Shown here: positions 1 through 64,000 of the stretch, one piece after another | Layout: every line of letters starts with the position of its first letter | How positions within the stretch are numbered: position 1 is the stretch's first letter | Origin: Escherichia phage CMSTMSU | DNA length: 64,000 nt | Sequence record: MH494197.1 | Direction: 5' to 3' (one strand) | The notes under the pieces: generated by a model | What the model was told of the DNA's origin: nothing | Database searches by the model: none | What the model saw: the letters and a program-made list of their open reading frames with translations, nothing else | Made by a program: the position numbers and the translations under genes

Positions 1-267
1 ACTTTCAGTATCCATAACAGTGACCGAACCGCGTTTAGTACTTGCATCGTAATAAATTGTCGTGCTACCTTTTTCGTCTTCTTCATGGAACGGCCCGTTT
101 TTAAATGCTTCTGGCTGGATCTCTAAATCCTTTAAAACAATCTCGCCAGTACTTTCATTGGTCATCGCTACAGTGCACTGAATGAATTTTTCACTACTTA
201 CATCTAACGACGCATTAACAGCGAAAGAGGAAACAGATAAAGCCGTGGCGATGATTGCAATTTTCAT
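1..267 (-). CDS. secreted hypothetical protein, 3' end outside window
   Basis: Minus-strand ATG (A at 267) preceded by AAGGATAATCAA; N-terminus MKIAIIATALSVSSFAVNA resembles a cleavable signal peptide; frame open to window edge, so absent from ORF track. Confidence 0.5.
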   Translation of the reverse strand, partial: MKIAIIATALSVSSFAVNASLDVSSEKFIQCTVAMTNESTGEIVLKDLEIQPEAFKNGPFHEEDEKGSTTIYYDASTKRGSVTVMDTES

Positions 268-310
268 TTGATTATCCTTAGTTACGGGAACCGCTCTTGC
301 GATGTAAAAT

Positions 311-338
311 ATTATACAGTACTAAAAACTATTATCAA
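311..338 (-). promoter_or_regulatory. sigma70-type early promoter (read on minus strand: TTGATA-16-TATAAT)
   Basis: Member of the repeated element GATGTAAAA(C/T)ATTATAC...TTGCAAGTACTTT seen 7-8 times in 0.3-5 kb; lies just upstream of CDS 1..267. Confidence 0.5.
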
Positions 339-677
339 GTACTTTATGATTTTTATAAAACATTTCAGCAGTGATATTTTACCCGTTGGCTGTACTTTAT
401 CCAGAATTTTTGATGTCCGGCCGTCCAAATGAATATGATCCGTAAACCGTAAACCAGTAGTTACCCTCAGTGTTTACATGTACAGCATAATAGGGAACGC
501 CCGCGATTCATCACTAGTAAAGTGTGCTACCGTTCCGTTACATTCGCAGACGTTGATTTGATTTGTTCAAGCATTTTATTATTCCTTAGTTACCGTGGGA
601 ACTGCTCCTATGCAAAACATTATACGCGTTTAAAACTAATTGCAAGTATTTTAATAAAAGTATTTGAAAAATAGTTG

Positions 678-706
678 TTGACAAGTGCATCCAGTACTGG
701 CATAAT
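678..706 (+). promoter_or_regulatory. sigma70-type promoter, plus strand (TTGACA-17-CATAAT)
   Basis: Hexamers at 678-683 and 701-706 with CAGTACTG in the spacer; no ORF of 60 aa or more downstream before hairpin at 784-817. Confidence 0.45.
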
Positions 707-783
707 TACTACATCAAGACGAAACAGTCACTAACCCACCGGGTGCATAGATCCGTCTATTAAATGATTCAGTACTGAAAAGT

Positions 784-817
784 AACGGGAGTTATTATCT
801 CCCCGTTGTTATTTTGT
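784..817. terminator. hairpin terminator, probably bidirectional
   Basis: ACGGGAG-TTATTAT-CTCCCCGT stem-loop flanked by T/A runs; follows minus-strand ORF 909..1013 and a short plus-strand transcript. Confidence 0.45.
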
Positions 818-908
818 GGTATAAACAGAAGTCGCCTTTATTTGCTACGCCGCCAGTGTAACGCGAGGAATAGTCACCCGACTTCTGCTATTACCAGTGT
901 ATCATCAT

Positions 909-1013
909 TCAATTCGCGCAAACGGCTGGATCTTGTACGCCGATTTTGTCGGCATGTTCCCGCATAGATTTAACCAGTGCTTCCAGTTGGGAAAGAGTAG
1001 TGATATTAGCCAT
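909..1013 (-). CDS. small hypothetical protein (34 aa)
   Basis: Minus-strand ATG directly downstream of promoter 1063..1090; translates MANITTLSQLEALVKSMREHADKIGVQDPAVCAN; below ORF-track length cutoff. Confidence 0.3.
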   Translation of the reverse strand: MANITTLSQLEALVKSMREHADKIGVQDPAVCAN

Positions 1014-1062
1014 TGTATTTTCTCATTACCGTGGAGAACCATTTCTCCCTTTGATGTAAAAC

Positions 1063-1090
1063 ATTATACAGTACTGAAAACTAATTGCAA
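1063..1090 (-). promoter_or_regulatory. sigma70-type early promoter (minus: TTGCAA-16-TATAAT)
   Basis: Plus-strand ATTATA at 1063-1068 and TTGCAA at 1085-1090; followed on the transcript by conserved leader hairpin GGAGAA..TTCTCC. Confidence 0.55.
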
Positions 1091-1097
1091 GTACTTT

Positions 1098-1355
1098 TTA
1101 ATATTGTTTGTCGTCGTCTTCCTCGATGAATTGACCGACGAAATGATCTACTTTCGCTTTGAGGCTTTTATAATCTTCTTCTACTTCCTTTAAACGTTCC
1201 GTAGTATTCCAGTGCCTCAACATATGCGGCCTCAGCCGTTTTCTCACGCATAGCTAAATTCATTCCACGCGTTTCATCAAATAGCCAAAACCATCGGTGC
1301 ATTCACTGATAGACAATGATTTGTTTAACACATTGTACTTTATTACTTTACTCAT
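1098..1355 (-). CDS. hypothetical protein, frame breaks
   Basis: Minus-strand ATG at 1355 after promoter 1405..1432; translates MSKVIKYNVLNKSL...; continues in shifted frames to stop near 1098. Confidence 0.3.
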
Positions 1356-1404
1356 TAGATAACCTCAGTAAAGGCGGGAACTATTACCCGCCTCGATGTA
1401 AAGT

Positions 1405-1432
1405 ATTATACGCTTTTAAACTTAGTTTGCAA
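1405..1432 (-). promoter_or_regulatory. sigma70-type early promoter (minus: TTGCAA-16-TATAAT)
   Basis: Same conserved element; followed by leader hairpin GGCGGGTAATAGTTCCCGCC. Confidence 0.55.
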
Positions 1433-1443
1433 GTACTTTTAAA

Positions 1444-2034
1444 TTAATATTCGATTGATTCTACTACGCCATCAATAACATTGAATTGATACTCGTTTCA
1501 ATCAGTGCCGTAATGTTTTCCAGTAGTGAATTGATCCTCATATGCATTCTCTAAATCACGGTACAACTTGCGGGACAATTCACGAATAGTGTCAGTGAGT
1601 AGTTCCTCAAGCTCATTAACTAACGTTTTTGTTTTGCGGTTAAATCCAGTGTAAGCCGATTCAATGTACCCGCTTACAGTATTCTTGAGTAGTGGGAGTG
1701 CGAACGCTTTACACTCATCGCCAAACCATCTTCATTCAGCAAGTGACGGATTGAGCGATTAGTTAATGCTTTACCTTGCGTAAAACTTCACTGCGTCAAC
1801 GTGGTCAGTACTGATTGATGCACCGTCCCCGGGACCAAAAGCCACTGAATCGTAAATCAGCGTCATTAATGCCATATTCCGGTAGTACTGTTTCAGTATT
1901 CATTTCACTTTCAGAAAAATAATCATCGTTTAAGTTTTTTCACGTTCCCGAACCAGTTCGATAGCTGACGTTTGTTGTTCTGCGTTCAATTCAGAAAAAT
2001 CCATAACGAAAGTAGTAGTAGTGATAGTTTTCAT
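1444..2034 (-). CDS. hypothetical protein (~195 aa), several frame breaks
   Basis: Minus-strand ATG at 2034 behind GAGGG; N-terminus MKTITTTTFVMDFSELNAEQQ; open frames continue in alternating frames to about 1444. Confidence 0.3.
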
Positions 2035-2171
2035 TTTGTAACCCTCATTCAGTAGTTGATGTAAGTATTATACGCTTTAAAAACGTCAAACTATTTTATC
2101 AGGGAGTTTTGTGCCTATTCCTCGGCTACTTAACGGAAGTTACTTATTTGTTCCCCGTCCTGATGTAAAAC

Positions 2172-2199
2172 ATTATACGCCTTTAAACATAGTTTGCAA
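2172..2199 (-). promoter_or_regulatory. sigma70-type early promoter (minus: TTGCAA-16-TATAAT)
   Basis: Conserved element copy. Confidence 0.5.
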
Positions 2200-2241
2200 G
2201 TACTTTTAAAAATAGTTTTCAGTACTGAATATTAAAAAGTA

Positions 2242-2269
2242 TTGACAGCATTATCAGTACTAATATAAT
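2242..2269 (+). promoter_or_regulatory. sigma70-type promoter, plus strand (TTGACA-16-TATAAT)
   Basis: Consensus hexamers; CAGTACT in spacer; a 40-codon Cys-rich ORF (MTTANPRCNCNCN...) follows. Confidence 0.45.
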
Positions 2270-2695
2270 TCCCATGACAACAGCTAACCCACGGTGCAAT
2301 TGTAACTGTAATAAACTTTTTCTAGATACACTTCCGCACCCTATGGGCTACGGCTTATCTGCCAATGAATACATTATGCCAGTACTGACAAAATAAGTCA
2401 ATACCGGCAATTGTAAAGATTTGTAAACTGCTTATACTGCAATCGCGTCCGTGCTATAATAATAATAAGTGCTATGGTGTGACTTACCTTTTATTTCAGT
2501 ACTGAATGAATCCGAACGATTTGCATATGATGTTAATTTAAAGTACTTTGATTTGTTGATACGTTACACCACAGATCCGCGTAAGTAGTTTTATTAGTGG
2601 TAGTATCTTTACGGTTTTAACTTCAGTCATATACATATTAGTCATTTTTATTACTCCGAGTTATAGGGGAACTATTCCCGCTCTCGATGTAAAAC

Positions 2696-2723
2696 ATTAT
2701 ACGCTTTTAAACTTAGTTTGCAA
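2696..2723 (-). promoter_or_regulatory. sigma70-type early promoter (minus: TTGCAA-16-TATAAT)
   Basis: Conserved element copy; followed by leader hairpin GGGAATAGTTCCCC and a 35-codon ORF (MTNMYMTEVKTVK...). Confidence 0.55.
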
Positions 2724-2750
2724 GTACTTTTATTCAAGTACTGCAATCTT

Positions 2751-2991
2751 TTAGTACGGTACACGGTCACGCGGTTGCTTTCGGTCGAGCTTTATTTCTA
2801 CCACTCGACGCGATACACTATCAGGACTTTTCAACGCCGCTAACCAGTACTGTAATGATCTGGCTGTACTACGCTTTACAATGGCCCAACGTTTACCACG
2901 TTCCGATTGTACGCCCATATCTTTAAACGTTGCCCGTCCGGCGTGCTGCGATCCGAGCTTGTTCACGCGTCGCAAAATACTTAATATTCAT
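2751..2991 (-). CDS. hypothetical basic protein in a locally GC-richer segment
   Basis: Track ORF 2751..2975 plus upstream ATG at 2991 (MNIKYFATREQARIAARRTGN...) joined by one frame break; Arg/Lys-rich. Confidence 0.4.
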
Positions 2992-3347
2992 GTTGTTCTT
3001 ATCGTTGGTGTATGAATAAACACTATTATAAAGTACTATCATCGTGCAATAGTACTTTAAATCTATTCTATTACATTCCAACCATTGCAGCACGGATCGA
3101 TAGTGCTATATTTGAATCCGTCCGGTGTTTTTCTTGTCCAGTCTGTTCTAAAAAATAACATCATATGACGGGCCGCATCATTGCGATTAGTGCTATCGTT
3201 AATAAAGTCCCAACTGGTATAATGATTCATCGTTATTAATCCAAAGGCTTACATTCCAATGAGTTTTGTTTTTGTGACCTAAGAACATTTTGATTTAGCC
3301 ATTTTTAATCTTATATAGTGGGGAACTATTTCACCCTGATGTAAAAC

Positions 3348-3375
3348 ATTATACGCTTTTAAACTTAGTTTGCAA
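3348..3375 (-). promoter_or_regulatory. sigma70-type early promoter (minus: TTGCAA-16-TATAAT)
   Basis: Conserved element copy; followed by GGGTGAAATAGTTCCCC leader. Confidence 0.55.
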
Positions 3376-3576
3376 CTTTATTAAACTTATTTGTAATTTT
3401 GCACTGTCAGCCCATACTGTGAAACGATGCATATTATCCCATGCATCTTGTTTTAAATTTAAACTGTGCAATTCCTCAGTAGTTGCTATCCCCATTGGCT
3501 TACTACACACCGCGAAATTTTTCTCCATGTACTGATAAACCATCGTTAAATCATTTGAGATCATTACATGGATCAT
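3349..3576 (-). CDS. hypothetical protein (75 aa)
   Basis: Track ORF on the early strand; a 47-codon ORF (3599..3742) upstream may be the same gene split by a frame break. Confidence 0.35.
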   Translation of the reverse strand: MIHVMISNDLTMVYQYMEKNFAVCSKPMGIATTEELHSLNLKQDAWDNMHRFTVWADSAKLQISLIKLQTKFKSV

Positions 3577-3774
3577 TGAATCAGCTATGAAGTAGCGTAT
3601 TGTTCACGCACGGCAACGGTTCCCGATAAGCTGTAAATGTGAATTTTACAGTTTCAGCCGGAAGACCTTTCATTTCACGGAAGTTAACCGTGTTAAGCAT
3701 GATTTTATTGATTTGAGTCGCCATCGTTTTAATCTCTTAATGTAGCGGGAAGTGTTCCTGCCTCGATGTAAAAC

Positions 3775-3799
3775 ATTATACGCTTTTATCAGTATGCAA
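3775..3799 (-). promoter_or_regulatory. sigma70-type early promoter variant (13-bp spacer)
   Basis: Conserved GATGTAAAACATTATACGCTTTT element with ATGCAA in place of TTGCAA. Confidence 0.35.
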
Positions 3800-4063
3800 G
3801 TACTTTCTACAAATACTTTTAAAATAGTTTTCTCTATATAGGGAACTATTATTCAGTACTGCAACCATCCGTGGGAACTATCTTTCTATAGTAGTACTAT
3901 TATTCAGTACTGAATCAATCCACCAAATCATCCTGATACCCGTAAAACGGCCTCAGACGCATTCTAACGCATTAATACACCTAAGCTATACATTTGCACC
4001 ATTCCAATCTTGGCTGGGCCGTTTAAACGCGTTAAATTATTTTCAATTATTTTGTTTTAGCTA

Positions 4064-4090
4064 TTGACTCAGTACTAAAAAGCGTATAAT
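4064..4090 (+). promoter_or_regulatory. sigma70-type promoter, plus strand (TTGACT-15-TATAAT)
   Basis: Consensus hexamers; downstream transcript has 9-bp inverted repeat AGGGTGCGG...CCGCACCCT and no long ORF. Confidence 0.45.
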
Positions 4091-4096
4091 TACACA

Positions 4097-4270
4097 TAGA
4101 CGCGAGAAAGGAAACCAGAGGGTGCGGAATTACGCCCAAAATTCAAGATATAAAAAAAGGATACACCGCACCCTAGCAGGTTAACGCACTTTCTAGTACT
4201 GAAATATAGTAACATAGTCCGCTGATAGCAAGCAATTAAAACTTTTTCATCCGGTATTGCTTTATTTTTC
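4097..4270 (+). ncRNA. candidate small RNA
   Basis: No ORF between promoter 4064..4090 and stem AGCAAT..ATTGCT followed by TTATTTTT; contains TACGCCCAAAATTC motif. Confidence 0.2.
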
Positions 4271-4284
4271 CAGTACTGTATAAT
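4257..4284 (+). promoter_or_regulatory. promoter, plus strand (TTGCTT-16-TATAAT)
   Basis: ATTGCTTTA upstream also matches my recollection of the T4 MotA-box core; TATAAT at 4279-4284. Confidence 0.4.
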
Positions 4285-4379
4285 AGTTCCATCGTCGAGA
4301 AAGACTCAGCCCACCGTATAGTTACGCCCAAAATTCAGTACTGAAAATTTTAAAAATATCCGTCCGTGCGCGTTGTTCC

Positions 4380-4640
4380 CCCAGTTTATAAGATAATGAT
4401 TCCAGACTCCAGAACGGTTCATCCCACGCGGTAGGGGAACTATTGGAAAACAAAATAAAATTTTGATTTAGCCGTCTATACTTCCAGACGTGTAACCATC
4501 TAGCCGTTTAGCTGTCCAAACGTCAGCCATCCAGCCATCCAGAAATCTAGCCGTTTAGCCGTCCAGATGGATAGCCATTTCCAGACTTCTGAGGGCTAGA
4601 CATATCTACGTCCAAAATCCATCCGTGGTAACTACGCCCA
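4380..4640. repeat. cluster of short direct repeats (TCCAGA; TAGCCGTTTAGCYGTCCA)
   Basis: TCCAGA five times and TAGCCGTTTAGC(C/T)GTCCA twice in ~200 bp; locally GC-richer; no ORF. Confidence 0.5.
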
Positions 4641-4949
4641 AAATCCGTCAGTACTATACCATAGATCATCTTTGGAGTATTCAGTACTGCCATCAGCCCC
4701 TCACATGTTACCCTAGGAGGATGAAGATCACCGCGGTACTGAATACTGTTAGAGGGAATCCACCAGCTTGGTGGTATAATCGTTTAGATTAAAATCAGTA
4801 CTGACACCATTCTGTTAATATCAGTACTGTTATTGATTTTCATATGAGGTTCAAAAAGATGTACCCACCACAGGAGGAACTATCTTTTCTGTACTGTCTC
4901 ACAGGAGGTAGAGTAAATGAATCGTTCGCAACTCATCTCTATGTAGAAC

Positions 4950-4977
4950 ATTATACAGTACTGAATCATAATGTCAA
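4950..4977 (-). promoter_or_regulatory. sigma70-type early promoter (minus: TTGACA-16-TATAAT)
   Basis: Matches the conserved early promoter element; transcript runs leftward into the ORF-free repeat region. Confidence 0.5.
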
Positions 4978-5189
4978 TAGCTTTCTTTCATTATTCAGTA
5001 CTGATATTCTTGAGAACTACCCGACTACAAACATCATTATATCCCACAAATCATAAACGTCCCAACGTAAATTTCAACTTTCGAAGATCCAACTTTATTT
5101 CATAGGTACTCCAAAATTTTAGGATCGAGATTTAGGATGGAGTACTAACCAACTTTTGCTGAGCTCTGGATATTAAGGTGAAAGTAATA

Positions 5190-5500
5190 ATTCAGTAATT
5201 AATCATTGGTGATTACTTTTGATTACATTTGATGTAATTTGCAAAATGGAAAAGGAGCTTGAAACTAGTACGGCAGACTTCCTCTGCCTACTAGGTGCTG
5301 GTTTCATCTATCGGAGGGAAATGGATTAACCTTAGCAATACGTAACTGAATACGTTCTTGATTAAACGTGCACATTCCTGTACTCTATTACACTCTAGTA
5401 CACTCTAGTACTCAATACTGATCACTACAATGATTATAAATGATTACTTAAATGTTTATATATGATTACTTATGACTACATATGATTAGGGTTTACTGGG
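5190..5500. repeat. TGATTAC short-repeat cluster with adjacent direct repeat
   Basis: TGATTAC recurs about seven times in two sub-clusters; TACACTCTAGTAC is duplicated in tandem at 5390-5415. Confidence 0.4.
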
Positions 5501-5816
5501 AGAATCTAGTGATCGCATTTGTCCAGCTGAATTTTAACATATATAACATATGTTAAAGCCTGTCCAATGCTTCTGCGGAGCTTCTGTCTATATGTTGAAT
5601 TACTTCCTATATATAAGCATTAACATATAGTAGTACTGATTATGCTGTACATTCTCTTTAATATTATAAGGGTCTATAGCAATCTCGGTACATCTGTTAA
5701 ATGCATATCTATTAAATGCCAGTACTATTATAGATCTAATCCATGCTTGGTCAGTCGGTGGTAGTTTACTTATATAGTACTCTTTATAGTTTTTATGTTC
5801 TGCATAGTATACCTTA

Positions 5817-5996
5817 TTATTTCAAAGTACCATATAGTACTCTTAATAGGAAGTAGTACGTATTAGAGATATCATTACTAGTTAAAACAATCTTTGTACA
5901 CATATTAAATTCGTATTGAGTCATTGCTGGGATTAAATTGTTAACCCATGCTTGTTCGTTTTCTTTGAGTTTACTTATATAGAAGTCTTTATACAT
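5817..5996 (-). CDS. small-ORF array member
   Basis: Translates MYKDFYISKLKENEQAWVNNLIP...; below ORF-track cutoff; degenerate copies lie further left. Confidence 0.35.
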   Translation of the reverse strand: MYKDFYISKLKENEQAWVNNLIPAMTQYEFNMCTKIVLTSNDISNTYYFLLRVLYGTLK

Positions 5997-6228
5997 AGTA
6001 TTATCTCTATTAATATGATAGTACTAGTGTTAGTACTGAGCACAATTGTTCTTTATAGTTCTTAGGGTATATAGAATCTTTTATGCACTCATTGAAGTGC
6101 CATAGGTATAATCTTGGGTCGCATTCTTTATATATTTTACGCCATAGGTATATATCTTGGGTCGCATTCTTTATATATTTTTTACGGGGACGAATGTTAG
6201 TTTTCTTATATAGAAGTCTTTGTGTTCT

Positions 6229-6438
6229 TTATTCATATAGGAATAGTATACCTATGATGCCTGAGTACATGTTAGTACTGTTATTATTGGCGTTTGCGTT
6301 TAAAGTCATTTGAATACAATTGTTGTAGCATAATCTGCCGAAATATGTATCAGTACTTAAAGGTGCAGTAGTCCTTAGAAACATTTGTTCTGTGGGGCTG
6401 AGGTGTTTGGAGTAGAATTCTTTATGTTCATTATTCAT
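6229..6438 (-). CDS. small-ORF array member (69 aa)
   Basis: Track ORF MNNEHKEFYSKHLSPTEQMFLR...; close paralogue of 7020..7226; start overlaps upstream stop. Confidence 0.5.
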   Translation of the reverse strand: MNNEHKEFYSKHLSPTEQMFLRTTAPLSTDTYFGRLCYNNCIQMTLNANANNNSTNMYSGIIGILFLYE

Positions 6439-6634
6439 AGATATATAGGAGTGCCATTATGTTGGAGTATAGTTTATTGTTGTCATTTTCTTGCAGTGCT
6501 TGTATAGTACTACGTATACAGTTATTATAGCATATTTTTGTGAAATTATTTTGTAATTTCATTTTCATTGGTTTTGCTTTATAGAATGATTGTTTTGTGG
6601 GACTAAGATGATTTATGTAGAACTCTTTATACAT
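6431..6634 (-). CDS. small-ORF array member (67 aa)
   Basis: Track ORF MYKEFYINHLSPTKQ...; shares CYNNCIR and C-terminal hydrophobic YE motif with neighbours. Confidence 0.5.
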   Translation of the reverse strand: MYKEFYINHLSPTKQSFYKAKPMKMKLQNNFTKICYNNCIRSTIQALQENDNNKLYSNIMALLYIYE

Positions 6635-6651
6635 GTTAGTACCTTAGTGCT

Positions 6652-6837
6652 TTAGTGTCTGTATATAAGTAATAGTAAGAATACGTACTGCACCTGTTCA
6701 TCTTTAGTATTGAGTACTGTACGTATTGCGTCATTAAACAAAAATATAGTACTTGGGTCATTAGAATTTAAGGGGTTTACGGGGACGGCGTGTTTGTAGT
6801 TCCCTTTAACAAATTGTATATAGTATTCTCTATGCAT
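6652..6837 (-). CDS. small-ORF array member (61 aa)
   Basis: Track ORF MHREYYIQFVKGNYK... Confidence 0.45.
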   Translation of the reverse strand: MHREYYIQFVKGNYKHAVPVNPLNSNDPSTIFLFNDAIRTVLNTKDEQVQYVFLLLLIYRH

Positions 6838-6838
6838 A

Positions 6839-7027
6839 TCAGTACCTATATATTAGGGCGAGAATGTAGTACAGTTCATATGGAATGTAATTTGGGGTGA
6901 TAGCACACTGTGTATGGTAAATGAATTGTTGGGTATTTTTCTTATCCTTGATATCTATTGGGTTTAGTGGTATAAGCATTTGGGAGTTTAGTTCCAGATG
7001 GTTTAAGTAGAATTCTTTGTTATTCAT
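6839..7027 (-). CDS. small-ORF array member (62 aa)
   Basis: Track ORF MNNKEFYLNHLELNSQ... Confidence 0.45.
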   Translation of the reverse strand: MNNKEFYLNHLELNSQMLIPLNPIDIKDKKNTQQFIYHTQCAITPNYIPYELYYILALIYRY

Positions 7028-7226
7028 AGAAGAATATTAGTCCCATTACGCCTGAGTACTGAATATTTTTGTTATTGTTTTCTAAAGCTTCTAGAGTAAT
7101 ACGTATACAATTATTAAAGCAATCTCTGGCGTGTGGTGTATCTAAACGTAAAGGTGATACACTCCTTAGAAACATTTGTTCTGATGCACTGAGGTGTTTG
7201 GTGTAGAATTCTTTCTGTTCGTTCAT
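7020..7226 (-). CDS. small-ORF array member (68 aa)
   Basis: Track ORF MNEQKEFYTKHLSASEQMFLR...; AAGAGG 6 nt upstream of ATG; paralogue of 6229..6438. Confidence 0.55.
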   Translation of the reverse strand: MNEQKEFYTKHLSASEQMFLRSVSPLRLDTPHARDCFNNCIRITLEALENNNKNIQYSGVMGLIFFYE

Positions 7227-7236
7227 ATTGGCCTCT

Positions 7237-7425
7237 TTAGTACACGAAAGCTAGGTACAGTGTATGATACAGTACTCGATGATAGCTATCAAAATCTAGT
7301 ATACATGCTTTAGTGCACATAGTAAAGTACACTTTATCGTTTTGAGCATTGATACCGCGAGGTTTATCTAATAGATTAGTACTGAGGTACATTGGGAAAT
7401 ATTTTGTGTAGTATTCTTTATGCAT
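7237..7425 (-). CDS. small-ORF array member
   Basis: Track ORF 7237..7470 trimmed to internal Met giving family-type start MHKEYYTKYF. Confidence 0.45.
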   Translation of the reverse strand: MHKEYYTKYFPMYLSTNLLDKPRGINAQNDKVYFTMCTKACILDFDSYHRVLYHTLYLAFVY

Positions 7426-7807
7426 ATTAGTACCTGAATATAAGTAGGATAGTGTTATATAATTGGTCATAGCTACTACTATTTTCTATACTGCGTTCTA
7501 TGCAATTATTGAATCCCAGTACTGCCAAATCGTTATCCGGGGGACTTTATATCTGGCGTAGTGTTCAAATATACTGGGAGAAATTGTGTGTAGTATTCTT
7601 TGTGCATATTAGTACCTATATATTAGTAAAAGGATGTGATACAGTACTCGATTATAGTCTTCAATATATATCGAGGATTTAGTGCACTGAATGAAGTAGT
7701 CTTTTTCGTAGTTTTTTCTATACCCAATGGTTCTGTTGGTAGAAGGTGTTGGAGATACATTGGGAGTTTCTCTATGTAGTATTCTTTGTGGTTATTCATA
7801 TTATGTG

Positions 7808-7981
7808 TTATTTCGTGAAAACAAGGGTTAGTACTGCATAGTACAAGTCATACGTATCTTTAGGGTTAATAGCACCTTTAATACATTCTTTCATTACTTC
7901 ATTATAGATAATTTTAGTACTGAATGTATTGGATGTTACTATATCGGAATTAAGGTACGAGAGGTAGAATTCTTTATACAT
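7808..7981 (-). CDS. small-ORF array member
   Basis: Track ORF 7808..8044 trimmed to internal Met giving MYKEFYLSYL; longer form also possible. Confidence 0.4.
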   Translation of the reverse strand: MYKEFYLSYLNSDIVTSNTFSTKIIYNEVMKECIKGAINPKDTYDLYYAVLTLVFTK

Positions 7982-8080
7982 AGTTTGAAATATACGTAAT
8001 GAGGTGATGAAATTTCTTATCAGTACTGATAAGTTCCTGTACATGTTTTGTTAGTTTGTACGCGTTTTATAGAGTCCGGA

Positions 8081-8458
8081 TTATCGATTACAGTACTGTA
8101 CATGAATAGATCTTCTTCTGATAATTCTTTGCCGGTAATTCTTTGAGGAATTGCAGTACTGTATCAGTTTCGTTAGTACGTTGCTTTTGGAAGAAGTGCA
8201 TGTTATCGTGTATTTTTCTGAACCCATGCAGTACATATCTCCGATTTGGAATTGTGCAGTACTGATATCATGGGTGCTATTACAATTCCCGAAGAAGTAT
8301 ACATTCCCGAAAGATAGAATTATAGTGCACGGGATATTATCCATGTGTATATAGATAGATGCATTCTTTAGTGCTTTTGTGCTGGTATTAGTACTCAATA
8401 CTTTTAAATCAGTATTATAGATATTAATAAAAGCAAGAGCTATATTATTTTTCTTCAA
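8081..8458 (-). CDS. hypothetical protein inside the array (125 aa)
   Basis: Track ORF only; lacks the family motif and is low-complexity. Confidence 0.2.
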   Translation of the reverse strand: MKKNNIALAFINIYNTDLKVLSTNTSTKALKNASIYIHMDNIPCTIILSFGNVYFFGNCNSTHDISTAQFQIGDMYCMGSEKYTITCTSSKSNVLTKLIQYCNSSKNYRQRIIRRRSIHVQYCNR

Positions 8459-9207
8459 GTACGATTTGAGGTTCTTAGATACGAGAACATTTCTGGATTT
8501 TTCTTTTTATTTCGTTTCTTTAGTATATTCGGGTGATACGTATAAGATGATGTAACTGATTCTGCTTGAATACTGTTGAGGTATTTAAAGTGCTTAAGGT
8601 ATTGTTTGCTGTGTGCATTAAGTTTCATTTGGTTTCCTTTATACAGATGCGAGTGCGAGGATTTCCCTGAAGGGATTATCTTTTGTTAGTGCGTGATGAA
8701 TGCAGCTATTGAGATTAATATTTTTAGTACTGTTAGTTGCCGTTGTAGTACTTCACGAAGGTGTCGTACATGAAACGGTCTTTAATGCTTATGTGTTCTA
8801 TATAGTATTCTTGCATATTATTCCTTACATAGAGATGAGTTTCAGTACATCAATATACATATAACGTTCAGATGACTGTACACGGGTAGTGATAATCTCA
8901 ATCGATATATTTTAATTCCATGTGCAGATGATTGATGGTGCTGAATAAATGAGTTGTGCATACTTTGTTCTATGTGGTTTAGTTTATTGAAGTAGTACTC
9001 AAAAGTGTTCATGTCTACCTTAGATTGAGATTAGTTTAAGTACTTCTCTGTATGTGTACTTTTCGTTTTGTGCTTCTACTGTACATGATAGTAGGTATCG
9101 TTTTTTATCTCTTTTGTTCCCGACTGTGTAGTACCTTTGGAATTTATTATAGTTGTATCTATCTTTGTGCTGGAGTTTATAGATATAGAATTCTTGCATA
9201 GAGTACC

Positions 9208-9393
9208 TTAGATTGCTATCAGTTTCAGTACTTCAATATATGTGCGGTACTCTGCTTTAATTAAATTTGTACACACTGTAAGGGAATTTCTTTGTATAAG
9301 TTTATTGCCGCTTTTATACGCATTTCTCCACACATAGAGATGAGATCTTTCAGGCATAGATAGTTTATTTGTATAGTACTCAAATGTATTCAT
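9208..9393 (-). CDS. small-ORF array member (61 aa)
   Basis: Track ORF MNTFEYYTNKLSMPERSHL...; similar broken copy at about 8990. Confidence 0.45.
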   Translation of the reverse strand: MNTFEYYTNKLSMPERSHLYVWRNAYKSGNKLIQRNSLTVCTNLIKAEYRTYIEVLKLIAI

Positions 9394-9995
9394 ATATTAC
9401 CTCAAATAGAGATTAGTTTAAGTACTTCTCTGTATGTGTACTTTTCGTTTTGTGCATCTCTTGTGCTTGTATATAGGTATCCTCGACGATATTTGTTGCT
9501 CCCGTTCTTGTAGTTGAATTCGAACTTATTGTAGATGAATCTATCGCCGCTGTAATTTACTTAAGTACAATTCAATGCTCATAGTATTCTCTTTACATAT
9601 CAATAAGTTTCAGTACTGCTCTGTACGTGTACTTAGTTGTTAGTGCTTCTTTATAGCAATACAGAAGTAATGTTGTTTGTCTCTTATACTACCGCGTTTG
9701 TAGTACCATACATTGGAGTTGTGGGTGTACTTGTCCCTGTCGGATAGATTTTGGTAATAGTATAATATATGATTCATGGTAATGTAATTAGCCTTATTAT
9801 GTTAAAGTACTCGGTCCCCGTACACCTTGTAGAATATTATCAACTACATTTTCTTGGTGCAGGATTAATACATTCGGTGCGGTTCTTTTAAGGTTTTTAA
9901 AGTACTGTATTCTTGTTTAAGGATGAACTGTACATCTTTAGGGAGAATATCTAAGTAGTACTGGTGTATGTTCATAGTTTTCATATAGTACTCTT

Positions 9996-10181
9996 TTAGA
10001 ACTTAAAGATGAGGTTCATGATAGATAAGTACTTAGTTTCAGGAAATTGATGTTCTATTGCATAACGTGTCTCCAGTCTGAAGTCAAATTTATAAAAGGG
10101 ACTATTCATATCCATAGGTTCATTGGGAAATGAATCTCTGTATTGTTTGTGCAGCTTACTACAGTAGAATTCTTTATACAT
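9996..10181 (-). CDS. small-ORF array member (61 aa)
   Basis: Track ORF MYKEFYCSKLHKQYR... Confidence 0.45.
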   Translation of the reverse strand: MYKEFYCSKLHKQYRDSFPNEPMDMNSPFYKFDFRLETRYAIEHQFPETKYLSIMNLIFKF

Positions 10182-10182
10182 A

Positions 10183-10395
10183 TTAGTGCTCGATTAAAAG
10201 GGTTAGGATGTAATAGTATTGCATACTTTCTACCCCTTGTACAGCATTTCTTATTTTATTATTCCTGTACGAGTTCAAGAGTTTAGGACAATGTTTGAAG
10301 TTTATATAATTATTTTGTGTATACAGTAGGCTTTCTCGTAGACCTTTTGTTGGTAGTGCATCGATGTAGTACTGTTCAATGTTCATAGTGTTCAT
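10183..10395 (-). CDS. small-ORF array member, first unit (70 aa)
   Basis: Track ORF MNTMNIEQYYIDALPTKG...; abuts 9996..10181. Confidence 0.4.
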   Translation of the reverse strand: MNTMNIEQYYIDALPTKGLRESLLYTQNNYINFKHCPKLLNSYRNNKIRNAVQGVESMQYYYILTLLIEH

Positions 10396-10719
10396 AGAGC
10401 TACCAGTACTAAGATTTTTGATAATTGTTTGTTTCTATCCCGCAGATGTTGTTGTGTAAAATGCTCACTACAAGGGTATCAAGTGCATTGTTCAGCATAA
10501 GGTTACATCCAGTACTGTTATATTTTTTAGCTCAATTAGCCACGAACAATCCGCGAGAAATTTCCCGTACTCTAGTTCATTTAGCGTATTAATGTAGTAC
10601 TTAAGTGCATTTGTCATGTACAGTTCTCCTTATATTCCTTCTATAGTACATCAGTACTGAAAGGTTGTCAAGGGTTTTCTTTTTGGGGTAAATATGATAT
10701 AATGAATAAAGGAGGAAAT

Positions 10720-11866
10720 ATGTTACCTTTTGTAAGAATGGTTAAGTACGGGAATATTGCACCAGTACCGAAAAAATAAAGAAAGTTATAGCAGGATATG
10801 ATAATTTATATGTACTATATGGTGATGGTTCGCTATATGGTTGTGGAATCAATAACTATCAACAGTTAAATATTGATGGAACTGCTACACAAAATAATTG
10901 GGTACTAATTACCAATGGTGTTAGTAATGCATGGGCTGGTGGATACAATATTTTATATTTGAAAGAAGATAAATTTATAATGCACGGAACTAATGTCTCA
11001 TTAGGTTTAGGAAATACTACAATTCCATTAGGTGGAGTAGATGTAACTTCTTCATTCCCAGATATCTCTAATATTAAAATGATATCCATTGGTTTTGATT
11101 CAATGCACTATGTTAGTGCTGATGGTACAACTGTATATGGAAGAGGTATGAACACAAATGGTTCTGTTGGTTCAGGTAGTACTTACTCACAGAGTACTTT
11201 CACTTCAGTACTGAATAATGGAACTAATCAGGTTATTGATATATTTGGTAACGTTAATAATACAGTGCTTCTAACATCGAATGGTGAGCTTCGAGCATGT
11301 GGGACAAGTGCTTATGGTTCTATAGGAAATGAAACTGGTAAGTGGACATCGTTTGGTTTAAAATTATCTGGCACTAAAATAATGGGTGGTAATGGGTATA
11401 GTACGCTTGCATATACAAATTCGGGAATGTACCACTCAGGGTGGCAGTTAAATGGGGAACTAGGAAATGGTTTAGATACTAACGTACAGGTATATCCATT
11501 TCAATTTAACTCTAAAACGATAGATAGCAAGATAGATAAAATTGCCAAATCATCATCTGGGTCATATGTTAACATGTACTCAACAACAGAAGGAAAGATA
11601 TATACGACAGGTTCGTTTGGTAAAACGGGTCAACTACTGCATTGAATTTGTTCACCAATACATTAACACTTATAAATTACAATCCAGATACCGCCTCGTT
11701 GTATACGTGCACAAACTTCAGTGTTGTGTATGATGGTAATGAAACTATTGCTGTAAGTGGTAGTCCTACATATGTACCGAGGGCGTTGCCGCTAATAGAT
11801 GGACTACAATTCCATTACCCAAGTAATACTATGCCAGTACTTGATGCTGGCTTTTCTTTTGATTAA
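10720..11866 (+). CDS. leader-tagged RCC1-like repeat protein F1 (frame breaks)
   Basis: AAGGAGG then ATG; N-terminus MLPFVRMVKYGN; stop after 19 codons at an A-run (10766-10772), one extra A restores a reading colinear with paralogue 24753..25907; body = track ORFs 10959..11645 and 11642..11866. Confidence 0.7.
11833..11860 (+). terminator. intrinsic terminator between F1 and F2
   Basis: Hairpin GCCAGTA-CTTGA-TGCTGGC followed by TTTTCTTTT; same element recurs after most array genes. Confidence 0.6.
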
Positions 11867-11893
11867 ATATAGTATAATGAATAAGGAGGAATT

Positions 11894-13017
11894 ATGTTAC
11901 CTTTTGTTAGAATGTTTGATTATGGGAATATAATCGAAGTTAATAATATAAAGAAAAGTGTTGTTAGTTACACTCTTGAAATGTTTCTAATGCAAGATGG
12001 CACTGTATATGCACACGGTGAAGATTCAAACTATAATGCGGGTTTAAGTACACAGTTTGTATCGTTAGGAGCAGTTCAACAAATCACAACTGAAGTTGAT
12101 GACTTATGGTTAGGATCGTTTTCCGTTGTTATTAAAGGTGATAAAATATATGGTTCAGGTTCAACATATGCATTCACGAATTCTAATACTTTCCAACAAG
12201 GATATACTGACTGGGCTGTGTATTTCACTGGTATAGATGTTACCCAAATTAAAAAATGTTATGTGGTTATACAGCATTTATATTAATGAAAGACGGAACA
12301 CTTTATGGAAGAGGATGGAATCGAAGTGGTACATTAGGTTTAGGACATAAAAATTATGTTTCAGCGTGGACTGTACTTGACACTAATGTGGATAATATAT
12401 TTGGCGGTTACCTTGGCGATACATTGTTTAAGATTAAAAACGATGGAACTGTATATGGTTCAGGTTCAAATAACAGCTTTCAAGTTAAAGCAACATCGGG
12501 TGATGCAACCACATTTGTTCCGTTGTTTGATGATATATCTTATGATATAAAATGCAGTTTTGTTTCTGGTGTTGGTTTTGTAATGATAACATCTGATAAT
12601 AAAATATATGCAACTGGAACTACTTTTGCTGGTAGTGGTGCACATAGTAAAGTTTTTGATGTTGGTTTTACTATAGGTGATATGAGTAATATATATCATC
12701 CTGATTCGTTGGACTATTCGACTAGTGTTGTATTTTTAATTAATGCAGATACAAACAAACTAATAGCAACTGGGCATACCCATTTACGGAAGTAGTTCAA
12801 GTTCCTTCCATATTTTACAGCATTTCAAGAATTCAATTTTACATCGTTCAATTCGAATACACGATATAGTGGGTCTTTATACTGGAATACATTTTACGAA
12901 GGTAATAATGTATGGATGAATGGATATAATCCTGAAAATACGGGTGGAAAGAATTTCTCATTGTGTTCAATACCGTTAGATACTATTATTACTAAGCAAA
13001 TTGATTTACCTTTTTGA
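11894..13017 (+). CDS. leader-tagged RCC1-like repeat protein F2 (frame breaks)
   Basis: Track ORFs 11894..12286 and 12256..12795 plus tail; N-terminus MLPFVRMFDYGN; C-terminus ...TKQIDLPF matches ...FTKIDLPK of F7. Confidence 0.7.
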
Positions 13018-13087
13018 ATACTATGCCAGTACTCAAGTACTGGCTTTTATTTTATTAAATATAGTATAATGAATAAAGGAGGGAAAT

Positions 13088-14273
13088 ATGTTACCTTTTG
13101 CAAGAATGGTTAAGTACGGGAATAAACAGCCTATTCCTGAACCAGTTGAGTTCACTGATGTTTTACAGCAACATTATACTAATGCTATGTATCTACATAA
13201 GCCCACGAATACACTATACGGTTATGGTGGTAATAACTTGAGCCAATTAGGTCTAGGGAATCAATCGACAGTTTCTACTTTTACAGTACTGGCAACGCAC
13301 TGTGCAGCCTTTTGGTTAGGCGTTCATGGCTCATTGATGATTGACTTGGATAATAGAATATATTTCACAGGGAATACAGTAGCATTCCCCGATTATGGAG
13401 ATGCAACTCCAGTTAATGGTTATTTTAGAACATGGACTGATGTTACTGCCGCATTTGACAAAATAAATGTACACGCTAATTTAATCAAGAGTGTACATAT
13501 AGGTGAAAGTACTAGAATATTACTACACGATGGAAGAGTAGTTGTTTGTGGTAAAATGCAAATGCCGAATGTGGAACAGGTAACCAAAATCCCATACCAG
13601 TACTAACAGTTGTTACTGGTATGGGTGAAGTTCTCAATTGGCGTGTTCATTACAGGGTACGCACTATCTCAAAACAAATAAAGAAGCATGGTTTTGTGGT
13701 AAGGATAACTTTGGTGAAAGTGGTGCTGGGACTAGCTCATACGTTTTACTAATAAGTTAATACGATCCAACGTCGATTATATAAGTGCTACTTATGATGT
13801 TACGGTGGTTCACTGCCGGTAGGGTGTACTGGAGTGGTAGAAACAATTCTGGACAAGCTGGGAATGGTACTACTTCAACCACAAACCAATTAACTACAGT
13901 TCAGAATTCACAGGTTATAGTGAATATTAGTGATGGTTTCCTGTGTCCTAGTAATATGGGTAACTCAACAATTGGTGCACCTATGGCTCAATACCCATCA
14001 TATGTCAGAGTGCAGGCATCAATACATATGGTCAAGAAGGGACGGAAATACAACAGTAATTACTTCGTGGGGGCGTTTTCTTTAAGTGCGATACAGGGTG
14101 GATATGACAATGTTCTTATGGCATCCAAAGACTGGTCCAGAACAATAATTATAACTAAAGATTATAAATTATATGCATGTGGGGGCTTTAACGGTTCAGG
14201 TGGTAACTTACCGGATGGTACTTCCGTAATTAAAACATTAACATTAATGCCAACGCAGTTATGGCAATCATAG
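13088..14273 (+). CDS. leader-tagged RCC1-like repeat protein F3 (frame breaks)
   Basis: Track ORFs 13088..13606 and 13785..14273; N-terminus MLPFARMVKYGN; repeats of type YGxGxNxxGQLG. Confidence 0.7.
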
Positions 14274-14282
14274 GAGAAAATC

Positions 14283-15404
14283 ATGTTACCTTTTGTTAGA
14301 ATGTTTGATTATGGAAATGAAGCACCTGATCCTAGTTCGGGATTTCGAATAATAAGTACAGGAGACGCATTACTATTAATTACTAAGAGTGGTGATTTGT
14401 GGGTGCGTGGTTATAACCGTTATGGCAAGTTAGGTATAGGTAATAACACCACTACCTATGTACTTGATTGGACGAAGGTTAGAAGTGATGTAAAGTTTGC
14501 GTGTGGTAGTGGATTGGTAACAGTTATCTTTACTAAGGGTAATCGCATATTGTACTGTGGTGACAAATGGTTTGAAACGGGTGGTGTTGGTAGTGCACAG
14601 ATTTTCACATGGACAGATGTTACGCACCAATTTGGGGCAGTAGATTTGAGTACAGTAAGGGATATGAAAATGTCTTATTACACGATTGGATTATTGACTA
14701 CTAATAATCAATTATACGCTAAGGGATATGATAATAACCTATCATTTGGTGGGGTTAGTAATAAGGCGACTGCTGTGTTTATTGCGAATAATGTACAAGA
14801 GTTGTATACGAGTTTAGTTAGTACAATCTACGTTGATACAAGTGGTATATTACATCGTTGTGGCATGAGTGATAACGGTTCGTTGGGTAATAATGTTAAT
14901 TTAACTTCGTATCTAAGTTATTCACAGACTGGTATGACGATTAAGGACATTGGAATGATGACTACGAACACTGGGTTATTATATACTGATTCTAGTGCAC
15001 GCACGAGATATTTTATTGCTGGACAGAACTTGAATAAACAGATGGGTAATGCGGCGGCTGCGAGTGCCATTACGAGTACTTACACAGAGCTTTCTGGTAG
15101 TGTTGATAAGTTTTCTTCTTTATGGGCGAATGATGGGATATTGATGACATTTGCTGTGGGTAAGAACACTAATCAGTTATTTTATGCTGGGATGAATACT
15201 TTTCATGCGAGTGGTGGTGTATCTTCATATGCGGATACATATGAGTTAGTCCCGATGGTGTTTAATGACATACAGGAAGTGTTATGTGCACAGCGTTTAT
15301 CGGTGGTACATGATTCTACGAAGTGGTATTACTGTGGTGATGCTAATTCAATGTATGGTTTACCGGACGTAAGTACTTTTACTGAGTTACCGTTGCCCTT
15401 TTAA
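14283..15404 (+). CDS. leader-tagged RCC1-like repeat protein F4 (intact, 373 aa)
   Basis: Uninterrupted track ORF; N-terminus MLPFVRMFDYGN; GGAG upstream; about seven repeats of (D/N)GxhYxxGxNxxGxLG; starts 9 nt after F3 stop with no terminator. Confidence 0.85.
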   Translation: MLPFVRMFDYGNEAPDPSSGFRIISTGDALLLITKSGDLWVRGYNRYGKLGIGNNTTTYVLDWTKVRSDVKFACGSGLVTVIFTKGNRILYCGDKWFETGGVGSAQIFTWTDVTHQFGAVDLSTVRDMKMSYYTIGLLTTNNQLYAKGYDNNLSFGGVSNKATAVFIANNVQELYTSLVSTIYVDTSGILHRCGMSDNGSLGNNVNLTSYLSYSQTGMTIKDIGMMTTNTGLLYTDSSARTRYFIAGQNLNKQMGNAAAASAITSTYTELSGSVDKFSSLWANDGILMTFAVGKNTNQLFYAGMNTFHASGGVSSYADTYELVPMVFNDIQEVLCAQRLSVVHDSTKWYYCGDANSMYGLPDVSTFTELPLPF

Positions 15405-15412
15405 TAATAGGT

Positions 15413-15440
15413 CAGTACTGAAATATGTACTGGTATTTTT
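15413..15440 (+). terminator. intrinsic terminator after F4
   Basis: CAGTAC-TGAAATAT-GTACTG hairpin followed by GTATTTTT. Confidence 0.55.
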
Positions 15441-15476
15441 GTAAATACTATATAATTTAATTACGGAGATTTTATT

Positions 15477-16653
15477 ATGTTACCTTTTGTTAGAATGTTT
15501 GATTATGGGAACGTCGTTGAGCGACCTGTGGGTACACGTTATACCTGTAGTGACTATAGTGCGACTTATAGTTTAATAAAGGATGGTGTGTTATATGTAT
15601 CTGGGATGAATAACTATTATCAGTTAGGTAATAACACTAACGTAACACGTTACAACGAGTGGTTAAAAGTTCCAGAGACTGATAGTGTTAAGTTTTGTAG
15701 TACTGGTTATAGTCAGACAATGTATATTACTAACAATGGGAGGATAATGATAGCTGGTGAAGATCCTACTTCCAGTGCGACGGCGGTAAGTGTTAAGGTA
15801 TGGACTGATATAACTTCTAGATTTAGTGCAGTTGATACAAAGAAGATTGTTTATATTTCAATAGAACGCTTTGGTGTAATGATGATCATGCAAGATGGTT
15901 CAGTATGGGCGTGTGGAGTTGATAATACTGGTTGGAGTGGGCAGGAAGTAAAACTGTTGGTTTCTTTACTTTCAGACAAATATACACCGGAAGTGCAGGA
16001 AGTGCAGTTGCTGGTACTGCTGGTACTGGTACTGCGAGAATTCTGTTAGCTAATGGAACAATCTTGTCCGCTGGTACTAATACATATCATCAATGTAATG
16101 CTAGTACTGATCCGGCTGTTCTAACATTCACTGAATCATTCCACGGGTTGATCCTTCATTGATATATCAAATCAAGATGTGTAATAACAACTGTATTATA
16201 TTTTGAGTGATAAGAGATATTACGGTACTGGCTGGGAAGTTTTGGTGCATTGGGTGATGGTGATATTACGGGTTCGAATAATAAATTCTATGCAGGTACA
16301 TTGTCAGTTGCTCCTAAAACATGCGTGCTTATATGTCGTATCTATGTAGTTCTTCTGGGGATTCTAGTATGTACATAGGCGATGATAATTTCATATACAC
16401 CTGCGGTTATCGTGGGAGGAACTTAATAAATGCCACTACAGATATTGGTACGTTCACGAAATGCATTCAAAGTGCACAAGGATACAAGAATGGACTTATA
16501 TATAGTGGGAATTATTGTGCTGTAGTTTTTGATCCAGATTTGGGTTCAGGAATGTCATATGCGGTTTCATCACCAAAATTGAATGCACCAGCACCACAGG
16601 CGAGTGTTCCAACATTGGGTATGAGTTCGTTACAAGCTATTATTTTACCATAA
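15477..16653 (+). CDS. leader-tagged RCC1-like repeat protein F5 (frame breaks)
   Basis: Track ORFs 15477..16049, 15932..16162, 16321..16653; N-terminus MLPFVRMFDYGN; variant promoter TATATAAT and GGAG. Confidence 0.65.
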
Positions 16654-16736
16654 CATTATACCAGTACTGAAATATGTGCTGGTATTTTTTTAAATACATT
16701 ATAATTATTATATGGAGATTTTAGTTATGTTACCTT

Positions 16737-17851
16737 TTGTAAGAATGTTTGATTATGGGAATACAGTGGCTGCTCCCACTGGTATAAAGGATTTCAAGCA
16801 AATGGAAGCCACTGTATGGCACTAACATATAGTGGTGAGATGTGGGCTTATGGTACAAGTACAAGTGGATCAATGGGAACCGGATTCACGGTGGGTGCTG
16901 CTGATAAGGGTTGGTACAAGTCTAACATTAGTAATGTTAAATCATTCAGTTCTAATATGCAGACTAGCACAGTGGCTTTGACAAATGATGATAGAGTGCT
17001 AGTTTGTGGCTCAACTAGATTTGACAAATTCAGTACTCCAGATATTGCATCATCTAACCTTGATTGGTTGGATGTTACTGATCATATTCCACAGGAAGTT
17101 ATTGATGCTGGGATGAAGCAAGTTATTAACCACGTATATTATGTTGCCATTTTACTGAAAACAATCTATTATATAGTGTGGCATTATCTTTGGGTAATAC
17201 TAGTACTATAATAGATAGAACATGGAGAAGAAATACATTTGGTGATATACAAGTTGAACGTGTTGTTTCGTTGACACAAACCCCAAGTGGTCCTTTGTGT
17301 ATAGTTCAAGATGCAGACGGATACCAGTATGGTATTGGATATAATGGTAATAAGATTATTGATAATACTTCCACTAATTCATATTCTGTATATACCAAAA
17401 TGGGTACACTTCCTTACAATGAATTTGCCATATCGAATAGCGGGAAATTCAGTTCAGCGGTATTATCAGATGGGAGAAGTGTTTATAGTGGTACATTTCC
17501 AAAGTCATTCAATAATAGTTTTGGTTCATTTTGAAAGTTGGTGCGGTATCAGATACTGTGTTTGGTTTAGATGCAAAAATATGCGTGGTCAATATGGTCA
17601 AAATCAATTACCAATTGCGTCGGCTGATAACAATGCAAGTAATGGCGTTGTGAACCTTCGTAATGTTCCAGCGGGAACACAAACGAAAGACATTCGATTT
17701 ATATGCGGAAATGATGTAAAGAACGTTTATATCATATACACAAATGAAGACGGCATTAGCTCATTTTATGGATTGGGACCAAACTTTGATCAAAATTCCT
17801 CAACATATGCACAATTCGTCAAAGTGGATTTGCGGGGCATTATCAAATTAA
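16737..17851 (+). CDS. leader-tagged RCC1-like repeat protein F6 (frame breaks, 3' end approximate)
   Basis: ATG at 16737 after terminator 16661..16690; N-terminus MLPFVRMFDYGN then early stop; body = track ORFs 16816..17211, 17178..17534 and 5' part of 17311..18324. Confidence 0.6.
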
Positions 17852-17861
17852 GGAGAGAAAT

Positions 17862-18960
17862 ATGTTACCTTTTGTTAGATTGTTTGATTATGGGAATATC
17901 ACACGGTCCTAAAAATATAATTAAAGTTGGTGCTTCTACACAGGGTCAATTCTTATTGACAGATTCACATGATTTATATTACATAGGTAGAAATCAAGGT
18001 GGTGAATCTGGAAATGGAAATACCAACACAGTATCCTCATGGATATTAGTAAGTACAGATGTTTCTAATTTTTTCGTGGGTGATCGTACACTTGTTATTA
18101 TTAAAAATGATAATACGATATGGTCATCAGGTCAAACGTACTGGTTCACATCTTCCACAACTACTTCTTACAGTACTGTATTAGTTGATAGAACCAGTTG
18201 GTTTACCAATGCCATACCAGTAAGTGAAATTGCTGATATAGTATGTTCGTATGGTTTAATATTTGTACTTAGCACTAGTTCAGTACTCTATGGTGCAGGG
18301 CTAATGGATATCGTGGTGCTTTAGGTATTGGTTCATCATCAATTTACACATTAACTCAATGTGCTACTAATGTGCGTAAAGTAATGACGAATGCAAATGA
18401 CAGTATGTATATTACATTAGATAATAAGTTATATAGTTCTGGGTGGAATGACCGTGGATTACATGGCACAGGAACAGAACACAAGTTAACATTTGGGGAC
18501 TGCGTAGTTCTGGTGTAATAGATGCAGCTATTGGTGGACATACACTCAATTACTATAATGGTACATCATATTTCACATGTGGTACAACTCCAAACTTTCT
18601 TAGTTCAGATTCAACTACATTCAAAGCAGTTCCTGTAAGTACTTTACCTAATAATTCACCTTTGTTTATGACAAATTCAGAGGCAACAAGCACGGCTACG
18701 CAAATTATATTAACTAGTGCATATCAGAAAGGTATTGGAAACCGTGGTTTGGGATTAAACAATTCTCAAACGGTGCTATCTATAGTGCTGCTAATTTACA
18801 ATTACCTGTAGAAGTTAGTGAGATTAGTGATGTTGCTTTTAGTGACGGATTAACATCATTATTAACCAAAGACGGAATGTATATAGTACTGGATCGTATT
18901 ACGCCATTCCGTGCAAGTGCAGATGTTGCAGTCTTTACTAAAATTGATTTACCAAAATAA
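17862..18960 (+). CDS. leader-tagged RCC1-like repeat protein F7 (frame breaks)
   Basis: AGGAGAGAAAT then ATG; N-terminus MLPFVRLFDYGN then stop; body = 3' part of track ORF 17311..18324 plus downstream frames ending ...FTKIDLPK. Confidence 0.6.
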
Positions 18961-18966
18961 CATAAT

Positions 18967-18993
18967 GCCAGTACTTGATACTGGCTTTTCTTT
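18967..18993 (+). terminator. intrinsic terminator after F7
   Basis: GCCAGTA-CTTGA-TACTGGC hairpin plus TTTTCTTTGG. Confidence 0.6.
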
Positions 18994-19000
18994 GGTTAAA

Positions 19001-19023
19001 TATAGTATAATGAATAAAGGAGG
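19001..19023 (+). promoter_or_regulatory. conserved array promoter/RBS module (-10 TATAAT at 19006-19011, AAGGAGG at 19017-19023)
   Basis: Block TTAAATATAGTATAATGAATAAAGGAGG nearly identical upstream of 12 of the 17 array genes; no convincing -35 hexamer. Confidence 0.5.
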
Positions 19024-19028
19024 GAATT

Positions 19029-20198
19029 ATGTTACCTTTTGCAAGAATGGTTAAGTACGGGAATATTGCACCTGTTCGCCCTGAAATAAAGAAATTGGAT
19101 GGTAGTCAATTACATGTCGGATTACTATATAGTACTGGTAATATGTATATGCGTGGTTCTGGTTCGAACTACAAGTTAGGTACAGGTGATGCTAGTGATG
19201 TATTAGATGGTTGGGTACATGTACCCTATGAAGTTGATGATTTTTGGGCGTGTGTGTCCGGTACATTAATAAAGACTAAAGACAATAAGTTATATTGTGC
19301 AGGACTATACATGGGTGGATATTTTGGTGCTAGTGGTTCATATGTTAACTGGACTGAAGTAACTTCATTATTTGTGGGTATTAACGTCTCACAAATAAAG
19401 AATATAGAATTTACATCAGCGAGTACTTCCGGTAGTACACTAATATTGATGTTAGATGGTAGTTTATATGGGTTCGGTATGAACAGTAGGTCGGAGTTAG
19501 GTGTTAATAACAAAGTCGTATCTCCTATTCTTATAGATACTGGGGTAAGTTCAATAGGAGCACATAAATTAGGTGGTTCATCGTTCCATTATATAAAAGA
19601 CGGTAAGTACTACAGATGTGGGACCGCGATTGGTAGTAATATAGGAAGTTCTTCTTTAACTACATTTACTGAATTGAGTATTGCTGATAATGTTATATCT
19701 ATGCAAATATTATTTGACAACGTACAGTTATTATGTTTTGGTAGTACTGGATATAGTATCTATATGGCTGGTTCTAATGATTATGGTGGAAGAGGTGTTG
19801 GTGGTAGTACTGTTTACACTACATTCAGGAAAATAGATCTTACTGGATTTGGTGTTGTTCCCAGTGAAATACTATTTGAAAATGCAGGGAATGGTTATGT
19901 TAATATATCAACTGATAGTACTGGCATATATACATGTGGTGGTGGTGCTGGTGTTAATGGTTTAGGTAGACCGAGTAATGTTATATCAAGTTCACAGTTG
20001 GGTTTGATTGAGTTCAGTACAGGATTATACCCAGCAAATATAAGTCGTGTATTTTCACAGAGTTCATCTTCTGTTATATATTGTATAGTTAATAATGAAT
20101 TGTACTGGGCTGGGAGTAATTCATATTTTACTGATCAAACTACAAATACTGGTACACAATTTTCATTTATTAAGATGAAGGATATGCCTTCTGCTTAG
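19029..20198 (+). CDS. leader-tagged RCC1-like repeat protein F8 (intact, 389 aa)
   Basis: Uninterrupted track ORF; N-terminus MLPFARMVKYGN; Gly/Ser/Thr/Asn-rich repeats. Confidence 0.85.
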   Translation: MLPFARMVKYGNIAPVRPEIKKLDGSQLHVGLLYSTGNMYMRGSGSNYKLGTGDASDVLDGWVHVPYEVDDFWACVSGTLIKTKDNKLYCAGLYMGGYFGASGSYVNWTEVTSLFVGINVSQIKNIEFTSASTSGSTLILMLDGSLYGFGMNSRSELGVNNKVVSPILIDTGVSSIGAHKLGGSSFHYIKDGKYYRCGTAIGSNIGSSSLTTFTELSIADNVISMQILFDNVQLLCFGSTGYSIYMAGSNDYGGRGVGGSTVYTTFRKIDLTGFGVVPSEILFENAGNGYVNISTDSTGIYTCGGGAGVNGLGRPSNVISSSQLGLIEFSTGLYPANISRVFSQSSSSVIYCIVNNELYWAGSNSYFTDQTTNTGTQFSFIKMKDMPSA

Positions 20199-20205
20199 AT
20201 TTTAT

Positions 20206-20235
20206 GCCAGTACTCTGTACTGGCATTTCTTTATT
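20206..20235 (+). terminator. intrinsic terminator after F8
   Basis: GCCAGTAC-TCT-GTACTGGC hairpin plus ATTTCTTTATT. Confidence 0.6.
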
Positions 20236-20265
20236 AAATATAGTATAATGAATAAAGGAGGAAAT

Positions 20266-21470
20266 ATGTTACCTTTTGTAAGAATGTTTGATTATGGGAA
20301 TGAAGCACCTGTGCCAGTTGGTATAAAGATGGTAAAAGTTTTACAGAATAATGTGTTTATTTTATTAGAAGACGGAAGATTATATGGCAGAGGGCATAAT
20401 TTTTACTATCAATTAGGTACTGGTAGTAGTTCTCCTACTATAGTTGAAGAGTGGGTTTTATGTTTAACTGATGTAAAGGAATTTTGGACTACTGGTGATA
20501 CACAAGGAATATTAGTACGTAAAAATGATGGCACATGGTGGAGTACTGGTACTCAAATCTATCGTGGTGTTAATACTACTTATCGTGTATGGACAGAAAT
20601 ACTTGGTATTTTTAATGATGTGAATGACACATATAGTAAAATAGTTATAGGAAGCGGCGTTACATTATTATTAACAATAGATAATAAATTATATAAGATG
20701 GGTGACAATAACAACGGTGAAGTTTTACTGGGGCTGTTGGTCAAAGAGTATCAGTACTGACATTGACACCAGAAGTTAATGTTAAAGATATTGGTGTAAC
20801 CGCGAATAATGCTTCATTTGTATTATACAATGATGGAACATTAAAGTACAGTGGGAATAAATCTAGTATTGGTTCGACTGGTACGACTAGTACAACTCCC
20901 ACATTGACTACTGTTACTACTGGAGTATTACAGATAAATTCGGAAAATGCATATAGTGCTAATTACGTATTAAAGAGTGATGGGCTATATGTATTCGGTT
21001 CACAAATAGATGGACAGTTGGGTGATGGCACTGATGGCACTATTAACAGTCTTAGAACAATCACAAAGATACCAGCTTCTAGTATTCCTAGTACTGCTAT
21101 TGATTACATAGGTGGTTCTAATTTTGAAGCACACGTTAGAGCAGGTGGTATATGGTATTTCGCTGGGCGTGGAAACGCTTCTGGAGATGGAATAACGAAC
21201 TCTAATGTTATTAAAACATGGCGTGCATGTACTAATATAACTGAACCAGTTCCATATGATAAAATGACACATGGTTATATGATAACATTCATGTTAAAAA
21301 CGGTGAATTATATGGTTCAGGGAATGGTGGTAGAACTGCTGGTATGGGTACAATTCCGTATGAAGAAGAAAATGCCGGAAATACAGGATTATTTAAAAAA
21401 TAGTTACACCGAGTTAAAATTAAAAGCCAGTACTCTGTACTGGCATTTCTTTGTATTAAATATAGTATAA
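20266..21470 (+). CDS. leader-tagged RCC1-like repeat protein F9 (frame break)
   Basis: Track ORF 20248..20760 trimmed to MLPFVRMFDYGN Met, plus track ORF 20763..21470. Confidence 0.65.
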
Positions 21471-21488
21471 TGAATAAAGGAGGGAATT

Positions 21489-22595
21489 ATGTTACCTTTT
21501 GCAAGAATGGTTAAGTACGGGAATATTGCACCAGTTCCGGTAGTTCCTACAATAAAAGATTTTAAGATTGGATTTTCACATGAAGTGTTATTGGACAGTG
21601 CAGGTGATGTATGGGGTATTGGATACAATACAGATGGGCAGTTGGCTTTTTGGATGCAAACACCAATTCATTAGGTGCGTGGTCTAAGATATATACTGAT
21701 GTTCGATTAATTGGAGTTACTGCTAGATATACAGTGGTAGTTACTAATAATAATAGAATACTATACGCAGGAAATAACTTAATTTCTAGTACTACCACTC
21801 TTGGGTGGACCGATATAACTACCAGTATGGGTCCGGTTGCGGTGGATAGCATCGATGCATTATATTGTACAGAGGGTATGATGCATATTAAAACTTCAGA
21901 TGGTTCTTTATATGCATATGGTCGTAACATGAACGCAAACAGTGGTGTTACTGGTGGTGTTATTAGTGTTGCAACTAAGGTTAATTTGCCTTCTGCTGTA
22001 AATGACATGCGATATACGTTTAGTTATGGTTCAGTACTATGTAGATTGGATACGACTTCTATATACGCATGGGGACGAAACATAAATGGTGAATTAGGTC
22101 AGGGTAATGCAACAGCCATTGTTACTCCAAAACTATTGTCTGGTTCTTCTATTGCAATGGGTACTTCGTATAATGCTACTGCAATTGTTTCTGGTTCTGC
22201 ATTGTTGCTTACATGTGGTGGACAAAACAGTGGGCAGTTAGGTAATGGTATTACAACTGATGGTAATGTATACACCTTTGGTGTCAGGACATACCAGCGA
22301 TCTTAATACAATAAGAAGTCCAGTGGATTGCAGTACAACGTACACCTCTGCATTTATGAGTCCAGATGGTATATATTACACTGGTGCTAACCGAAGTATG
22401 TTTGGTGGTATTAGTGGTGGTGCTACCGTTGGAATATATACTAAATGTAGTGATTTACCAATAACATATTCTAATATAATTCAGTGGAGTAGTGGTACTA
22501 TTGGTGGTGCTATATGTAGTAGTACAGAGTTATACCAATGTGGTATAGGTAGATACATTGCTGGTGATGGTGCGAGCACAACCGTATGGATTTAG
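21489..22595 (+). CDS. leader-tagged RCC1-like repeat protein F10 (frame breaks)
   Basis: Track ORFs 21489..21674, 21611..22306, 22245..22595; N-terminus MLPFARMVKYGN; break near a T-run. Confidence 0.65.
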
Positions 22596-22695
22596 GAAGA
22601 CACCATTACCTTGGGATACTTATTGACATTACGCCAGTACTTGATACTGGCTTTTCTTTTGATTAAATATAGTATAATGAATAAAGGAGGGAATT

Positions 22696-23884
22696 ATGTT
22701 ACCTTTTGTTAGAATGTTTGATTATGGGAATATCACACCTGAACCTCTTCAAATTAAGAAAATAATACCAACTGATACTGAGGTTGTTGTACTTTATACC
22801 GACGGTCAACTATACGCACGAGGCAGTAATAGTTATGGGAAGTTTGGTAGAGGAAATAATAATGCAGTAAGGTCGTGGACATTAATTAGAGAAAATGTCA
22901 AAGATTGCTGGATGACACAAGGAACTTTGTTAGTTCAAGATAAGGACTTAAATTATTTTTATTGTGGATATGGTAGTCATATTGGTTTAGAAACTAGTAC
23001 TACATCATTTTTAAGTTATAACCAATATATTGAAAATTTGTACACACAAAGTTCAGGTACTTCAATTAAACAGATGTATGCAGGTACTACTTGGTTTACT
23101 TTCTTAATGGATAATAATACAATATGGAGTACTGGTTGGAGTGGGGCTAGACAATTCGCTGATGGTACTGGTAGTACTCAACAAATAACAGATGGATCAT
23201 TTGTAAAAGCTGTCACGCCTAATGTTGATATTGCACGAATACAGTCAACAAATAGCTGTGTAATGTTTTATGATACACAAAATAATTTATATATTGGTGG
23301 TAGTACATCAGGTATAAGTACTACTGATACATGGACTCCATACAATCAATATACTTTATATCAGCCAAGTACAACATATACAAAAACATTACAATATGTT
23401 GTATGTACAATTGGTGCAGTCAGTGCTTTAGTGGAGAATCCAAGTACAGGAGCACGTCAGTTCCTAGTGGGTGGGAACGCCAATAATGGGGCATGGGGTA
23501 ATAACACTACGTCTAGTACAGCACGAGCAGTATTAGGAAATAATAGTACAACCTTACCACCGTACTTTGTATTCAATTCATACTGGATACCCAGCACAAT
23601 CTAGTATACTAGTTACGAGTTCTGGTGTATATGCAACAGGTTTAAATGCGAGTAGTTATGCTGGTTCATTGGGTGTTGGTTCTAATGTTACCATTGGTAA
23701 ATTTACTGCATGTCCATTGCCGTCAGAAATAACATATTCTATGTATGATAAAATAAAAATATATCGAGGGTCGTTACGTACTTTCCTAACTGCTGATATG
23801 AAAAATATATATTCAACCGGAACTTATGATGATGGTGGTCCTAGTACAAATAGATATGTACTGGATACACCTAGACAATTGTAA
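22696..23884 (+). CDS. leader-tagged RCC1-like repeat protein F11 (frame break)
   Basis: Track ORFs 22696..23604 and 23567..23884; N-terminus MLPFVRMFDYGN. Confidence 0.7.
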
Positions 23885-23948
23885 AAAAGCCAGTATCAAG
23901 TACTGGCTTTTCTTTGTTAAATATAGTATAATGAATAAAGGAGGAATT

Positions 23949-24683
23949 ATGTTACCTTTTGCTAGAATGGTTAAGTACGGGAATAAAATTGAATATAAGC
24001 CACATGGTGAACAATTAATCACGACAATAGGAACAACACAATTTACAGTTCCTGCTGGCGTTACCGAAATATCAGTATGTGTTATTTCGCCGGTGGTCAA
24101 CGTGGTGCTGGCGGCGGCTTATCGTGGCGTAATAATATTCCGGTTTCTGGTGGTGAGTACTTAAGTGTTTCTCTTACATCCCAACACTACTACAGCAGTT
24201 GAAAACGGTTTATATCGTGGAACTGAAAAACTATGTGTTAGCTTCACTGGTGCATATACGGTTGGTGGACTAGGTGGAAAAGCTGCTAACGCTATTAATG
24301 ATGGTGGTGGTAATGGTGGCAACACTGGTTTAAGTGGTGGTGCAGTCATTGGTGGTGGTGCTGGTGGCTACACTGGTAAAGGTGGTAACGGAAATGCAAT
24401 CACTGGTGAAAATGGTGCTGGGGGCGGCGGTGGTGGTGGTGCATTCTATAATACCTCGTTCATTGGTACGGGTGGTGGTACTGGTATCATTGTTCAAGGT
24501 GCTAATGGTATTGGTGGTAGCTACGATGGTTCATATAATGGTGGTGCTGGTAGTGGTGGTGCTGGTAATAGGTATGGTGGTGGTGGTAGTATATGGGATA
24601 ATTCTTCTTATACGGCGGCTGGTGGTGGTGCTGTGCGAATAATATGGGGACGTGGGAGATATTATCCTAATAATTCAGTCTAA
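23949..24683 (+). CDS. leader-tagged glycine-rich domain protein F12 (frame break)
   Basis: Track ORF 23826..24164 trimmed to MLPFARMVKYGN Met, plus track ORF 24165..24683 (GGGNGGNTGLSGG..., GAGGGGGGGAF); alternative frame across the break gives FAGGQRGAGGGLSWRN. Confidence 0.65.
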
Positions 24684-24752
24684 AATATAGGCCAGTACTT
24701 GATACTGGCTTTTCTTTGAATTAAATATAGTATAATGAATAAAGGAGGAAAT

Positions 24753-25907
24753 ATGTTACCTTTTGTTAGAATGTTTGATTACGGGAATATTGCACCTGAA
24801 GCTCCAAAGATAAAGAAAGTACTGTGCGGTCTTGATAATTTGTACGTCCTCTATGACGATGGCTCACTTTATGGTTGTGGGGTTAATTCGTATTTTCAGT
24901 TAAACGTTACAAATACAGCAACAAGAAATACTTGGATATTAATTTCAGAAGGTGTTACTGATGCATGGGCTGGGGCGTACAATATTCTTTATATCAAGGG
25001 TGAAGAATTCATAATGCATGGAGTTACCACACAATTAGGCACAGGAAATACTATGATTCCGTTGGGTGGTTTGAATGTTACTTCTTCATTTCCACATATA
25101 TCTAATATTAAAATGATATCAATCGGTGCAGATACAATGCACTACGTTGATGCTAGTGGTTCGATTGTTTATGGTAGAGGCATGAATGGTAACTATTCAC
25201 TCGGTGGTGGGTATTCCACGGCTCAGAGTACTTTTGTTTCAGTTATTAATACCGGAGCTAATACAGTCCTTGATATATTGGGTACACAGAATAACACATT
25301 AATATTAACATCAAATGGTGAACTTCTCGGTTGTGGGAGTAGTGAGTATGGCTCACTTGGCGTAAGTCAAGGACAGTATACTACACTAGTAAGCAGGTTA
25401 ACCAGTGTTAAACTGTTTGGTGGTAACAGTACTGGTACTCTTGCTTATTCAGCCAGCAATATATACAACGCAGGTTGGCAGTATGTTGGTCAACTTGGTA
25501 ACGGTATTACAACGAACACACTAGTATATCCATTTGCATTTAACTCCACTACTATTGATAGTAACATACATAAAATATCAAAATCAAGTACATCTTCACG
25601 TGTTAATATGTACGCAACAACCGAAGGAAAGATATATAGTACTGGTGAATTTGGTAGAAATGGTTCTGGTGGTAGTTTGAGTAGATTCACCAATACACTA
25701 ACTTTAGATAATTACAACCCAGAAAAATCAGCATTATACACATGTGCACATTTTAGTATAGTATTTGATGGTAATAATCAAATTTATGCTTGTGGTTCTT
25801 TTTGTATGTGCGTTCTATTACCACGAACTCATGGTCTGCAATTACAATGCCGAAATGATACTATAAAACTATGCCAGTACTTGATGCTGGCATTTCTTTT
25901 GTATTAA
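24753..25907 (+). CDS. leader-tagged RCC1-like repeat protein F13 (intact, ~384 aa)
   Basis: Track ORF 24735..25907 trimmed to MLPFVRMFDYGN Met; colinear paralogue of F1. Confidence 0.8.
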   Translation: MLPFVRMFDYGNIAPEAPKIKKVLCGLDNLYVLYDDGSLYGCGVNSYFQLNVTNTATRNTWILISEGVTDAWAGAYNILYIKGEEFIMHGVTTQLGTGNTMIPLGGLNVTSSFPHISNIKMISIGADTMHYVDASGSIVYGRGMNGNYSLGGGYSTAQSTFVSVINTGANTVLDILGTQNNTLILTSNGELLGCGSSEYGSLGVSQGQYTTLVSRLTSVKLFGGNSTGTLAYSASNIYNAGWQYVGQLGNGITTNTLVYPFAFNSTTIDSNIHKISKSSTSSRVNMYATTEGKIYSTGEFGRNGSGGSLSRFTNTLTLDNYNPEKSALYTCAHFSIVFDGNNQIYACGSFCMCVLLPRTHGLQLQCRNDTIKLCQYLMLAFLLY

Positions 25908-25936
25908 ATATAGTATAATGAATAAAGGAGGAAAAT

Positions 25937-27070
25937 ATGTTACCTTTTGCAAGAATGGTTAAGTACGGAAATAAAAGACCATCTAATAATATCAAAAGAT
26001 TTCATGTACAACCAATAACAGTGTTTTGGTGCTCACCGAAAGTGGAGATTTGTATGGTTTTGGATTCAATTCAGGTGGTGAACTTGGCACTGGTGCAAAA
26101 CTAGTGTTACTTCAGTTATTCAAATTGACACTGGAGTTGATGATGTATGGGGTGGTAGTCTATGTGCAATGTACAGAAAAGGCGATGAATTCTTTGGCAG
26201 CGGGACGGTTCTTATTATGGTTCAAGTGCTGTTAACTCAACCACATTTGTAAATGTAACACACATATTCCAAGATATAGATATTCTTAATATTAAGAAAA
26301 TTAAAATGACAACAGGTTTGTTTATATTAATGCAAAACGGCAACTTATATGGATGTGGGGTAAACACCAATTGTCAATTTGGTACTGGTGAGGCAGTGAA
26401 TTTTCGTTATCCTATAGCTACATTAACACAAACGGATGTTGTTGATTTTGATATTTTAGGAAACTCTAGTATAATATTAAAGACCGATGGGTACATGTAC
26501 AGTGCGGGTGATAATGGTCGTGGACAACTTGGTAGTTCTACTGCAACCACACTTCTGGTATATACACAAATTAGTAAATTTCCAAACGTAACCAATTTGG
26601 ATCTGTTCGGACACTCACAAGTTACTTCATTATTCAAAGATAGTGATGGTAAAACGTGGTTGAGTGGTAATAGTTATGGTATTGATTACCCAGTAGTAGC
26701 TACAACATTATTCAGTAAAGAAGCACCAGTACCTGAAGGTACATTTCGTTTTATCAACACAAGGGCAGGGTCAAATACACCAATAATATGTACACCCACT
26801 GGGTATTATGTTGCTGGTACTAACCCTTATGGTGCATATGGTATAGGTACGAATGTAACTCTGACAACATTCACAAGAATGGATTCTATGGATAGATACA
26901 TATCTGATTATAATAATGTTCCTGTTTTCGATGGATGTTTCTATGGGACATATTTTGCAGTTGGGGAACGTCTGTTTGGTGCAGGTAATGGTAATACTGG
27001 TAATGTTCCGGATATACTGGATCACAGCGTAACTATGTGGAAATTAATTATAAAAATAATTAAACCTTAA
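25937..27070 (+). CDS. leader-tagged RCC1-like repeat protein F14 (frame breaks)
   Basis: ATG at 25937 behind AAGGAGG; N-terminus MLPFARMVKYGN; body = track ORFs 26026..26235 and 26306..27070. Confidence 0.65.
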
Positions 27071-27138
27071 TACTATGCCAGTACTTGATACTGGCTTTTC
27101 TTTGGTTAAATATAGTATAAAGAATAAAGGAGGGAATT

Positions 27139-28308
27139 ATGTTACCTTTTGCTAGAATGGTTAAGTACGGGAATACTATACCCAAACCCGCTGGTGTGAA
27201 GAAAATTAGTACTTCCATTAATCACGTTGGGATGTTATTCGATAATGGAAATTTATATCTACGTGGGGTGGTGGTGAGTATAAGTTAGGAAATGACAGTA
27301 CTGGATTCGTACAGAATGGTTGGGTTAAGTGTCCATATAGCGTTGCTGATGTTTGGTGCTTCACTTACGCGACAATTATACTTACTACAAGTGGTGAATT
27401 ATACTTAGCTGGACAATTGGGTTATGTTGGTGTAGTTGCAGCGAGCGTACGGATGGACTAATATTACATCTAATTTATCCTCAATACCTGCACTTAGTAC
27501 TATACAAAACATAGCTTATACTGAGACTACAATTTACAATGGTGCTATATTAATTTTGTTAAGCAACGGGGACTTATATGGTATAGGTCGTAATGGTGGT
27601 GGTGTATTAGGCGTTTCTGGAATCCAATCAACTGCACTTAAGATTGACACAGGTGTTACTTTAATTGCTGGCACAGACCGTTCAGCGGCGTTACATTATG
27701 TGAAAAATGGTCAATACTACAGATGTGGGAATAATTCTCGCTACAACCTAGGAACAAGCTCTTCTGTTTTATCTACATTTACGGTAAGTACAGATATCAC
27801 AGGAACCGTACTGGGATTGCATGTACTACAAATGCGACTTCAGTACTGACATCATATAATGGTACTATTAGAGTGTATAGTGCTGGGACGAATACCGATT
27901 ATACGTTAGGTATTGGTTATGGAGATACCAGTATAATAATGAGTCCATTTAGTGCTACACCTCCAATTTATGGTATTGTACCAGATGCGGCATCACTGAA
28001 TAATTCTTGTATTAATTCTAATATGATTGCGATGACACAGGGTGGTAAATTGTATACATGTGGTAATGGTGTTGCTCTTGGTAGAGAAATCACTGCATCG
28101 ACACCTAGAACGGCGTACTATCCAGTACTATTTGAGGATTCAAATACTGCACTTGATGTTAATGCTTTTGCAGTGCAGGGGGTTCCGGTGTGTTATACGC
28201 ATTAGTGGGGGCAAATGAGGTTTACTGGTGTGGTAGTGGTTCTATGTTCCGGAACAGAGTGCAGGTACACAACAAGTTAAAATGAAGAAAATGATTTTAC
28301 CAGAATAG
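27139..28308 (+). CDS. leader-tagged RCC1-like repeat protein F15 (frame breaks)
   Basis: ATG at 27139; N-terminus MLPFARMVKYGN; body = track ORFs 27436..27849 and 27873..28205; upstream -10 is TATAAA. Confidence 0.6.
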
Positions 28309-28317
28309 GAGGAAAAT

Positions 28318-29449
28318 ATGTTACCTTTTGCAAGAATGGTTAAGTACGGGAATATAAAAGTAAAGAGTACTATCCAAAAAGTTATCCTTGGTGGTGGTGG
28401 TCAATGTGTGGTAACATTACTCAGTGATGGTAGAGTGTATGGACGTGGATACAATACAACATATGGGTTGGGTACTGGTACAACAACATTCGTAAGTGAT
28501 TGGGTATTAATGGGCGATAATATTGTTGATATCCATTCAAATGGTGTTACTGGCACATTCCTTATTACCAAAGAAAATAGAATTTTGTATTCTGGTTTTG
28601 CGACACCAATCAATGGCACAACATCACATTATACACGTTTCACTGATTTAACATCAACTGTATTTGCTGCGGTGGATGTTAGTAATATTAAAACAATTAC
28701 GGGAAATGGTAATGTTACAATGGTTCTTTTGAATGATGGTTCACTTTATGGGAGTGCAAATACAGGGTTATAGGTAATGGTAGTAACGTTGCATTATCAA
28801 CACAAACATATGTGACTAATGATGTGCGTGATGTGAAAACATATCCATCAATGAACACTATAACAAAAATAATAATCAAATATTGGCTAGTGGTATTTTA
28901 TACCAAGGCGTGAACGGTACAAATTCATCAATAAACACGTCTTCATATACATTACTGTACACATTACCGAGTTCTGATTGTTTTCAATTTGCATTTGATA
29001 CATATACATTTGGATATGTTGACCCTAGTACTAACACTTCTTATATAAGAGGTATACCAATAAATGGTTCATTAGGTAATGGCGTTACTAATAATACAGC
29101 AGTTACAACATGGGTTACTAAAGTTTGGAATACACCAATTGATAGTTCTATACCTAATAAATCATATACAACTAACCATGTCTCCTTGTTCAATGATGGA
29201 AACTTATGGACAACTGGTGCATCTAGTGTCGGCTATTCCAATGGTACAAATAGCACAACAGCTAATACATGGACCAGTTCATCTAATTTACCATTCAACA
29301 CTAATAACATAACAGACTATGCTTTTGGTGGTAGTATTACTGTGGTGGTAATCGACTATAGGACTATGTACATACTAGCTAACAACGCCATTGCTGGTAC
29401 TGCTACGACAACTTATAAATTTGAGCCATATAATTCTCCACCAGTTTAA
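28318..29449 (+). CDS. leader-tagged RCC1-like repeat protein F16 (frame break)
   Basis: Track ORFs 28318..28773 and 28883..29449; N-terminus MLPFARMVKYGN; starts 10 nt after F15 stop behind GGAGG. Confidence 0.65.
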
Positions 29450-29479
29450 TATAATGCCAGTACTATGTACTGGCTTTCT

Positions 29480-30128
29480 TTACATATTATATAATGTGAA
29501 TGCTGTCACTTTACCAGTTGTTGTTAGTTCATTATAAAGATACTCCAATATTCTCGCACACTCTAAGTATATCTCGATATCATCATGAATAAGTGAGTAC
29601 TGAAATAGCTGTTCTTCAGATAATTTGTATTGACTTCCTTTTAATGAATTGAGAATATCTTTCACATCATCAAGTACTGGGTAAAGTACGAAATCTTCAT
29701 CATATTTTGAAGCAATAAATTCAAATCCACCACCATCAGTACTAGATATACCAATCAGTACTTTATCAACCAAGTTAATGTTTATATAACGGTTGTGATT
29801 TGGGTGAATTGAAATCTCAAACATACGAGTACTGTTACAATCAACATCAATATACAAATATACATCGTTGAATTTATAAGTTAAGCAACCGTACTCAAGA
29901 AAATCAGAGCAAATAATTGATGAGTTTTTCTCGTCTCTGCGTAATGCATCTTGATATTCTTTTCACGCATAAGTAATTCGAACTTTGCACTAAACTTGCC
30001 ACCAGTAAGATAATTAGTATTAGGACGTTTGTAACTTGCAACTGGTCGGTGGGATGATGTAAAGTATTTTTTGTGAATCGTTTCTGTTTAGTGAAATATT
30101 CTTGATAGAACTTACTTCTTTTATTCAT
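29480..30128 (-). CDS. hypothetical protein encoded antisense within the array (frame break)
   Basis: Track ORFs 29904..30128 and 29480..29857 joined by a shifted frame (GGKFSAKFELLMREKNIKMHY...); sits between F16 and F17. Confidence 0.4.
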
Positions 30129-30205
30129 GAGTACCTCAATTAAATCGCTGTAAAATTGTACATTATAAAATGATTAAATAAAGTATAACACAAGGAGATT
30201 TTATC

Positions 30206-31324
30206 ATGTTACCTTTCGTATTGTTATTTGATTATGGGAACGAAAAACAAGAAAGTTCTTATGATGTTAGTGTATATGGAAACAATAACTACATTTTAAA
30301 TAAACAAACTGGAAACCTTTTTGCATCCGGTGCTGCGCATTCATGGGTGATAACACAGTTAAGTATTATATTACCCAAATAGAATCAAATGTTCATAGCT
30401 GTGAGATAGGTTTCCTATCATCATGGATAATTAAGAAGGACAAAACTGTTTTCATTTTAGGAAACAAAAGCAGTATTGGATTAACTGATTCGACAACATC
30501 ATGGTTCGAAATTACAAACTTATTTTCTGCTGTTCCTGAAATATGGGACAACCTATTTGAATGTAAAGTTCAATTGGGATATAACTGCATACGTGTTATG
30601 ACACCACTAGGATCAATATATGCGATTGGTACAAACACTTATGGTGCATTGGGTACTGGTACTACATCCTCATCCACTTCGTTCGTTAAAAGTGGTGCTG
30701 TGGATGCTGTACGCATGGAATCAACAGAACGTTCAGTGTTCTATCAAAACAGTTCTGGACAATGGTTTGGATGTGGTGATAACACATATGGTATACTAGG
30801 TCTAGGAACTACCGCTAGTCGTGTAAACTCATACACCGCACCAGTATGGACTAATGCAGAAGCTGTTAGCTTCTCTAACCGTGGATCATATACAGCCTCA
30901 ATGGTACTCTATACTCATGTGGTGACAAAGTTAATGGTCAGCTAGGGATGGATATACACAAAGCATAGACGCTGCCGAGCACACCATACACCATAGGAAC
31001 CGCATTCCAAATTGGTAAGGCAATAACATCAGCTACACAAGCATCAGCCAACGTATTCATTGGTAAAGATAATAAGTTCTATGGTACTGGTAGTATTGCT
31101 GCTGGTATAAATGGTAGTACTAGTGCTGCATTAAGTAAAGTTACTGCGTTATCAGCATCACTACCACCTGACATTACATACAATGATATTATATCATTTA
31201 ATACAGGGACCGTAACTTTTATTCAAGCAAAGGACAACTATATTATGTTGGTAGAAGAACTTACATAGATAATAGTTCAGACGTTACCACACAGTTCAGT
31301 GTAATTGGTGGATTAGATAATTAA
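30206..31324 (+). CDS. leader-tagged RCC1-like repeat protein F17, divergent leader (frame breaks)
   Basis: ATG behind AAGGAG; N-terminus MLPFVLLFDYGN; body = track ORF 30343..30945 plus downstream frames ending ...VIGGLDN. Confidence 0.55.
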
Positions 31325-31729
31325 AATTAATCCAGTACTATTATAGTACTGGATTTTTATTATAACATACGTTTTTACGAATAGTATTGTGGATATTTTT
31401 AAGTAGTTCACACCTTTACACAACCCATAAAATACACCAGCACATACACCAAATGCAGGTATCATACATGCAAACATCGTTATCAATTCCCACATCTCCA
31501 TACCATCTTGATTCGGTCCAAGGTCAAAGATAACAACCAAAACCAAACCTGTGATACTTAGCATATAATATGCCATGAAGATAATAAAAGAAACAATACC
31601 AACATCAGAGCGAACTGAATTTAGCATATTATATACTGGGGTTACACAGAAGTAATACAATAACCAAATCAAAGAACCTAAACTAAACACAATAATAGTA
31701 ATGATTGAAAATATTTCACGATAACTCAT
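31313..31729 (-). CDS. small membrane protein (WYFK-motif family)
   Basis: Track ORF with predicted TM helices; start of minus-strand block. Confidence 0.5.
   Translation of the reverse strand: MSYREIFSIITIIVFSLGSLIWLLYYFCVTPVYNMLNSVRSDVGIVSFIIFMAYYMLSITGLVLVVIFDLGPNQDGMEMWELITMFACMIPAFGVCAGVFYGLCKGVNYLKISTILFVKTYVIIKIQYYNSTGLILII
31322..31360. terminator. bidirectional terminator closing the array
   Basis: Perfect 13-bp inverted repeat AATCCAGTACTAT-TA-TAGTACTGGATT flanked by A/T runs. Confidence 0.6.
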
Positions 31730-31730
31730 T

Positions 31731-32093
31731 TTAGTCCCTCGTACCTAAACGATCATGGATTTCGGAAATCTTATGATACAACCACGCCATCAACTCAACT
31801 GATGCACAGAGAATAACCACACACAGTGTTAGTGAACATATCATAATACCAAATGTTATAAAATTCAAACTCGATGTTAATAATGCAACCAGCATTAGAA
31901 TAAAACCAAAATTGAATGCTATACTCAACACAGTATATGCTGGACTATATCTCCTTTGTATTACATCATATATATTTGATAATGGTCGCTTATGGAAGTA
32001 CTTCCCAATGCACACGAATGCATTCAGTGAGAAGATAAATGTATACGCCATTACCATTAATTGACCAATAAAAGATAATTCAATATTATTCAT
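31731..32093 (-). CDS. small membrane protein (WYFK-motif family)
   Basis: Track ORF; hydrophobic; KYFHKRPLSNIY resembles WYFKRQFYKR in 33139..33453. Confidence 0.5.
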   Translation of the reverse strand: MNNIELSFIGQLMVMAYTFIFSLNAFVCIGKYFHKRPLSNIYDVIQRRYSPAYTVLSIAFNFGFILMLVALLTSSLNFITFGIMICSLTLCVVILCASVELMAWLYHKISEIHDRLGTRD

Positions 32094-32249
32094 GTTATCC
32101 TCGTTTGCGGTATTTGATGCTTTGGTGCATTCTCTGAAAATGTGGAACTAATACATATTGTACGGTTTGCCAAATTACCATCAGATTATGGACAGCACCA
32201 CCGAGTAGACCAAACACTACACAGATAATTGCCAGTACTGGATCACCAT

Positions 32250-32465
32250 CTACCATACCCCATTTGAATATATGTAAAATCCATACAGTGATAAGTAGTA
32301 ATAAACTAATCCAATACGTAGTAAAAATCCTGCATGTAATTCATAGTCATCAGCAATTTCATCGTATACGGTTTCCAAGAAGGATACACAGAAGAACTTG
32401 CCAATAATAACAATTGTACTAATAAACAACATAGCAGTTAATATAATAAGTGCAATTTCCATCAC
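32250..32465 (-). CDS. small membrane protein
   Basis: Track ORF; hydrophobic N-terminus then KFFCVSFLETVY. Confidence 0.4.
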   Translation of the reverse strand: MMEIALIILTAMLFISTIVIIGKFFCVSFLETVYDEIADDYELHAGFLLRIGLVYYYLSLYGFYIYSNGVW

Positions 32466-32526
32466 ATCCCTCGTTTACGCTTTTGATTGCGTCTAAATTC
32501 GGTTAGCCCACGACTAATCGGTGGCA

Positions 32527-32775
32527 TCAGACTACATAAAAAATAACAGTTGTTGGCAATAACATGAAATCAATCATAGCTGTATCATCAGGTGGATCAC
32601 ATACCAAATAATACAAACAAGTAATACTAATAATGGTTGACCCAATAAAAGGAATACAAAATTCTTTTATCTGTTTTTCAACATAATCAAACATCTTCAG
32701 TACAAATAAAAATCCAACCCAACACATAATAAAATAGAATGAATACAACGTGTAAATCAATGTTAAGATATCCAT
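32527..32775 (-). CDS. small membrane protein
   Basis: Track ORF; hydrophobic. Confidence 0.4.
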   Translation of the reverse strand: MDILTLIYTLYSFYFIMCWVGFLFVLKMFDYVEKQIKEFCIPFIGSTIISITCLYYLVCDPPDDTAMIDFMLLPTTVIFYVV

Positions 32776-32907
32776 TAGTACCTCGCATCAGGAACTTTAG
32801 CACGTAATTTATGAACGACTGGGAACAACAACAAACTTACATATGCAATAGTTGAACCCCAATAGAATACTAATATAATTGGTTCACCATTGGAACGGAA
32901 CCCTCTA

Positions 32908-33138
32908 CTAATCATTGAGTAGTGAATAATAGGCATAAACATCGCCATAAAACCATGCGTGTAATTTTAATTGCAGCATGTTATCAGAGATGAATACTGA
33001 AATTGGTCGTTTGAAGAACCACATCAGAAAGTAGAATCCAGCACTAAGAATATAGTACATAGTACTAACTTTCATATACCACGGCAGTAAGTGTAAAAAT
33101 ATTCCATCATTCCTCCGGTATCTTGTTTCGAAGTTCAA
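32908..33138 (-). CDS. small membrane protein
   Basis: Track ORF; WFFKRPISVF motif. Confidence 0.4.
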   Translation of the reverse strand: MNFETRYRRNDGIFLHLLPWYMKVSTMYYILSAGFYFLMWFFKRPISVFISDNMLQLKLHAWFYGDVYAYYSLLND

Positions 33139-33453
33139 TCATAACACAACAAAGTTTAATGGCCAAGTAAAAACTACACATATCATACCCAATGTACCGT
33201 AAACTGCGGAGAATGCTGGCAGTACCTTTCCTGTGAGTGTTGCTACAATACATGCTATCAATGTTGATGCAAACAACGATTGATTAATGAAAGAATTCAT
33301 AAAATCTTCACCATTACGCTTATAGAATTGTCGTTTAAAATACCATCCTAGAAACATAACTACCCAAAATGTTACATAACCTGTTAGAATAATCCCTGCA
33401 ATTGAATGTGCAACAGAACTACTCTTTAAAAACTCAAGATAAGCTTCAATCAT
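33139..33453 (-). CDS. small membrane protein
   Basis: Track ORF; several hydrophobic segments; WYFKRQFYKR motif. Confidence 0.5.
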   Translation of the reverse strand: MIEAYLEFLKSSSVAHSIAGIILTGYVTFWVVMFLGWYFKRQFYKRNGEDFMNSFINQSLFASTLIACIVATLTGKVLPAFSAVYGTLGMICVVFTWPLNFVVL

Positions 33454-33856
33454 TAGAAATCTCCACGAATTTTTGCTCTACCATTAATGATGAGATTAAA
33501 CAAGTATATCAGCACCCAAATTAGTAATCCAAGGAATACAATATATTGTGATATTGAGTTCAAGTGAGGATTAGCACAATAAATTAAGTGTGCGATAAGA
33601 CCAACAATTGCAAACATACCTTGGATAATAGTGAAAAGAAGTAGTGAAATGTTTCCATCAGGATACAGTTTGAAAACGATTTTCTTTTTAAAATACCATA
33701 GTACTACAACTAGTGCATGATAAAAGAAAAACCAAACAGATAAATCAAAGTAATACTAAGCATTGTATCTGAATTAAAAACTCAAGCATATCGTATCTCC
33801 GGTGGTGAATATTAAGTTATAGTACTACACTATGGTAGTACTGTCAATACATGTAA

Positions 33857-34626
33857 TTAAATTTTCTCAAGGAACATGTTTTCTGCCATTGACTCCCAAT
33901 CATATGGAAATTTATTATACAGACCAGCGATCAGTACTGGCATACGCAGAGAAGGTGAACGCAGCTTTTCTTCGTTGTTCAGCATCCAGTTTAAGATAGC
34001 TTTACAACCATTTTTATTAACCCCATTGTTCTCAAGAATATTAGTCTTGTTCATGATGTTCTCAATGTGAATCATAACTTCTTCGTTAGTGAACAGTTGA
34101 AGATCAACAAAGATACTACGAGTAATCAGTGCATCAATGTGTGGTGCTAAACTGCTTTTACCTTTAGCAATCTGTGACAGGTTTTGTTCGTCAGGAAGAT
34201 TACCTTCCCACGGAATTCAAACTGCTTAGGAATACCCTGCTGTTCCGTACTTCCCAGAAGTTGCATAAGATACAACCCGCTTCTCTGACGTGTCCAACAC
34301 GGCTTTAAGTAAATCAATATTGGTTTCATCACTGAAGATATCAACGTCATCAAGTAACAGTACTGATGCGGCATGACGTGAACGATACAGTGCTTCGTAC
34401 AGACCCATAGTGGTTACTTTACCGCTGATCTTTTGTAGTCGATTTCAAAGTTATCATCAGCTTTCTGCAAACGCTGGTCAACGTTGTAAGTTTTTCCAAC
34501 ACCACCTTTACCAGATACAATCAGGGAATTGATTGAATTAGCTTGGGTATCAAGTAAACATTCCAAAGCTGCCATCATGCTGTTGAAGTTCTTTTCGATT
34601 TGGATTGCTTTCTCTGTACGGGTCAT
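33857..34626 (-). CDS. P-loop NTPase (frame breaks)
   Basis: ATG at 34626 behind AGAGGA; Walker A SGKGGVGKT, Walker B-like VLLLDDVD, IFLTN; assembled from track ORFs 34414..34773, 34226..34408, 34147..34374, 33857..34075. Confidence 0.55.
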
Positions 34627-34654
34627 GTCTTTATCCTCTTGAGTTGATGAAATG

Positions 34655-34686
34655 ATTATAGCAAAAGGGCTGACTAGTGTCAACCC
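34655..34686 (-). promoter_or_regulatory. composite hairpin terminator with embedded promoter (TTGACA-17-TATAAT)
   Basis: Minus-strand GGGTTGACACTAGTCAGCCC hairpin then TTTTGCTATAAT; -35 lies in the stem. Confidence 0.55.
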
Positions 34687-34813
34687 TTTTGTTTTAGATA
34701 ATTTGTACTTCATCATAGATCTTGCACGATTTGCTTTCCGGGTTATTTGTAAATTTATACCTAGTGGAATCAAGAATTATTTTAAATCTTCTTTCACATA
34801 GTACTCATATAAT

Positions 34814-35011
34814 TTAATTACTTTTGTATATTGAATCACATTGTCTACGCAATAGTTTATAGTATGCTTTACCACGAGGAAATAGTTTACGTGTATGTTC
34901 TCCTTTTCCCCACGGTCCTAAATATGTTTTACGCGTGTCGTGATTATTAAAGTTATTTGATACAGTTGATTTTGTACCAATCGGATCTTCCTTACTAAAA
35001 TAGATAGACAT
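34814..35011 (-). CDS. hypothetical protein (65 aa)
   Basis: Track ORF on early strand. Confidence 0.3.
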   Translation of the reverse strand: MSIYFSKEDPIGTKSTVSNNFNNHDTRKTYLGPWGKGEHTRKLFPRGKAYYKLLRRQCDSIYKSN

Positions 35012-35332
35012 TATAAAGTTCTCTCTTCACTAAGTTTTTGTATTAAACTATTTCGGTAGCTCCATACTTAAAGTAAATTTCCTTAATCATTTCAAGATTA
35101 TGGATGCTTGTAGTTTCAGACCAACCATCCTCCATCAATTCACGTTCAATAATACCTTTCGTATTATGGATTTTAATATTTTCAGTTTGAAACAGTTTCT
35201 TACATTCAGTTTCGGCAGCAATACAATCAACTGGATTTTCAAATTTAAAAGAGCTAATACGTTTTATATCATAATAACATTTTAAGTTTTGTTCATATTC
35301 ACGACGACCGAGGATTGTTTCAATTCCATATT

Positions 35333-36611
35333 TTAGCCCAATATATTCACCTGCATTACATATACCACTAATATATGCAATTTTTGATTGCGATGTGCCT
35401 TACGAGGATTGCCACATCCACGCAAATGTATAGATGGTGTTTGCCAGAATTCATCACCACTTTCTGGATCAATAATACACACATTAGTACGGGCATCAAT
35501 ATACTCTACTTTACTGTAATCATATTGTTCATCGTGAATTTCGTTAGCCCTGTTGATAAATTCATCAATTGACATTTTATTTTTCAGGCCAGTTGATATA
35601 TTAGCACGATCATTATTACCACATCCCATCAAATGTGATGATGGTGTTTGCCAGAATTCACCATATACTGGATCTATAATACATACCTTAGTACTGTTGT
35701 TTACGTATACGACCTTACTATAATCATACAGATTATCATGCACCAAATTGGCCTTCTCGATAAATTCATCAAGTGTTAAGCGTTTACTCTGTGCCGTTTT
35801 TCAAAACCACGGATTGGGTTTCCATGACCTTTCCAATGGTAGATTGGTTCTTGCCAGAATTCACCATATACTGGATCTACAATACATACCTTAGTCCATG
35901 CACCAGTATACTCCACTTTACTGTAGTCATATAAATGACCATGTACTGCACGAGAACGTTCAATAAAACTTCGTTGGTGAATGTTTTATTTACTGAAGTT
36001 CCTATACGCCCACGTTCCATGTTACCATGCTTGGATTTTAAATGGTCATATGGCGTTTGCCAGAATTCACCATACACTGGATCAATAATGCATACTGGAG
36101 TTTTACTATTAACATATTCTACGTTTGAATAATCGAACGTATTTCCAAAACGTTCGATAGCTTCAGCTATAAATGTTTCAGTTGTTTTTGATTTAAGTTT
36201 TTACCATTTTCAATGGCACGTTGTGGGCTACCTGCACCTTTTAAATGGGAGCTGGGTTCTTGCCAGAATTCACCATACACTGGATCAATAATACATACCT
36301 TAGTGCTATTATTTTTATAAACAACTTTACTATAATCATAGAGGTTGTTATGAACTTTTTCTGCTCGTTCTATAAACGTTTGGGTGGTTAATTTGCCAAC
36401 ACCTGAACGATATGGATTCCTGACCGCGAATGTGATGTGACGGAGTTTGCCAGAATTCACCATACACCGGATCAATAATGCATACTGGTTCTTTAGCTTT
36501 TACATACACTGCTTTTTCGTAATTATAGAGATCACCATGTACATTTCGTGCAGCAATTAAAAAGTTTCTTGGTCGGTAACACGCATTTTCTTTATCCCTA
36601 GTACGTTTCAT
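35333..36611 (-). CDS. tandem-repeat protein(s), ~45-aa module repeated at least six times (frame breaks)
   Basis: Track ORFs 35333..35746, 35877..36077, 36167..36475, 36348..36611 and shifted frames repeat the module (F)IxRAxxVHxNLYDYSKVxYxxxxTKVCIIDPVYGEFWQTPxxHLxGxG. Confidence 0.5.
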
Positions 36612-36875
36612 TTCGATAGAGCTATAATAGCAAAGGGCTGACCGAAGTCAACTCTTTGATATGATAATATAATCATTCCATAAATTATATATATTGTTTT
36701 CAACACAATCATCATCGCTTAATTCTATAATTGACGAGATAAGTTCTGATAAGGTTTGTGTGTTCAAAACCGTATCACGATGTCTCAACCACCATTTCAT
36801 GGTGAGTGTTCGGATTTTGTACGGATTGTTTGAAAACTTGTATCTAGAAGTGTCAAGTATCATTTTAATCTCTAT

Positions 36876-37310
36876 TTACTTAATCATCTCGGTATAGTAC
36901 TCAGGTAACTCAACATCAGTAAATTTATACCACTTAGGCTTCATTTGGAGCTTCTCAATCAAGCGTTCACGAGACATTTTAATCTCTGAATCAGATGGTA
37001 CATAGTCCGCAAAACTCCGCAGGAAGCCGCTAATGTCGTTTAATTCAATGTTTTGAATCTTCATACCACGACGCAAACATTCGTTAACAATTTCAATATG
37101 ACGCTTCTGTAAGTACAATAACTTGTTGTAGAAGAATGTTACATGACCTGAACCTAACAGGTAAGTACTGTTAATTTTGAAATCACGTACACGCTTACGT
37201 GCTTGAACATGTTTTTGTACAGCACCAAATACACGTGGAAGTTCACGATATTCAGCCATCAGATGTTGGTCAGCAAGTTCTTTAACGTGTACTAAGTTAA
37301 TGCGGGTCAT
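36876..37310 (-). CDS. denV: pyrimidine dimer DNA glycosylase (T4 endonuclease V-like)
   Basis: Track ORF 36876..37367 trimmed to Met behind GAGAGGA; [35 protein letters not shown]...VRDFKI...GHVTFFY closely parallels T4 DenV as recalled from memory. Confidence 0.85.
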
Positions 37311-37314
37311 GTAT

Positions 37315-37533
37315 TCATCCTCTCGTCTTGATGAAATAATTATAGCAAAAGGGCTGACCGAAGTCAACCCGTTTTGAAAGGATTTTTAATGGTTTTCGTA
37401 CTGTATGTATTTTGCTTTGTAGTTCTTCTTCCCACAAAACATTTATATTATAAACTAAATCATTGTAGTCACTGTTCACAAAGATAAAATCATACTTCTC
37501 ATTAAAAGTATGAGAAATCAATTTCATTTTCAT
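37315..37533 (-). CDS. hypothetical protein (72 aa)
   Basis: Track ORF; 3' codons overlap the hairpin element, true stop uncertain. Confidence 0.3.
37339..37370 (-). promoter_or_regulatory. composite hairpin terminator with embedded promoter (TTGACT-17-TATAAT), promoter of denV
   Basis: Minus-strand GGGTTGACTTCGGTCAGCCCTTTTGCTATAAT. Confidence 0.65.
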
Positions 37534-37720
37534 AAGTATTATTGAACTTTTAAATTTATATGTTTCTTTTTCTTCTCCAGTTTTTGAACTTTGTATATTT
37601 TTATAAATTCCATGAATTCATCATTGGTCATTGTTTCAGCATCCAACAATACCCAACTTCACAATCTCATACCCGTCCAGATATCCGTAGGAACACTCAG
37701 GTGTTTCATAAGATGAACCA

Positions 37721-37907
37721 TCATAGATGCCCGCATTGGCTTTTGGAATTCTCAAGCAATCGTTGCAGTACTGATACGTCATCAAGAACGTAATACAAGT
37801 TAGCATATAAATCCGTTACAATACAGTACTCCAACATGTCAAATGTATCAATCGAAATTTCAACCTTAGCAAATCGTTTCTTTTCTTTATTATACAATGC
37901 GTACATA
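37721..37907 (-). CDS. hypothetical protein (62 aa)
   Basis: Track ORF 37721..37972 trimmed to internal ATG (MYALYNKEKKRFAKVE...). Confidence 0.3.
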
Positions 37908-37908
37908 T

Positions 37909-38278
37909 TAATCTCCATAATCAAGTTTAACCAACTTACCACACAGATACCCAAAGTTTTCTGGCTTCGCATCTGAATAGAAGAAGTCAGTACTCAACTC
38001 TGAATCCAATGCTAAAGCACACAACTCCACCCAAAATAAACCCTATGTTGTACTGGCTTACAACGTTTCTGTACAGTTACTAGTCCAGTACATGATGACC
38101 ACAACGTAGGGCAGATACCACTATCACTACGCTTGGAGTACTGCATCCAAGAACGTTCATTGAGGTTAGCTATCATCCCTGTTAAGAATAGCTTCCAACT
38201 TTTAAAGGTTGGAATCTTGATAGCATATTCCCCAATGAGTATGACAGTTCGTGTTGCACCTTTCAAATCTATATTCAT
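37909..38278 (-). CDS. small protein-kinase-like protein (frame break)
   Basis: Track ORF 38012..38323 gives Gly-loop/Lys region (NIDLKGATRTVILIGEYAIKIP); shifted frame gives catalytic-loop-like DAKPENFG and DFG-like KLDYGD. Confidence 0.4.
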
Positions 38279-38286
38279 ATTTTTAA

Positions 38287-38538
38287 TTAGAAGAACACAA
38301 ACCAAGTCCAGAATAAATTCCACACTACAAATAAAGACATAGTGGTTTTATGTACAATATCAGCAGTACTGGTCCATCCTCCACCGTGTCCTATTCCATT
38401 TATGAATAGAACTAAGAACAAGATACCATTTACTACAATAGTACATAGTAAGTACACAAACACATTCCATGCAAGTTCAGGAGATACTAACGTAAATGGT
38501 AAAACAATTAGTAGTATTAGAACTAATAAAATTTTCAT
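38287..38538 (-). CDS. small membrane protein (83 aa)
   Basis: Track ORF; strongly hydrophobic. Confidence 0.45.
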   Translation of the reverse strand: MKILLVLILLIVLPFTLVSPELAWNVFVYLLCTIVVNGILFLVLFINGIGHGGGWTSTADIVHKTTMSLFVVWNLFWTWFVFF

Positions 38539-38571
38539 TTATCGCCTCACTTAATTAACGTGACAATTAGT

Positions 38572-38751
38572 ACGAATCAGATTCCCAGTACTCGATTGCT
38601 TCTTTCAGCAATTCTTTAGCACGTTGTTTTGCAATGCGAGCGGGTAACAGATATGTGTACATTAACTGACGCTTCACTTCATTCAGTGAAAGCTGTTCAT
38701 GGTACAGTGCATCCATCAGTCGATTACGAGTACGTAGTTTCATATAAGTTA
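38572..38751 (-). CDS. hypothetical protein (59 aa)
   Basis: Minus-strand ATG to TAA, below track cutoff; translates MKLRTRNRLMDALYHEQLSLNEVKRQLMYTYLL... Confidence 0.4.
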
Positions 38752-38754
38752 TCC

Positions 38755-39309
38755 TTATTTCAAAGAATCATAGTAAGCAGTGTCAAAGATTGGAGTCATA
38801 ATAACATAGTCAATACGGTCAATGTAAGTTGAACTCCACATTTCTGGTTTGTCATAAAATTGACGCTCGCGTTCATTCATACGAGTCAGTACTTCTTCCA
38901 ATTTACTACGTGAAGCCATCAATGTATTACGCGATCCATAAGTGAAGTACTCAGTCCATTGATATTCATATTCAGTACTGATAGATTGAATAGTACCATC
39001 TTTGAAATGAGCTAAGGCATATCCTTTCTCTACAAAGTTATCAGGTGGAAGAACACCATCTGGATTAGTTTTCAATGCTTTGGTTAACTTTTCTTTAATT
39101 TCAGTTAACGTGCATACTGAACGAATGTTCTTCAGGTTTGATACTTGAAAATCACTGTACTTTCCAAAGAAAAATACACGCCAATCTTTAGGTTCATTAT
39201 CAGATACGGTAATATTCGGATGATGGGCGAGTAAACGAAGAAGGCCAGCTTTGTGACCGTTAATGTAGATCTCATGGATGTGGTTAGCAGTTTTCTTAAA
39301 AGTAATCAT
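38755..39309 (-). CDS. hypothetical protein (184 aa)
   Basis: Uninterrupted track ORF; no motif recognised. Confidence 0.6.
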   Translation of the reverse strand: MITFKKTANHIHEIYINGHKAGLLRLLAHHPNITVSDNEPKDWRVFFFGKYSDFQVSNLKNIRSVCTLTEIKEKLTKALKTNPDGVLPPDNFVEKGYALAHFKDGTIQSISTEYEYQWTEYFTYGSRNTLMASRSKLEEVLTRMNERERQFYDKPEMWSSTYIDRIDYVIMTPIFDTAYYDSLK

Positions 39310-39384
39310 GACAATTCCTCGATTGTGGGGATGAGAAGTTCATCCCTTGATAAACATTATACAGTACTGAATGAGTTTGTCAAC

Positions 39385-39762
39385 TCAAAATAAATTCATT
39401 TCATGTGCGTATTGTGGTTCAAGATGCGATAAGTTTTTGAAGCTTTCTTTCAACTCAGCATCATCTACATACACCGTGCGTACATTCCCCATAGTGAAAC
39501 CTACCCACACAGTCATGTCACCAGTCCCTAAGCGTGGCATTGATAGCGAACCATCAGGTGAAACATCAAACGCTACACTGAAGTCATCAGTAACAACGTC
39601 TGAACCATTTTCGAGAATAATACATCCACTATCTTTAAGCTTCTGAATGTGGATAGCAGCCTCTACAGCACGTTTGAAGTTATAGTAAGACTCTTTATCC
39701 TCAAACATTGATTGTTTAATCAGACGCTTGTTTAGCTCGGTTACTTTGTGCATTTGACGCAT
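39385..39762 (-). CDS. hypothetical protein (125 aa)
   Basis: Uninterrupted track ORF. Confidence 0.55.
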   Translation of the reverse strand: MRQMHKVTELNKRLIKQSMFEDKESYYNFKRAVEAAIHIQKLKDSGCIILENGSDVVTDDFSVAFDVSPDGSLSMPRLGTGDMTVWVGFTMGNVRTVYVDDAELKESFKNLSHLEPQYAHEMNLF

Positions 39763-39792
39763 TACTTATCCATCTCCCACAGTTGTAGAATT

Positions 39793-40017
39793 TCATAAGA
39801 GCCGGTGGTGCTGGATTCCTGATCTCAGGAATTGAGTACTTTTAGGATTACCACCAGCATTAAATTCGTCAAGTAATGATTCCAGTTCGCGACGATCCTG
39901 AACAACATAAACACAATCACCTGAACCTTCTTCGAGAATCATTTCACTTCCTGCACAATCCCATACTGTTGAGATACATAGAATCTCTTTTGTATTTTTA
40001 TTACGCAATGCAAACAT
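39793..40017 (-). CDS. hypothetical protein (74 aa)
   Basis: Track ORF. Confidence 0.4.
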   Translation of the reverse strand: MFALRNKNTKEILCISTVWDCAGSEMILEEGSGDCVYVVQDRRELESLLDEFNAGGNPKSTQFLRSGIQHHRLL

Positions 40018-40025
40018 AGTAATCC

Positions 40026-40229
40026 CTATCGATTTGGCATTTTATCTCGTAATTTCACAAGATAATCAATCACGGTACATCCTGAAATAAAGGTAATATA
40101 AGTACTGAAAAATCCTACCAGAATAAAGGCAACAAGCGTACTCCCATTTGGTTCTTCAGCTTTAATACCAATGATACCATCAGATGCAGTGAAAAATGTA
40201 GACATAAACGTTAGACAGATGTACATCAC
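40026..40229 (-). CDS. small membrane protein with basic C-terminal tail
   Basis: Track ORF; ends ...LVKLRDKMPNR. Confidence 0.5.
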   Translation of the reverse strand: MMYICLTFMSTFFTASDGIIGIKAEEPNGSTLVAFILVGFFSTYITFISGCTVIDYLVKLRDKMPNR

Positions 40230-40369
40230 TAATAAGAATTCATGTTCTAATGACGGATAAAACGGTCAAAAGTTTATAAAATTTAAAGTACAGTAGGAGT
40301 ATACCAACAAAGGCATAGAAAGTAAACAGTGTTGTTATGATATATGATATTAAATTTAAATTATACATC

Positions 40370-40660
40370 TCAACGCTCCGGTAGATTATCACGTAATGTT
40401 TTGATTCGATTATACAATTTCATTGCTACATTCCCAAATAAACCAGAACCCATTACTAAAATGTATGCGATGATCATAGTAATAATTACAATAGTACCTA
40501 GACTGTAATGTACTGCACTGATACCCATTATTGTTTCTACAATGATGTGAGCAACAGAAATCACCAAAAGTACTACTACAATTGGATGATTTGGATACAT
40601 TCGGTTAAACAATGTTTTGTACTTAAAGAAGTACAGTACTCCACCAAATAAGAAGTACAC
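40370..40660 (-). CDS. small membrane protein with basic C-terminal tail
   Basis: Track ORF; ends ...YNRIKTLRDNLPER. Confidence 0.5.
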   Translation of the reverse strand: MYFLFGGVLYFFKYKTLFNRMYPNHPIVVVLLVISVAHIIVETIMGISAVHYSLGTIVIITMIIAYILVMGSGLFGNVAMKLYNRIKTLRDNLPER

Positions 40661-40719
40661 AATGTAGATTGATGCAACGGCATAAGCAAACGCATTAGTG
40701 TAAAAATCATTATCAATCC

Positions 40720-40983
40720 TTACTTTTCAGGGATTTTATTACGCCACTCATCGATGCGATGAAGCAGTTTAAAGAGCAAAAATATTGGAACTGTAGCTAT
40801 CATAGTAGCAATTGTTAGTAATGTCAACACCGATACGAGATTTAATTCGTCCGTACTATATCCACATACCAGTGCTTCAATTATCCCCACGTACATGCAC
40901 AGAACATCAAAATGAAATTGGTGCATCGTAGTATATGCGTTGATACAAGGTCGTGTATCGGAAGAATGCAATAATGTAACCAA
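40720..40983 (-). CDS. small membrane protein with basic C-terminal tail
   Basis: Track ORF; ends ...LLHRIDEWRNKIPEK. Confidence 0.5.
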   Translation of the reverse strand: MVTLLHSSDTRPCINAYTTMHQFHFDVLCMYVGIIEALVCGYSTDELNLVSVLTLLTIATMIATVPIFLLFKLLHRIDEWRNKIPEK

Positions 40984-41063
40984 ACATGTAATACACCCAA
41001 ACTAACGATACTATATAAAATGATACCTTATTAATTAATTCAAAATGATGTTCCATTTTACCC

Positions 41064-41366
41064 CTACATATATTCTAAGAATAATGTATTAGCTTCGTCT
41101 ATGTTCTTAAGATAATACATGTAATACAGATTTGGTTGTCCGTCTTTTGAACTCAAATCAAAGTACTTTAAACTATGCACCTTCATGACAAAAACAAATA
41201 ATGACTTAAAACCAATCTCACCGTACTTAATAAACAGTTCATCTAAATGAATGTAACTCTTAGTTTCAGATAATTCCTTCACATCAGCTTCAATTTCTTG
41301 TAAGCGAAGTTTACCGATTAAGTTTTCAAATGAACGCATGATCTTGTTCCTTATGCTGGTACACAA
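41064..41366 (-). CDS. hypothetical protein (100 aa)
   Basis: Track ORF. Confidence 0.45.
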   Translation of the reverse strand: MCTSIRNKIMRSFENLIGKLRLQEIEADVKELSETKSYIHLDELFIKYGEIGFKSLFVFVMKVHSLKYFDLSSKDGQPNLYYMYYLKNIDEANTLFLEYM

Positions 41367-41520
41367 TTTTTTATAATGAATACACGTTTCATGAATGAAC
41401 TTTCATATACGTACTTCAGTTTACCATTTTCACGCATACGATGAAACACATCTTTACCGCTAGTACTCCATGTTGAACCAGTCTCTGCATCAACATTGTT
41501 CATTACACCAGATGTTACGT

Positions 41521-41763
41521 TTACCCGTACTTGAAGCTAAAGGTACTACCTTCTTCTACCAGAGGGATTGGTGTACTACGTTCATGTTCCAGTACAAGTT
41601 TACTGCCGATGATGTTGTACGAAGTTATCTTGCATTTTAAAACACCCATCTCTTGTGCAGTTGGGTAATTCTTCTCAAACAAATCAGATACTTCATTTGC
41701 ATAACAAACTGAACTAATCATAAGAAGTAATGAACTGATAGAACGGAAAATAACTTTTAACAT
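41521..41763 (-). CDS. secreted hypothetical protein (80 aa)
   Basis: Track ORF; signal-peptide-like MLKVIFRSISSLLLMISSVCYA; GGAGG upstream. Confidence 0.55.
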   Translation of the reverse strand: MLKVIFRSISSLLLMISSVCYANEVSDLFEKNYPTAQEMGVLKCKITSYNIIGSKLVLEHERSTPIPLVEEGSTFSFKYG

Positions 41764-41789
41764 GTTTGCCTCCAGTAGTTGATGAAATG

Positions 41790-41821
41790 ATTATAGCAAA
41801 AGGGCCGACCGAAGTCAACCC
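41790..41821 (-). promoter_or_regulatory. composite hairpin terminator with embedded promoter (TTGACT-17-TATAAT)
   Basis: Minus-strand GGGTTGACTTCGGTCGGCCCTTTTGCTATAAT upstream of 41521..41763. Confidence 0.6.
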
Positions 41822-41842
41822 TTTTCTTTTATATTTTACATG

Positions 41843-42440
41843 TCATGTCTGGTTTTGGCTTTTCATTCTTTGGCTTTTCAAATGGATTTGGCTTAGGGAC
41901 TTTTTATCTTTGTCATCTTTAGCTTTCTTTTTGTTTTCTTTTTTATCCGATTTGTCAGCTTTGTCTTTCTTATCTTTTGAATCTTTGTCAGCTTTAGATT
42001 GTGGTTCCTCACATACAGCAGCTTTTGGCTCCGGCATATCACATGAGTTATCCACAGGTTTAATGAACTCTTTACAGTTGTAGAAGTATAAACTTTCATT
42101 GGTAGTAAGATTGTGGAATCTAAAGGTATTTTCACCATTAGTATATACTTTCTTAGTACTCTCAATATCATTACACATTGCAACCGTGTCACCGGAATTC
42201 ACGCTCGATACCTATTACATCCGACTTACGTTCAGATAGTATTCCAGACGTATATCGATCTTTGTTATCAAATGCATTGAACCCTATAGTTTTATTATTG
42301 TCATGTACCAATCCTCTAGTGTAAGACTTCGTATAGAACTCACCGTTTCTAAACTCCTGTCTAGCAATGGAGCACTGGTATTCAGTACTATAAACTATAT
42401 CAGTAAACAATACAAGTGAAAATAAAACATATTTAAACAT
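41843..42440 (-). CDS. secreted protein with Lys/Asp-rich tail (frame break)
   Basis: Track ORF 42189..42440 (signal-peptide-like MFKYVLFSLVLFTDIVYS) continues by one frame break into 41843..42202 (..KDSKDKKDKADKSDKKENKKKAKDDKDKK). Confidence 0.4.
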
Positions 42441-42480
42441 TGCATTACCTCTTATAAAACCCTCAACAATATTTACAAAA

Positions 42481-42498
42481 GGTTGACCGAAGTCAACC
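42481..42498 (-). terminator. hairpin terminator (GGTTGAC-CGAA-GTCAACC)
   Basis: Palindromic copy of the recurring hairpin flanked by A/T runs. Confidence 0.5.
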
Positions 42499-42849
42499 TT
42501 TTAAATGTTTATTTTTATCTTTTCCAACACCACGGTCGTACTCTTTGAATGAGTTATCAAGTGTAGTTAGTGCATACTCATATGCTTCTGGTGATTCAAT
42601 GTCAACATCATCTGCACCATTTACTAAATCAGCCCACGCCTTTTGAAGTTTACGAGCATTGTTACCAACATTATCTTTAATCCAACTAATGTTTTGTTGA
42701 TACTTTTACTATCAGCACCTGCTTTTTACCAATCTCGGATATCCACATCATTAGCTTTTGAAGTTCATGAATTGATTTATCGGTCATTTCAAGATGTTCT
42801 TCTTCCATACCTTCGGAATCAGATGAACTAACGTCAATTCCATGTTTAG

Positions 42850-44014
42850 CTAATAGTTTACCAAGTTCAAAGAATGCAGCTTCAGCAGGAAGTCATAACC
42901 TTTCTCTTTGTAGTTATTCCATGCACTATCAAACTCGTCAACAAAACGGTTAGCATAATCTGGATTTTTAACTAATGCTTTATATACTGCCATTGCATGT
43001 TCAAAACCTTCTTTATCTGACCCAAACTCTTCCATCTCAGGACGATGAATGTATCCATCCATATCAACGGTATCAGGTAGATCTTCTTGCTCAGGCTCAA
43101 CATCTTTCTGTTCAACTGCACCTTCTTCATCTGCACGCTTTAGATAACCATCTGGTGTTACCTTCTCACCATGTTCGGCTTCATACTTTTTCATAGTGTT
43201 GAATGCAGCATCCATAGCTGTTACGAAGCGACTTTTCTCACCTTGTACATAAGATTTAAGTGCACTGTTAACTGCATCTGATACGAGCTTAACCTTATCG
43301 TCTTTACCTTCTAAACGGTTTTCAAGTTTAGCCAGTACATTCTTGACTTGCTGGGCATTAGCACGGTCTGCTTTACCAATACTATCAAAAGTTTTAAGAA
43401 TACCATCAAGACTTGCTTCACCCTGTTCAGGTTCTTTGGAATCTTCTTTGTGTGTACCTTCAAGTGCACGCATGATAGTACTGAATACTTCAGTAGGTTC
43501 AGTGCTCTTATTACCTTTCATTGCATCAAGTACAGCTTGTGCTTTACCTTTGAGTTCTTCTTTAGGAACTGCCTGTAGTGCTTTGACAATACCCTGAATC
43601 AACTGTGGTTTGTTAGCAAAGATCTTACCTAAGTTATCAGATAACTCTTTAACAGGGTTAGCTGCTTTAGGAGCTTCTGGTTTTGGTTCTTCTTTAGGAA
43701 CTGCTTGTTCTTTCTCAGCACGTTCCATATCAGCAAGGCGTTGTTTCTGTGTTGCGTTAAGAAGACCTAATGAGTTAACATAACGTAGCTTTTCTAGCTC
43801 AGTCATGTTCTCAGTACTCTTAACTTCACCTGCTTCTGCGTTTGCCTTACCAGCTAAACCTGTCCCTTGATTACGTGAACCACGTGACCCTGTCCTGCTT
43901 GGTAGCTATTTTGACGACGATTGCGTTCACTCCATTTATCAGAGTGACCTGCCATGTTCCCGCCATTTTTATCAGTAAATTGACGGCATTTGATTTCTCT
44001 CCATAGATTTCATA
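42850..44014 (-). CDS. highly charged Lys/Glu-rich protein (frame breaks at 5' end)
   Basis: Track ORF 42850..43806 extended upstream through shifted frames to ATG near 44014; contains LRYVNSLGLL. Confidence 0.45.
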
Positions 44015-44041
44015 TTGTTTATTCTCTATGACTATATTTAT

Positions 44042-44073
44042 AGTATAAAGAAAAGGTTGACCGAAGTCAACCC
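44042..44073 (-). promoter_or_regulatory. composite hairpin terminator with embedded promoter (TTGACT-17-TATACT)
   Basis: Minus-strand GGGTTGACTTCGGTCAACC hairpin then TTTTCTTTATACT. Confidence 0.5.
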
Positions 44074-44094
44074 TATTTTCACTGTACTATACCA

Positions 44095-44391
44095 TTAGTA
44101 GTTACAGTCAGCTTTCGCTGTGAATGTTTTACTTTCTCCGCGTTGTGTGGTGATTCGTCCGAGTAAAGTAGTTTTGTCAATAGTCATTGTAGTTAGTACT
44201 GGAACATTACCTTCAAAGTCAATAGCTTTGAAATTGTAGGTGGTTTCATTCTCCACTACACTTGGACCAAAGAGTTCATATGTGTTGATTTCAAGTGTGT
44301 CACCATCCGAACGCATCAGTGTACAGTCCAGATTAGGAGTAGCCAGTACAGGGAAAGCCAAACACATCATCATTGCAATAATTAATTTCAT
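44095..44391 (-). CDS. secreted hypothetical protein
   Basis: Track ORF 44095..44421 trimmed to MKLIIAMMMCLAFPVLA signal-peptide-like start. Confidence 0.5.
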   Translation of the reverse strand: MKLIIAMMMCLAFPVLATPNLDCTLMRSDGDTLEINTYELFGPSVVENETTYNFKAIDFEGNVPVLTTMTIDKTTLLGRITTQRGESKTFTAKADCNY

Positions 44392-44810
44392 TTCACTTCT
44401 CCTGTTTTTTCTTAGGATCAACCAATGACCAAATGAAGAATCCGAGAATTACAAGTACCCACAGAATCATGATAAAGAAAGCAAACAGTACAATAGTATT
44501 TGTCAAAAGAAATACAATAGAATGTTCGACCCAATACTACATACAATCAATGCAGCTTCATGTTTAACAACACGAATGGCTGTAATGAGTGCGGGAAGAA
44601 ATCCGACAAATAACAGTACTAACGCATATAGTGATAATGTTTCAGCCATGATATCCCTTATTTGGTTTGTTCAGCACTAGGTGTATTGATATAGGTGTCA
44701 ATTGAATAACATACTGTACCCACTACAACAGCAGCGATTAGGGCAGCGATGATGAATTTAGTACCTTGCATAATTTAATACCTCACGTTGTTTGTATTTT
44801 GTATCACTTG

Positions 44811-44843
44811 ATGAAAATATTATACGACAAAGGGCTGACCAAA
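44811..44843 (-). promoter_or_regulatory. composite hairpin terminator with embedded promoter (TTGACT-18-TATAAT)
   Basis: Minus-strand GGGTTGACTTTGGTCAGCCCTTTGTCGTATAAT; small membrane ORFs follow. Confidence 0.55.
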
Positions 44844-44936
44844 GTCAACCCTTTTAATTATTTTTAAACTTATGTTTTTCGCCTTCAATAGAGTTCACGA
44901 TGTCATCATGAATCTTGCGAAGGTTATGAGTTTTCT

Positions 44937-45239
44937 TTAGTGCTTCATGTAGTGCACGGAATGCTGCGTGTACTGTTGCCTTGAAGTGCTCTTTAGAGTC
45001 ACTTTAAGTTTCTCAATGATATCACGTACATAAATTGGATGTTCTTCAAATACACGATTCAATTCATGGCCTAGTGATTCTAAACTGAAAGCTTTTTCGC
45101 GTGAAGGACGATCATGTGCAAGACTTTGGTCAGGCTTTAGTAGACCTAGTGAATCAAGATACTTATGCTTATGTGCATTATCAATTCCAGAAATATCCAC
45201 ATCATGCGATGGATCTTTCTTATTCCATTTATCAACCAT
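44937..45239 (-). CDS. hypothetical charged protein (100 aa)
   Basis: Track ORF; contains YLDSLGLL, as in 42850..44014. Confidence 0.5.
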   Translation of the reverse strand: MVDKWNKKDPSHDVDISGIDNAHKHKYLDSLGLLKPDQSLAHDRPSREKAFSLESLGHELNRVFEEHPIYVRDIIEKLKVTLKSTSRQQYTQHSVHYMKH

Positions 45240-45354
45240 TTCATACTCCTTAAAGAGATAAATTACTTTAATATTTATACTTCATGTGCTGTTTATTTCT
45301 ACAGACACTTAAGATTATATCACGTAAGAAATGGTTGTCCCAAAGTCAAATCAG

Positions 45355-45790
45355 TACTGTTTAAGTTCTGAACTGAAGATAAAGGAATCCATATCTTCTA
45401 GTGTTAACTTCAAGTCCGGTGTGTACTTTAATATCACACATTCAGGTTTCTTAATGGCAGCTTGATAGGCAGCAATTGCCAACTGTTGAAGCTGCTCTGG
45501 CGTGTAGTTCATGCGTTCTGCATTGAATACGATGTTCTTAATATCACCACCGGCAGCTTCTCGAACTCACGCATAACAGCAGCCATCACATCATCAGATG
45601 TATTCTTATAAGCCCAATGAGGTAGTTGCATAACGTCATAAATCTCGCCATTGTCGTTCATAAGAGAGATCCATTTTTACCGTCCGATGAACTAAACAGA
45701 CGACCTTTAATAGCAATGTTCTCTACCAAATTAACAAAGGCAAATATGTCTTGCTCATTTAGCTCAATGCTATTAACGTTAATCCAACCC
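45355..45790 (-). CDS. hypothetical protein (frame breaks)
   Basis: Minus-strand ATG at 45790 (MGWINVNSIELNEQDIF...) continuing through two shifted frames to ...SSELKQY. Confidence 0.3.
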
Positions 45791-46375
45791 ATACTACATC
45801 TCCAGTTATAAATCACGAACGACATTCATTAAACACAATTTGGGCTTTATCGCATTCAAAACCCATATGCATTCTTTGTAAGTTGCTATTATAGCATCTA
45901 AATGCTCAGTTACAATGCTTTCTTGAAAATATTCTTCTTCATTGAGCTTTGCTAAATTAGTCACATCACATGTAGGTACTATAGTTCTGGATTGTACACC
46001 CATTCCATTATTGATATTGGTAAAATGTAAAATTTGTACTTCACCACACCGTTATCTACACTTATGATACATGTCAAATGTTCCAACTCAGTTAGTTCGG
46101 TATTACAAGTGACATGGATGAATCCAGCATTATAGGCTCTATAATCATCTACTAATATCTCAAAATCATTACGTTCAAATATAAGTGAAATGAGTTTGTC
46201 TTGTGGTTTAACCTTCTGAAATTTTAACGAATTTACGTATGATACTTTAATCTTAGATGAAATTATCTTTTACTAAGTGCAGTTAATTCTTCTTTAGCCT
46301 TAAAAGTTAAAGTTATAGGTCTAAATCTAGAACTTTTGTTCTTCTTTGATACTTTGAACTTACCTTTTCTATTCA

Positions 46376-46666
46376 TTAATTAAACCCCACATAAAGTAAA
46401 AGGGATGGCATATTACCAACCCTATATCTTTTATTTTTAATAGATTCATAAAGCAGAAACAACCAAATAAACATTGATGAACAAACTACTACTGGGATTA
46501 ATGTAAATTCAGTAAAGAATAAAAGTATTCCATAAGTTAGTATGCAACATAAGTTTACGTACATAATTGCTTCTGCATTTTTATTTTTCATTTTATATGC
46601 AATGAATGTTGGTGACCACATTACCAAAAATGCAAACAACGCACATATGATGATTATAGTTTCCAT
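46376..46666 (-). CDS. small membrane protein
   Basis: Track ORF; hydrophobic. Confidence 0.45.
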   Translation of the reverse strand: METIIIICALFAFLVMWSPTFIAYKMKNKNAEAIMYVNLCCILTYGILLFFTEFTLIPVVVCSSMFIWLFLLYESIKNKRYRVGNMPSLLLYVGFN

Positions 46667-46746
46667 ATTACACCTCCGTAAAATAATGTTCTGTACTGCT
46701 ATTATTTACAGAGAATATCTGAAAAATTGATCTGATCAATTTTTAG

Positions 46747-46959
46747 TCACTTTACAATTTGAATCTTTTTGTACTGAACAATCACATTGTTCTTAAGGAA
46801 GATGATGGTCCCATAGGAACCTTGGGCTGCAACTTCAACAATATGGTTCTTATATGTTTCAGTATATCCTTCCATCTCGTTGATACACACTACATGATAC
46901 TTTGGTTTAGCACATACAACAGTACTCAAGAATAGCAGTACTAGTACTAGATATTTCAT
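46747..46959 (-). CDS. secreted hypothetical protein (70 aa)
   Basis: Track ORF; signal-peptide-like MKYLVLVLLFLSTVVCA. Confidence 0.5.
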   Translation of the reverse strand: MKYLVLVLLFLSTVVCAKPKYHVVCINEMEGYTETYKNHIVEVAAQGSYGTIIFLKNNVIVQYKKIQIVK

Positions 46960-47009
46960 TTTATTACCTTATAAACAAGAACAGGAATCCTTTTACGGAT
47001 TCCTATAAT

Positions 47010-47303
47010 TTAGTCCTTTAATGTACCATTGTGTAAACGATTATACACATCATTGCGACGCAACTCAACAATATCTTCAGCGTACTTCATTGTAAACGCC
47101 CATGCTTTTGGATGCACATTAAGCTTCATACGAATGCGATTCTTCATCAATTCACCGCTTAGGCGAACAAACTCATGAACACCACGACTTCCGTACTCTG
47201 AAATCAAATCATTGATGTACATGTTGCGAAGGGTTTCGTCTGTACATTCTTTAACCATTTCTACGTCTGCCACGATGCTTGCATTTACTGAAGTACTGAT
47301 CAT
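47010..47303 (-). CDS. hypothetical protein (97 aa)
   Basis: Track ORF; AAGGT upstream of ATG. Confidence 0.5.
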   Translation of the reverse strand: MISTSVNASIVADVEMVKECTDETLRNMYINDLISEYGSRGVHEFVRLSGELMKNRIRMKLNVHPKAWAFTMKYAEDIVELRRNDVYNRLHNGTLKD

Positions 47304-47349
47304 TTTAAGTTACCTTATTTGAATTGGACTGTAATTTTATCACCTTCAA

Positions 47350-47577
47350 CTACGAACTTACAGTCGTAGCGACGGCCATATCCATGTACATATGCTCAGA
47401 ATACCACGGAACATCAATCTCAGGATGCTCTGCGTATTGTAGCACTTCACGGTCACCAACAGTAGTGATGACAAAGGAATGTTCATCTCTCGCAAAACAA
47501 CTCAGCACCGGTGAACGATTGACAAACTCAGTGTCGTTACGCAAAGTAAAACCATTGTATTGTAATTTAAGCTTCAT
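47350..47577 (-). CDS. hypothetical protein (75 aa)
   Basis: Track ORF; AGAGGA upstream of ATG. Confidence 0.45.
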   Translation of the reverse strand: MKLKLQYNGFTLRNDTEFVNRSPVLSCFARDEHSFVITTVGDREVLQYAEHPEIDVPWYSEHMYMDMAVATTVSS

Positions 47578-47591
47578 GATTATCCTCTAAG

Positions 47592-47825
47592 TTAATACCA
47601 TTCTTTTAAACCATCAAGTTCGGCTATGTGAGTAATTATAACACAGATAACACTCAGGTCAAGCATTATTTGCTCATAATTTAATTTTATTCTATCATCA
47701 TTGTATGCTCGAAAAACAACATCAAAGTCAAAGTAGTTATCGTTTTCATCATTCATTGGAATGATTCTATATCTACGTCTACCATCATCATTGAATACAG
47801 TCAAACACTGTTTGAATTTCTTCAT
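47592..47825 (-). CDS. hypothetical protein
   Basis: Track ORF 47592..47840 begins at a TTG; trimmed to first ATG (MKKFKQCLTVF...). Confidence 0.35.
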   Translation of the reverse strand: MKKFKQCLTVFNDDGRRRYRIIPMNDENDNYFDFDVVFRAYNDDRIKLNYEQIMLDLSVICVIITHIAELDGLKEWY

Positions 47826-47927
47826 TAACTGTGTAGTCAATGCATTGTAATATGCAACATCATATTGTGTACAACGTGGGTCATTGGGTAGATAAAACGA
47901 TACAAATTTTTTAATTCTATTTGAGTC

Positions 47928-48368
47928 TTATCCATATACAGCCTCATGTATTACTCTTTTACTTTGGCGGTACTCATCCTTTGCTTCTTTCACTGACATG
48001 ATACGAACCAGTTTAGCACTACCACAATAGTACTGAACCTGACTACGACCAATGTCAACATGACTATCAGGAACTTCATATACTGATACAGCAAACCCTG
48101 CACGATGTAATTTACCCAAGTCCATAGTAAAGAACTTAAACAAATCATTCAAACTCTGACAGCCAAATGCCCAGCCACGTTTGATTGAATAGATTCCATC
48201 TTCAGTTGGTTCTGGTTGGAATTGCGAAGGCGTGGTCATGCACAAACGGTCAAATCCATTTTTAGTACTGTATCGTGAAGAGTACCGTGCGAACGGACCT
48301 ACTGTTTTGCTGGATCTAAGTTAGGTTCAATATAACTGAATTTAAGTTCAAAACGATATACGTACATA
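47928..48368 (-). CDS. hypothetical protein (frame break)
   Basis: Track ORF 47928..48245 plus upstream ATG at 48368 (MYVYRFELKF...) in a shifted frame. Confidence 0.35.
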
Positions 48369-48395
48369 ATTAAAATCCCAGTATTTGATGAAATA

Positions 48396-48427
48396 ATTAT
48401 AACAAAAAGGCTGACCGAAGTCAACCT
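48396..48427 (-). promoter_or_regulatory. composite hairpin terminator with embedded promoter (TTGACT-17-TATAAT)
   Basis: Minus-strand AGGTTGACTTCGGTCAGCCTTTTTGTTATAAT. Confidence 0.55.
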
Positions 48428-48928
48428 TTATTTTGAAGTTCTTGAACTAATTGTCGTACTTCTTTGATGTTACGACACTGCTTTACAGTGAAGTAATCAT
48501 ACTTACGACCATAGGTTCTTGGATCATCACCTTCCATATACTGCTGCACATCAAAGATTTGTAAGTAGGGATGCTGCATAACACGAATGTTACCACATTG
48601 ATAAATCAACATATGTTTAGTCCTCATATTTACACAAGCCACCGAATGTTGCCTGTTTTGCTGCCTTACGCATCATCACAAGTTTAACATACTGTTCGCC
48701 ATTACTATCTTCATATACATCAACTTGAAGAAATGCAAGCATATTGGGATCAGTATCGTTCGAGTACTGCGTAAAACTAATGTCACCTACGGTATGTTCT
48801 TTAACAAAATTATACACTTCACCGTCGATATAAACGATAGTATGGTCATCGCTATCACCTTGGTAAATGTGTTTAATATCACCTTCAGTACAGACTAGTC
48901 CGTAATGGTTCTGCATAAGACATACCAC
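48421..48928 (-). CDS. hypothetical protein (frame break)
   Basis: Track ORFs 48617..48928 (starts at GTG) and 48421..48642 overlap in different frames and probably form one gene. Confidence 0.35.
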
Positions 48929-49018
48929 ATATAATCATACAAACAAAAACAAAATTACTTTCATGATTTGTTTCCTTTGGATAAAATGGATTTCTTCACT
49001 TTGTACTGCTTGTAGTTA

Positions 49019-49342
49019 TTATACCAAACATCGGTTACATAAATCAAGTACCAAAGTGATGGATATAATGATAGACCAATAAAACTGAAAAATACTTGTA
49101 TTAATAAAACCAATACAGTGCAGTGTAAATGCAACGATTAGAATACCAATCGTAATCATACTAGCTGAATATGGTACACTATCAGATGCGAACCATGAAT
49201 CAACCTTACTAATTAAAGTATACTTTCCAGTACTGACAGCATAAACAATTGCTGCTATACCAAATAATGCCATTGAAATAGTTATTACTGAGTTAATAAG
49301 AATCGGAGTAATTAATACATAAAGCATTACATCGTTTATCAT
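49019..49342 (-). CDS. small membrane protein (107 aa)
   Basis: Track ORF; multiple hydrophobic segments. Confidence 0.5.
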   Translation of the reverse strand: MINDVMLYVLITPILINSVITISMALFGIAAIVYAVSTGKYTLISKVDSWFASDSVPYSASMITIGILIVAFTLHCIGFINTSIFQFYWSIIISITLVLDLCNRCLV

Positions 49343-49525
49343 TTGTTATACCTTACAGTTCACAATGAATATTCAATTTATCAATGTCCTGATCGCGTTT
49401 ATTCGACGAATCTTGATAAATGACTATGTAAATATCCCCATCCTTTGTCTTGGGGTCCACTATCAATATTACATTTGCTATTATACCAGCATCTGATTTA
49501 TATGTCGATACCTTTTTATTCCCAA

Positions 49526-49747
49526 TCAAACTCTCGGCCTGAAACGGTAAACCTCATCATCTACGACAATATTGTTTCCATTTTGTGGGTCATTAGAAAG
49601 TACATGCCATGTTCCATCGTTTCCCATACAATCAAGGTAAGCAGGTACGGCTGTACTGAACCTTGAATAAAGCATGAATACTACAAACACCATTATCATT
49701 CTTATATATTTTTTCATTATAACCTCTAACGAGCAATACTTCTGCAC
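49526..49747 (-). CDS. secreted or membrane-anchored hypothetical protein (73 aa)
   Basis: Track ORF; hydrophobic N-terminus MKKYIRMIMVFVVFMLYS. Confidence 0.45.
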   Translation of the reverse strand: MQKYCSLEVIMKKYIRMIMVFVVFMLYSRFSTAVPAYLDCMGNDGTWHVLSNDPQNGNNIVVDDEVYRFRPRV

Positions 49748-49794
49748 ATATTATTTGTACAGAAGTATTTAATACTATTAGAGACTTTTGAACG

Positions 49795-50121
49795 TTACTT
49801 CTTACTAGTTAGTTTATCTTTCAAGATATCAACCCAAATGGAAACTTTACCAGCAAACAATGCATTAGTAAACCATACAATACCAACAATGTTCTCAACT
49901 AAATTCATAATTGAAACAAATGGTCCAATTGGTAATACAAAACTTACTAACCATGACAGTACTGAAATAAGTACTACAACGAAGAAGATTCGTGCAATGG
50001 GTGAGTCTAACATAAACAACTCACGAAACTCATCACGCTCGGTTTCGTCTTTAATGAAGAATTCGAAAACCATAACCCATAACAGAATTAGAGCAGGAAT
50101 TGAAATTAGAACTGATAACAT
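49795..50121 (-). CDS. small membrane protein (108 aa)
   Basis: Track ORF; hydrophobic. Confidence 0.5.
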   Translation of the reverse strand: MLSVLISIPALILLWVMVFEFFIKDETERDEFRELFMLDSPIARIFFVVVLISVLSWLVSFVLPIGPFVSIMNLVENIVGIVWFTNALFAGKVSIWVDILKDKLTSKK

Positions 50122-50179
50122 GTTTTATATCCTCAAGTTTAAGTGTTAAGTTTCAGACTACAAGAACCATTATACAGTA

Positions 50180-50422
50180 CTACAAACGTTTGTCAACAGG
50201 TTTTTCTTCAATAAGCATAAGATAACTGAAGACGAATAGTAATACAGATGCCATGTCAATAACCGTAAAGTTCACGGGAATGATAATAGACACTAGAACG
50301 AGTGCCACGTTTAGCAAGAATACCGTAGTGATATCCACCAGCTTTCGTTTAGTGGCTACTGCTACTAGTGTAGGGTAGAACATAAACAATAATGCGACTA
50401 CAAAACTCAATACTAGATACAT
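50180..50422 (-). CDS. small membrane protein (80 aa)
   Basis: Track ORF; ends ...LIEEKPVDKRL. Confidence 0.45.
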   Translation of the reverse strand: MYLVLSFVVALLFMFYPTLVAVATKRKLVDITTVFLLNVALVLVSIIIPVNFTVIDMASVLLFVFSYLMLIEEKPVDKRL

Positions 50423-50429
50423 TTCTTTT

Positions 50430-51072
50430 CACCTTAAGAAAATTATAACATAAAACAACCTCAACATCTGGCTCATCATACAAGTACTCAAAGCGTTCTT
50501 TACTACGCTTAGTACCGATGTACTCACCATTCTTATGCCAACGCCACCCACCACTCTCTGGTTGGTCAGACTTCAGTACTGGATGATAGCACAAGACAAT
50601 TTCTTCTGGACCTTCAATAAGGTTCTTGTACTTCGTCAAAATCTGTTCAAGCGTATCTGCTACACCATAAGATGGGTGCATAAGATAAGACTCAGGGCGT
50701 GCACGACCACTTGGTAGAATGTCATCAGTACTATTAAAGATAGCACGGAAGTCTTCTGACGTGTATAAACTTCCATCTTCATGGATCATGGGATACTCAT
50801 CCACTACATCATAATCAGTGAAGTGTTCAATCGCATGTCCGGTCTGTAACCTGCGAGGATACCTGTATGTTTCGTCTGTACAATAGTCATAACAGATGTA
50901 CTATTGTTTACATTAGGATCATGAATTTCAGCCCAAAAGGATGATGAGGATCAAATGTAGCATTAACTAAAGTACAATCACCAATGTAGTCGAAATTAGT
51001 TTCTTTAAAGTTTAAAGAAACACCACGCAATGCCCAATCAGGAGAAGTGATGAAATTAAGATTAACTAACAT
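50430..51072 (-). CDS. hypothetical protein (frame break, 3' end approximate)
   Basis: ATG at 51072 behind GAGGA (MLVNLNFITSPDWALRGVSL...) continues by frame break into track ORF 50349..50804. Confidence 0.4.
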
Positions 51073-51310
51073 AGTATCCTCAGTTGCGGTTGTTTTGATA
51101 CAGTTATTATATCAAAGACGTGTCAATTTGTACAACATTTATTGTAACTATTTCGTACATAAAATCAATTGCATTGAACTCTGCATACCACTCTACAATC
51201 TCACAAGCAGCATCAACTTGGTTTTCGCATTAACACGTCTGGCATAGGTGCTGCTCATTTTGAATCTACCATATTCATAGACATTGTAGACACCATGACA
51301 CCACCACATT

Positions 51311-51529
51311 TTAGTCATTAATGCTAGGCCATACAGTGAATTGTAAGTTCTGGTATTCGAATTTACCAATATCATTCTTCTTACGGAATGATTCTTCAAC
51401 CTGAATTTCTGCGTCGTACTGACCATCGGCCTTTACTACGTACTTAAAATTTTCTACATGTGAAAAACGATACCCGTCTCCGTCTTGCTTGGATACTTGA
51501 ACTGACCCTTCAACTAGATATAAATTCAT
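51311..51529 (-). CDS. hypothetical protein (72 aa)
   Basis: Track ORF; overlapping track ORF 51193..51426 may be its continuation. Confidence 0.4.
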   Translation of the reverse strand: MNLYLVEGSVQVSKQDGDGYRFSHVENFKYVVKADGQYDAEIQVEESFRKKNDIGKFEYQNLQFTVWPSIND

Positions 51530-51558
51530 TTGTCATTCTCCATCATATTCAGTGAGTA

Positions 51559-51753
51559 TTACACTATGTACTGTTTCAACATAGCGTTGTGTTTTGGTGT
51601 GTTGTACTTAGTTACTTCATCAAACAATTTAAATAGTGCATGTGTTGGACTTAATGCACGAACAAACACATCAATCTTCTGTACTTCTTTCTTATAGCCA
51701 CGTACATTATTAAACTCAGACACATGCTCATAAACAATGTAGTAACGATTCAT
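51559..51753 (-). CDS. hypothetical protein (64 aa)
   Basis: Track ORF. Confidence 0.4.
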   Translation of the reverse strand: MNRYYIVYEHVSEFNNVRGYKKEVQKIDVFVRALSPTHALFKLFDEVTKYNTPKHNAMLKQYIV

Positions 51754-52007
51754 ATATTAAGTAGTTCCATAAATTCATCGATCAAGGAAGTTCTAATGCA
51801 CATAACAAATTCAAAATCAACATCGATAGTATCGAGTAGTTTGAACAACTTTGGTACATTTGGGTCATTCAACTGGAAGTTATGAATCAAGCTCTGTTGA
51901 AACACACTTTCTTCAGTACTGTAATCAATAACAAAATATTCAGCTACACGGTGGTGAATAAACATCATATAATATCTGACGTTTATTGTGTGTTTCTGAA
52001 CCGACAA
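51750..52007 (-). CDS. hypothetical protein (85 aa)
   Basis: Track ORF; start overlaps upstream stop. Confidence 0.4.
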   Translation of the reverse strand: MSVQKHTINVRYYMMFIHHRVAEYFVIDYSTEESVFQQSLIHNFQLNDPNVPKLFKLLDTIDVDFEFVMCIRTSLIDEFMELLNI

Positions 52008-52261
52008 TATATAAGTTCTATTTCATACGAACCTGCCGAGGATCTATCATAAAACACAATTTCAGTACTGATTATTTCACTACCATCACTTCGTTCATGA
52101 AAACATACATCGGCATATCGTTTACCATTGGGCTTCAAAATCTCATGAGTTGTTTTACCATAACATTTATCAGTTTCAATGTGAATTTTGTCTTGATATT
52201 CAGAACGTCTTACATCATTTCCACGATTAAACAATAAGATCAACAACTCATTAATATCCAT
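51983..52261 (-). CDS. hypothetical protein (92 aa)
   Basis: Track ORF. Confidence 0.4.
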   Translation of the reverse strand: MDINELLILLFNRGNDVRRSEYQDKIHIETDKCYGKTTHEILKPNGKRYADVCFHERSDGSEIISTEIVFYDRSSAGSYEIELIYCRFRNTQ

Positions 52262-52515
52262 TATTTCGCCTCGATAACCTTAAGGTTAACAAAATCACCT
52301 TTTACTTTCATGCATTTGAATTCAGTGCGAGTTTCATCCCCACTATCGCGAGGCCAATGAGTAGCAGAGTAGCACTGGTCAGGCGTTTTATATACACCTT
52401 CACCAATAGTACGAGTGATCTCACCATTGGTGAGAACTACTGCGAGATATAAAGTAAGCATGGGAATTCCTATAAAATTTATTAATAATAATAGCACCCA
52501 AACCAAGTACTGCAA
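52261..52515 (-). CDS. membrane-anchored hypothetical protein (84 aa)
   Basis: Track ORF; hydrophobic N-terminus. Confidence 0.45.
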   Translation of the reverse strand: MQYLVWVLLLLINFIGIPMLTLYLAVVLTNGEITRTIGEGVYKTPDQCYSATHWPRDSGDETRTEFKCMKVKGDFVNLKVIEAK

Positions 52516-52610
52516 TAATTGAAGATACCCACATTACCGCATTCACTGCACCAGTAAGTTCTTTATCAAACTCCTGCACTTCTTGCGGTAATCTTCCCAC
52601 TCTTTGTTAT

Positions 52611-52826
52611 TCACACTGCCACTCCTAATAGGTCGGTAGCTTTCTTCAGTACTACGTCAATTGTTTCCAGTACTGCACCTTTGTGTTCAATTGATACAAT
52701 ATTATTATAAGTATCAAGGTCCAAGTACTCCATGTATTCAGTTTTGAATACACGAACATCAGTACTAGTGATTTTAATATCACAACCTTTATCCCAAATA
52801 ACCTGCATCATTTCATTGGTAGTCAT
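52611..52826 (-). CDS. hypothetical protein (71 aa)
   Basis: Track ORF. Confidence 0.4.
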   Translation of the reverse strand: MTTNEMMQVIWDKGCDIKITSTDVRVFKTEYMEYLDLDTYNNIVSIEHKGAVLETIDVVLKKATDLLGVAV

Positions 52827-53083
52827 TATTCAACCTTATCATAAACAAGTTTGTGTGTGCTTAGTACTTTGTTGAGATGTCGGGCATTCATATACATACA
52901 ATCGCTCTGACGTTTTTCCCAACCACCACAGATACGACCTGATTGTGTACATATTTCATACTCGTTAATAAAAGACTTACCTGTGAATGTACAATCCTGA
53001 CGAACTAAGTCTTTTGCACTAAACCTGCCGTCATCATTACATGCTGTAAGAAACATTGTACAGAATACAAAGACCACAGTCAA
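52826..53083 (-). CDS. putative lipoprotein (85 aa)
   Basis: Track ORF; N-terminus MTVVFVFCTMFLTAC has a lipobox-like LTAC. Confidence 0.45.
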   Translation of the reverse strand: MTVVFVFCTMFLTACNDDGRFSAKDLVRQDCTFTGKSFINEYEICTQSGRICGGWEKRQSDCMYMNARHLNKVLSTHKLVYDKVE

Positions 53084-53460
53084 TAGTTTTTAATCATTGA
53101 ACATCACCCCAACGGAAGCCCTTCATATAATTCAAATTCACCTCAACTAGTTCATGTGTTTTGTACACCAAATTGAGAGAGTTTTTGTAACATCACCGGT
53201 TCAGATTCATAATTCACACAATACCCTTCGATTCGGAGAACATTGTTAGTCCATGACTCCACTCAATCCAAATTTCATTTGGATAATAAACCATATCTTC
53301 GTTGAACGTATGGAATTGGTCCATTGGTAAGTGACCTTCAACTTCAATTACTTCAGCACTTCGTGCCAGTTTTCAAGCTTGTACTTTATTTCAGCAAGAA
53401 ATTCTTCATTATTCAGACGAGTTAAATCACCTGCTACACGTGTTGTATCAAGGCTCATTG

Positions 53461-53706
53461 TTATTCTCCATGAATTACGGAAGTGTTGATTCGTGTTTTA
53501 CCGCTAGTGTATCCAGTACTTGTATTTGCATTAGGACAATAAACTGTATACAAGGTTACGTCAGCACCGTCCTTTTGCATACGATAAATCTTACATCCGG
53601 CTTCTTTTAATTCAGTCGGGAGAATAAAATCACTTGTGCGTTCTTTGGTTGAAGCATCACATGCAGTGAGTAAAAATGCGACGAGTACTGCTACGATATA
53701 TTTCAT
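53461..53706 (-). CDS. putative lipoprotein (81 aa)
   Basis: Track ORF; N-terminus MKYIVAVLVAFLLTAC has a lipobox-like LTAC. Confidence 0.5.
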   Translation of the reverse strand: MKYIVAVLVAFLLTACDASTKERTSDFILPTELKEAGCKIYRMQKDGADVTLYTVYCPNANTSTGYTSGKTRINTSVIHGE

Positions 53707-54014
53707 TAACGAACCTCCACTTCTTGAGAAAGAGCATGAGTCAGTGCATTTGAATTCGAACCATTCATTTCACGCTGACATACAAACATAATGGCATCTT
53801 GTACTGAACCTGCGATTTCATACTCACGACCTTCTGGATCAGTTACCAGATGTTCAACGATACAACCACCTCTCAGTACAGAAGCACCAGTACTTACACT
53901 AATTCTGTAACCTAAGAAATCAAACTGCATACATGCGTCAGTAGGTTTCATCCAATAACCGCTGTTTTGATTCAAATCGATGATTACAAAACCTTGAGTG
54001 TTAGTTTGAAACAT
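53706..54014 (-). CDS. hypothetical protein (102 aa)
   Basis: Track ORF. Confidence 0.45.
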   Translation of the reverse strand: MFQTNTQGFVIIDLNQNSGYWMKPTDACMQFDFLGYRISVSTGASVLRGGCIVEHLVTDPEGREYEIAGSVQDAIMFVCQREMNGSNSNALTHALSQEVEVR

Positions 54015-54230
54015 AGTTAATTCCTCATTTAATTTAAAGGGCGGGAACGCAGTGACGAGTACGATTATGCTGTCTTTCCTTTCACTGCATTCCCTTTGAT
54101 ATAAACATTATACAGTACTGATATCTTATGTCAAGTATTAATCACCAAAAATCATCAGATACCCAAACCAACCCACACAGATGACTAAGCTAACAATACC
54201 AAAGATAATCTCTAAAGTCATGTTACATCC

Positions 54231-54431
54231 TTAATCAATGATTTTATATTCACGATGACCATAGAATCCAGCCTCAAGGATGCGATTACCGTCAGCATCT
54301 TCTAAATCCCACCCACGGGATGTTTCGGCAATAATAGTCATGATGTGACCTCTTGGGAAAATTCCACTCAAGGTGGATACATCCTCAAGTAATTGAACCT
54401 TCTTACCAACATTCGAATTTGATTTAAACAT
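54231..54431 (-). CDS. hypothetical protein (66 aa)
   Basis: Track ORF. Confidence 0.4.
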   Translation of the reverse strand: MFKSNSNVGKKVQLLEDVSTLSGIFPRGHIMTIIAETSRGWDLEDADGNRILEAGFYGHREYKIID

Positions 54432-54635
54432 ACTTTACCCTTATTCGTTGATTACGTCAAGTACTTTGTCCAGTTTCTTACCAATACTATCCTTTGGTTT
54501 ATCACTATTCTGGAATACATTAGTACTGCAATACTCAGGACGGGTATTAGGAAACTTCTCGTTCATCCGAGTGACCATATACACCAAGAATGATACCTAC
54601 GATAAGAATGATGATTTGCATGATATATCCTCTAA

Positions 54636-55428
54636 TTAAATTACATACGGTTTATAGTAATGAATCTCGTTTGCGATTGCAGTGAAAACTTTATTATTAA
54701 ATCTTTCACCATAATCACGAAGTGATTCACCTTCTTCGCTTTCAATGAAGTAATTATATACTGGTAGACGTGCGGTGTCAACACCTATAAATGATTTCAT
54801 GTAAATTTGTACTAAACGATTCATTCCTTCATTTAAGCATTGCACCTCAAAGTGCTTGATACCTTTGTCTAAGTGTTTGAATGCATTCATGATACCACGT
54901 TTAAAATCACGCTGCATAGTACTGAATAGATTCTCAGGAACACTGTAATAGGTGACATTGATTTAAGAATGTATGTATCTTTAGCATTCTTAATATACTC
55001 AATAAAGCAGTAGTTAACGTCAGGCTCGATAGAACGATCAGCGTTATGATACCAGTGTTTAAACTCACTGTACTCAGCGAACTTATGCTGGCGTAATGCG
55101 TTACAATCTTCACACAGTGCAGTCATGTTCTCTTTATCATTACCGCCCTGAAGACAGTCCAGTACATTATGGTCTAACGTCATGCGTACAAGGCGTTTCC
55201 TTTAAGTACATAAGGTCTGAATTTATAACGGTCTTTAGTACTGTGTTTATGTAAAGTGAATACCACATTGGATTCACCACAACAATCACATTTAAAGCCA
55301 TCACGTGACATTACATGAATGAGTTTTCGAGTATTTGGGCCGAACTCAGATTTAGTAATGTTGCCAACAATTTCTGATGGGTCGTAGTATTTTGAATTCC
55401 GGCGAATCAATTCATCTATAGTGCTCAT
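54636..55428 (-). CDS. HNH endonuclease (frame breaks)
   Basis: Track ORFs 55180..55428, 54887..55183, 54636..54917 are consecutive; contain KCDCCGES...HKH and DHNVLDCLQGGNDKENMTALCEDCN. Confidence 0.55.
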
Positions 55429-55964
55429 TTTATATTATTCCTTCTATGTTACAACCTATAATTATTTTTGTAACTTCGATAACTCTTACCAAATGGTATC
55501 CGTGAAAAAGTTAAAACCATACATTTGTGCTAATGCATCGGCTTCAGATTTTGCACGGATACATGATAGATATAGTTCTCGTATATCGTCATCCAACGAT
55601 GCTTGTTTCTCGTCATTGATAACAATAGAACGAATCTCAAAACGAACACCATAACTCATTTAGTTTGTCCAACAATTAGTTTCTCTCTAGTATTACTATT
55701 GTAACACCACATTAATTCTTCACCAACTGTTCTAAGTGAAACGCTGTTTACTTGTTCATAAGTACTGTCACGTACTGCAATGCATTGATTCATTGAATTC
55801 ATTGGGGTGATTTGTACACCAGATTGTGGTGAAAGAGCAATAATTAAAAGATTACTGAATTCATTAGATATTCCTTAGTGGTTAATCATCCATCTCTTCG
55901 AGATGTCTGTTCGCTTCTAATACTACGTATTCTACGCGAATGAATCATAACTGTCAAGGACTTT

Positions 55965-56490
55965 TAATATTGACGGGATTTGAGGAAGGATTTTTCTTCC
56001 CCACATGGAGGGAATTTGACGCTGATGGTATCAGAGCTATTGCATTGAAGATTACTCATAATGAGTGCGAAAGCGGGTCATCCTGTTTCTCTCTACTTCA
56101 GTTTCATATGACGGTCTACACTTTTAAACATAGTGTATCTTCATTAAGTATCTATGCAATCAAATACTTAATGTGAGTACTCAAATTTTGGACGCAACTT
56201 TCCTGTACAAAATTCGATAACTCTCCTTAGATAATTCGTAAGGTGTTATCCTTATATGTCTATCGAGGAACCATCAGCTATCCTAACGTGGTTCTTTATA
56301 CAGCCGCATTGCCGTGAGGGGTTCAAACTATGCCCACATCTAACGGGTTTCTTTTGCTGTTCGCTACAATGAAAAGCTCATCTATCCTTTACATTTTCAA
56401 GTGAAGTAGGGGAAGATTGTCAGTACCAGTACTGTCATTGTGATTGTACATAGATCATTGTATCACCATTAATAAATTTGTCCCATAAAA
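55965..56490 (-). ncRNA. candidate structured non-coding region
   Basis: ~500 bp with no minus-strand ORF over 30 codons between terminator 56488..56515 and a TTGACA-17-TAGAAT promoter at about 55935-55963; locally GC-richer; 9-bp stem CATTAAGTA..TACTTAATG. Confidence 0.25.
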
Positions 56491-56515
56491 AGGCTGACCG
56501 AAGTCAACCCTTTAA
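56488..56515 (-). terminator. hairpin terminator after the sigma factor gene
   Basis: Copy of the recurring GGGTTGAC-TTCG-GTCAGCC hairpin with T-run; no TATAAT here. Confidence 0.5.
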
Positions 56516-56517
56516 TC

Positions 56518-57480
56518 TTAAAAATCTTCGAACTCGTAACCTTGCATCTTCACCATCTTACGCAGTCGTTCCATTGCTTCAGAGTACTTACGGTGCAATG
56601 AAGAACGAGCAGTCATGACCTTACCCTTCTCATCTTCAAAACCACTCTCAATGATTTCTCGTAGCGTTTCTGGTTCAGAATAAGAACCAATACCATGTAC
56701 ACGTTCAATCAATTCACGGTCTTTGGCAGATAGGTTACTCATCATTTCTGCAATACTTTGTACCAGTGGGTACTGACAGTTTCTACGCCTAAGTTGTAAT
56801 CAGGTTCAACTGAAGTAACAATGTCAGATAATGTACTTTCTGAATCATTACTCATTTTCATATTCAATGCTACATAAGTGTTATTGTAAGTTAGACAATT
56901 CTTAACGTGTTGAATCTCAATACCAGTCTCTTTTGACACCATCTCAGGAGTTGGGTATTTACCATGTTTCCTTTGATACTCTTCTACACAACGTTTCACA
57001 TAAATGTTATTAACACTCATATAACGTGGGAAATGCACTAGATAATTAGCATCTGCACTTTCGTTATAGATTGTCATGTACACAGTTGTTGTTGCATATG
57101 TAATGAACTTAACATTTTGGTAGTGTCGAACGTATGAATTGCTCGCATTAAACCTTCAACACCATAAGAAATCTTATCTTCAAATGGGATGAAACATGTA
57201 CACTTACGTGCAACACTTACTACCATTGGATAGTTGTAGCGAACCAAAAGGTCAATATTCTTTTCAACGTCAATACCATCACGCACTGCTTGGATGAGCA
57301 TTTCATTCGTTATCCCTTTAGGGCGAGTTAAGCTGATACCTGTTTTGGTTTCTCAAACTTGTGACCGTCATGTTCTTCTTCTTCGACGGAATCAAGAGCC
57401 TCTAATACGTTGACTTCTTCACTAGCAAAACACTCATCCAGTACTTCTTCAGAAATTGCATTTAAATCAAGCTTTTTCAC
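56518..57480 (-). CDS. sigma-70 family sigma factor (frame breaks)
   Basis: Track ORFs 57074..57301, 56742..57083, 56518..56745 plus a GTG-initiated N-terminal piece behind GGAGAAG; region-2-like YGVEGLMRAIHTFD, region-4-like LSAKDRELIERVHGIG...TLREI...ARSSLHRKYSEAMERLRK. Confidence 0.6.
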
Positions 57481-57602
57481 TTACTTCTCCTAATGAATGA
57501 AATCAAAAACGGTATACATTAATATTATCATCGGTATAGATATCATGGTTATGAACATCCATGAAGGTATCAAATACCTTATCAAGAAGAGTATTATACT
57601 CT

Positions 57603-57860
57603 TCATGTACTGCTATCAAGCATGTATTCACCACCACTACCCATAAAGAATGTATAATCATTATGGAGATAATCAATCTTCTTGGTAAACTTACCCTTAT
57701 TAACGATTAAGTGAATGATGTAATCTTTTGACACAAGAACACAGTGACAACTCGCCTTGCGGTCTGGTATCACAGTCTCTTGTGAAATCAAGTATCTCAG
57801 TACTTTGTTAATTTCACTAACCTCACCGCAAGCACTAAACAGTCGGTCGTGTACATACAA
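57603..57860 (-). CDS. hypothetical protein (85 aa)
   Basis: Track ORF. Confidence 0.35.
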   Translation of the reverse strand: MYVHDRLFSACGEVSEINKVLRYLISQETVIPDRKASCHCVLVSKDYIIHLIVNKGKFTKKIDYLHNDYTFFMGSGGEYMLDSST

Positions 57861-58416
57861 TGTTTTTGTGAAACTACACCATAACTAAGTTTTGGTTTCA
57901 ACGGGAATAGGTTCAAAATGAACGTTGCTCAGTTGATGTCACTTTTGAATCAGTAAGTAATACTCCCAAGCGTTTATCAATATAAACAGTCGTCATATTA
58001 AACCTTATCTAAAATTTATCATAGATATAATATTCTTTATCGTTGAATACATTAATTCCGGATCGAAGCGTTGAAGTGTATTCATGTATAATGAACTTTT
58101 AAATAAAAATACAATGCAACAAATTCAGATATATGCATATTCTTTTTATTATTACATAAATTCTTTAGCATTTTAATGCTATCAAAATCATCTTTATCAT
58201 ATCTGTACTGGTAAAATTATATCTATTGAACTGACACTCATAGATACGAAGTGCCATTATGTCAATACATGCTTTAGATTTACAGTACTTATTCAATACG
58301 TCATAATCACCCACACATAATGCTACAAAGATTTTATGCAAGCGTAGCTTTACCTTCAATAGTATAATAACCAAAGAACTTACTGATTAAGTAATGTATA
58401 AATCTAAGCATTGGAT

Positions 58417-58674
58417 TTAGAATTTCTCCGAAATTACCAGTGTATCATCATAGTCATCAGCAACCGTATTCAGTACTTCCAAATTACTTTCACCAGAAAT
58501 ACTTTGTACTTCGTTCAAAAGATAGTTTAGATCAACTTTAGTTACTTTTTCTGAATCAAACACACAGAAAGTCAATTCAGCGTTTGGACAGATCTTCTTC
58601 AGATTATCAGCAACAACTTGTTTGAAGTTAAAAGATGGGAAGCAACGGTTAACTGCAACGAGAATAGATTTCAT
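58417..58674 (-). CDS. hypothetical protein (85 aa)
   Basis: Track ORF. Confidence 0.45.
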   Translation of the reverse strand: MKSILVAVNRCFPSFNFKQVVADNLKKICPNAELTFCVFDSEKVTKVDLNYLLNEVQSISGESNLEVLNTVADDYDDTLVISEKF

Positions 58675-58748
58675 AATGTTTTCCTTTTTAGCTGATAATT
58701 AAATTAGGAGCACATTGTACTCCATGTTATTGGTTAAGTCAAATACTT

Positions 58749-59000
58749 TTAGATACCGAGTGCCGAATTTAATTCTTTACGCTTATTGTATGAATCAGAT
58801 TCAATCTTACTTTTCTTGTTGAAAAGGGATTCGATATCCTTATAGATTGCTTCGATAGATTTAGTTACTACCCATTCGGATTCCTGAAGCATAGCTTGAA
58901 GACGTGCGTACTCAACTTTGATAGTACTGCGAAGTTCTTCACAAGCTTCTTCGTTCTTAATTAGTGCTTCACTAAGTTCTTTGACCTTATCGATGTTCAT
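58749..59000 (-). CDS. hypothetical protein (83 aa)
   Basis: Track ORF; charged, helical-looking (MNIDKVKELSEALIKNEEACEELR...). Confidence 0.45.
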   Translation of the reverse strand: MNIDKVKELSEALIKNEEACEELRSTIKVEYARLQAMLQESEWVVTKSIEAIYKDIESLFNKKSKIESDSYNKRKELNSALGI

Positions 59001-59054
59001 AAGTTCCTTACCATTTCCCAGTTTTGATGTAATAATTATATATCTCTCAATAAC

Positions 59055-59378
59055 TCACGTCAACTGTTTTCCGTACCTTTCTCTGCCATTTTTGTGATGT
59101 GCCATTTGAGTACTGATTTGTGTACCATAAAAATGTGAATGCAAAGACTGTAATGGCTGCTGAAGTAACACTATTAGATAAAGACCAAGTTGGATGTTAG
59201 TACCTAAAATAACAATAAATGGATATAACACAATCAATCTACTGTAAGGTTCGTCTCCAGTATCACGGATAAATCCAAGCCTTTCATGATCAGTATCCAT
59301 AGTGACAATTGGACAGAACATAAGTGCAGACATAACAGCAATACCAATTTGTGCTACATTGGCAATTGTAAACCACAA
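59055..59378 (-). CDS. small membrane protein (107 aa)
   Basis: Track ORF; hydrophobic. Confidence 0.4.
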   Translation of the reverse strand: MWFTIANVAQIGIAVMSALMFCPIVTMDTDHERLGFIRDTGDEPYSRLIVLYPFIVILGTNIQLGLYLIVLLQQPLQSLHSHFYGTQISTQMAHHKNGRERYGKQLT

Positions 59379-59478
59379 AGGATTTAAACCATATGAAATG
59401 TTGTTTTCAGTACAGTAATACCCAAATGTATTGATTGCACAAACTAAAAATACAAAAATACAAATCTTATTGTATCCC

Positions 59479-59754
59479 TCATTTGTTTAGCTCCGTTAAT
59501 TTTCGTTTAACTTCAAGATCATAATACTCATCAGCATATGAGTTTTGAACAGTTCTTGTATATTCCAACATAACAAACATAGAACCACACACCCACAGAT
59601 AAGTATAGTAATCAAATACAAAAGCATAGATAATACATGGTATTAAAATAAATGTAAACACAAAACTATATCTCTTAGTACCGAATACTTTAACAAAAAG
59701 CAGACGGCGGCAATCACGTGCAAATGTATGAATACATATAGAAAATATAATCAA
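59479..59754 (-). CDS. small membrane protein (91 aa)
   Basis: Track ORF; hydrophobic core. Confidence 0.4.
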   Translation of the reverse strand: MIIFSICIHTFARDCRRLLFVKVFGTKRYSFVFTFILIPCIIYAFVFDYYTYLWVCGSMFVMLEYTRTVQNSYADEYYDLEVKRKLTELNK

Positions 59755-59899
59755 TGAATACCATGAAATGCCCGGATTACACCTGAAACATTTACAAGTT
59801 TATGTCCGTCTGAAACCCCAGTGCATTAAGCACTGGAGCCATAACCCAATAATAGCAATAAGAAATAGATACTTTGCATTGCTAAGTGTGAACATTATT

Positions 59900-60351
59900 T
59901 CAGTCCCCATGCCTTTTAATAGCATCCACTGCGTTCTGGTCTACGACTTCCTGTTTAGTAGCACTGGTTTGTAGTTTATCAATTACATAGTTCTTAGCAT
60001 CTTTTTCAATCATAAACTTACCATCAACTAAACACCCAAATACTTTAGAGTTACGTGCTGGATATGTCCCGATTTCATCAAGAGTACGAACTTTCTTATC
60101 AACTACAATTGCTTTGATGTAACCAGTTTCCAGTACTGTAGTAATGACAGTCATTTCGATTGCAATTGGTGACTCTTCCCAGAATGCAATCCACTTGGTG
60201 AAGCTGCGATCCGGTGAATCTTTGTTGGCTTCAGTTTAATTGCACTGTTGAAAATGTACTGCTTGAATCCATCTTCAACCACTTCACTGATACTTAGGTA
60301 TCCTTCACGTTCTTCTGCGTTGCGTTTGAATTGAGTAGCTAATACGTCCAT
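59900..60351 (-). CDS. hypothetical protein (frame break)
   Basis: Track ORFs 60151..60351 and 59900..60154 abut in different frames. Confidence 0.4.
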
Positions 60352-60404
60352 CGTTAAATCCTCTTGTCAGTTATTGCGGTACGAAGCTATTATACTGCCA
60401 TTTA

Positions 60405-60716
60405 CTATTTGGAGTCAACACATTTCAACAAGTATTTTTCTATGTATCTTATATGTGATGGTGGTAACAGTAAGTTTTCGTATCTAACCCTGTACACACT
60501 ACAATCGCCTAGATGAAAGTGACTGGTAGGATACAAGTCAGTTCTAATACTAACACGTTTACGATTATCAGTAAAGTTAATTAATGATTTTGGATTGTTA
60601 TTAGCATGAGTTCTTACAAAGTATTCAATTTCATTGAGTGCTTTTTCGTCGTATACATACTTGTCAAACACACCTAGTGTAAAGTACCTTGGATGGTACA
60701 TATATGAGAATAACAA
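60405..60716 (-). CDS. hypothetical protein (103 aa)
   Basis: Track ORF. Confidence 0.45.
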   Translation of the reverse strand: MLFSYMYHPRYFTLGVFDKYVYDEKALNEIEYFVRTHANNNPKSLINFTDNRKRVSIRTDLYPTSHFHLGDCSVYRVRYENLLLPPSHIRYIEKYLLKCVDSK

Positions 60717-60843
60717 TGCAGGAATATACTTCTTTATCCTTCGTGTTTTGCAATAGCTGACGCATATGCAAAATGTGATGCATCAGAGAAGATGTTAAGA
60801 AAAATGAAATATGACACTAATAAACCTAGAATCAGCAAAAGTG

Positions 60844-61301
60844 TCATTCAAAACCTCTGTATTTTTCATATACTTCAACACATTCCATGATCTTGTCATC
60901 ATCGGTCATGTCATAACCCTGAAGAAATTCTTCTTTATCAACCTTAGCAGCCATCATGTCACCATCCGAGATCCTCGAATCATAGAATGTGTACATATCT
61001 TTATAGTACTGCTTGTTGTGCTGTTCATCCTTAACCTTAGCATACCCAGCACAAAACGATGGCGATTTGACTACATTCCATTTATGCTTTTTGATAGGCT
61101 TATCATTAGCATGTTTTTCACGGTATTGCTGGCGGTAACGTTCACGCATCTCAGGCATGTATTCTTCAGCAGTACGTTTTGGTTGGGCTTTCCTGTTCCA
61201 ATCGTCTTGATTGTTTGACGCTGGTCTTCCGCATGTGCTGGTGCAACAAAGCAGGAAGTACTGAATACAACAGCAGTGATTACTAGAAAGTGTTTAAACA
61301 T
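60844..61301 (-). CDS. secreted hypothetical protein (frame break)
   Basis: Track ORF 61071..61307 gives signal-peptide-like MFKHFLVITAVVFSTSCFVAPAHA, continuing by frame break into 60844..61158. Confidence 0.45.
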
Positions 61302-61893
61302 AATCAAACCTCTTTTACAATAATGTCGATTTGCACAGGAATAGCAATCTCACTGTTGCATGAATAAACATCTGCACAGTACTCAATATCTAGTACTTCA
61401 TAGTATTTTTCAAAGCCACAGATTGTAAGATTCAACGTAGCACCAATAGCTGGCAATACGGGAAAGGATAAAATGCAATTTTAGAATTAAATTCTTCATT
61501 AATATCTTGATATACAGTTGCTTGAATCATAATGGTAACTCCTGAAGTGGTTTAATAATACTCAGTACTGGGTGATTTTCAATCATTGGTCGCCCGTACA
61601 CCTGTTAGCACAACTGGAATCGAACTAATGTCTTTTACATAGTTGAATCCCTCAAATGTGAATTCTTGCTTTTTCTCATTATACAATACCCACAGAATAA
61701 CGTCAGCTTTTTTCTGTATATTTTTAACTGTCGAGTACTAACACATGGTCCAAAGTCGGTCCACGATTTGTACTTGATACCTTTCACTTCAATTCTTAAG
61801 TTGTTTACTTTGATATCACATTCCCCATCACGTCCATCACTTTGGAACGCTGGATCGATGTTAAGTGCAATACCTGAATAGTTTTCAATTTCA

Positions 61894-62103
61894 TTAAAAG
61901 TACAAATGACGCATGTTCACATACCATACCAACAAAATGACTGTGAGCGTGATTAAACCCATACGGCGATTTGCAGGTGCAAGAATTTTATATCGTTCGG
62001 ATTTCTCAATTGCTTTAGCCATAAAAGAATCAGCTTCATCTTTGTATAGCTTAACAGTCATTTTACCATTTTTCAGTACTAAACGTTTTTCTACAACACT
62101 CAT
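61894..62103 (-). CDS. small tail-anchored membrane protein
   Basis: Track ORF 61894..62157 trimmed to Met after AAGGGA (MSVVEKRLVLKNGK...); C-terminal hydrophobic helix; TTGACT-16-TATACT upstream. Confidence 0.45.
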   Translation of the reverse strand: MSVVEKRLVLKNGKMTVKLYKDEADSFMAKAIEKSERYKILAPANRRMGLITLTVILLVWYVNMRHLYF

Positions 62104-62216
62104 AAAATCCCTTATTGATATTCCATTTAAGTATACGTCAAAACACAACTCAGTCAAGGTGCTTTTTACCTATCTAGAATAAATACGTTATAATAATTAT
62201 ACCAATGGAGGGATGA

Positions 62217-62489
62217 ATGTCAAGATCGATTGCTGCTGCTGGACGATATAAGTTCGGTGAATGTGGTTATATAGTCGATGGTGCAATTCTCAACGATGGG
62301 ACTAAACTCAAAAATGTTCGAATCTATCGTCAGAGAAGCCATAGATTATATGATTTACTTGATCCTGTAAGTAATGTAATTTATCGTAAAGTACAAATTA
62401 CAACAAAGGATATACAAGGATATCAATTAAACTACAACAAAACTAATGACCAAATCCTAAGTGAAATAAGAAAGAACTCTTTTTCGTAA
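62217..62489 (+). CDS. hypothetical protein (90 aa), plus strand
   Basis: Track ORF; GGAGGG upstream of ATG; AATAAATA and TATAAT-like boxes just upstream. Confidence 0.5.
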   Translation: MSRSIAAAGRYKFGECGYIVDGAILNDGTKLKNVRIYRQRSHRLYDLLDPVSNVIYRKVQITTKDIQGYQLNYNKTNDQILSEIRKNSFS

Positions 62490-62548
62490 GAGGATACTCA
62501 GATGCTAAACTTGAATCAGATCCTACTGGGTTTGTTTATAAGTTTCTT

Positions 62549-63373
62549 TTGCACAAAACAATTCTAGGTAGTTCACAAACACTATATAATATGTACACCC
62601 CTGAATGCGGGATTATAGATAGAGATATAGACAACATCCTTATGTTCCCAACGTTCGTAGGTGATGATTTGGTAGGTGGTCGCCTATTCAACGCAGGTTC
62701 AGCCATTGATACAACTGGAATGCGTATTACCGTTATACTTCCTGACGGAACCGAGTACTTCACAACTGAAATAATTGATGATGTTTTTAGTATTCCAGTT
62801 GATCCAATTACTCAATCCGGTAAAGGAACCATCATACTCACTTCTGACATATATAATACCAAAACTATTGAATTTGATATACTAGAAAGCGGCGAAGATA
62901 TTGACTTCGTTACTTCAGTACTTCTATCTCAGTTTGAGTACACGTCTGATGGTATGTACATGGCAACTGTACCAGCTACTGTGCATGAACGTGGTGAGTA
63001 TCTTGCTCTACAAGCATACAGTGGTGATTTATTCCAAATTGGAGTAGACCTCATTGTAGATCCTAGCGGTAATATTACTGTGTACCAAACTGATGATGCT
63101 CCAATCTCATTGAGTATTATTGGTAAAACCTTACACACCACTCCATATCACAACACGTATACTGATAGTGATTGGGTAGATGATGGTGATTCTATGTACA
63201 CACTGTCCATTCCTGCCAGTGAACATGGTAAAATCCTCCCACAAGTTCAAGTCTATGCTGAAGACAATCACGTTGTACTAAGTGAAGTTGAACTAGATGC
63301 CGATGATAATGTTGTATTAAAAGTTGTTGAACCATTTGGCTGTACTGTAGTCATTGTTGGTTATAACGCATAA
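62549..63373 (+). CDS. hypothetical protein (274 aa), plus strand, possibly structural
   Basis: Uninterrupted track ORF, acidic and Thr/Val/Asp-rich; followed by terminator 63379..63408. Confidence 0.6.
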   Translation: MHKTILGSSQTLYNMYTPECGIIDRDIDNILMFPTFVGDDLVGGRLFNAGSAIDTTGMRITVILPDGTEYFTTEIIDDVFSIPVDPITQSGKGTIILTSDIYNTKTIEFDILESGEDIDFVTSVLLSQFEYTSDGMYMATVPATVHERGEYLALQAYSGDLFQIGVDLIVDPSGNITVYQTDDAPISLSIIGKTLHTTPYHNTYTDSDWVDDGDSMYTLSIPASEHGKILPQVQVYAEDNHVVLSEVELDADDNVVLKVVEPFGCTVVIVGYNA

Positions 63374-63378
63374 CAAAA

Positions 63379-63408
63379 AGCCACTACATTGTAGTGGCTT
63401 TTCTTTAT
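63379..63408. terminator. bidirectional hairpin terminator
   Basis: AGCCACTAC-ATT-GTAGTGGCT then TTTCTTTAT; lies between converging plus and minus genes. Confidence 0.55.
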
Positions 63409-63419
63409 CTATATCTTAT

Positions 63420-64000
63420 TTGAAGTTTTACGTAGAACTTCTTCCAGTGTTTGTTCTGGATTAGCAATTGCAACAGTGTAAATCAAATCTTTGAATGCCT
63501 GTACTGCTTGCTCAGTTGCTTCTTTACCGAAGTTAGCTGAAATACTGCTAAACATATTTTCAGCACGTTCAGAACTAATTAGTTCATTAACAAAGGTATC
63601 AATCTCTTTTTGAGTTGACCAGTGGTCATGTCACCAATTAGCATTTCATCAACTTCTGGCTTTTCATCAGTACTAACACGTACATTTGTAAAACCAAATA
63701 CATCATCCAGTGAACCAAAACTATGTTTAACTTTAGTAACAATAGATGGCTTAGTGCGTTCTACTGGTTCTTCTTGTTTCTCTTCAGAATCAGTACTTGA
63801 TTCGTATGGCTTGTGAACATATGAGTGAGAACGTCATCAATGTTTTTAATCATACCTTCAACACGTTCTTCAGTTTTCTTAGTAACTTCTTTGAATGCTT
63901 GCTCAAGTAGACGATCTTGAACTGTAGTACGTACATCACCAACAACACCACGTAATTTTTCATTACACTGGTCTAGAATTGATAATAGTTCACCACTTTT
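63420..64000 (-). CDS. hypothetical protein, 5' end outside window (frame breaks)
   Basis: Minus-strand frame ends ...AIANPEQTLEEVLRKTSNK with stop at 63420; open frames continue to window edge. Confidence 0.4.

Follow-up and report, generated by a model that had tools for sequence, protein, structure and literature searches.

Probable PeSL-type terminator-promoter cassettes between the early genes of an Asteriusvirus jumbo coliphage

The window analysed here (64,000 nucleotides of Escherichia phage CMSTMSU, MH494197.1) comes from an Asteriusvirus (121Q/PBECO4-like) jumbo coliphage. A 37-base module, AAAA-GGGTTGAC-TTCG-GTCAGCCC-TTTT(T)GC-TATAAT, is present nine times on its minus strand, all within 34.6–56.5 kb. 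In this module, the -35 box TTGACT makes up the 5' arm of a cUUCGg hairpin, after which come a U-tract, an extended -10 of the TGn type and the -10 box. With a probability of roughly 0.8, the nine elements are composite regulatory cassettes of the PeSL (promoter-early stem-loop) type, a class of T4-type phages (PMC4122927, PMC2839356). The sequence-only reading of this DNA had missed that the element falls in an already described class, including the hallmark position at cassette boundaries.

A pattern search returned eight copies at ≤3 mismatches against 0 expected (100 shuffles), and the ninth, e34667, was recovered by a looser search. A covariance model run over all 64 kb with filters switched off returned exactly nine elements at 48.6–63.5 bits, all on the minus strand, in agreement with the nine minus-strand hairpins of about 20 bp counted earlier. 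The next-best matches (≤29.8 bits) were the same palindromes on the opposite strand, and no further or degenerate copies were found in the window. Weak plus-strand matches at 10–28 kb were discarded, as they are not hairpins but come from a family of paralogous genes whose 5' ends are conserved. A scan of the whole window against Rfam at gathering threshold gave no matches. The elements are listed in descending order of position.

e56491: 56486..56515, minus strand; hairpin 56491-56510 (GGGTTGACTTCGGTCAGCCT) and T-tract; terminator-only, directly after the sigma-factor gene; 51.4 bits
e48408: 48396..48432, minus strand; composite; hairpin 48408-48427, -35 TTGACT at 48424-48419, TGn and TATAAT ending at 48396
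e44832: 44819..44856, minus strand; composite; hairpin 44832-44851 with loop TTTG, TTGACT-N18-TATAAT
e44054: 44042..44078, minus strand; composite with a weaker -10; hairpin 44054-44073, TTGACT-N17-TATACT
e42480: 42476..42504, minus strand; hairpin 42480-42499 (AGGTTGACTTCGGTCAACCT) and T-tract; terminator-only
e41802: 41790..41826, minus strand; composite; hairpin 41802-41821, TTGACT then TGCTATAAT, SD GGAGG and ATG at 41763
e37351: 37339..37375, minus strand; composite; hairpin 37351-37370, exact consensus
e36635: 36624..36659, minus strand; composite; hairpin 36635-36654, TTGACT-N16-TATTAT
e34667: 34655..34691, minus strand; composite; hairpin 34667-34686 with loop ACTA, TTGACA-N17-TATAAT (12/12)

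All nine copies are intergenic, match the orientation of the minus-strand genes, carry an A-tract and have an 8-bp stem with TTGACW inside its 5' arm. Core-stem energies were -10 to -12 kcal/mol, with a range of -6.2 to -12.3 kcal/mol over all nine copies, and reached -11 to -19 kcal/mol once the A/U extension was included. Stem variants include a compensatory A1-T20 pair in e42480, a U.G wobble in the 3' arm of e41802 (GTCGGCCC) and a single mismatch in e36635 (GAGTTGAC). Promoter boxes matched the consensus at 10 or more of 12 positions in 7/9 copies, and TG was present at -15/-14 in five. Where they could be called, an SD sequence (GAGG or GGAGG) and an ATG followed 26–47 nt past the -10; e37351 would drive denV (endonuclease V, ATG 37310). 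Strong sigma-70 matches in the region were all on the coding strand. The surrounding region is ORFan-rich and variable, with small hypothetical genes alongside sigma factor, denV and HNH genes.

TATAAT was found in the five copies for which it had been claimed, at 17 bp from the -35 in four and at 18 bp in one. The remaining four had been taken for terminators only, which holds for just two, since e44054 (TATACT, 17 bp) and e36635 (TATTAT, 16 bp) carry good -10 boxes; these two hexamers are the commonest -10 variants across the module family, and TATACT is kept in all orthologs of e44054. The promoter count is therefore put at about seven predicted promoters, with a credible -10, and two putative terminator-only copies. 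No -10 box was present at 16–18 bp in e56491 (best 2/6), nor in its orthologs in fEgEco12, TH47 and JNE01. In e42480 the best candidate was AATATT (4/6), and the orthologs in five relatives all read ...TTTTTGTAAATA, also without a -10. 'Half' PeSLs that lack a -10, as these two do, have been described (PMC4122927).

Some of the remaining irregularities originate in the assembly. Over 21 kb, the window differed from fEgEco12 by 87 deletions and 1 insertion, mostly in homopolymers; because deletions concentrate there, T-tracts in the window are undercalled. High-quality genomes have a modal T-run of 5, with one T fewer in the window, and high-quality relatives have an 18-bp spacer, so that the 17 bp of the window is partly an assembly artefact. 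The window is thus a homopolymer-compressed assembly, as judged by comparison with relatives, in which true spacers are mostly 18 bp and some split ORFs artefactual. This bears on the earlier observation that several upstream ORFs read into the hairpin. It was confirmed for e48408 by G17 and fEgEco12 and was also seen at e36635, the ORF stop in both cases being the TGA of TTGAC, and G17 is annotated with the same overlap as e48408 (CDS 11133-11324 over terminator 11318-11337). At e42480 it resulted from a frameshift artefact.

The following mechanism is proposed. In RNA arriving from upstream, the 8-bp GC-clamped stem, cUUCGg tetraloop and U-tract would form an intrinsic terminator or attenuator, and the hairpin would protect the 3' end of the terminated RNA. 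As duplex DNA, these bases would provide a near-consensus sigma-70 early promoter, with the A-tract at the position of an UP element, the -35 TTGACT formed by the 5' arm and first loop base, and a 17–18-bp spacer made of the remaining hairpin and T-tract, followed by the TGn extended -10 and -10 box. The new transcript is expected to begin about 7 nt past the -10, at ATCAA, and would therefore lack the hairpin. Each small group of early genes would thereby receive an insulated, reset level of transcription by host polymerase. At e56491 and e42480, the -10 appears to have been lost and the terminator role alone retained. The 18-bp spacer is suboptimal for a promoter. Computational evidence was uniformly favourable to the claim that one element both terminates and restarts transcription; its division into five and four copies was wrong and its 17-bp spacing in part artefactual.

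Evidence for both functions was obtained from the wider family. The module was found in 178 phage records of several families, including phages of Vibrio, Aeromonas, Cronobacter and the Gram-positive Brochothrix. It had no match among 5,426 complete E. coli genomes and so is not a terminator of the host or of a prophage. Of 141 distinct family members, 98 (70%) had a -10 with 5/6 or more matching positions and a spacing of 17–18 bp, versus 5.5% in the background. Spacers were 17 bp in 44 and 18 bp in 51, and 76/98 had TG at -15/-14. At least three T directly abutted the stem in 79% of the 141 members, with a modal length of 5.

From a GC-rich hairpin and U-tract placed in sense orientation after genes, we infer intrinsic termination. 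ARNold called the orthologs in phage G17 terminators (-13 to -17 kcal/mol). In the place of e56491, G17 has an unrelated hairpin (GGTTGGC-TTAT-GCCAACC and T7) that is likewise a terminator according to ARNold; the terminator shape was thus kept and TTGAC lost. The U-tract is short (4–5 U, then GCUAU), and termination may be partial. The best of the alternatives is that the hairpin terminates nothing and instead marks and protects the processed 3' ends of read-through transcripts beside ordinary promoters. UUCG-capped hairpins are good exonuclease barriers, the U-tracts are short, and genes downstream of terminator-only copies need to be expressed, which implies read-through. However, the conserved T-run against the stem is needed for intrinsic termination and not for blocking exonucleases, the hairpins score as terminators in ARNold, and a PeSL stem-loop cut lacZ read-through in vivo (PMC2839356). 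Roles in termination and stability are not mutually exclusive, and a purely protective hairpin is considered improbable.

Selection on the hairpin acts on RNA. Stem cells were paired at 98.4% in 132 distinct family members. The consensus pair 4 is U.G (103 U.G and 17 U-A among the 132 distinct sequences) and would read as a C.A mismatch on the other strand, which argues for RNA-level selection. The outer stem pair covaries between G-C, A-U and G.U, and most of the loops that deviate from TTCG are stable tetraloops too, of UNCG or GNRA type. A DNA operator, at which a dimeric phage or host protein bound to the 8-4-8 palindrome over the -35 silences early promoters and the hairpin is incidental, fits these data poorly and is judged very unlikely. 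Two 8-bp half-sites 4 bp apart and centred on the -35 are typical operator geometry, and the change of the outer pair from A-T to G-C preserves DNA symmetry as well. Yet the half-sites are asymmetric (GGGTTGAC versus GGGCTGAC), with a T.G 'pair' in 103/132 distinct sequences that is tolerated only in RNA, and loop variants stay within the stable RNA tetraloop classes. Moreover, copies without a -10 retain hairpin and T-tract, the unrelated G17 hairpin replaces the module at one site, and the phages of Vibrio, Aeromonas, Cronobacter and Brochothrix share no obvious specific repressor.

The elements coincide with cassette boundaries. A homology breakpoint lay within 40 nt of 8/9 elements, compared with a mean of 1.9 under a random null (P about 1e-4), and breakpoints occurred in 6/7 intergenic gaps with an element versus 10/33 without (Fisher p=0.011); the test is partly confounded, as a conserved 40-bp island beside variable DNA always bounds BLAST alignments, and homing endonuclease genes adjoin some elements. 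Junction alignments were clean. One swapped cassette is bounded on the left by e44832, where homology to G17 and TH47 crosses the hairpin and then decays, and on the right by e44054, where upstream sequences that are unrelated come together precisely at the A-tract and hairpin. Homology to four relatives resumes at 37369-37375 at e37351; in fEgEco12, this element directly adjoins a gene for an HNH endonuclease, which ends at the TGA of the element. A 2.1-kb segment (34742-36897) containing e36635 is missing from fEgEco12 and G17, and e34667 forms the right boundary of this insertion. As a sequence of roughly 40 bp that is near-identical at every site, the module could serve as a homology patch for cassette swaps between related phages, and we infer recombination at the elements from these boundaries. 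A selfish, self-transposing miniature element with only secondary likeness to promoter and terminator would account for multiple near-identical copies, their position at indel boundaries and a distribution spanning phage families, but is scarcely credible for a sequence of only about 40 bp, with neither target-site duplications nor terminal repeats other than the hairpin noted in the junction alignments and with no associated transposase seen, whose copies are all sense-oriented, intergenic, at a fixed distance from SD and ATG and stable at orthologous sites across relatives. Operator, stability-only hairpin and miniature transposon were each less well supported than the PeSL-type reading.

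Assignment to the PeSLs is based on shared features and on sequence kinship. Like PeSLs, the elements are preceded by a stop codon and followed by an SD and start codon in an ORFan-rich early region, have sigma-70-like boxes about 17 bp apart with AT-rich DNA upstream, and occur preferentially where close relatives differ by an insertion, deletion or replacement. A stable stem-loop is present at the promoter, and its overlap with the -35 corresponds to one of five published subclasses (PMC2839356). The PeSLs of phages nt-1 and KVP40 (Comeau, Arbiol and Krisch 2014, PMC4122927) belong to the same sequence family. A covariance model built from the window copies only matched the nt-1 ORF109/110 junction, AAAAAGGGTTGAC-AGAT-GTCAGCCCTTTTTTGTATCAT, at 32.6–41.5 bits, as well as three more nt-1 intergenic sites. 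This junction has been discussed as a PeSL, and its sequence fits the published stem consensus A3-4G3-loop-C3T3-4 with an N17 promoter (PMC4122927). Both groups favour ORFan-rich variable regions and indel boundaries. In contrast to nt-1 and KVP40, the loop in the present module is almost fixed as a UUCG tetraloop, the -10 is nearer to consensus (TATAAT), and the carrier, an Asteriusvirus jumbo phage, falls outside Straboviridae and is not a T4-type myovirus. The last point concerns the known range of the class and not its mechanism, which favours extending the class over excluding the element.

The PeSLs of RB49 and phi1 likewise combine a strong sigma-70-like early promoter with a stem-loop terminator or attenuator between small early genes, include a subclass with the stem-loop over the -35 and are associated with cassette swaps (PMC2839356). 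Promoter and terminator activity was demonstrated by lacZ reporters for the RB49/phi1 PeSLs only, whose stems differ in sequence from the present module (Arbiol et al. 2010, PMC2839356). RB49 stems are polyG/polyC runs of variable placement, most often between -35 and -10, and promoter activity, terminator activity and mini-circle formation were established by experiment there (PMC2839356). Canonical intrinsic (rho-independent) terminators share the GC-rich 8-bp stem, 4-nt loop, adjacent U-tract and sense orientation after genes; in the module, however, the U-tract is just 4–5 nt and runs into TGn and -10, and the stem must spell TTGAC. Morons of lambdoid phages are also self-contained transcription units inserted between resident genes, but their promoter and terminator are separate, non-conserved and not thought to mediate insertion (PMC2839356). 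No report of PeSLs in the RaK2/121Q/GAP32/CBB clade, and no transcriptome of this phage group, was found in the literature searched, the GAP32 paper lying outside its coverage.

Lineages with the module comprise Straboviridae, Vequintavirinae, Herelleviridae and the Asterius-, Mimas- and Eneladusvirus jumbo phages. It is conceivable, though rather doubtful, that the module is a portable junction passed horizontally among unrelated virulent phage lineages as a common 'linker' for swaps of early-gene cassettes, in which the terminating polymerase, released atop the next -10, could be handed directly to re-initiation. Convergence is plausible because functional reasons can be given for almost all positions of the module, namely the A-tract/UP element, GGG clamp, -35, tetraloop, complement, U-tract, TGn and -10. 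That nearly all of its bases can be ascribed to one or other of the two functions is a plausible cause of near-identical copies in very different phages. Horizontal transfer and convergence are both compatible with the U.G wobble being conserved and with a start-site motif (CATCGAAAC / ATCAA) being shared.

The PeSL-type reading would carry the concept, so far one of T4-type phages, over to the 350-kb RaK2/121Q-like jumbo phages and to others as well. Public annotations currently split the element, as a 'terminator' in G17 or a '-35/-10 signal' in fHe-Yen9-03. In these poorly annotated genomes, a single covariance model could show annotators the boundaries of early transcription units and the probable junctions of cassettes. 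The module may also be of use in synthetic biology, as a naturally optimised 37-nt insulator that closes one transcription unit and opens the next. Separately, a strongly covarying, unannotated structured RNA candidate was observed just downstream of e56491.

In silico evidence and published precedent lend good support to a dual terminator-promoter role of the repeated hairpin element. Nine minus-strand copies had been counted in the sequence-only reading, and this number was confirmed by pattern searches and a covariance model over 64 kb. With 3 or fewer mismatches allowed, the pattern GGGTTGACTTCGGTCAGCCC gave 8 minus-strand matches (0 expected), and the ninth copy, e34667 (copies are named by left hairpin coordinate), which has the loop ACTA, was recovered by a looser pattern search. 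The covariance model of these nine copies, applied to the full 64-kb window with filters off, returned exactly the same nine, all on the minus strand, with 48.6–63.5 bits; the runners-up (at most 29.8 bits) were opposite-strand readings of these palindromes. The conserved unit exceeds the hairpin and reads AAAA-GGGTTGAC-TTCG-GTCAGCCC-TTTT-GC-TATAAT-yATTTCATCAA.

The window comes from an Asteriusvirus, a jumbo coliphage in the 121Q/PBECO4 group, with BF17, WPEC3/5 and fEgEco12 as closest relatives (~98% identity). Compared with fEgEco12, 87 deletions and 1 insertion were found over 21 kb (measured on 37628–58500); 57 of 70 one-base deletions fell in homopolymers of at least 3 bases, and several others at CCWGG sites. 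This 87:1, mostly homopolymeric bias shows the window to be an unpolished, homopolymer-compressed assembly, and genes split in it are therefore artefacts:

56518–57480: sigma-factor gene, split by assembly errors
about 42510–44010: 495-aa 'virion structural protein', split by assembly errors

In all good relatives the T-tract that follows the hairpin is T5 (CCCTTTTTGCTATAAT), and in the window it is T4. The 17–18-bp spacing reported earlier was correct as read in the window, but since the assembly shortens the T-tract, 4 of the 5 copies with TATAAT have in truth an 18-bp spacer.

The TTGACT -35 hexamer occupies hairpin positions 4–9, i.e. the 5' arm and the first loop base, and the spacer of 17–18 bp consists of the remaining 11 nt of the hairpin, the T-tract and GC. 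A TATAAT -10 is present in five window copies; copies with an extended -10 (TG at -15/-14) also number five. The former division into five composite and four terminator-only copies held for the five TATAAT copies; two of the other four also have a -10:

e44054, minus strand: -10 TATACT, spacer 17 bp
e36635, minus strand: -10 TATTAT, spacer 16 bp

Only in e56491 and e42480 was no usable -10 found. Where callable, a Shine-Dalgarno sequence (SD) and ATG follow 26–47 nt downstream of the -10. The TGA within TTGAC is the stop codon of the upstream gene at e48408 (also in G17 and fEgEco12) and at e36635, and an fEgEco12 HNH gene terminates at the same TGA in the ortholog of e37351. Upstream frames reading into the hairpin, as originally proposed, were accordingly retained for e48408 and e36635; the open frame entering e42480 was discarded as an artefact of homopolymer compression.

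All nine copies are sense-oriented and located 3' of genes, and their G17 orthologs were independently annotated as terminators by ARNold (-13 to -17 kcal/mol; G17 record). The core stem folds with -6 to -12 kcal/mol, or -11 to -19 kcal/mol including flanking A/U pairs. The closing C-G pair and the loop UUCG form the cUUCGg tetraloop, which is extra-stable by established RNA thermodynamics; non-TTCG loops are mostly UNCG or GNRA tetraloops. In the family alignment of 132 distinct sequences, 98.4% of the cells in the stem were paired, and the outer stem pair covaries (G-C 93, A-U 22, G.U 11, U-A 3). Stem pair 4 is U.G in 103 of these sequences and U-A in 17; such a fixed U.G wobble fits only an RNA hairpin of this polarity. 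The terminator-only state of e56491 and e42480 is kept in every relative compared. At the e56491 site, G17 has an unrelated hairpin (GGTTGGC-TTAT-GCCAACC followed by T7); the terminator shape is kept there, with TTGAC lost.

Matches to the sigma-70 consensus of at least 10/12 within 34–54 kb were all on the coding strand. In other genomes, 98 of 141 distinct sense elements have a -10 match of at least 5/6 (background 5.5%), with spacers of 17 bp in 44 and 18 bp in 51, and TG 5' of the -10 in 76 of the 98. Further strong early promoters of the phage are without hairpin and have a common TATAAT-N6-ATCAA start region; because this region is shared, the hairpin promoters are placed as a subclass of the early promoters.

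The architecture is that published for T4-type phages as promoter-early stem-loops (PeSLs). In RB49 and phi1, PeSLs combine strong sigma-70-like promoters with stem-loops, with possible -35 overlap, and both promoter and terminator activities were demonstrated with lacZ fusions (PMC2839356). For nt-1 and KVP40, PMC4122927 gives A3-4G3-loop-C3T3-4 as the stem consensus, together with an N17 promoter. The window-built covariance model matched AAAAAGGGTTGAC-AGAT-GTCAGCCCTTTTTTGTATCAT in the ORF109/ORF110 intergenic region of Vibrio phage nt-1, a junction treated in PMC4122927. A literature search on the RaK2/121Q/GAP32/CBB clade gave no paper that describes PeSLs there; papers on the clade catalogue promoters and terminators apart, and in GenBank the same element is labelled 'terminator' (G17) or '-35/-10 signal' (fHe-Yen9-03).

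The exact core was found at 47 IMG/VR loci, with the complete composite layout in all except three GC-rich chance matches. BLAST with the 37-base module gave 178 phage records, including Asteriusvirus, Mimasvirus (CBB, GAP32), Eneladusvirus, K64-1, KVP40-like Vibrio phages and Aeromonas T4-likes, and also Certrevirus CR3/CR9 (Vequintavirinae) and Brochothrix phage A9 (Herelleviridae). The module had no match in 5,426 complete E. coli genomes. Since almost all positions can be explained by function, this distribution may reflect either convergence or horizontal spread.

Breakpoints were defined as ends of homology from BLAST of the region against five relatives. One lay within 40 nt of 8 of the 9 elements (random placement mean 1.9, P about 1e-4), although a conserved 40-bp island bounds alignments beside variable DNA anyway and HNH genes adjoin some elements. 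Element-bearing intergenic gaps had a breakpoint in 6 of 7 cases versus 10 of 33 other gaps (Fisher p=0.011); the crude gene calls mis-scored two more element sites, both with breakpoints. The e44832–e44054 segment is divergent in G17, ECO103, TH47 and JNE01: on its left boundary homology continues through the hairpin of e44832 and decays beyond, and on its right boundary unrelated sequences meet exactly at the A-tract and hairpin of e44054 and are aligned on through promoter, 5'UTR and gene. A 2.1-kb segment after denV (34742–36897), missing from fEgEco12 and G17, ends at e34667 and contains e36635. Given this island effect and the neighbouring HNH genes, recombination at the elements is inferred from these data. 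Just upstream of e37351, about 250 bases (37376–37627) are window-unique; fEgEco12 has an HNH endonuclease gene there. Both this stretch and 34742–36897 are lineage-specific.

A strongly covarying structured element, probably a non-coding RNA, is located at about 56090–56445 (minus sense) in a ~700-nt ORF-free gap (55803–56490) 3' of e56491. Invariant blocks, including CACGGCAATGCGGC, GATAGACATAT and CTAAGGGAG, are separated by covarying helices (7 helices, 54 pairs, compensatory changes in 34 of the 54). In 11 copies from at least 5 genera, 96.4% of cells were paired (33–43% with slid partners), with 107 compensatory cells versus 10–18 in slid controls. The 61 jumbo-phage records that contain it (Asterius-, Mimas- and Eneladusvirus, Salmonella SE_PL, Klebsiella Kae01) have it at 3–5 sites per genome, nearly always without annotation. 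Every copy examined has a TGnTATAAT promoter on its 5' side, with a TGAAAC -35-like box in Mimasvirus and Eneladusvirus. There was no Rfam match, and the element seems to represent a novel family of structured RNAs.

Several other repeats were recorded. Two of them were noted at 300–3400 (minus) and at 733(+), 2286(+) and 2349(-). One is a second repeated promoter class, AGTACTTGCAA-N16-TATAATGTTTTACATCR, present in six copies. The other is a short motif that is transcribed and conserved, ...GGCAGATAAGCCGT-AGCCCAyAGGGTGC..., and lies 3' of many hairpin-promoters (CBB, 121Q, metagenomic jumbo contigs) with no SD or ATG; in the window, two copies overlap in convergent orientation. It may be a small RNA or regulatory site. 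A distinct hairpin, TGCCGGTATTGAC-TTATTTT-GTCAGTACTGGCA (2377–2409, minus, -20 kcal/mol), carries TTGACT as a -35 within the 5' arm, has CATAAT 17 bp downstream and no U-tract, and looks like a hairpin-promoter without terminator shape. There are 52 copies of the 8-bp palindrome CAGTACTG in the window (about 1 expected; densest at 690–5000), in coding and intergenic DNA and often within TGCCAGTACTGGCA. One copy coincides with a cluster of breakpoints (54113), and another (56427) is immediately upstream of the structured RNA; the palindrome may serve in recognition or regulation. About 13 paralogous genes (10706–28345) share a near-identical 5' region, TATAGTATAATGAATAAAGGAGG, followed by ATG and the N-terminus MLPF(A/V)RM..YGN:

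Starts at 10706, 11880, 13073, 14268, 19014, 20252, 21474, 22681, 23935, 24739, 25922, 27124 and 28303, plus strand: the paralogs

What the first reader, a model, noticed from the sequence alone, without database searches (positions are those of the whole stretch)
35333..36611. Tandem ~45-aa module that looks like a degenerate zinc ribbon
At least six copies of the module (F)IxRAxxVHxNLYDYSKVxYxxxxTKVCIIDPVYGEFWQTPxxHLxGxG follow one another. The pattern resembles a small zinc-ribbon module I associate with phage nuclease-associated domains, but most Cys positions are replaced (CIIDP, GxGNP). Repeating it six times is unusual.
Basis: partly seen in the sequence, partly recalled or inferred. 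Interest (0 to 1): 0.55.

Follow-up and report, generated by a model that had tools for sequence, protein, structure and literature searches.

The report
Phage homing nuclease with cysteine-less finger repeats
The six repeats are real and form the predicted DNA-binding arm of a selfish phage nuclease gene of a well-known kind; every repeat has lost its zinc-binding residues in one fixed pattern, and the broken reading frames in this window are sequencing errors.

Summary
The six tandem modules exist on the minus strand (about 36566-35381), spaced 63-69 aa apart. They belong to one gene, window 36586..35043. In this window the gene is split over three frames by six homopolymer deletions (7 bases). 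Two independent assemblies (phage WPEC3 and an Illumina metagenome contig) carry an intact 516-aa ORF. Across the window, indels are almost all "window lacks a base", so the frameshifts are sequencing artefacts.

The module is a cysteine-less version of the DUF723/DUF4379 zinc-finger module. One repeat is 71% identical to a canonical repeat (E 1e-26). The four ligands C,H,C,C became D,Y,N/S,R, and a nearby K became L. The same switch recurs in about 110 repeats from other proteins.

The gene lies in a 2.2-kb insert that the close relative EC.P1 lacks.

Repeated zinc-finger arrays fused to T5orf172 are already described (Barth 2023), and 4-11 repeats is normal for the family. It is therefore an ordinary homing-endonuclease-type gene. 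Only the zinc-less variant seems undescribed.

The parts
35043..36586 (-). Whole endonuclease gene. It is 516 aa when intact; in the window it is 1544 nt instead of 1551 and is split over three frames.
   Evidence: Alignment to the WPEC3 CDS L001:3844-5394. An intact identical-length ORF is present on metagenome contig L006.
36386..36566 (-). Module 1 (ligand columns D,Y,N,R).
36194..36385 (-). Module 2 (D,Y,S,R).
35985..36185 (-). Module 3 (D,Y,N,R; the most divergent module, with one extra residue before the third ligand column).
35797..35967 (-). Module 4 (D,Y,N,R).
35576..35779 (-). Module 5 (D,Y,N,R). This module was used for the structure model.
35381..35575 (-). Module 6 (D,S,N,K; one-residue insertion in the hairpin).
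35046..35381 (-). C-terminal T5orf172/MUG113-like (GIY-YIG superfamily) nuclease domain. The family-invariant residues Y, K-Y-G, R, E and E-T are all present.
36624..36652 (-). Hairpin (GTTGAC-TTCG-GTCAGC) containing a -35-like TTGACT, followed by a -10-like TATTAT, just upstream of the gene. The same cassette precedes denV and another gene.
   Evidence: consensus matches only
35386..36564 (.). Span holding the six frameshifting homopolymer deletions inside the CDS, at about 36564 (T), 36421 (GG), 36203 (A), 35969 (T), 35802 (A) and 35386 (A).
34720..36897 (.). A 2.2-kb segment present in the window and WPEC3 but replaced by about 72 bp in phage EC.P1. It is a variable slot between the ATPase gene and denV.
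34814..35011 (-). 65-aa ORF of unknown function inside the insert, downstream of the endonuclease gene. It is also present in WPEC3 and on L006.
36648..36863 (-). 71-aa ORF of unknown function inside the insert, between denV and the endonuclease gene.

Best explanation
This is a free-standing homing-endonuclease-type gene of a jumbo E. coli phage (Asteriusvirus, 121Q/PBECO4 group). The protein has an N-terminal string of six independently folding DUF723-like modules. By inference, these modules together read a long DNA target. The C-terminal T5orf172/MUG113-like GIY-YIG domain is inferred to cut that DNA. All six modules descend from C-H-C-C zinc fingers but have swapped the four ligands for Asp, Tyr, Asn/Ser and Arg, and a nearby Lys for Leu. 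This most likely replaces the metal site with a salt bridge and packing network, so the fold no longer needs zinc. The gene sits with its own promoter-like element in a variable 2.2-kb slot between an ATPase gene and denV. The frameshifts seen in the window are homopolymer under-calls of the sequencing, not biology. Shown here: the six repeats, homology to zinc modules, the fixed replacement pattern, the nuclease-fold assignment, presence/absence at the locus, and the artefactual nature of the frameshifts. Inferred: DNA binding, zinc independence, cleavage and homing.
For: Repeats and gene limits.

Frameshifts are artefacts:
- All six in-gene indel events are homopolymer deletions.
- 38 of 38 indels over 9.3 kb, and 285 versus 22 over 33.5 kb, are 'window lacks'.
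- The neighbouring conserved ATPase gene is broken in the same way.
- Intact copies exist in WPEC3 and on an Illumina contig.

Module homology:
- 7931 homologues were found, and the best-scoring ones listed nearly all carry PF05265/PF14311.
- A gap-free alignment with C-H-C-C repeats was obtained.
- Repeat 5 versus a canonical repeat is 71% identical, E 1e-26.
- Only 5 columns differ systematically between the two classes.
- Of 902 repeats, 776 are CHCC and about 110 are D-Y/F-N/H/S-R.
- Some proteins mix one CHCC repeat with zinc-less repeats.
- The module model has pLDDT 92.6, with the replaced residues at the hairpin turn and the start of a helix.

Nuclease domain:
- 242 representative relatives carry it, always at the C-terminus.
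- 30 of 60 family members hit MUG113 and 22 of 60 hit T5orf172.
- Invariant residues are Y, K-x-G, R, E and E-T.
- PHROGs matches: 'endonuclease' 2.7e-63 and 'HNH endonuclease' 3e-42.

Mobility:
- EC.P1 lacks the 2.2-kb segment.
- Turkey3, WPEC5 and Ecwhy_1 carry other cargo in the slot, including other alleles.
- tblastn finds relatives in 593 phage records, and only WPEC3 has this allele.

Literature:
- T5orf172 homing endonucleases with repeated CapR/DUF723/DUF4379 fingers are described (PMC10448857).
- CapR binds DNA through its finger (PMC8096241).
Confidence: 0.78

Rival explanations
1. The gene in this window is a true pseudogene: a decaying homing-endonuclease gene inactivated by real frameshifts.
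For: Homing-endonuclease genes often decay by frameshifts (PMC10448857). WPEC5 carries a related allele annotated as two split ORFs. The window copy has six frameshifting indels.
Against: The same one-sided homopolymer deletions occur at about 1 per 190-250 bp throughout the window, including in conserved genes. There are only 2 substitutions against 10 deleted bases in about 2 kb. That ratio is implausible for real decay.
Confidence: 0.06
2. The protein is a domesticated derivative rather than a homing enzyme. It could be a DNA-binding regulator, or a nuclease aimed at a competitor such as a satellite or co-infecting phage, as CapR and Odn are in the ICP1/PLE system.
For: Documented precedents exist for both kinds of co-option from this family. 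The gene has its own early-type promoter cassette like ordinary neighbours.
Against: The locus shows presence/absence and allele replacement typical of selfish nuclease genes. The nuclease invariants are retained, which argues against a pure regulator.
Confidence: 0.12
3. The zinc-less modules are structurally degenerate and no longer bind DNA. On this reading they are linkers or protein-interaction units, or they bind RNA as DUF4379 proteins in trypanosome mitoribosome assembly complexes do.
For: Cys-to-Ser CapR loses DNA binding. A DUF4379 protein from a mitoribosome assembly intermediate appears among the weak fold matches.
Against: The replacement tetrad is itself conserved (D 99%, Y 82%, R 94% of about 114 repeats) and the rest of the module is unchanged. 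That pattern indicates selection for a folded module, not decay. The architecture with a nuclease domain matches DNA-targeting relatives.
Confidence: 0.08

Closest known systems
T5orf172-family homing endonucleases with repeated CapR/DUF723/DUF4379 zinc-finger arrays (Barth et al. 2023, PMC10448857)
   Same: The architecture is the same: a 'beads on a string' array of small finger modules, then a C-terminal T5orf172/MUG113-type GIY-YIG domain. The phage lifestyle and variable presence among close relatives are also shared. The same nuclease-domain family is found fused to CapR, DUF4379 and DUF723 modules.
   Different: All six modules lack the zinc ligands. The nuclease domain is a divergent subgroup (motif ALKYGIE...DGxTETT) that itself falls below the Pfam thresholds.
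DUF723 (PF05265) / DUF4379 (PF14311, 'probable treble clef zinc finger') modules
   Same: The gene's modules are 45-71% identical to canonical repeats with no gaps. They share the flanking motif FIxKAxxVHGxxYDYSKVxY and the core GEFWQxPxxHL.
   Different: C33D, H36Y, C52N/S/H, C55R and K14L. There was no hit to either model in the local Pfam scan.
CapR of Vibrio cholerae PLE satellites (Netter et al. 2021, PMC8096241)
   Same: It is a related finger domain derived from the DNA-binding arm of T5orf172 endonucleases, and it is shown experimentally to bind DNA.
   Different: CapR has a CxxC...CxC site that is required for binding, and it has no nuclease domain.
U-box versus RING finger (Aravind and Koonin 2000; from my own knowledge, not checked here)
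   Same: It is a precedent for a zinc-binding fold that lost its metal ligands and is held together by salt bridges and hydrogen bonds instead.
   Different: It is an unrelated fold and function, offered as an analogy only.
I-TevI and T4 Seg GIY-YIG homing endonucleases
   Different: In I-TevI the nuclease is N-terminal and the arm is a zinc finger, a helix and a helix-turn-helix. Here the nuclease is C-terminal and the arm is six copies of one module.

Membership tests
DUF723 / DUF4379 zinc-finger module | Significant sequence similarity to family members | tested here: met
   Pairwise E 1e-26 at 71% identity to a CHCC repeat. Nearly all of the top homologues listed carry PF05265 and/or PF14311. 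Canonical relatives pass the gathering scores.
DUF723 / DUF4379 zinc-finger module | Score above the Pfam gathering threshold | tested here: inconclusive
   The local Pfam scan (PF05265.19, PF14311.12) gives no hit at E<=10 for the 516-aa protein or its fragments. A precomputed table using a newer model version lists PF05265 for the 98%-identical P0001.
DUF723 / DUF4379 zinc-finger module | Four zinc ligands (C-H-C-C) | tested here: not met
   All six modules have D, Y/S, N/S and R/K at the ligand columns.
DUF723 / DUF4379 zinc-finger module | Treble-clef-like fold (ligand knuckle on a beta-hairpin plus the start of a helix) | tested here: inconclusive
   The model (pLDDT 92.6) has a helix, a hairpin and a helix, with the replaced residues at the hairpin turn and the helix N-terminus. 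Fold searches were not significant, and no solved relative was found by sequence.
T5orf172 / MUG113 (GIY-YIG superfamily) nuclease domain | Match to the Pfam models | tested here: inconclusive
   The query gives no hit. Of 60 aligned family members, 30 hit MUG113 (best 1.6e-5) and 22 hit T5orf172 (best 9e-5). The Turkey3 homologue hits MUG113 at 0.016.
T5orf172 / MUG113 (GIY-YIG superfamily) nuclease domain | GIY-YIG fold | tested here: met
T5orf172 / MUG113 (GIY-YIG superfamily) nuclease domain | Conserved Tyr, (Y/F)-G, Arg and Glu catalytic-type residues | tested here: met
   Invariant Y7, K21, G23, R31, E61, E93 and T94 in 60 sequences, all present in the window copy. Mapping them to catalytic roles is inferred.
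T5orf172 / MUG113 (GIY-YIG superfamily) nuclease domain | Nuclease activity | not testable with these tools
   Requires purified protein.
Free-standing homing endonuclease gene | Presence/absence at the same locus among close relatives | tested here: met
   EC.P1 joins the ATPase gene and denV directly. The window and WPEC3 have a 2.2-kb insert there. Other relatives carry different cargo or alleles.
Free-standing homing endonuclease gene | Cleavage of the gene-less allele and gene conversion | not testable with these tools
   Needs cleavage mapping and mixed-infection crosses.
   No NUMOD hit for this protein. There is only a chance-level NUMOD3 hit (E 0.065) in homologue P0002.

The most novel reading that the evidence does not exclude
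The D-Y-N/H/S-R (plus K-to-L) modules are a natural, metal-independent form of a treble-clef DNA-binding finger, in which a salt bridge and aromatic packing replace the zinc site. They still read DNA as modular units. That would give a U-box-like example of zinc loss in a DNA-binding finger, and a zinc-free repeat scaffold whose target code could be worked out from the many natural arrays.
Probability: 0.45. Interest if true: 0.5.

Novelty: new variant of a known kind. Interest (0 to 1): 0.3.

Why it matters
The practical value is corrective. The broken frames are a sequencing artefact, the repeat array is normal for its family, and the gene is a selfish nuclease already annotated as 'endonuclease' in a near-identical phage. 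The one point worth a follow-up is the zinc-less switch. Five columns change together (K14L, C33D, H36Y, C52N/H/S, C55R) while the rest of the module stays the same, and some proteins carry both forms side by side. The related CapR finger loses DNA binding when its cysteines are mutated. These natural variants therefore offer a direct test of how a small finger can become metal-independent. They also explain why current Pfam models miss this subgroup.

Tried and rejected
- Tandem Repeats Finder on the DNA found nothing relevant, because the repeats are too diverged.
- Pfam scans of the window fragments and of the intact protein gave only chance hits (Colicin_D, PNP_phzG_C and similar). NCBIfam gave nothing.
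- Sequence searches of the PDB found no relative, using the whole protein and profiles of both domains.
- A regular-expression count of ligand residues was out of register. It was replaced by an HMM alignment.
- dN/dS between the two intact copies (0.45) rests on 14 differences and says little.
- Programmed frameshifting, or separate small genes, was considered to explain the three frames. It was rejected because every shift is a homopolymer deletion shared with no other copy, and the same bias is seen across the whole window.
- An exact search for the upstream hairpin motif found only one copy at up to 3 mismatches. The related copies are more diverged.

Full report
**Observation**

Each repeat finds all six places by tblastn, with E values from 1e-13 to 1e-45, and finds nothing else in the 64-kb window. 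The conserved core is about 56 aa and the period is 63-69 aa. The copies are not in one ORF. The ORF list and a three-frame translation show them spread over three frames.

**The frameshifts are artefacts**

The window is 99.4% identical here to Escherichia phage WPEC3 (PV611058), a 384-kb Asteriusvirus-type jumbo phage. In WPEC3 the region is a single 516-aa CDS annotated 'endonuclease'.

- The window differs from WPEC3 by 2 substitutions and 10 missing bases in about 2 kb. Every missing base lies in a homopolymer run (A5 for A6, T5 for T6, GG for GGGG). Six such events, totalling 7 bases, lie inside the CDS.
- Over 9.3 kb, all 38 indels are 'window lacks a base'.
- Over 33.5 kb the count is 285 'lacks' against 22 'extra'.
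- The conserved ATPase gene next door is broken in the same way.
- A second intact 516-aa copy (98% identical) lies on a 354-kb short-read metagenome contig with the same neighbours.

The window therefore comes from an assembly with homopolymer under-calling. The true gene is window 36586..35043 on the minus strand.

The modules are 59-70% identical at DNA level and share at most 33 exact bases. TRF sees no tandem DNA repeat.

**What the module is**

A search of 5.8 billion proteins returned 7931 homologues. Nearly all of the 120 best-scoring ones listed carry precomputed PF05265 (DUF723), usually with PF14311 (DUF4379).

The canonical module reads FIxKAxxVHGDKYDYSKVxYxNxxTKVxIICPEHGEFxQxPxxHLxGxGCPxC. 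Aligned without gaps to the six repeats, its four ligand columns C, H, C, C correspond to D, Y, N/S, R in this gene.

An HMM alignment of 902 repeats from 121 proteins gave the following:

- 776 repeats are CHCC and about 110 are D-Y/F-N/H/S-R.
- Proteins have 4-11 repeats, most often 6-8.
- Five proteins carry one CHCC repeat among zinc-less ones.

Only five columns differ systematically between the two classes: K14L, C33D, H36Y, C52 to N/H/S, and C55R. Repeat 5 is 71% identical to a CHCC repeat of another protein, E 1e-26.

Canonical relatives pass the Pfam thresholds for DUF4379 ('probable treble clef zinc finger') and DUF723. The zinc-less proteins do not.

An AlphaFold model of repeat 5, built with a 59-sequence alignment, has pLDDT 92.6. 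It shows a helix, a beta-hairpin with D and Y at the turn, and a helix with N and R at its start. This layout fits a treble-clef site, but the alignment included zinc-bearing repeats. Fold searches were not significant, and no solved relative exists by sequence.

**The rest of the protein**

- They have 242 representative relatives among 1.84 billion proteins, always at a C-terminus.
- Invariant residues are Y7, K21, G23, R31, E61, G90, E93 and T94.
- Of 60 aligned members, 30 hit MUG113 and 22 hit T5orf172, although the query itself does not.
- The model (pLDDT 97.5) has a beta-beta-alpha-beta-alpha order.
- PHROGs places the protein in 'endonuclease' families.
- The same nuclease domain is found fused to CapR, DUF4379, DUF723 or zinc-less modules.

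**Genomic setting**

In phage EC.P1 the ATPase gene and denV are adjacent. In the window and in WPEC3, a 2.2-kb segment (34720-36897) lies between them, carrying the endonuclease gene and two small ORFs. Ecwhy_1, WPEC5 and Turkey3 have other cargo in this slot. WPEC5 carries a split related allele and Turkey3 a five-repeat zinc-less allele.

tblastn finds relatives in 593 phage records, but only WPEC3 has this allele.

A hairpin carrying a -35-like TTGACT followed by a -10-like box precedes the gene. A similar cassette precedes denV and another gene. These are consensus matches only.

**Comparison with what is known**

Barth et al. 2023 (PMC10448857) describe T5orf172 homing endonucleases whose DNA-binding arms are repeated CapR/DUF723/DUF4379 zinc fingers. 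They describe the arms as 'beads on a string' that are shuffled by recombination, and note that the genes are variably present and often frameshifted. Netter et al. 2021 (PMC8096241) showed that the related CapR finger binds DNA and that changing its four cysteines to serine abolishes binding.

The architecture, the repeat number and the lifestyle here are therefore ordinary. Neither paper mentions cysteine-less modules. The local Pfam models also miss them.

**Mechanism**

Shown: a six-module arm homologous to zinc fingers, a GIY-YIG-type domain with its conserved residues, and an insertion-polymorphic locus.

Inferred: the arm binds a long DNA site, the nuclease cuts gene-less genomes near the ATPase-denV junction, and repair copies the gene in. 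Also inferred: Asp33 and Arg55 pair where zinc used to sit, with Tyr36 and Leu14 packing around them, so the modules fold without metal.

Rivals considered are a real pseudogene, a domesticated regulator or anti-competitor nuclease, and degenerate non-binding modules. All are less likely, for the reasons given under each.

**Verdict**

The claim of unusual repetition is wrong, and the frame breaks are artefacts. The gene is a member of a known kind of selfish nuclease. The coordinated zinc-less switch is a modest, apparently undescribed variant.

Noticed in passing
whole window (measured on 1376-49506): The window has a systematic one-sided indel bias against phage WPEC3: 285 places where the window lacks bases against 22 where it has extra, mostly in homopolymers. 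Many ORFs in this window are therefore likely to be falsely broken. Any 'pseudogene' or 'frameshift' finding from this window should be checked against that.
   Followed up: yes
window 34147-34773 (-): The conserved ATPase gene (257 aa in WPEC3 and L006; Walker A motif GKGGVGKT) is split into three ORFs in the window. This is the same artefact.
   Followed up: partly
window 37375/37641 junction; L001 6178-6591: WPEC3 carries a 414-nt HNH endonuclease gene just beyond denV that the window lacks. This is a second presence/absence polymorphism of a selfish nuclease gene within 1 kb of the first.
   Followed up: partly
window 36624-36652, 37339-37370, about 41760-41860, 34655-34683 (all -): A recurring intergenic cassette: a GGGTTGAC-TTCG-GTCAGCCC hairpin whose stem contains a -35 TTGAC, followed by TG-TATAAT. 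It looks like a combined terminator and early promoter, and could serve as a recombination point for swapping cargo between genes.
   Followed up: partly
window about 11000-31300 (+), from WPEC3 annotation L007 11312-31581: A run of about 17 tandem paralogous genes annotated 'regulator of chromosome condensation' (RCC1/ATS1-like), each about 1.1 kb.
   Followed up: no
window about 7224-10755 (-), L007 7025-11209: A long series of about 20 adjacent 60-aa genes of very similar length (174-228 nt), probably a paralogous small-gene array.
   Followed up: no
L005 5910-7293 (phage WPEC5): In WPEC5 a related nuclease allele at the same slot is annotated as two overlapping ORFs ('DUF4379 domain-containing protein' plus 'endonuclease'). 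This is either a real frameshifted allele or another sequencing error.
   Followed up: no
proteins P0002, P0009, P0010, P0011, P0043: These homologues carry exactly one canonical C-H-C-C repeat embedded among 5-8 zinc-less repeats. Its nearest relatives are zinc-type repeats of other proteins, which suggests module exchange or retention of one ancestral finger.
   Followed up: partly

Follow-up and report, generated by a model that had tools for sequence, protein, structure and literature searches.

The denV product of Escherichia phage CMSTMSU is, judged by its sequence, its functional residues and its modelled fold, a member of the T4 endonuclease V family. We analysed the gene within a 64,000-nucleotide stretch of the phage genome (MH494197.1), hereafter the window, and all of the defining family features that are open to computational testing are present in its product. 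DenV-type glycosylases are textbook enzymes, and the gene is ordinary and already known, with an existing annotation in the records of CMSTMSU and of its relatives. Comparison of protein identities indicates that DenV is nearer between T4 and the Rak2-like phages than their genomes allow. We are highly confident in the explanation that combines these observations: the gene is the denV of an Asteriusvirus, CMSTMSU; it encodes a T4-type glycosylase/AP lyase; it is read here with nanopore errors; and it has a history of old lateral exchange.

The open reading frame lies exactly where the sequence-only reading had placed it, on the minus strand, with its ATG at 37310-37308 and its TAA at 36878-36876 (Table 1). 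A phmmer search against all PDB chain sequences returned T4 endonuclease V entries only, with 2end_A as the best match (E 6.3e-49), which confirms homology to T4 DenV far beyond chance. Residues 1-130 of the 144 align with residues 1-131 of T4 DenV at 60% identity over 130 residues. It had been proposed that the N-terminal ~60 residues resemble T4 DenV in particular, through an N-terminal Thr, a 21-residue block and the motif GHVTFFY. This proves correct: the first 61 residues are ~80% identical to T4 (49/61, hand count on the phmmer alignment), Thr2 is present, and both blocks are identical to those of T4. At the family level, PF03013 (Pyr_excise) matches with 57.1 bits (E 2.4e-15), above the Pfam gathering score (curated cut-off, 23 bits), and the PHROG family phrog_1183, 'endonuclease V N-glycosylase UV repair enzyme', matches residues 1-132 with E 2.6e-55. 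NCBIfam holds no model that matches DenV or either of the adjoining endonucleases. In a search of 5.8 billion proteins, the 144-aa sequence was recovered at 100% identity from the CMSTMSU record, where it is annotated as 'endonuclease'. An in-frame TTG at 37367, which would yield a 163-aa protein, was rejected as the start, since it would bury the catalytic N-terminal Thr; the ATG is preferred because a Shine-Dalgarno sequence lies 7 nt upstream of it, whereas the TTG falls within a promoter-like site and a hairpin.

Table 1. Features at and around denV in the window.
Feature	Position	Strand	Remarks
denV CDS, pyrimidine-dimer DNA glycosylase/AP lyase	36876..37310	-	144 codons + stop as read in the window
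Shine-Dalgarno GAGAGGA, 7 nt before denV ATG	37318..37324	-	Read from the sequence; conserved in WPEC3 and fEgEco12
Sigma-70-type promoter-like site, TTGACT-17 nt-TATAAT, TG before the -10	37339..37367	-	Consensus scan, 11/12 matches
Hairpin GGGTTGAC-TTCG-GTCAGCCC, then TTTTG	37351..37370	-	Terminator-like, directly upstream of denV
Residues 97-101 (LRSFA), out-of-frame codons	37008..37022	-	Between 1-nt and 2-nt deletions; probable sequencing artefact
71-aa ORF, without functional assignment	36648..36863	-	Starts 12 nt after the denV stop; hypothetical protein in WPEC3
Next hairpin copy, at the end of the 71-aa ORF	36636..36653	-	Probable end of the denV transcription unit

Conservation of functional residues was checked in an alignment of 127 homologues. 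The product starts MTRINL, and Thr2, which follows the initiator Met, is found in 126 of the 127 sequences, the remaining one being gapped at this position. The catalytic Glu23 is present and invariant (127/127). All of the basic residues that bind DNA are kept (R3, R22, R26, R116 and K120, the last two corresponding to Arg117 and Lys121 of T4), as are His16 and Glu20 of T4 DenV. Most of the functional residues checked are invariant across the 49-member clade of jumbo-phage proteins to which the query belongs (see below). The C-terminal aromatic segment W127-Y128-K129-F130 corresponds to Trp128-Tyr129-Lys130-Tyr131 of T4, with a conservative change of Tyr to Phe, and Phe is the commonest residue at the T4 Tyr131 position within the jumbo-phage clade. 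Modelling with AlphaFold2 from an alignment of 54 sequences predicts the single-domain all-alpha fold of T4 endonuclease V (mean pLDDT 89.6, pTM 0.85). Foldseek superimposes this model on 2END with TM scores of 0.86/0.90 and an rmsd of 1.2 Å over 130 columns, and the only fold matches below E 0.001 in the PDB are four T4 endonuclease V entries. Thus the protein resembles T4 endonuclease V (PDB 2END, 1VAS, 2FCC) in size, functional residues and all-alpha fold.

In the T4 enzyme, the initiator Met is removed and the alpha-amine of Thr2 attacks C1′ of the 5′ pyrimidine of the dimer, giving a Schiff base that is resolved by beta-elimination. By analogy, the Met of the CMSTMSU protein would be cleaved off to free the alpha-amino group of Thr2, and UV-damaged duplex DNA would be bound through Arg3, Arg22, Arg26, Arg116 and Lys120. 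The enzyme would then kink the DNA, with the base opposite the dimer flipped out, and the Thr2 amine, assisted by Glu23, would attack C1′ of the 5′ pyrimidine of a cis-syn cyclobutane dimer to form the Schiff base. Beta-elimination would nick the strand, and host excision-repair enzymes would complete the repair. The activity of the product, the removal of its Met and the use of the promoter described below are all inferred.

When the window was compared with 50,697 phage records by megablast, only jumbo phages of the Asteriusvirus type matched around the gene. For positions 25000-49999, fEgEco12 is 97.6% identical over 83%, Ecwhy_1, BF17, Turkey3, WPEC3 and WPEC5 are 97.5-98.3% identical over 50-77%, and the type phage 121Q is 87.8% identical over 54%. 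Positions 50000-64000 match an Asteriusvirus-type relative at 97.8% over 100% of their length, and positions 1-24999 are more mosaic, the best record matching at 93.5% over 48%. All matches of the 2.5 kb around denV are to large Asteriusvirus-type phages, every listed record being 347-384 kb long, and T4-type phages are absent from the megablast matches around the gene. High nucleotide identity to member phages, the criterion for the genus Asteriusvirus, is thus seen within the 64 kb. NCBI taxonomy lists CMSTMSU as an unclassified Asteriusvirus, the contig that carries the identical protein is 386,442 bp long (~386 kb), and the GC content of the window (35.7%) is close to the published value of 35.6% (PMC6256653). 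The sequence-only reading had supposed a large phage related to T4 but distinct from it, and the protein and nucleotide searches bear this out: the window comes from Asteriusvirus CMSTMSU, a Rak2-like jumbo phage. The Rak2-like group has been treated as a distant relative of the T4-type phages (PMC5259590). Bacterial rather than phage proteins as best matches had been named beforehand as the outcome that would speak against a phage DenV; the best protein matches are from phages, and the two labelled 'Escherichia coli' among the best 120 sit on contigs of 357 and 192 kb. Lytic Asteriusvirus genomes do turn up within E. coli assemblies (PMC12768965).

Although the window is ~98% identical to fEgEco12 and WPEC3, it shows one gap opening per 200-250 bp. 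Compared with its close relatives it carries 126 deletions and 7 insertions; 86 of these 133 indels fall in homopolymers of at least three bases, and 18 fall at CCWGG sites. Every CCWGG site of the relatives in the aligned parts (18/18) is altered, and CCWGG, the Dcm site, occurs nowhere in the 64-kb window, versus 25 copies of the control GGWCC. Of the 44 fEgEco12 genes that map to 25-50 kb of the window, 31 are frame-broken or partly matched, including the gene for a 495-aa virion protein. Deletions at homopolymers and at Dcm-methylated CCWGG sites are typical of nanopore data of the kind used for this genome. According to the genome announcement, MinION sequencing was followed by base-calling in Albacore 2.1.3 and assembly in Canu, with no mention of polishing (PMC6256653). 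The window is, then, an unpolished, error-rich nanopore assembly. The fragmented ORFs at 35333-36611 and 33860-34776 were considered as decaying pseudogenes, a reading rejected on the basis of the window-wide deletion signature. More generally, ORF-level findings from the window, such as broken genes, odd lengths and apparent pseudogenes, need to be checked against polished relatives.

The denV gene carries two such deletions. Alignment with WPEC3 and fEgEco12 shows that one C is missing from a CCC run and, 15 nt further on, CA from a CCAGG; otherwise, only three synonymous changes separate the gene from that of WPEC3. All relatives read FP(A/V)EFC(N/Q)DY in this region (PAEFCQ in WPEC3), and T4 reads PQEFRG. 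Because the two deletions put residues 97-101 out of frame, we regard the 144-aa reading as slightly corrupted and think it most likely that the real protein has the 145-aa sequence of WPEC3. It could be that the compensated frameshift is real in the CMSTMSU isolate. If so, the altered loop might even disable the enzyme or mark the onset of decay. The deletions are, after all, present in the sequence as given, and the affected segment falls where model confidence is lowest (residues 91-100, pLDDT 71). We consider an inactive denV in this isolate very improbable, however, as a deletion in a homopolymer together with one at CCWGG matches precisely the pattern of nanopore errors found across the window. 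Moreover, the frame is restored after 15 nt, all of the catalytic residues lie outside the segment, and the same logic would have ~70% of the neighboring genes broken too, including that of the 495-aa virion protein, which is incompatible with a plaque-forming phage. Hence the two deletions in denV are probably nanopore errors.

Upstream of denV, the -35 hexamer of the promoter-like site falls in the 5′ arm and loop of the terminator-like hairpin, which reads as the terminator of the preceding gene. All eight occurrences of the hairpin core in the window are on the minus strand (expected number, zero), and downstream of five of them lie TATAAT-like boxes and a conserved ATTTCATCAA. The promoter-hairpin arrangement of denV thus recurs at other copies of the element. 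Downstream, the 71-aa ORF has no Pfam or PHROG match and is probably co-transcribed with denV. Given the placement of the promoter-like site, the hairpins and the 71-aa ORF, the likely transcription unit consists of promoter, denV, 71-aa ORF and terminator, a proposal drawn from consensus matches only. The gene would belong to an early region of short ORFs, in which host RNA polymerase probably transcribes it from the sigma-70-type promoter. In phage CBB, the endonuclease V gene CBB_519 lies in a presumed early region with many RpoD-like promoters and short ORFs, where the sigma factor gene CBB_513 is also found (PMC5259590). A sigma factor and frequent terminators had also been noted in the window as features atypical of T4. 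Both are confirmed, in that close relatives have an annotated sigma factor gene where they match positions 50000-64000, and hairpin terminators recur between the genes of the window.

The closest counterparts of the gene are WPEC3 CDS127, 121Q gp217, fEgEco12 g571 and CBB_519, which belong to the same subfamily and occupy the same early-region position; the window protein is 87% identical to that of 121Q and 64% identical to that of CBB. The homology of CBB_519 to T4 was noted in 2017 (PMC5259590), and our literature search for denV in jumbo phages turned up nothing specific. The tail of the protein varies. After WYK, the window protein has 15 residues, predicted to form a short helix, whereas T4 DenV (with Tyr131 in place of Phe) ends in YYGKAIYA. 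DenV of the fEgEco12 type (171 aa) has a longer, acidic C-terminal tail ending in ...DEIEEQIKDEMNNY, while the tails of the window and WPEC3 proteins are short. We considered whether database entries of 158-171 aa reflect mis-called starts and rejected this idea, as the 171-aa protein of the fEgEco12 type is extended at its C terminus. Farther afield, DenV of the Ackermannviridae (LIMEstone1) belongs to the same Pyr_excise family and shares the MTRIN motif and catalytic Glu, but is only 37-40% identical to the window protein. Chlorella virus PBCV-1 A50L is another glycosylase of this family (PF03013).

Local mosaicism is evident on both sides of denV. The window and WPEC3 have in common the short DenV tail, the 71-aa ORF and a downstream endonuclease gene of 1551 nt, which lies at ~35.1-36.6 kb of the window and is frame-broken there by sequencing errors. 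Phages of the fEgEco12 type, with their 171-aa DenV, lack both the 71-aa ORF and the 1551-nt gene, and the sequences of the window and WPEC3 diverge from that of fEgEco12 at the 3′ end of denV, adjoining the inserted endonuclease gene. On the upstream side, a gene for a 137-aa HNH endonuclease immediately precedes denV in WPEC3 and fEgEco12 but is missing from the window. Taken together, these upstream and downstream differences mean that endonuclease genes vary in presence or absence on either side of denV. Such variation in free-standing endonuclease genes is common in large lytic phages. The product of the HNH gene, Gp570, is given as absent from Ecwhy_1 in the fEgEco12 paper (PMC13070987). 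The 516-aa and 137-aa endonucleases beside denV have no Pfam match, and it is only through PHROGs that they are labelled endonuclease or HNH endonuclease.

How the gene came to be shared with T4 can be approached through the phylogeny of DenV homologues, which had been suggested as a check. In a neighbor-joining tree (131 columns, 200 bootstraps), the query falls within a clade of 49 sequences (84% bootstrap), apart from Tequatrovirus. The clade holds CBB and contigs of 237-386 kb, and its jumbo-phage membership is shown for the members on contigs of that size. Its sister group is the main clade of enterobacterial T4-type phages (64%), and the Morganella and Proteus phages branch outside (71%). 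In 48 of the 49 members, WYK is followed by a C-terminal tail of the form T-x4-P-x-[YWF]-[YFWV], the lone exception being P0005, which has a divergent tail of 112 residues; most T4-type DenVs have a YGK-type tail instead. This clade-specific tail pattern leads us to rule out recent capture of denV from a Tequatrovirus, whereby the window would come from, or would recently have recombined with, a T4-type phage. The identity of the 21-residue block to that of T4 might hint at such an event, but the protein bears the C-terminal signature of the jumbo clade and groups there with CBB and contigs of 350-386 kb, separately from Tequatrovirus. Around the gene, T4-type phages show no match at the nucleotide level, and the flanking genes have no counterpart in T4. 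The probability we attach to recent capture is close to nil.

Older exchange is another matter. DenV is 60% identical between T4 and the Rak2-like jumbo phages (CMSTMSU, CBB), and their core proteins are 23-38% identical (values for CBB; PMC5259590, Table 3). Between T4 and the Morganella phage Rgz1, a member of the Straboviridae, DenV is 56% identical, and the figures for other proteins are 77% for TerL, 76% for the MCP, 67% for gp13, 66% for the sheath, 64% for the portal, 62% for the tube, 60% for gp15 and 49% for gp24. Between T4 and the KVP40-like Vibrio phage D482, the values are 40% for DenV, 56% for NrdA, 53% for NrdB and 42% for gp52. In other words, DenV of the jumbo phages is as close to T4 as is DenV of T4-family phages whose core proteins are much nearer to T4. 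The Rgz1 and D482 comparisons imply that DenV is not intrinsically slow-evolving. We therefore read the discordance between DenV and the core genes as a sign that the gene follows the pool of enterobacterial hosts and not the lineage of the phage. The high similarity to T4 DenV is probably due to old lateral exchange between enterobacterial phages, a reading drawn from the identities and from a neighbor-joining tree of ~130 columns with moderately supported key nodes (64-76%).

It is also possible, though we think it rather unlikely, that DenV descended vertically from a common ancestor of the T4-type and Rak2-like phages and that unusually strong constraint on a small enzyme packed with functional residues has kept it at 60% identity. 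About 41 T4 homologues are found in Rak2-like phages, including the further repair genes gp46/47, uvsX and endonuclease VII, and the authors who described them read them as vertical (PMC5259590). The opposition between the jumbo-clade tail signature and the YGK-type tail shared by most T4-type proteins suggests two sister subfamilies and fits these better than nesting, and the nesting of the jumbo clade inside the T4-type radiation itself has a bootstrap support of only 64-71%. Constraint of this kind is hard to reconcile, however, with the divergence of DenV in D482 and Rgz1: it is less similar to T4 than NrdA, NrdB and gp52 are in the former, and than most virion and packaging proteins are (mostly 62-77%) in the latter. 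Nor does it readily explain why DenV should stand so far above the core proteins of the Rak2-like phages. Under vertical descent, DenV would be a legitimate, if slow, taxonomic marker. The exchange that we favor can be cast in a more specific form, in which denV passed laterally between T4-type and Rak2-like phages before the latter diversified, and the C-terminal helix (T-x4-P-x-Y-Y-x-x-M/L) then arose in the recipient lineage and provided the enzyme with a new partner or localization during infection by jumbo phages. We regard this version as unlikely. In that scenario, the helix is sometimes extended by an acidic tail.

Finally, these results bear on the use of DenV as a taxonomic anchor, for which the sequence-only reading had put it forward. 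The parts of that claim concerning a T4 DenV homologue, phage matches and a distinct large phage stand; the anchor itself does not fare as well. All stop-to-stop ORFs of 60 aa or longer in the window, 290 in number, were searched against the complete T4 genome (tblastn); only three loci matched, and DenV was the sole strong one (172 bits). The second is a P-loop ATPase-like gene at 33860-34776, frame-broken in the window, whose intact counterpart in fEgEco12 shows 38.5% identity over 239 aa with a T4 ORF at 54.3-55.4 kb; the third, at 47931-48320, is a weak match to T4 MotB.2. There is no synteny with the ipII-denV region of T4: the T4 gene lies in the context of ipII and ipIII, whereas denV of the window, in a 386-kb phage, lacks these neighbors. 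Genome-wide similarity and synteny with T4, the criterion for Straboviridae and Tequatrovirus, are not seen. With so few T4 loci, no synteny and discordant identities, DenV is a weakly justified anchor to T4. The gene is of little importance in itself, and neither its clade-specific C-terminal helix nor the probable lateral exchange adds much to that. The wider lesson is that a single well-conserved accessory repair gene may overstate the closeness of a phage to T4 and is, on its own, unfit for placing a sequence.

In CMSTMSU, denV, which encodes the T4 endonuclease V homologue, has endonuclease presence/absence polymorphisms on both flanks. Downstream, insertion of a gene for a 516-aa endonuclease is seen only in the window and in phage WPEC3. 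This protein, which has no match in Pfam, consists of repeated modules that carry the motif DPVYGEFWQTPxxHL; in the window, its gene is broken up by sequencing indels into about five ORFs. Upstream, the 137-aa HNH endonuclease gene is absent from the window, replaced by about 270 bp of unrelated sequence (37375-37641), likewise in Ecwhy_1-type phages.

Features near denV and copies of the recurring element (L001 and L013, segments of phages WPEC3 and fEgEco12)
Feature	Location	Strand	Remark
P-loop/AAA-like ATPase gene	window 33860-34776	(-)	phrog_1250, unknown function
P-loop/AAA-like ATPase gene, intact copy	L013 8879-9649		
516-aa endonuclease gene	window about 35100-36611	(-)	phrog_681 and phrog_559
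516-aa endonuclease gene, intact copy	L001 4730-6280		
137-aa HNH endonuclease gene	L001 3533-3946; L013 10287-10700		just upstream of denV in WPEC3 and fEgEco12
Composite hairpin element	copies end at window 36653, 37369, 41820, 42498, 44072, 44850, 48426, 56509	(-)	

Besides denV, the only clear T4 homologue in the window is the P-loop/AAA-like ATPase gene, which adjoins denV directly in fEgEco12. Its T4 counterpart, an ORF at 54.3-55.4 kb, shares 38.5% identity with it over 239 aa. The KVP40-like Vibrio phage D482 carries a copy with 45% identity to T4; indels spread the window copy over four frames. The stretch 47931-48320 (-) weakly matches MotB.2, a hypothetical protein of T4 (E 2e-5, 39% over 56 aa). 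Several paralogous genes in a row, each encoding about 375 aa, occupy about 25000-31300 (matching L013 943-6335). The annotations of relatives call them 'regulator of chromosome condensation' (RCC1-like); the window paralogues are frame-broken and partly diverged.

Some jumbo-phage DenVs carry an additional acidic C-terminal tail ending ...DEIEEQIKDEMNNY, as judged from the C-termini of database homologues P0002, P0003, P0004, P0006, P0014 and P0018, whereas the DenVs of the window and WPEC3 do not. Another homologue, P0005 (242 aa), has a 112-residue C-terminal tail unlike that of any of its relatives.

A composite element recurs eight times in the window, against zero copies expected. It consists of an A-rich run, the hairpin GGGTTGAC-TTCG-GTCAGCCC and a T-run. 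Five of the eight copies have a TATAAT-like box 17 nt past the hairpin-internal TTGACT, followed by a conserved ATTTCATCAA and then the next gene. The element reads as a terminator whose stem would also hold the -35 hexamer of a sigma-70-type promoter for the gene that follows.

Finally, the window shows the pattern of errors that marks a nanopore assembly left unpolished. Relative to close relatives, 126 deletions and 7 insertions, mostly in homopolymers, were counted on 25000-49999, where 31 of 44 fEgEco12 genes are frame-broken or partial. Across all 64 kb there are no CCWGG (Dcm) sites, versus 25 of the control site GGWCC. The pattern also implies that the host Dcm-methylated the CMSTMSU DNA. 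Every odd ORF length and apparent pseudogene anywhere in the window is suspect.

Follow-up and report, generated by a model that had tools for sequence, protein, structure and literature searches.

A predicted kinase-like fold of 123 residues that ends at its DFG-type motif in Asteriusvirus jumbo phages

Results

A short gene read in two frames

We analyse a short gene on the minus strand of a 64,000-nucleotide stretch of the Escherichia phage CMSTMSU genome (record MH494197.1; this whole stretch is called the window below). The features of the locus are collected in Table 1. The original prediction, made from the letters of the DNA, was that two adjacent frames at 37909-38278 give a Gly-loop/Lys segment and then DAKPEN followed by KLDYGD, and this is what we find: both motif-bearing frames lie on the minus strand, with the G-loop and the AIK lysine in the first and DAKPEN...KLDYGD in the next. 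The first frame starts with the ATG at 38278, reads MNIDLKGATRTVILIGEYAIKIPTFKSWKLFLTGMIANLNERSW...KPVQHR and continues to a stop at 38012; the second opens just past the GGG run at 38043-38041, reads GLFWVELCALALDSELSTDFFYSDAKPENFGYLCGKLVKLDYGD and ends at the stop at 37910-37908. The public CMSTMSU record also carries the gene in two parts, AXC39014.1 (84 aa) and AXC39013.1 (38 aa), which match exactly the products of the two split ORFs of the window (TTG starts).

The related phages BF17 and 121Q have one annotated CDS here, of 372 nt and 123 codons, as against 371 nt in the window. A three-way alignment with BF17 and 121Q contains only one length difference within the gene, a G missing from a GGGG run, and GGGG also stands at this site in TH47 and SD-1_S14. 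The original prediction had called for frame correction, and putting back this one G is enough: it restores a single 123-aa ORF (14 kDa), as in the relatives, and the product is 96-99% identical to proteins annotated in about 30 Asteriusvirus genomes. Its orthologues include BF17 QXN76544, 121Q gp215 (AIT14105) and the vB_EcoM_G17 G17_00098 cluster. We conclude that the locus, which we call the mini-kinase gene, is one real gene of an Asteriusvirus jumbo phage and is intact in nature.

Table 1. Features of the mini-kinase locus and its surroundings, in window coordinates.
Feature	Position	Strand	Remark
Mini-kinase gene	37908..38278	-	123 codons and a stop after frame correction
Mini-kinase ATG	38278-38276	-	read directly
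Mini-kinase stop TAA	37910-37908	-	in the second frame
Frameshift site	38041..38043	-	GGG in the window, GGGG in relatives; codons R79/G80
Reduced glycine-rich loop G7-A-T9-R10-T-V12	38243..38260	-	beta1-beta2 turn
G7 codon	38260-38258	-	G-loop Gly
K21 codon, YAIKIP motif	38216..38218	-	predicted beta3; equivalent of the VAIK lysine
E41 codon, N38-x-x-E41 motif	38156..38158	-	predicted alphaC (28-43); equivalent of the alphaC glutamate
Catalytic-loop motif D103-A-K105-P-E-N108	37956..37973	-	in register with DLKPEN (PKA) and DLKPAN (TTK)
D120-Y121-G122, DFG-type metal-binding motif	37914..37922	-	after predicted beta7-beta8; one residue to the C-terminus
Same-strand gene run		-	184-aa gene, 58-aa gene, 83-aa membrane protein, mini-kinase (fourth), 89-aa gene
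184-aa gene	39309-38755	-	first of the run
58-aa gene	38743-38567	-	in the run, upstream of the mini-kinase gene
89-aa gene (phrog_8563, unknown function; 89 aa in BF17)	37636..37906	-	downstream of the mini-kinase gene
Perfect 12/12 sigma-70 consensus (TTGACA-16-TATAAT)	39356..39383	-	upstream of the 184-aa gene
G+C-rich hairpin and T run, overlapping a TTGACT-17-TATAAT promoter-like site	37339..37370	-	
GTTGACTTCGGTCAGCCC copy	36635-36652	-	
GTTGACTTCGGTCAGCCC copy	37351-37368	-	
GTTGACTTCGGTCAGCCC copy	41802-41819	-	
GTTGACTTCGGTCAGCCC copy	42480-42497	-	
GTTGACTTCGGTCAGCCC copy	44054-44071	-	
GTTGACTTCGGTCAGCCC copy	44832-44849	-	
GTTGACTTCGGTCAGCCC copy	48408-48425	-	
GTTGACTTCGGTCAGCCC copy	56491-56508	-	

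The frame break follows the error pattern of the assembly

By megablast, the window is 92-99% identical to Asteriusvirus BF17, Ecwhy_1, 121Q, PBECO4 and others. Comparison with BF17 over 4.9 kb reveals 20 indels, 19 of which are deletions in the window (about 4 per kb), and nearly all fall at homopolymers or at CCWGG (examples lie at 37733, 39480 and 39804). The 64-kb window holds no CCWGG (Dcm) site at all, against about 42 expected from its base composition, and the three such sites that BF17 has in the compared stretch are each deleted in the window. Early nanopore basecalling is known for losing bases in just these two settings, homopolymers and Dcm-methylated sites. The CMSTMSU genome indeed comes from MinION R9.4 data only, with Albacore as the basecaller and Canu as the assembler, and polishing was not reported (PMC6256653). 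Based on the G gap relative to the relatives, the deletion pattern, the lack of CCWGG and the MinION-only source, the frame split is in all likelihood a nanopore sequencing artefact, namely a one-base homopolymer deletion.

If the frameshift were instead real, the locus would be a pseudogene or would be expressed through a programmed or slippage-prone G run. The deposited CMSTMSU annotation does have the split, and the gene is naturally dispensable, with deletions in TH47 and SD-1_S14 (see below) that remove its 5' part. However, the same assembly has lost bases at every Dcm site and at many homopolymers, breaking neighbouring genes, its source is the MinION R9.4/Albacore/Canu draft just described, and every other genome compared has GGGG, so that we hold a real frameshift to be very improbable. 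Programmed frameshifting at the G run was considered as a specific mechanism and rejected: direct reading of the zero-frame site finds no canonical X XXY YYZ slippery heptamer, the relatives have GGGG, and the deletions are assembly-wide. The split itself is without biological interest. Because the deletions at homopolymers and CCWGG are systematic, many genes in the window will look frameshifted, and it is important to note that findings of this type in the CMSTMSU draft should not be read as biology.

Gene neighbourhood and regulatory elements

The 89-aa gene begins directly after the mini-kinase stop (TAATATG) and is itself broken in the window, where 2 nt are deleted at a CCTGG site near 37733. 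We considered whether this phrog_8563 gene supplies the missing C-lobe in trans and rejected it as a general mechanism, since the neighbours differ elsewhere, being a Nu1 terminase, a 73-aa ORF or an SNF2 helicase in other phages. No conserved neighbour of the mini-kinase gene was found in the other phages compared, and the gene context is uninformative.

The sigma-70 consensus site upstream of the 184-aa gene is a candidate for the early promoter of the run. At the other end, the hairpin with its overlapping promoter-like site likely marks the end of the mini-kinase transcription unit and the start of the next one; the gene that follows it is endonuclease V (Pyr_excise). This element is one of a set: the sequence GTTGACTTCGGTCAGCCC occurs in eight minus-strand copies in the window, compared to 0.03 expected by chance. 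Each copy forms a G+C-rich hairpin with a TTGACT -35 box in its 5' arm, and at the two copies that we examined a T run and TATAAT follow. These copies look like combined terminator and early-promoter units placed between gene blocks.

In TH47 and SD-1_S14, deletions (relative to window 38100-38743) join the 58-aa gene to what is left of the mini-kinase gene, its 3' part, and remove the membrane-protein gene together with the kinase N-lobe. The TH47 junction lies at a short shared ATGGATGCA stretch and that of SD-1_S14 further into the mini-kinase gene. The deletions in these two phages imply that the mini-kinase gene is dispensable.

Two further observations concern the surrounding genes. Phage 121Q encodes gp205 (L008 4810-5484), a 224-aa protein that matches phrog_15752 at E = 1e-98 and has no Pfam match; its equivalent lies at approximately 41.4-42.1 kb of the window, about 3-4 kb from the mini-kinase gene, and this phage lineage thus carries two unrelated kinase-fold genes close together. 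Separately, three consecutive ORF fragments at 35877-36611 on the minus strand share the motif ...YDYSKV/YEKAVY...CIIDPVYGEFWQ.P..H..G and have no Pfam match at E <= 0.01; they may be pieces of one repeat-containing gene that sequencing errors of the same kind have disrupted.

A large family of short, unannotated phage proteins

We searched 1.84 billion representative proteins, clustered at 50% identity, with a profile of the family and obtained 1212 clusters at E <= 1e-3 (639 at E <= 1e-10), almost all of 110-135 aa among those listed. The conservation counts below come from aligning 145 diverse family members, with identities as low as about 27%; P0042 (1073 aa, 16 matched stretches), a tandem-repeat sequence, was disregarded. 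The median length is 123 residues, and 105 of the 145 members end 2-3 residues past the DFG aspartate. The original prediction had noted that a product of about 120-140 aa is too short for a canonical kinase and might be truncated. The first point stands, with 123 aa and no subdomains VIII-XI, and the second does not, since a family that ends at DFG with a median of 123 aa indicates that the short length is native. The single frame is also the rule among the relatives, with 115 of 118 phage records carrying a homologue in one frame.

Homologues with 30-50% identity are found in Aeromonas, Erwinia, Klebsiella, Ralstonia and Pseudomonas jumbo phages, and also in T4-like phages (Dhakavirus and others), in Pseudomonas and Xanthomonas siphoviruses of about 58 kb and in Rhizobium phages. 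Salmonella lambdoid prophages carry a homologue as well, with an Rz-type lysis gene on one side and nu1, the gene for the small terminase, on the other; blastn of the Salmonella copy against E. coli genomes gave no match. Two records deserve separate mention. In the 237-kb Aeromonas phage PS1 (MN032614.2), tblastn matches the mini-kinase at two separate places, which suggests paralogous copies in one genome. In the T4-like phage IME341 (Dhakavirus) the homologue (L010 3001-3345) is flanked by hoc and an RNA ligase gene, with a match that spans residues 7-123 and only its last 55 codons annotated as a CDS, so that this record likely contains a mis-annotation or a frameshift.

The family is all but absent from functional annotation. 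Scans of the corrected protein and its relatives against Pfam and NCBIfam matched no family, and the PADLOC models of anti-phage defence proteins did not match the mini-kinase or three relatives; the homologue of Ralstonia phage RP12 has a weak local PADLOC match (E 1e-4) to PD-T4-6 models over the catalytic loop/DFG stretch. For the mini-kinase and four relatives the sole PHROGs match is phrog_4301, which PHROGs v4 lists as function unknown. The mini-kinase matches it at E = 1.2e-42, its residues 2-122 aligning with positions 40-167 of the 225-position profile, and with the distant homologues included the E-values range from 1e-42 to 1e-17. Almost every public record of the family reads 'hypothetical protein', with sporadic, automatic kinase labels such as 'PknA' in Kosakonia phage Kc263 and 'Protein kinase domain-containing' in RP12. 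A second database search, with a profile of the 145 sequences, found only further unannotated proteins of about 120 aa, none with a Pfam domain, and full-text literature searches by topic did not find a description of the family.

A few members are longer (Kc263 267 aa, P0125 257 aa, RP12 209 aa, P0149 205 aa), raising the question of whether these are full-length kinases from which the short form derives by truncation. We rejected this idea on the basis of the C-terminal extensions, which resemble nothing in Pfam or the PDB and contain neither an APE nor an alphaF motif. Two of the longer members, Kc263 and P0149, have degenerate catalytic loops.

The predicted fold follows the kinase order through subdomain VII

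An AlphaFold2 model of the mini-kinase, made from the family alignment with no templates, has a pLDDT of 90.3 and a pTM of 0.80. Its elements run beta1-beta3, a helix at 28-43, beta4-beta5, a helix at 79-92, a short helix and strands at 109-112 and 115-118, a predicted order that is that of kinases through subdomain VII. In this model the protein shows an N-lobe (beta1-beta5 and alphaC), alphaE, the catalytic loop, beta7-beta8 and the DFG-type motif, and then ends. Since it stops at this motif, it comprises Hanks subdomains I-VII only.

With the frame corrected, the kinase-fold match on which the original prediction had been staked does appear: Foldseek ranks the Legionella kinase Lpg2603 (E = 6e-4) first among PDB entries, with many entries of TTK behind it. 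Among the viral models of BFVD the nearest neighbours are members of the family, including the RP12 'Protein kinase domain-containing protein', which in a pairwise comparison is homologous to the mini-kinase of the window at E = 7e-16. By both its fold elements and its key residues, the predicted structure belongs to the protein kinase-like (PKL) fold superfamily.

Sequence comparison leads to the same place with marginal scores (E 0.04-0.14). The 145-sequence profile gives 29 marginal matches against PDB sequences, 26 of them to kinases (TTK at E = 0.04, CK1, MAP3K8), with alphaE, the catalytic loop and DFG in register. An hhalign comparison of the family profile with a single PKA sequence covers the catalytic loop and DFG only, at an E of 0.14 that is not significant alone. 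Searches of PDB sequences by phmmer and with a 15-sequence profile returned nothing relevant, and neither the mini-kinase nor any of the 145 members matches the Pkinase (PF00069) profile above its gathering threshold; the Pfam signals among the 145 are all sub-threshold, to PIP49_C (3 members) and ABC1 (2 members). With marginal profile links and no match in Pfam, NCBIfam or PADLOC, it is the predicted structure that carries the assignment to the kinase fold.

We also modelled two covalently tethered copies, joined by a 30-residue Gly/Ser linker, for which AlphaFold2 gives a pLDDT of about 90 for each copy and a pTM of 0.74. This linked model is weakly indicative of, and compatible with, a defined homodimer.

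The active-site residues are the conserved ones

The likeness to catalytic and DFG motifs seen by the original prediction extends through the family: the motif residues are invariant or nearly so in the 145 homologues. G7, R10, K21, E41 and D120 are invariant (145/145), V12, P23, F31, G34, N38, G65, G110 and Y121 are near-invariant columns, and T9 and V12 are conserved at about 85-95%. Position 103 is D or E in 144 of 145 members, K105 is present in 125, and position 108 is N in 98 and S in 45. The residues that handle ATP and Mg2+ are, in short, strongly constrained across more than 1200 phage and prophage clusters. Quantitative inspection of the catalytic loop reveals a further detail: its triads come as D..K..N in 74 members, E..K..S in 43 and E..K..N in 4, and D..K..S in none. 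This coupling of D with N and of E with S argues that the active site is kept in working order and is not in decay.

Could short kinase-like motifs have arisen by chance, in an unrelated small protein or in non-coding sequence? Pfam, NCBIfam and direct PDB sequence searches yield no significant kinase match, as such a chance resemblance would predict. Against it, the ORF is kept in more than 100 phage genomes and in 1212 clusters, and each of the five canonical catalytic positions lies on the secondary-structure element where a kinase would have it, with no columns better conserved than these. We regard chance resemblance as effectively refuted.

The protein also departs from the canonical kinase. 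In place of a GxGxxG loop the protein has K-G7-A-T-R10-T-V, with one conserved glycine and the invariant R10. The catalytic loop, Y-S-D103-A-K105-P-E-N108, is of the Ser/Thr type (compare YRDLKPEN in PKA and SDLKPAN in TTK), and the Arg of HRD is absent. A lysine two residues past the catalytic aspartate marks Ser/Thr protein kinases, and the loop of small-molecule kinases, RIO and Bud32 is D-x-x-x-x-N. The ORF ends at D123, 3 residues past the DFG aspartate, without an activation segment, an APE motif or alphaF-alphaI, and Hanks subdomains VIII-XI are therefore absent.

Discussion

What the mini-kinase may do

The explanation that we favour, and consider reasonably probable, is that this intact Asteriusvirus gene encodes a pared-down kinase-like fold that acts as a minimal ATP-dependent phosphotransferase, both the activity and the substrate being our inference. 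In such a protein ATP-Mg would be bound between the beta-sheet and the DYG and DxKxxN loops, and the gamma-phosphate would pass to a substrate, most likely a protein Ser/Thr. Because D-x-K-x-x-N is the Ser/Thr-protein-kinase version of the loop, a protein of the host or phage is the leading guess for this substrate. The exposed face of alphaE would probably be shielded, either through self-association or through docking on the target, comparable to the use of E2~ubiquitin by OspG. The gene itself may be a dispensable, probably early accessory gene for host manipulation; its place in a small same-strand run behind a sigma-70 consensus promoter and its loss in two sister phages argue for such a role.

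A bolder version of this proposal is that the protein is a self-sufficient, active protein kinase built of Hanks I-VII only, which obtains its C-lobe function through a homodimer or substrate clamp, and that its overlooked family of more than 1200 clusters serves phages widely to phosphorylate host or defence proteins early in infection. We treat this as a tentative idea and lean towards doubting it. Against both versions, we know of no active kinase that is entirely without alphaF.

Several features count against catalysis, and could instead indicate a nucleotide-binding protein without phosphotransfer, that is, a pseudokinase-like regulator or binder that sequesters a host factor or nucleotide. 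The G-loop is down to one glycine, the protein has neither the activation segment nor alphaF-alphaI, which would bind substrate and anchor the core, about 30% of the family (45/145) has Ser for the metal-binding Asn at 108, and some longer relatives have degenerate catalytic loops. The small size and the oligomerisation suggested by the tethered-copy model may also recall phage binder and sponge proteins. However, a non-catalytic binder would not be expected to retain D/E103 and K105 in nearly all and in most members, respectively, nor K21, E41 and D120 without exception down to about 27% identity, and the coupled D..N/E..S alternation looks like active-site remodelling, not decay. We therefore think this reading unlikely.

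The fold could also serve a non-protein substrate or a different chemistry, as in small-molecule, nucleotide or RNA kinases (APH, the 173-aa archaeal Ark1) or in AMPylation and NMP transfer (SelO, NiRAN-type pseudokinases). The family is basic, with a median pI of 9.0 that would suit nucleic acid, and a tiny enzyme without a peptide-binding lobe may suit a small substrate; yet the loop lysine of D-x-K-x-x-N is typical of Ser/Thr protein kinases, the in-register sequence matches are TTK, CK1 and PKA, and none of the 145 members has a Pfam APH, choline-kinase or RIO1 signal. Weighing these, we give such a substrate or chemistry a low probability.

We return to the minimal phosphotransferase that we favour to ask what it would mean. 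The alphaF helix is currently seen as the organising element of the kinase fold. If active, the mini-kinase would push the lower size limit of the kinase catalytic core down to about 120 residues, without alphaF, and if active as a self-sufficient kinase it would be the smallest kinase known. Activity would also make it a tractable model for the parts of a kinase needed in ATP binding and phosphotransfer, and would bring a large class that is now unannotated into the phage-encoded kinases.

Comparison with known systems

Hanks-type kinases such as TTK/MPS1, PKA and PknB have a GxGxxG loop where the mini-kinase has G-x-T-R; they also have HR before the catalytic Asp, an activation segment, APE and alphaF-alphaI, all absent in the mini-kinase, which is less than half the length of Hanks-type Ser/Thr kinases. 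The small kinases RIO1/RIO2, Bud32 and the archaeal RNA kinase Ark1 (173 aa) keep alphaF and further C-lobe helices, unlike the mini-kinase, which has no Pfam RIO1 signal and carries the Lys in its loop. Closer by, the T7 gp0.7-type kinase (phrog_15752; 121Q gp205) is also a phage-encoded kinase fold in the same gene block, but at 224 aa it is longer and has a D-I-H-S-S-N loop and an ITDP motif in place of the DYG of the mini-kinase; the mini-kinase matches none of the kinase profiles phrog_15752, phrog_2828 and phrog_18305. Its own family is phrog_4301, to which we add the kinase-fold assignment and the ending at DFG.

The nearest parallel is provided by OspG and NleH1-2 of Shigella and EPEC/EHEC, which, like the mini-kinase, have a kinase-like core without subdomains VIII-XI. 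OspG and NleH kinases are active despite this lack, and the activity of OspG requires bound E2~ubiquitin (PMC12756638). These are secreted effectors that work in eukaryotic cells, whereas the mini-kinase is a phage protein acting in bacteria, and the OspG chains in the PDB set were not retrieved by the profile or phmmer searches; the mini-kinase at most works like OspG and NleH and is not a member of that family. OspG (approximately 196 aa; 169 residues in chain 4q5h_A) has an N-terminal extension and extra residues past DFG, compared with the 123 aa of the mini-kinase, which is the more extreme of the two because OspG keeps these C-terminal residues. We accordingly rate the mini-kinase family as a more extreme variant of the known minimal-kinase theme and not as a new kind of system.

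What the first reader, a model, noticed from the sequence alone, without database searches (positions are those of the whole stretch)
42850..45239. Two charged proteins sharing an N-proximal Y(V/L)(N/D)SLGLL motif
The ~380-aa Lys/Glu-rich protein and the 100-aa protein at 44937..45239 both carry LRYVNSLGLL or KYLDSLGLL near the N-terminus. Their charged, low-complexity composition would suit internal-head or DNA-associated proteins, and the shared peptide could be a targeting or processing site.
Basis: inference. Interest (0 to 1): 0.35.

Follow-up and report, generated by a model that had tools for sequence, protein, structure and literature searches.

The report
Paralogous late virion proteins, jumbo phage
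The shared peptide is real, but it marks two duplicated virion-protein genes of a 121Q/RaK2-type giant coliphage, an already catalogued family of unknown role, rather than a general targeting or cutting signal.

Summary
The motif is present at the stated place. The two ORFs are fragments, because the window carries one-sided 1-nt deletions (59 deletions and no insertions in 14.5 kb against phage fEgEco12). The true genes encode 495 aa (42509..43989, minus strand) and 127 aa (44858..45239, minus strand). They are orthologues of 121Q gp201/gp199 and phAPEC6 gp035c/gp037c.

The peptide is not an isolated shared signal. The whole small protein is homologous to the first ~180 aa of the large one (hhalign 99.5%, E 2e-22; PHROGs 16530 and 20398). 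The shared module is a basic Gly/Arg/Asn-rich disordered leader, a short helix ending in Y-x-N-S-LGLL, a linker, and a four-helix bundle.

Both orthologues were detected in phAPEC6 virions by published mass spectrometry, and the stand-alone form CBB_38 was detected in CBB virions. Both genes sit behind the only two TATAAATA late promoters in the 64-kb window.

A six-frame scan of a complete related genome finds the motif and the module in these two genes only. No conserved (L/I)xE protease site exists, and CBB peptides flanking and containing the motif are present in virions. So this is not a general signal and not a processing site.

The likely role, by inference, is an uncleaved anchoring element of abundant virion proteins, possibly head-internal. 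No fold or family outside PHROGs matches.

The parts
42509..43989 (-). Large paralogue. The true gene encodes 495 aa (orthologue of fEgEco12 g555, 121Q gp201, phAPEC6 gp035c; phrog_20398). In the window it is broken by 7 missing nucleotides; the longest in-frame piece is the ORF 42850..43806.
   Evidence: indels at 42517, 42696, 42728, 42890, 43888, 43985; phrog_20398, E 5e-245; orthologue detected in virions by MS.
44858..45239 (-). Small paralogue. The true gene encodes 127 aa (orthologue of fEgEco12 g551, 121Q gp199, phAPEC6 gp037c; phrog_16530). In the window it is frameshifted at 44996 and 44861; the in-window ORF is 44937..45239.
   Evidence: (phrog_16530, E 8e-55); (orthologue detected in virions by MS).
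43759..43782 (-). YVNSLGLL in the large protein (aa 71-78). It is the end of a short predicted helix (ELEKLRYVNS) followed by a Gly-containing LGLL turn. Y, N, L, G and L are invariant in 40 large-family sequences.
   Evidence: coordinates; invariant columns Y79 N81 L83 G84 L85 in P0001 numbering; helix 73-82 in P0001 numbering, pLDDT about 80.
45138..45161 (-). YLDSLGLL in the small protein (aa 27-34), at the same position of the homologous module.
   Evidence: (Y27 L31 G32 L34 invariant; helix 21-30; aligned to the large-family motif).
43450..43989 (-). N-terminal module of the large protein (aa 1 to about 180), homologous to the whole small protein. It consists of a basic Gly/Arg/Asn/Ser-rich disordered leader (aa 1 to about 57), the motif helix, a second helix, a Pro/Lys/Glu linker, and a four-helix bundle (aa about 113-177).
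   Evidence: (aa 1-180 hit phrog_16530, E 2e-40).
44035..44042 (-). TATAAATA, a T4-type late promoter, 45 nt upstream of the ATG of the large gene.
   Evidence: sequence; only 2 sites in the window against 13±4 expected; the same motif precedes the MCP, scaffold and other structural genes in phAPEC6; literature.
45272..45279 (-). TATAAATA late promoter 32 nt upstream of the ATG of the small gene, with an AAGGAG ribosome-binding site between them.
42481..42498 (-). Hairpin GGTTGAC-TTCG-GTCAACC followed by a T-run. Terminator-like site just after the stop of the large gene.
44833..44850 (-). Hairpin GGTTGAC-TTTG-GTCAGCC followed by a T-run. Terminator-like site just after the stop of the small gene.
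44055..44072 (-). A hairpin of the same family immediately upstream of the large gene's late promoter. It insulates that gene from the genes inserted between the two paralogues.

Best explanation
What is shown. The two ORFs are fragments of two paralogous late genes of a 121Q/PBECO4-type (Asteriusvirus, RaK2-like) jumbo myophage. Their products belong to one clade-specific family of virion proteins (PHROGs 16530 and 20398).

The Y-x-(N/D)-S-LGLL peptide is the most conserved element of a shared N-terminal module:
- an invariant MP start;
- a basic Gly/Arg/Asn/Ser-rich disordered leader, internally deleted in the small paralogue;
- a short helix ending in the LGLL turn;
- a linker and a four-helix bundle.

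The large paralogue adds a variable, acidic, all-helical C-terminal extension. Each gene is a self-contained late transcription unit (TATAAATA promoter, gene, hairpin terminator) set among non-late genes. The orthologous proteins are found in virions. The motif is retained in the mature protein of the stand-alone orthologue, CBB_38.

What is inferred. The leader plus motif helix is an uncleaved anchoring or incorporation element that binds a conserved virion partner, either a capsid-interior or core component or the packaged DNA. It holds the bundle, and in the large paralogue the variable extension, in the particle. The most likely location is inside the head, as a component of the internal protein mass or inner body seen in 121Q and phAPEC6.
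For: Identity and homology:
- The window is 98.3% identical to fEgEco12, and its relatives annotate both genes as virion structural proteins.
- Paralogy: BLASTP E 5e-9, reciprocal PHROG hits, hhalign 99.5% with E 1.8e-22.
- A 171-aa small-type member (P0080) keeps the full large-type leader.

Presence in virions:
- phAPEC6 gp035c and gp037c and CBB_38 were detected by MS.
- CBB_38 appears in 46 peptide rows across the gel slices, against 146 rows for the MCP. This suggests an abundant protein.

Late expression:
- The only two TATAAATA sites in 64 kb (13±4 expected) lie 32-45 nt upstream of the two ATGs on the correct strand.
- The third ATAAATA in the window precedes the orthologue of phAPEC6 gp077, another MS-detected virion protein.
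- In phAPEC6 the motif precedes the MCP, scaffold, protease, sheath and baseplate genes. ATAAATA was proposed as the late promoter of this clade.

The leader plus motif as a functional core:
- The module is conserved across the clade.
- 82-aa proteins P0097 and P0098 consist of leader plus EEKLKYFQSLGL(I/V)KN.. only. One sits on a 237-kb contig with its own ATAAATA and terminator.

Motif retained in the mature protein:
- CBB peptides at aa 50-62 and aa 74-97 were detected.

Context for an internal location:
- An inner body of unknown composition exists in 121Q and phAPEC6.
- The C-terminal part is variable and modular.
Against: - No experiment places either protein inside the head. MS shows only association with virions.
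- The binding partner is unknown, and no complex could be modelled here.
- The large protein is acidic (pI 5.1), which argues against a simple DNA-condensing role.
- No leader peptide (aa 1-49) was detected for CBB_38, although four or five tryptic candidates exist. The leader may be removed or modified, or it may simply be poorly detected.
- Fold searches give nothing informative.
- The RaK2-like clade also has unusual capsid and tail 'hairs', which could equally need clade-specific small structural proteins.
Confidence: 0.5

Rival explanations
1. The N-proximal peptide is a T4-style capsid-targeting propeptide or a prohead-protease processing site. It would bring the proteins into the prohead core and then be cut off by the gp21-like protease.
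For: - The clade has a T4 gp21-like protease (phAPEC6 gp227c).
- Its MCP is processed: 42.2 to 37 kDa in 121Q.
- The MCP has an LTE|S site at aa 41-43, aligned with the LTE|A site that I recall for T4 gp23 (the T4 site is from my own knowledge).
- No leader peptide (aa 1-49) was seen for CBB_38.
- T4 internal proteins share an N-terminal targeting propeptide (PMC9026906).
Against: - No (L/I)xE site is conserved in at least half of the 40 large-family sequences. The only one in the small family lies inside a bundle helix.
- CBB_38 has no Glu at all in aa 1-65.
- The peptides LNTMPSQGVDTSK (aa 50-62) and SLGLMPGAEPTPEPEVQPEPKPER (aa 74-97) are present in CBB virions, so the motif is not removed.
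- The motif lies 26-70 residues from the N-terminus and bears no resemblance to the 10-aa T4 CTS.
Confidence: 0.08
2. The motif is a general address label shared by several virion (head) proteins of the phage.
For: Two virion proteins carry it.
Against: - Six-frame scans of the window and of the complete phAPEC6 genome find it only in these two genes.
- An HMM of the whole module hits only these two (E 1e-88 and 2.5e-36; the next best is E 3.4).
- tblastn finds at most the family members in each genome of the clade.
Confidence: 0.03
3. The proteins are external structural components, for example capsid decoration or cement proteins or anchors of the capsid and tail 'hair' fibres typical of RaK2-like phages. 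On this reading the conserved N-module binds the outside of the shell or the sheath.
For: - The family is restricted to the clade that has the hairy fibres.
- phAPEC6 cryo-EM shows unassigned decoration and fibre-anchoring densities.
- The proteins appear abundant.
- The variable C-terminal region could reflect surface exposure.
Against: - Nothing specific supports it.
- An all-helical bundle with a long basic disordered leader is unusual for decoration proteins, which are mostly beta-rich. This rests on my own knowledge.
- 82-aa members with no folded domain are hard to picture as decoration.
- No fold match to known decoration or fibre proteins was found.
Confidence: 0.25
4. The shared peptide is a chance or low-complexity resemblance between unrelated charged proteins.
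For: Both proteins are rich in charged residues.
Against: Profile-profile E 1.8e-22 over 136 columns, reciprocal PHROG hits, and conservation of the motif across genera.
Confidence: 0.01
5. The large protein is a non-structural DNA-handling protein, as in the 'chromosome segregation / SMC / SbcC-like' annotation of phAPEC6 gp035c.
For: The annotation in MK817115.
Against: - No Pfam, NCBIfam or PDB sequence match.
- The protein has a late promoter and was detected in virions.
- The resemblance is most likely charged helical sequence matching coiled-coil proteins.
Confidence: 0.03

Closest known systems
PHROG families phrog_20398 and phrog_16530 ('virion structural protein'), e.g. 121Q gp201/gp199, phAPEC6 gp035c/gp037c, CBB_38, GAP32_032, Serratia BF gp027, RaK2 ORF275
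   Same: Direct orthologues and paralogues. HMM matches at E 5e-245 and 8e-55. Same late-gene context. Detected in virions by MS.
   Different: Nothing differs in kind. This analysis adds that the two PHROGs are one family sharing an N-terminal module. The window copies are fragmented by sequence errors.
T4 internal proteins IPI/IPII/IPIII and Alt, with their capsid targeting sequence (CTS)
   Same: Virion proteins of a T4-related head, encoded away from the head gene cluster. A conserved N-proximal segment is joined to divergent C-terminal parts. They are expressed late, and they occur as several paralogues (for the T4 side).
   Different: The T4 CTS is the first 10 residues and is cleaved off by gp21 after Glu. 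Here the conserved element is 80-180 aa long, the motif lies 26-78 aa in, no conserved cleavage site exists, and the motif is present in mature virions. There is no sequence similarity, and an internal location is unproven.
phiKZ / 201phi2-1 / SPN3US inner-body and ejection proteins
   Same: Jumbo phages with a bubblegram-positive inner body (121Q and phAPEC6 also have one). Paralogous families of head proteins of unknown fold.
   Different: No sequence similarity between phiKZ inner-body proteins and any phAPEC6 protein (PMC7247149). No fold hits. phiKZ-type proteins are extensively processed after S/A/G-x-E, for which there is no evidence here.
Encapsulin cargo-loading peptides (from memory only: short Gly-containing hydrophobic motifs such as ..SLGIGSL.. 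that dock cargo to the interior of an HK97-fold shell)
   Same: A short hydrophobic Gly-containing peptide (SLGLL) next to a disordered region. In the 82-aa members it lies near the C-terminus. The phage shell has the HK97 fold.
   Different: This is a resemblance recalled from memory and was not tested. There is no evidence of binding to the MCP.

Membership tests
PHROG phrog_20398 / phrog_16530 virion structural protein family of RaK2-like jumbo phages | Significant match to the family HMMs | tested here: met
   Large protein: phrog_20398 E 5e-245 and phrog_16530 E 2e-40 (aa 1-180). Small protein: phrog_16530 E 8e-55 and phrog_20398 E 2e-4.
PHROG phrog_20398 / phrog_16530 virion structural protein family of RaK2-like jumbo phages | Physical presence in virions | not testable with these tools
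   Not testable for this phage. Published MS shows it for the orthologues phAPEC6 gp035c/gp037c and CBB_38.
T4-type late genes | TATAAATA late promoter at a suitable distance upstream, in a genome encoding a gp55-like late sigma factor | tested here: met
   the only two sites in the window, 32-45 nt upstream of the ATGs; the same motif precedes MCP and scaffold genes in phAPEC6. A gp55-like sigma factor is present as phAPEC6 gp237c. Literature support.
T4 CTS-bearing internal head proteins | About 10-residue targeting sequence at the extreme N-terminus, similar among the paralogues | tested here: not met
   The shared motif lies at aa 69-78 and aa 26-34. The extreme N-termini differ (MPGQFTDKNGG... 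against MVDKWNKKD...).
T4 CTS-bearing internal head proteins | Removal of the targeting peptide by the prohead protease after Glu in an (L/I)xE context | tested here: not met
   No conserved site. CBB_38 has no Glu in aa 1-65. Peptides on both sides of the motif, and one including it, were detected in virions.
T4 CTS-bearing internal head proteins | Location inside the head and ejection with the DNA | not testable with these tools
   Only whole-virion MS is available.
phiKZ-type inner-body proteins | Sequence or fold homology to phiKZ gp93/95/97-type proteins | tested here: not met
   The BFVD fold search returned only members of this clade. The phAPEC6 authors report no similarity.
phiKZ-type inner-body proteins | Being part of the bubblegram-positive inner body | not testable with these tools
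   An inner body exists in 121Q and phAPEC6, but its composition is unknown.
SMC / chromosome segregation proteins (annotation of phAPEC6 gp035c) | SMC/SbcC ATPase head domains and a long coiled coil | tested here: not met
   No Pfam, NCBIfam or PDB match. The AF2 model is made of short helical bundles.
Encapsulin-type cargo-loading peptide | Docking of the peptide into a pocket on the inner face of the HK97-fold shell protein | not tested
   A resemblance recalled from memory. No complex prediction was possible.

The most novel reading that the evidence does not exclude
The basic disordered leader plus the EKLKYFNSLGLL helix would be a new kind of uncleaved virion-incorporation tag of RaK2-like jumbo phages. 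It is autonomous in the 82-aa proteins and fused to a bundle and to variable extensions elsewhere. On this reading it docks abundant internal proteins, the so far unidentified inner-body or ejected proteins of 121Q-type phages, to the capsid interior or to DNA. It could then be used to load foreign cargo into giant capsids.
Probability: 0.2. Interest if true: 0.6.

Novelty: new member of a known kind. Interest (0 to 1): 0.3.

Why it matters
As it stands this is an ordinary result. The two genes are orthologues of already deposited and PHROG-classified 'virion structural proteins', and the shared peptide is explained by gene duplication.

Five smaller points are useful:
- The two PHROGs are one family with a defined modular architecture.
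- The family's conserved core is a leader plus an amphipathic helix that also exists as a free-standing 82-aa protein.
- The genes are isolated late-promoter units inside a non-late region. This gives a cheap way to spot virion genes in these poorly annotated 350-kb genomes.
- The 'chromosome segregation protein' label on phAPEC6 gp035c should be dropped.
- The window sequence is riddled with single-base deletions, so every ORF-based reading of it needs caution.

If the proteins turn out to be inner-body or ejected proteins, they would be the first identified components of the inner body of a non-phiKZ jumbo phage.

Tried and rejected
- Pfam on the window ORFs and on the full-length proteins gave only sub-threshold noise (Tau95, ATG1 MIT and similar). 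NCBIfam gave nothing. A PDB sequence profile search gave nothing.
- AlphaFold models were only moderate: pLDDT 69 and pTM 0.26 for the large protein, pLDDT 65 and pTM 0.5 for the small one.
- hhalign found no internal repeat of the bundle in the C-terminal part of the large protein.
- The exhaustive representative search (search of protein representatives) was switched off.
- I looked for the leader fused to unrelated cargo domains, which would have supported a targeting tag. I found only stand-alone forms, large forms and 82-aa forms.
- I tried to infer N-terminal processing from published coverage figures. The phAPEC6 figures are compatible with many peptide combinations. Only the CBB supplement gave peptide-level data. 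Its search was fully tryptic, so true mature N-termini cannot be read from it.
- Searching the CBB supplement for MCP N-terminal peptides using phAPEC6 sequences found nothing usable.
- The RaK2 paper does not mention ORF275 or ORF276, and RaK2 ORF276 is unrelated to the small paralogue.
- The fEgEco12 paper has no proteomics.
Full report
**What the window is.** The region 42500-45600 matches 36 phage records. Eight cover it fully at about 98% identity (fEgEco12, vB_Ec-M-J, BF17, Ecwhy_1, WPEC3, WPEC5 and others). 121Q and PBECO4 match at about 91%. These are Asteriusvirus jumbo myophages of the RaK2-like group, with genomes of about 350-380 kb.

**The gene models.**
- In fEgEco12 and 121Q the locus holds a 495-aa 'virion structural protein' (g555 / gp201) and a 127-aa 'virion structural protein' (g551 / gp199).
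- The window shows only a 318-aa and a 100-aa ORF. It lacks single bases at 12 places in these 3.1 kb, and every difference is a deletion in the window.
- Over 14.5 kb aligned to fEgEco12 there are 59 deletions, no insertions, and 43 deletions in homopolymers. This one-sided pattern points to sequencing or assembly error rather than biology.
- The true genes span 42509..43989 and 44858..45239 on the minus strand. The motif lies at aa 69-78 and aa 26-34.

**Observation check.** The peptides are present as described. The pattern [YF]x[NDQ]xLG[LIM][LM] occurs nowhere else in any frame of the window. It also occurs nowhere else in the complete 352,598-bp genome of the relative phAPEC6, which I fetched in eight pieces. 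There it is found only in gp035c and gp037c.

**The motif reflects paralogy, not an independent shared signal.**
- BLASTP of the two intact proteins gives 26% identity over 115 aa, E 5e-9.
- The large protein hits phrog_20398 (E 5e-245), and its first 180 aa also hit the small protein's family phrog_16530 (E 2e-40). The small protein hits both families in return.
- Profile-profile comparison of 13 small-family and 40 large-family sequences gives 99.5% probability, E 1.8e-22. The whole small protein aligns to aa 9-191 of the large reference, in P0001 numbering.
- One 171-aa small-type member (P0080) still has the complete large-type N-terminus, MPSNFTDKNGANMAGHSDKW...GSRGSRNQGTG. The 121Q-type small protein is therefore the same module with an internal deletion of the Gly/Arg-rich stretch.
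- An HMM of the module finds only gp035c and gp037c in the six-frame translation of phAPEC6 (E 1e-88 and 2.5e-36; the next hit has E 3.4).

**Architecture.**
- AlphaFold (moderate confidence) predicts the following for the large protein, converted to true numbering:

| Segment | Approximate residues |
|---|---|
| Disordered basic leader | 1-57 |
| Short helix ELEKLRYVNS | 65-74 |
| LGLL turn | 75-78 |
| Second helix | 80-96 |
| Disordered Pro/Lys/Glu linker | about 98-110 |
| Four-helix bundle | 113-177 |
| Series of helical bundles | to the C-terminus |

- The small protein has the motif helix (aa 21-30), a disordered linker and the four-helix bundle (aa 53-126).
- The leader has net charge +5, and the C-terminal part of the large protein has net charge -24. 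Overall pI is 5.1 for the large protein and 9.05 for the small one.
- The region after the module is modular and variable among relatives, which range from 417 to 606 aa and differ by large insertions and deletions.

**Distribution.**
- The module is found across the RaK2-like clade: Asteriusvirus, RaK2/K64-1, Salmonella Munch/7t3, Serratia BF, Erwinia pEa_SNUABM, Yersinia fHe-Yen9-04, CBB, GAP32 and Xanthomonas XbC2.
- In the BF/CBB/GAP32 lineages there is one stand-alone protein of about 155-172 aa.
- A profile of leader plus motif alone also recovers two 82-aa proteins (P0097, P0098). They consist only of the leader and ...DTTKMSPEEKLKYFQSLGL(I/V)KNI.K.
- P0097 lies on a 237-kb metagenomic contig. 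The single ATAAATA of the 20-kb locus sits 30 nt upstream of its ATG, and a hairpin follows its stop.
- The leader plus motif helix is therefore the conserved core of the family, and the bundle is optional.

**Expression.**
- TATAAATA, the T4 late promoter, occurs only twice in the 64-kb window against 13±4 expected. Both copies are on the minus strand, 45 and 32 nt upstream of the two start codons.
- The shorter ATAAATA was proposed as the late promoter of CBB and GAP32. It occurs three times in the window against 41±7 expected.
- The third copy precedes the frameshifted orthologue of phAPEC6 gp077, which was itself detected in virions.
- In phAPEC6 there are 15 TATAAATA and 54 ATAAATA sites genome-wide. 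They precede the MCP, scaffold, protease, sheath, baseplate and many MS-detected virion genes, as well as gp035c and gp037c.
- Hairpins of the form GGTTGAC-TTYG-GTCARCC plus a T-run follow both genes. Eight such hairpins occur in the window, all on the minus strand, against none expected.
- Each paralogue is thus its own late transcription unit.

**Presence in virions (from the literature).**
- phAPEC6 virion ESI-MS/MS lists gp035c (46.4 kDa, 8 unique peptides, 28.8% coverage) and gp037c (14.8 kDa, 5 peptides, 48%) (PMC7247149 Table 1).
- CBB_38 is listed with 9 peptides and 56.61% coverage (PMC5259590 Table 4).
- 121Q and phAPEC6 both show a phiKZ-like inner body by bubblegram imaging. Its proteins are unidentified.

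**Is the motif a processing site?**
- The clade's MCP is processed: 42.2 to 37 kDa in 121Q.
- The phAPEC6 MCP has ...VMLTE|SATSG... at aa 39-48, just before the conserved mature region. I recall T4 gp23 being cut at ...FLTE|AEIGG..., which is my own knowledge. A T4-like (L/I)xE specificity is therefore likely.
- No (L/I)xE site is conserved in half or more of the large-family sequences. The only conserved one in the small family (IIE|K) lies inside a bundle helix.
- CBB_38 has no Glu in aa 1-65.
- The peptide-level CBB data (supplement file 6) were searched against a 189-aa six-frame ORF, which offsets positions by +17. They contain LNTMPSQGVDTSK (aa 50-62), SLGLMPGAEPTPEPEVQPEPKPER (aa 74-97, starting inside the motif), and peptides covering most of aa 98-172.
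- On the peptide set I infer from these hits, 107 of 189 residues are covered. That reproduces the published 56.61%.
- The motif is therefore part of the mature virion protein.
- None of the leader peptides (MPGTFR, NSATLAGHSDK, WSNSNR, SASSHDAGQGSR, NQGTGIQGK) was found. This could mean removal or modification of aa 1-49, or poor recovery of very hydrophilic peptides. The search was fully tryptic, so it cannot settle the point.

**Known families.** No Pfam, NCBIfam, PDB-sequence or fold match was found beyond the clade's own proteins. The 'chromosome segregation protein' label of phAPEC6 gp035c rests on an E-value of 0.039 in the record's note and is not supported.

**Interpretation.**
- Shown: the two genes are paralogous and late-promoter-driven, and their orthologues are virion-associated. 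The motif is the most conserved element of a shared N-terminal module, and it stays in the mature protein.
- Refuted: that it is a signal shared with other virion proteins.
- Not supported: that it is a conserved protease site.
- Inferred: the leader plus motif helix anchors the proteins in the particle by binding a conserved partner, and the location is inside the head.
  - In favour: an abundant protein driven by a perfect late promoter, a T4-related head, an unexplained inner body, and a conserved N-proximal part joined to a variable C-terminal part, as in T4 internal proteins.
  - Against certainty: nothing localises the proteins, and the clade-specific capsid and tail hairs offer an equally clade-specific alternative.
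- Confidence: I put the paralogy and virion-protein statements above 0.9, the anchoring role at about 0.4, and the internal location at about 0.35.

**Verdict.** This is a real but ordinary feature.

Noticed in passing
window 36900..51600 (probably the whole window): Against fEgEco12 (98.3% identical) the window has 59 deletions and no insertions in 14.5 kb, 43 of them in homopolymer runs. This looks like an uncorrected long-read type error profile. Most ORFs in the window are therefore likely to be split or truncated.
   Followed up: yes
window 44035-44042, 45272-45279, 62179-62185: The T4-type late-promoter words are extremely depleted: TATAAATA occurs 2 times against 13±4 expected, and ATAAATA 3 times against 41±7. 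All three copies precede orthologues of MS-verified virion genes of phAPEC6 (gp035c, gp037c, gp077). This gives a simple marker of late virion genes in these genomes.
   Followed up: yes
window 62217..62489 and 62549..63373 (+): These two adjacent plus-strand ORFs (90 aa and 274 aa) together correspond, by position, to phAPEC6 gp077. That is a 384-aa virion protein detected with 10 peptides and 37.8% coverage. The gene is split in the window by a frameshift and is preceded by ATAAATA at 62179.
   Followed up: partly
window 36636, 37352, 41803, 42481, 44055, 44833, 48409, 56492 (all minus strand): Eight copies of a near-identical terminator-like hairpin, GGTTGAC-TTYG-GTCARCC followed by a T-run, against none expected by chance. 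A single hairpin sequence is reused between many genes.
   Followed up: partly
window 44095..44650 (-): Between the two paralogues the window and the fEgEco12-type phages carry extra small genes that are missing in 121Q, where only a 37-aa ORF separates them. The extra genes include a 108-aa protein with a signal or lipoprotein-like N-terminus and a small membrane protein, annotated 'immunity to superinfection' and 'membrane protein' in vB_Ec-M-J. This is an insertion into the paralogue pair.
   Followed up: no
window 41843..42440 (-): Just downstream of the large gene lie an 83-aa protein, annotated 'lytic conversion lipoprotein' in fEgEco12 (42189..42440), and a 119-aa ORF with a Lys/Asp-rich low-complexity tail (41843..42202).
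   Followed up: no
L017 10001-10249 (ENA ERZ27285371 k141_3892, 237-kb contig) and P0098: 82-aa proteins made only of the family's disordered leader plus the EEKLKYFQSLGL(I/V)KN motif. The copy on L017 has its own ATAAATA promoter and hairpin terminator. This is the minimal form of the family, found in a more distant uncultured jumbo phage.
   Followed up: partly
phAPEC6 MK817115 27482..28735 (L006): gp035c is annotated 'chromosome segregation protein' on the strength of an E = 0.039 similarity. It is the orthologue of the large virion protein and has no SMC or SbcC features.
   Followed up: yes
CBB KU574722 14240..14758 (L016): The stand-alone family member CBB_38 lies inside the 22.5-kb terminal repeat of CBB, so it is present twice per packaged genome.
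   Followed up: no
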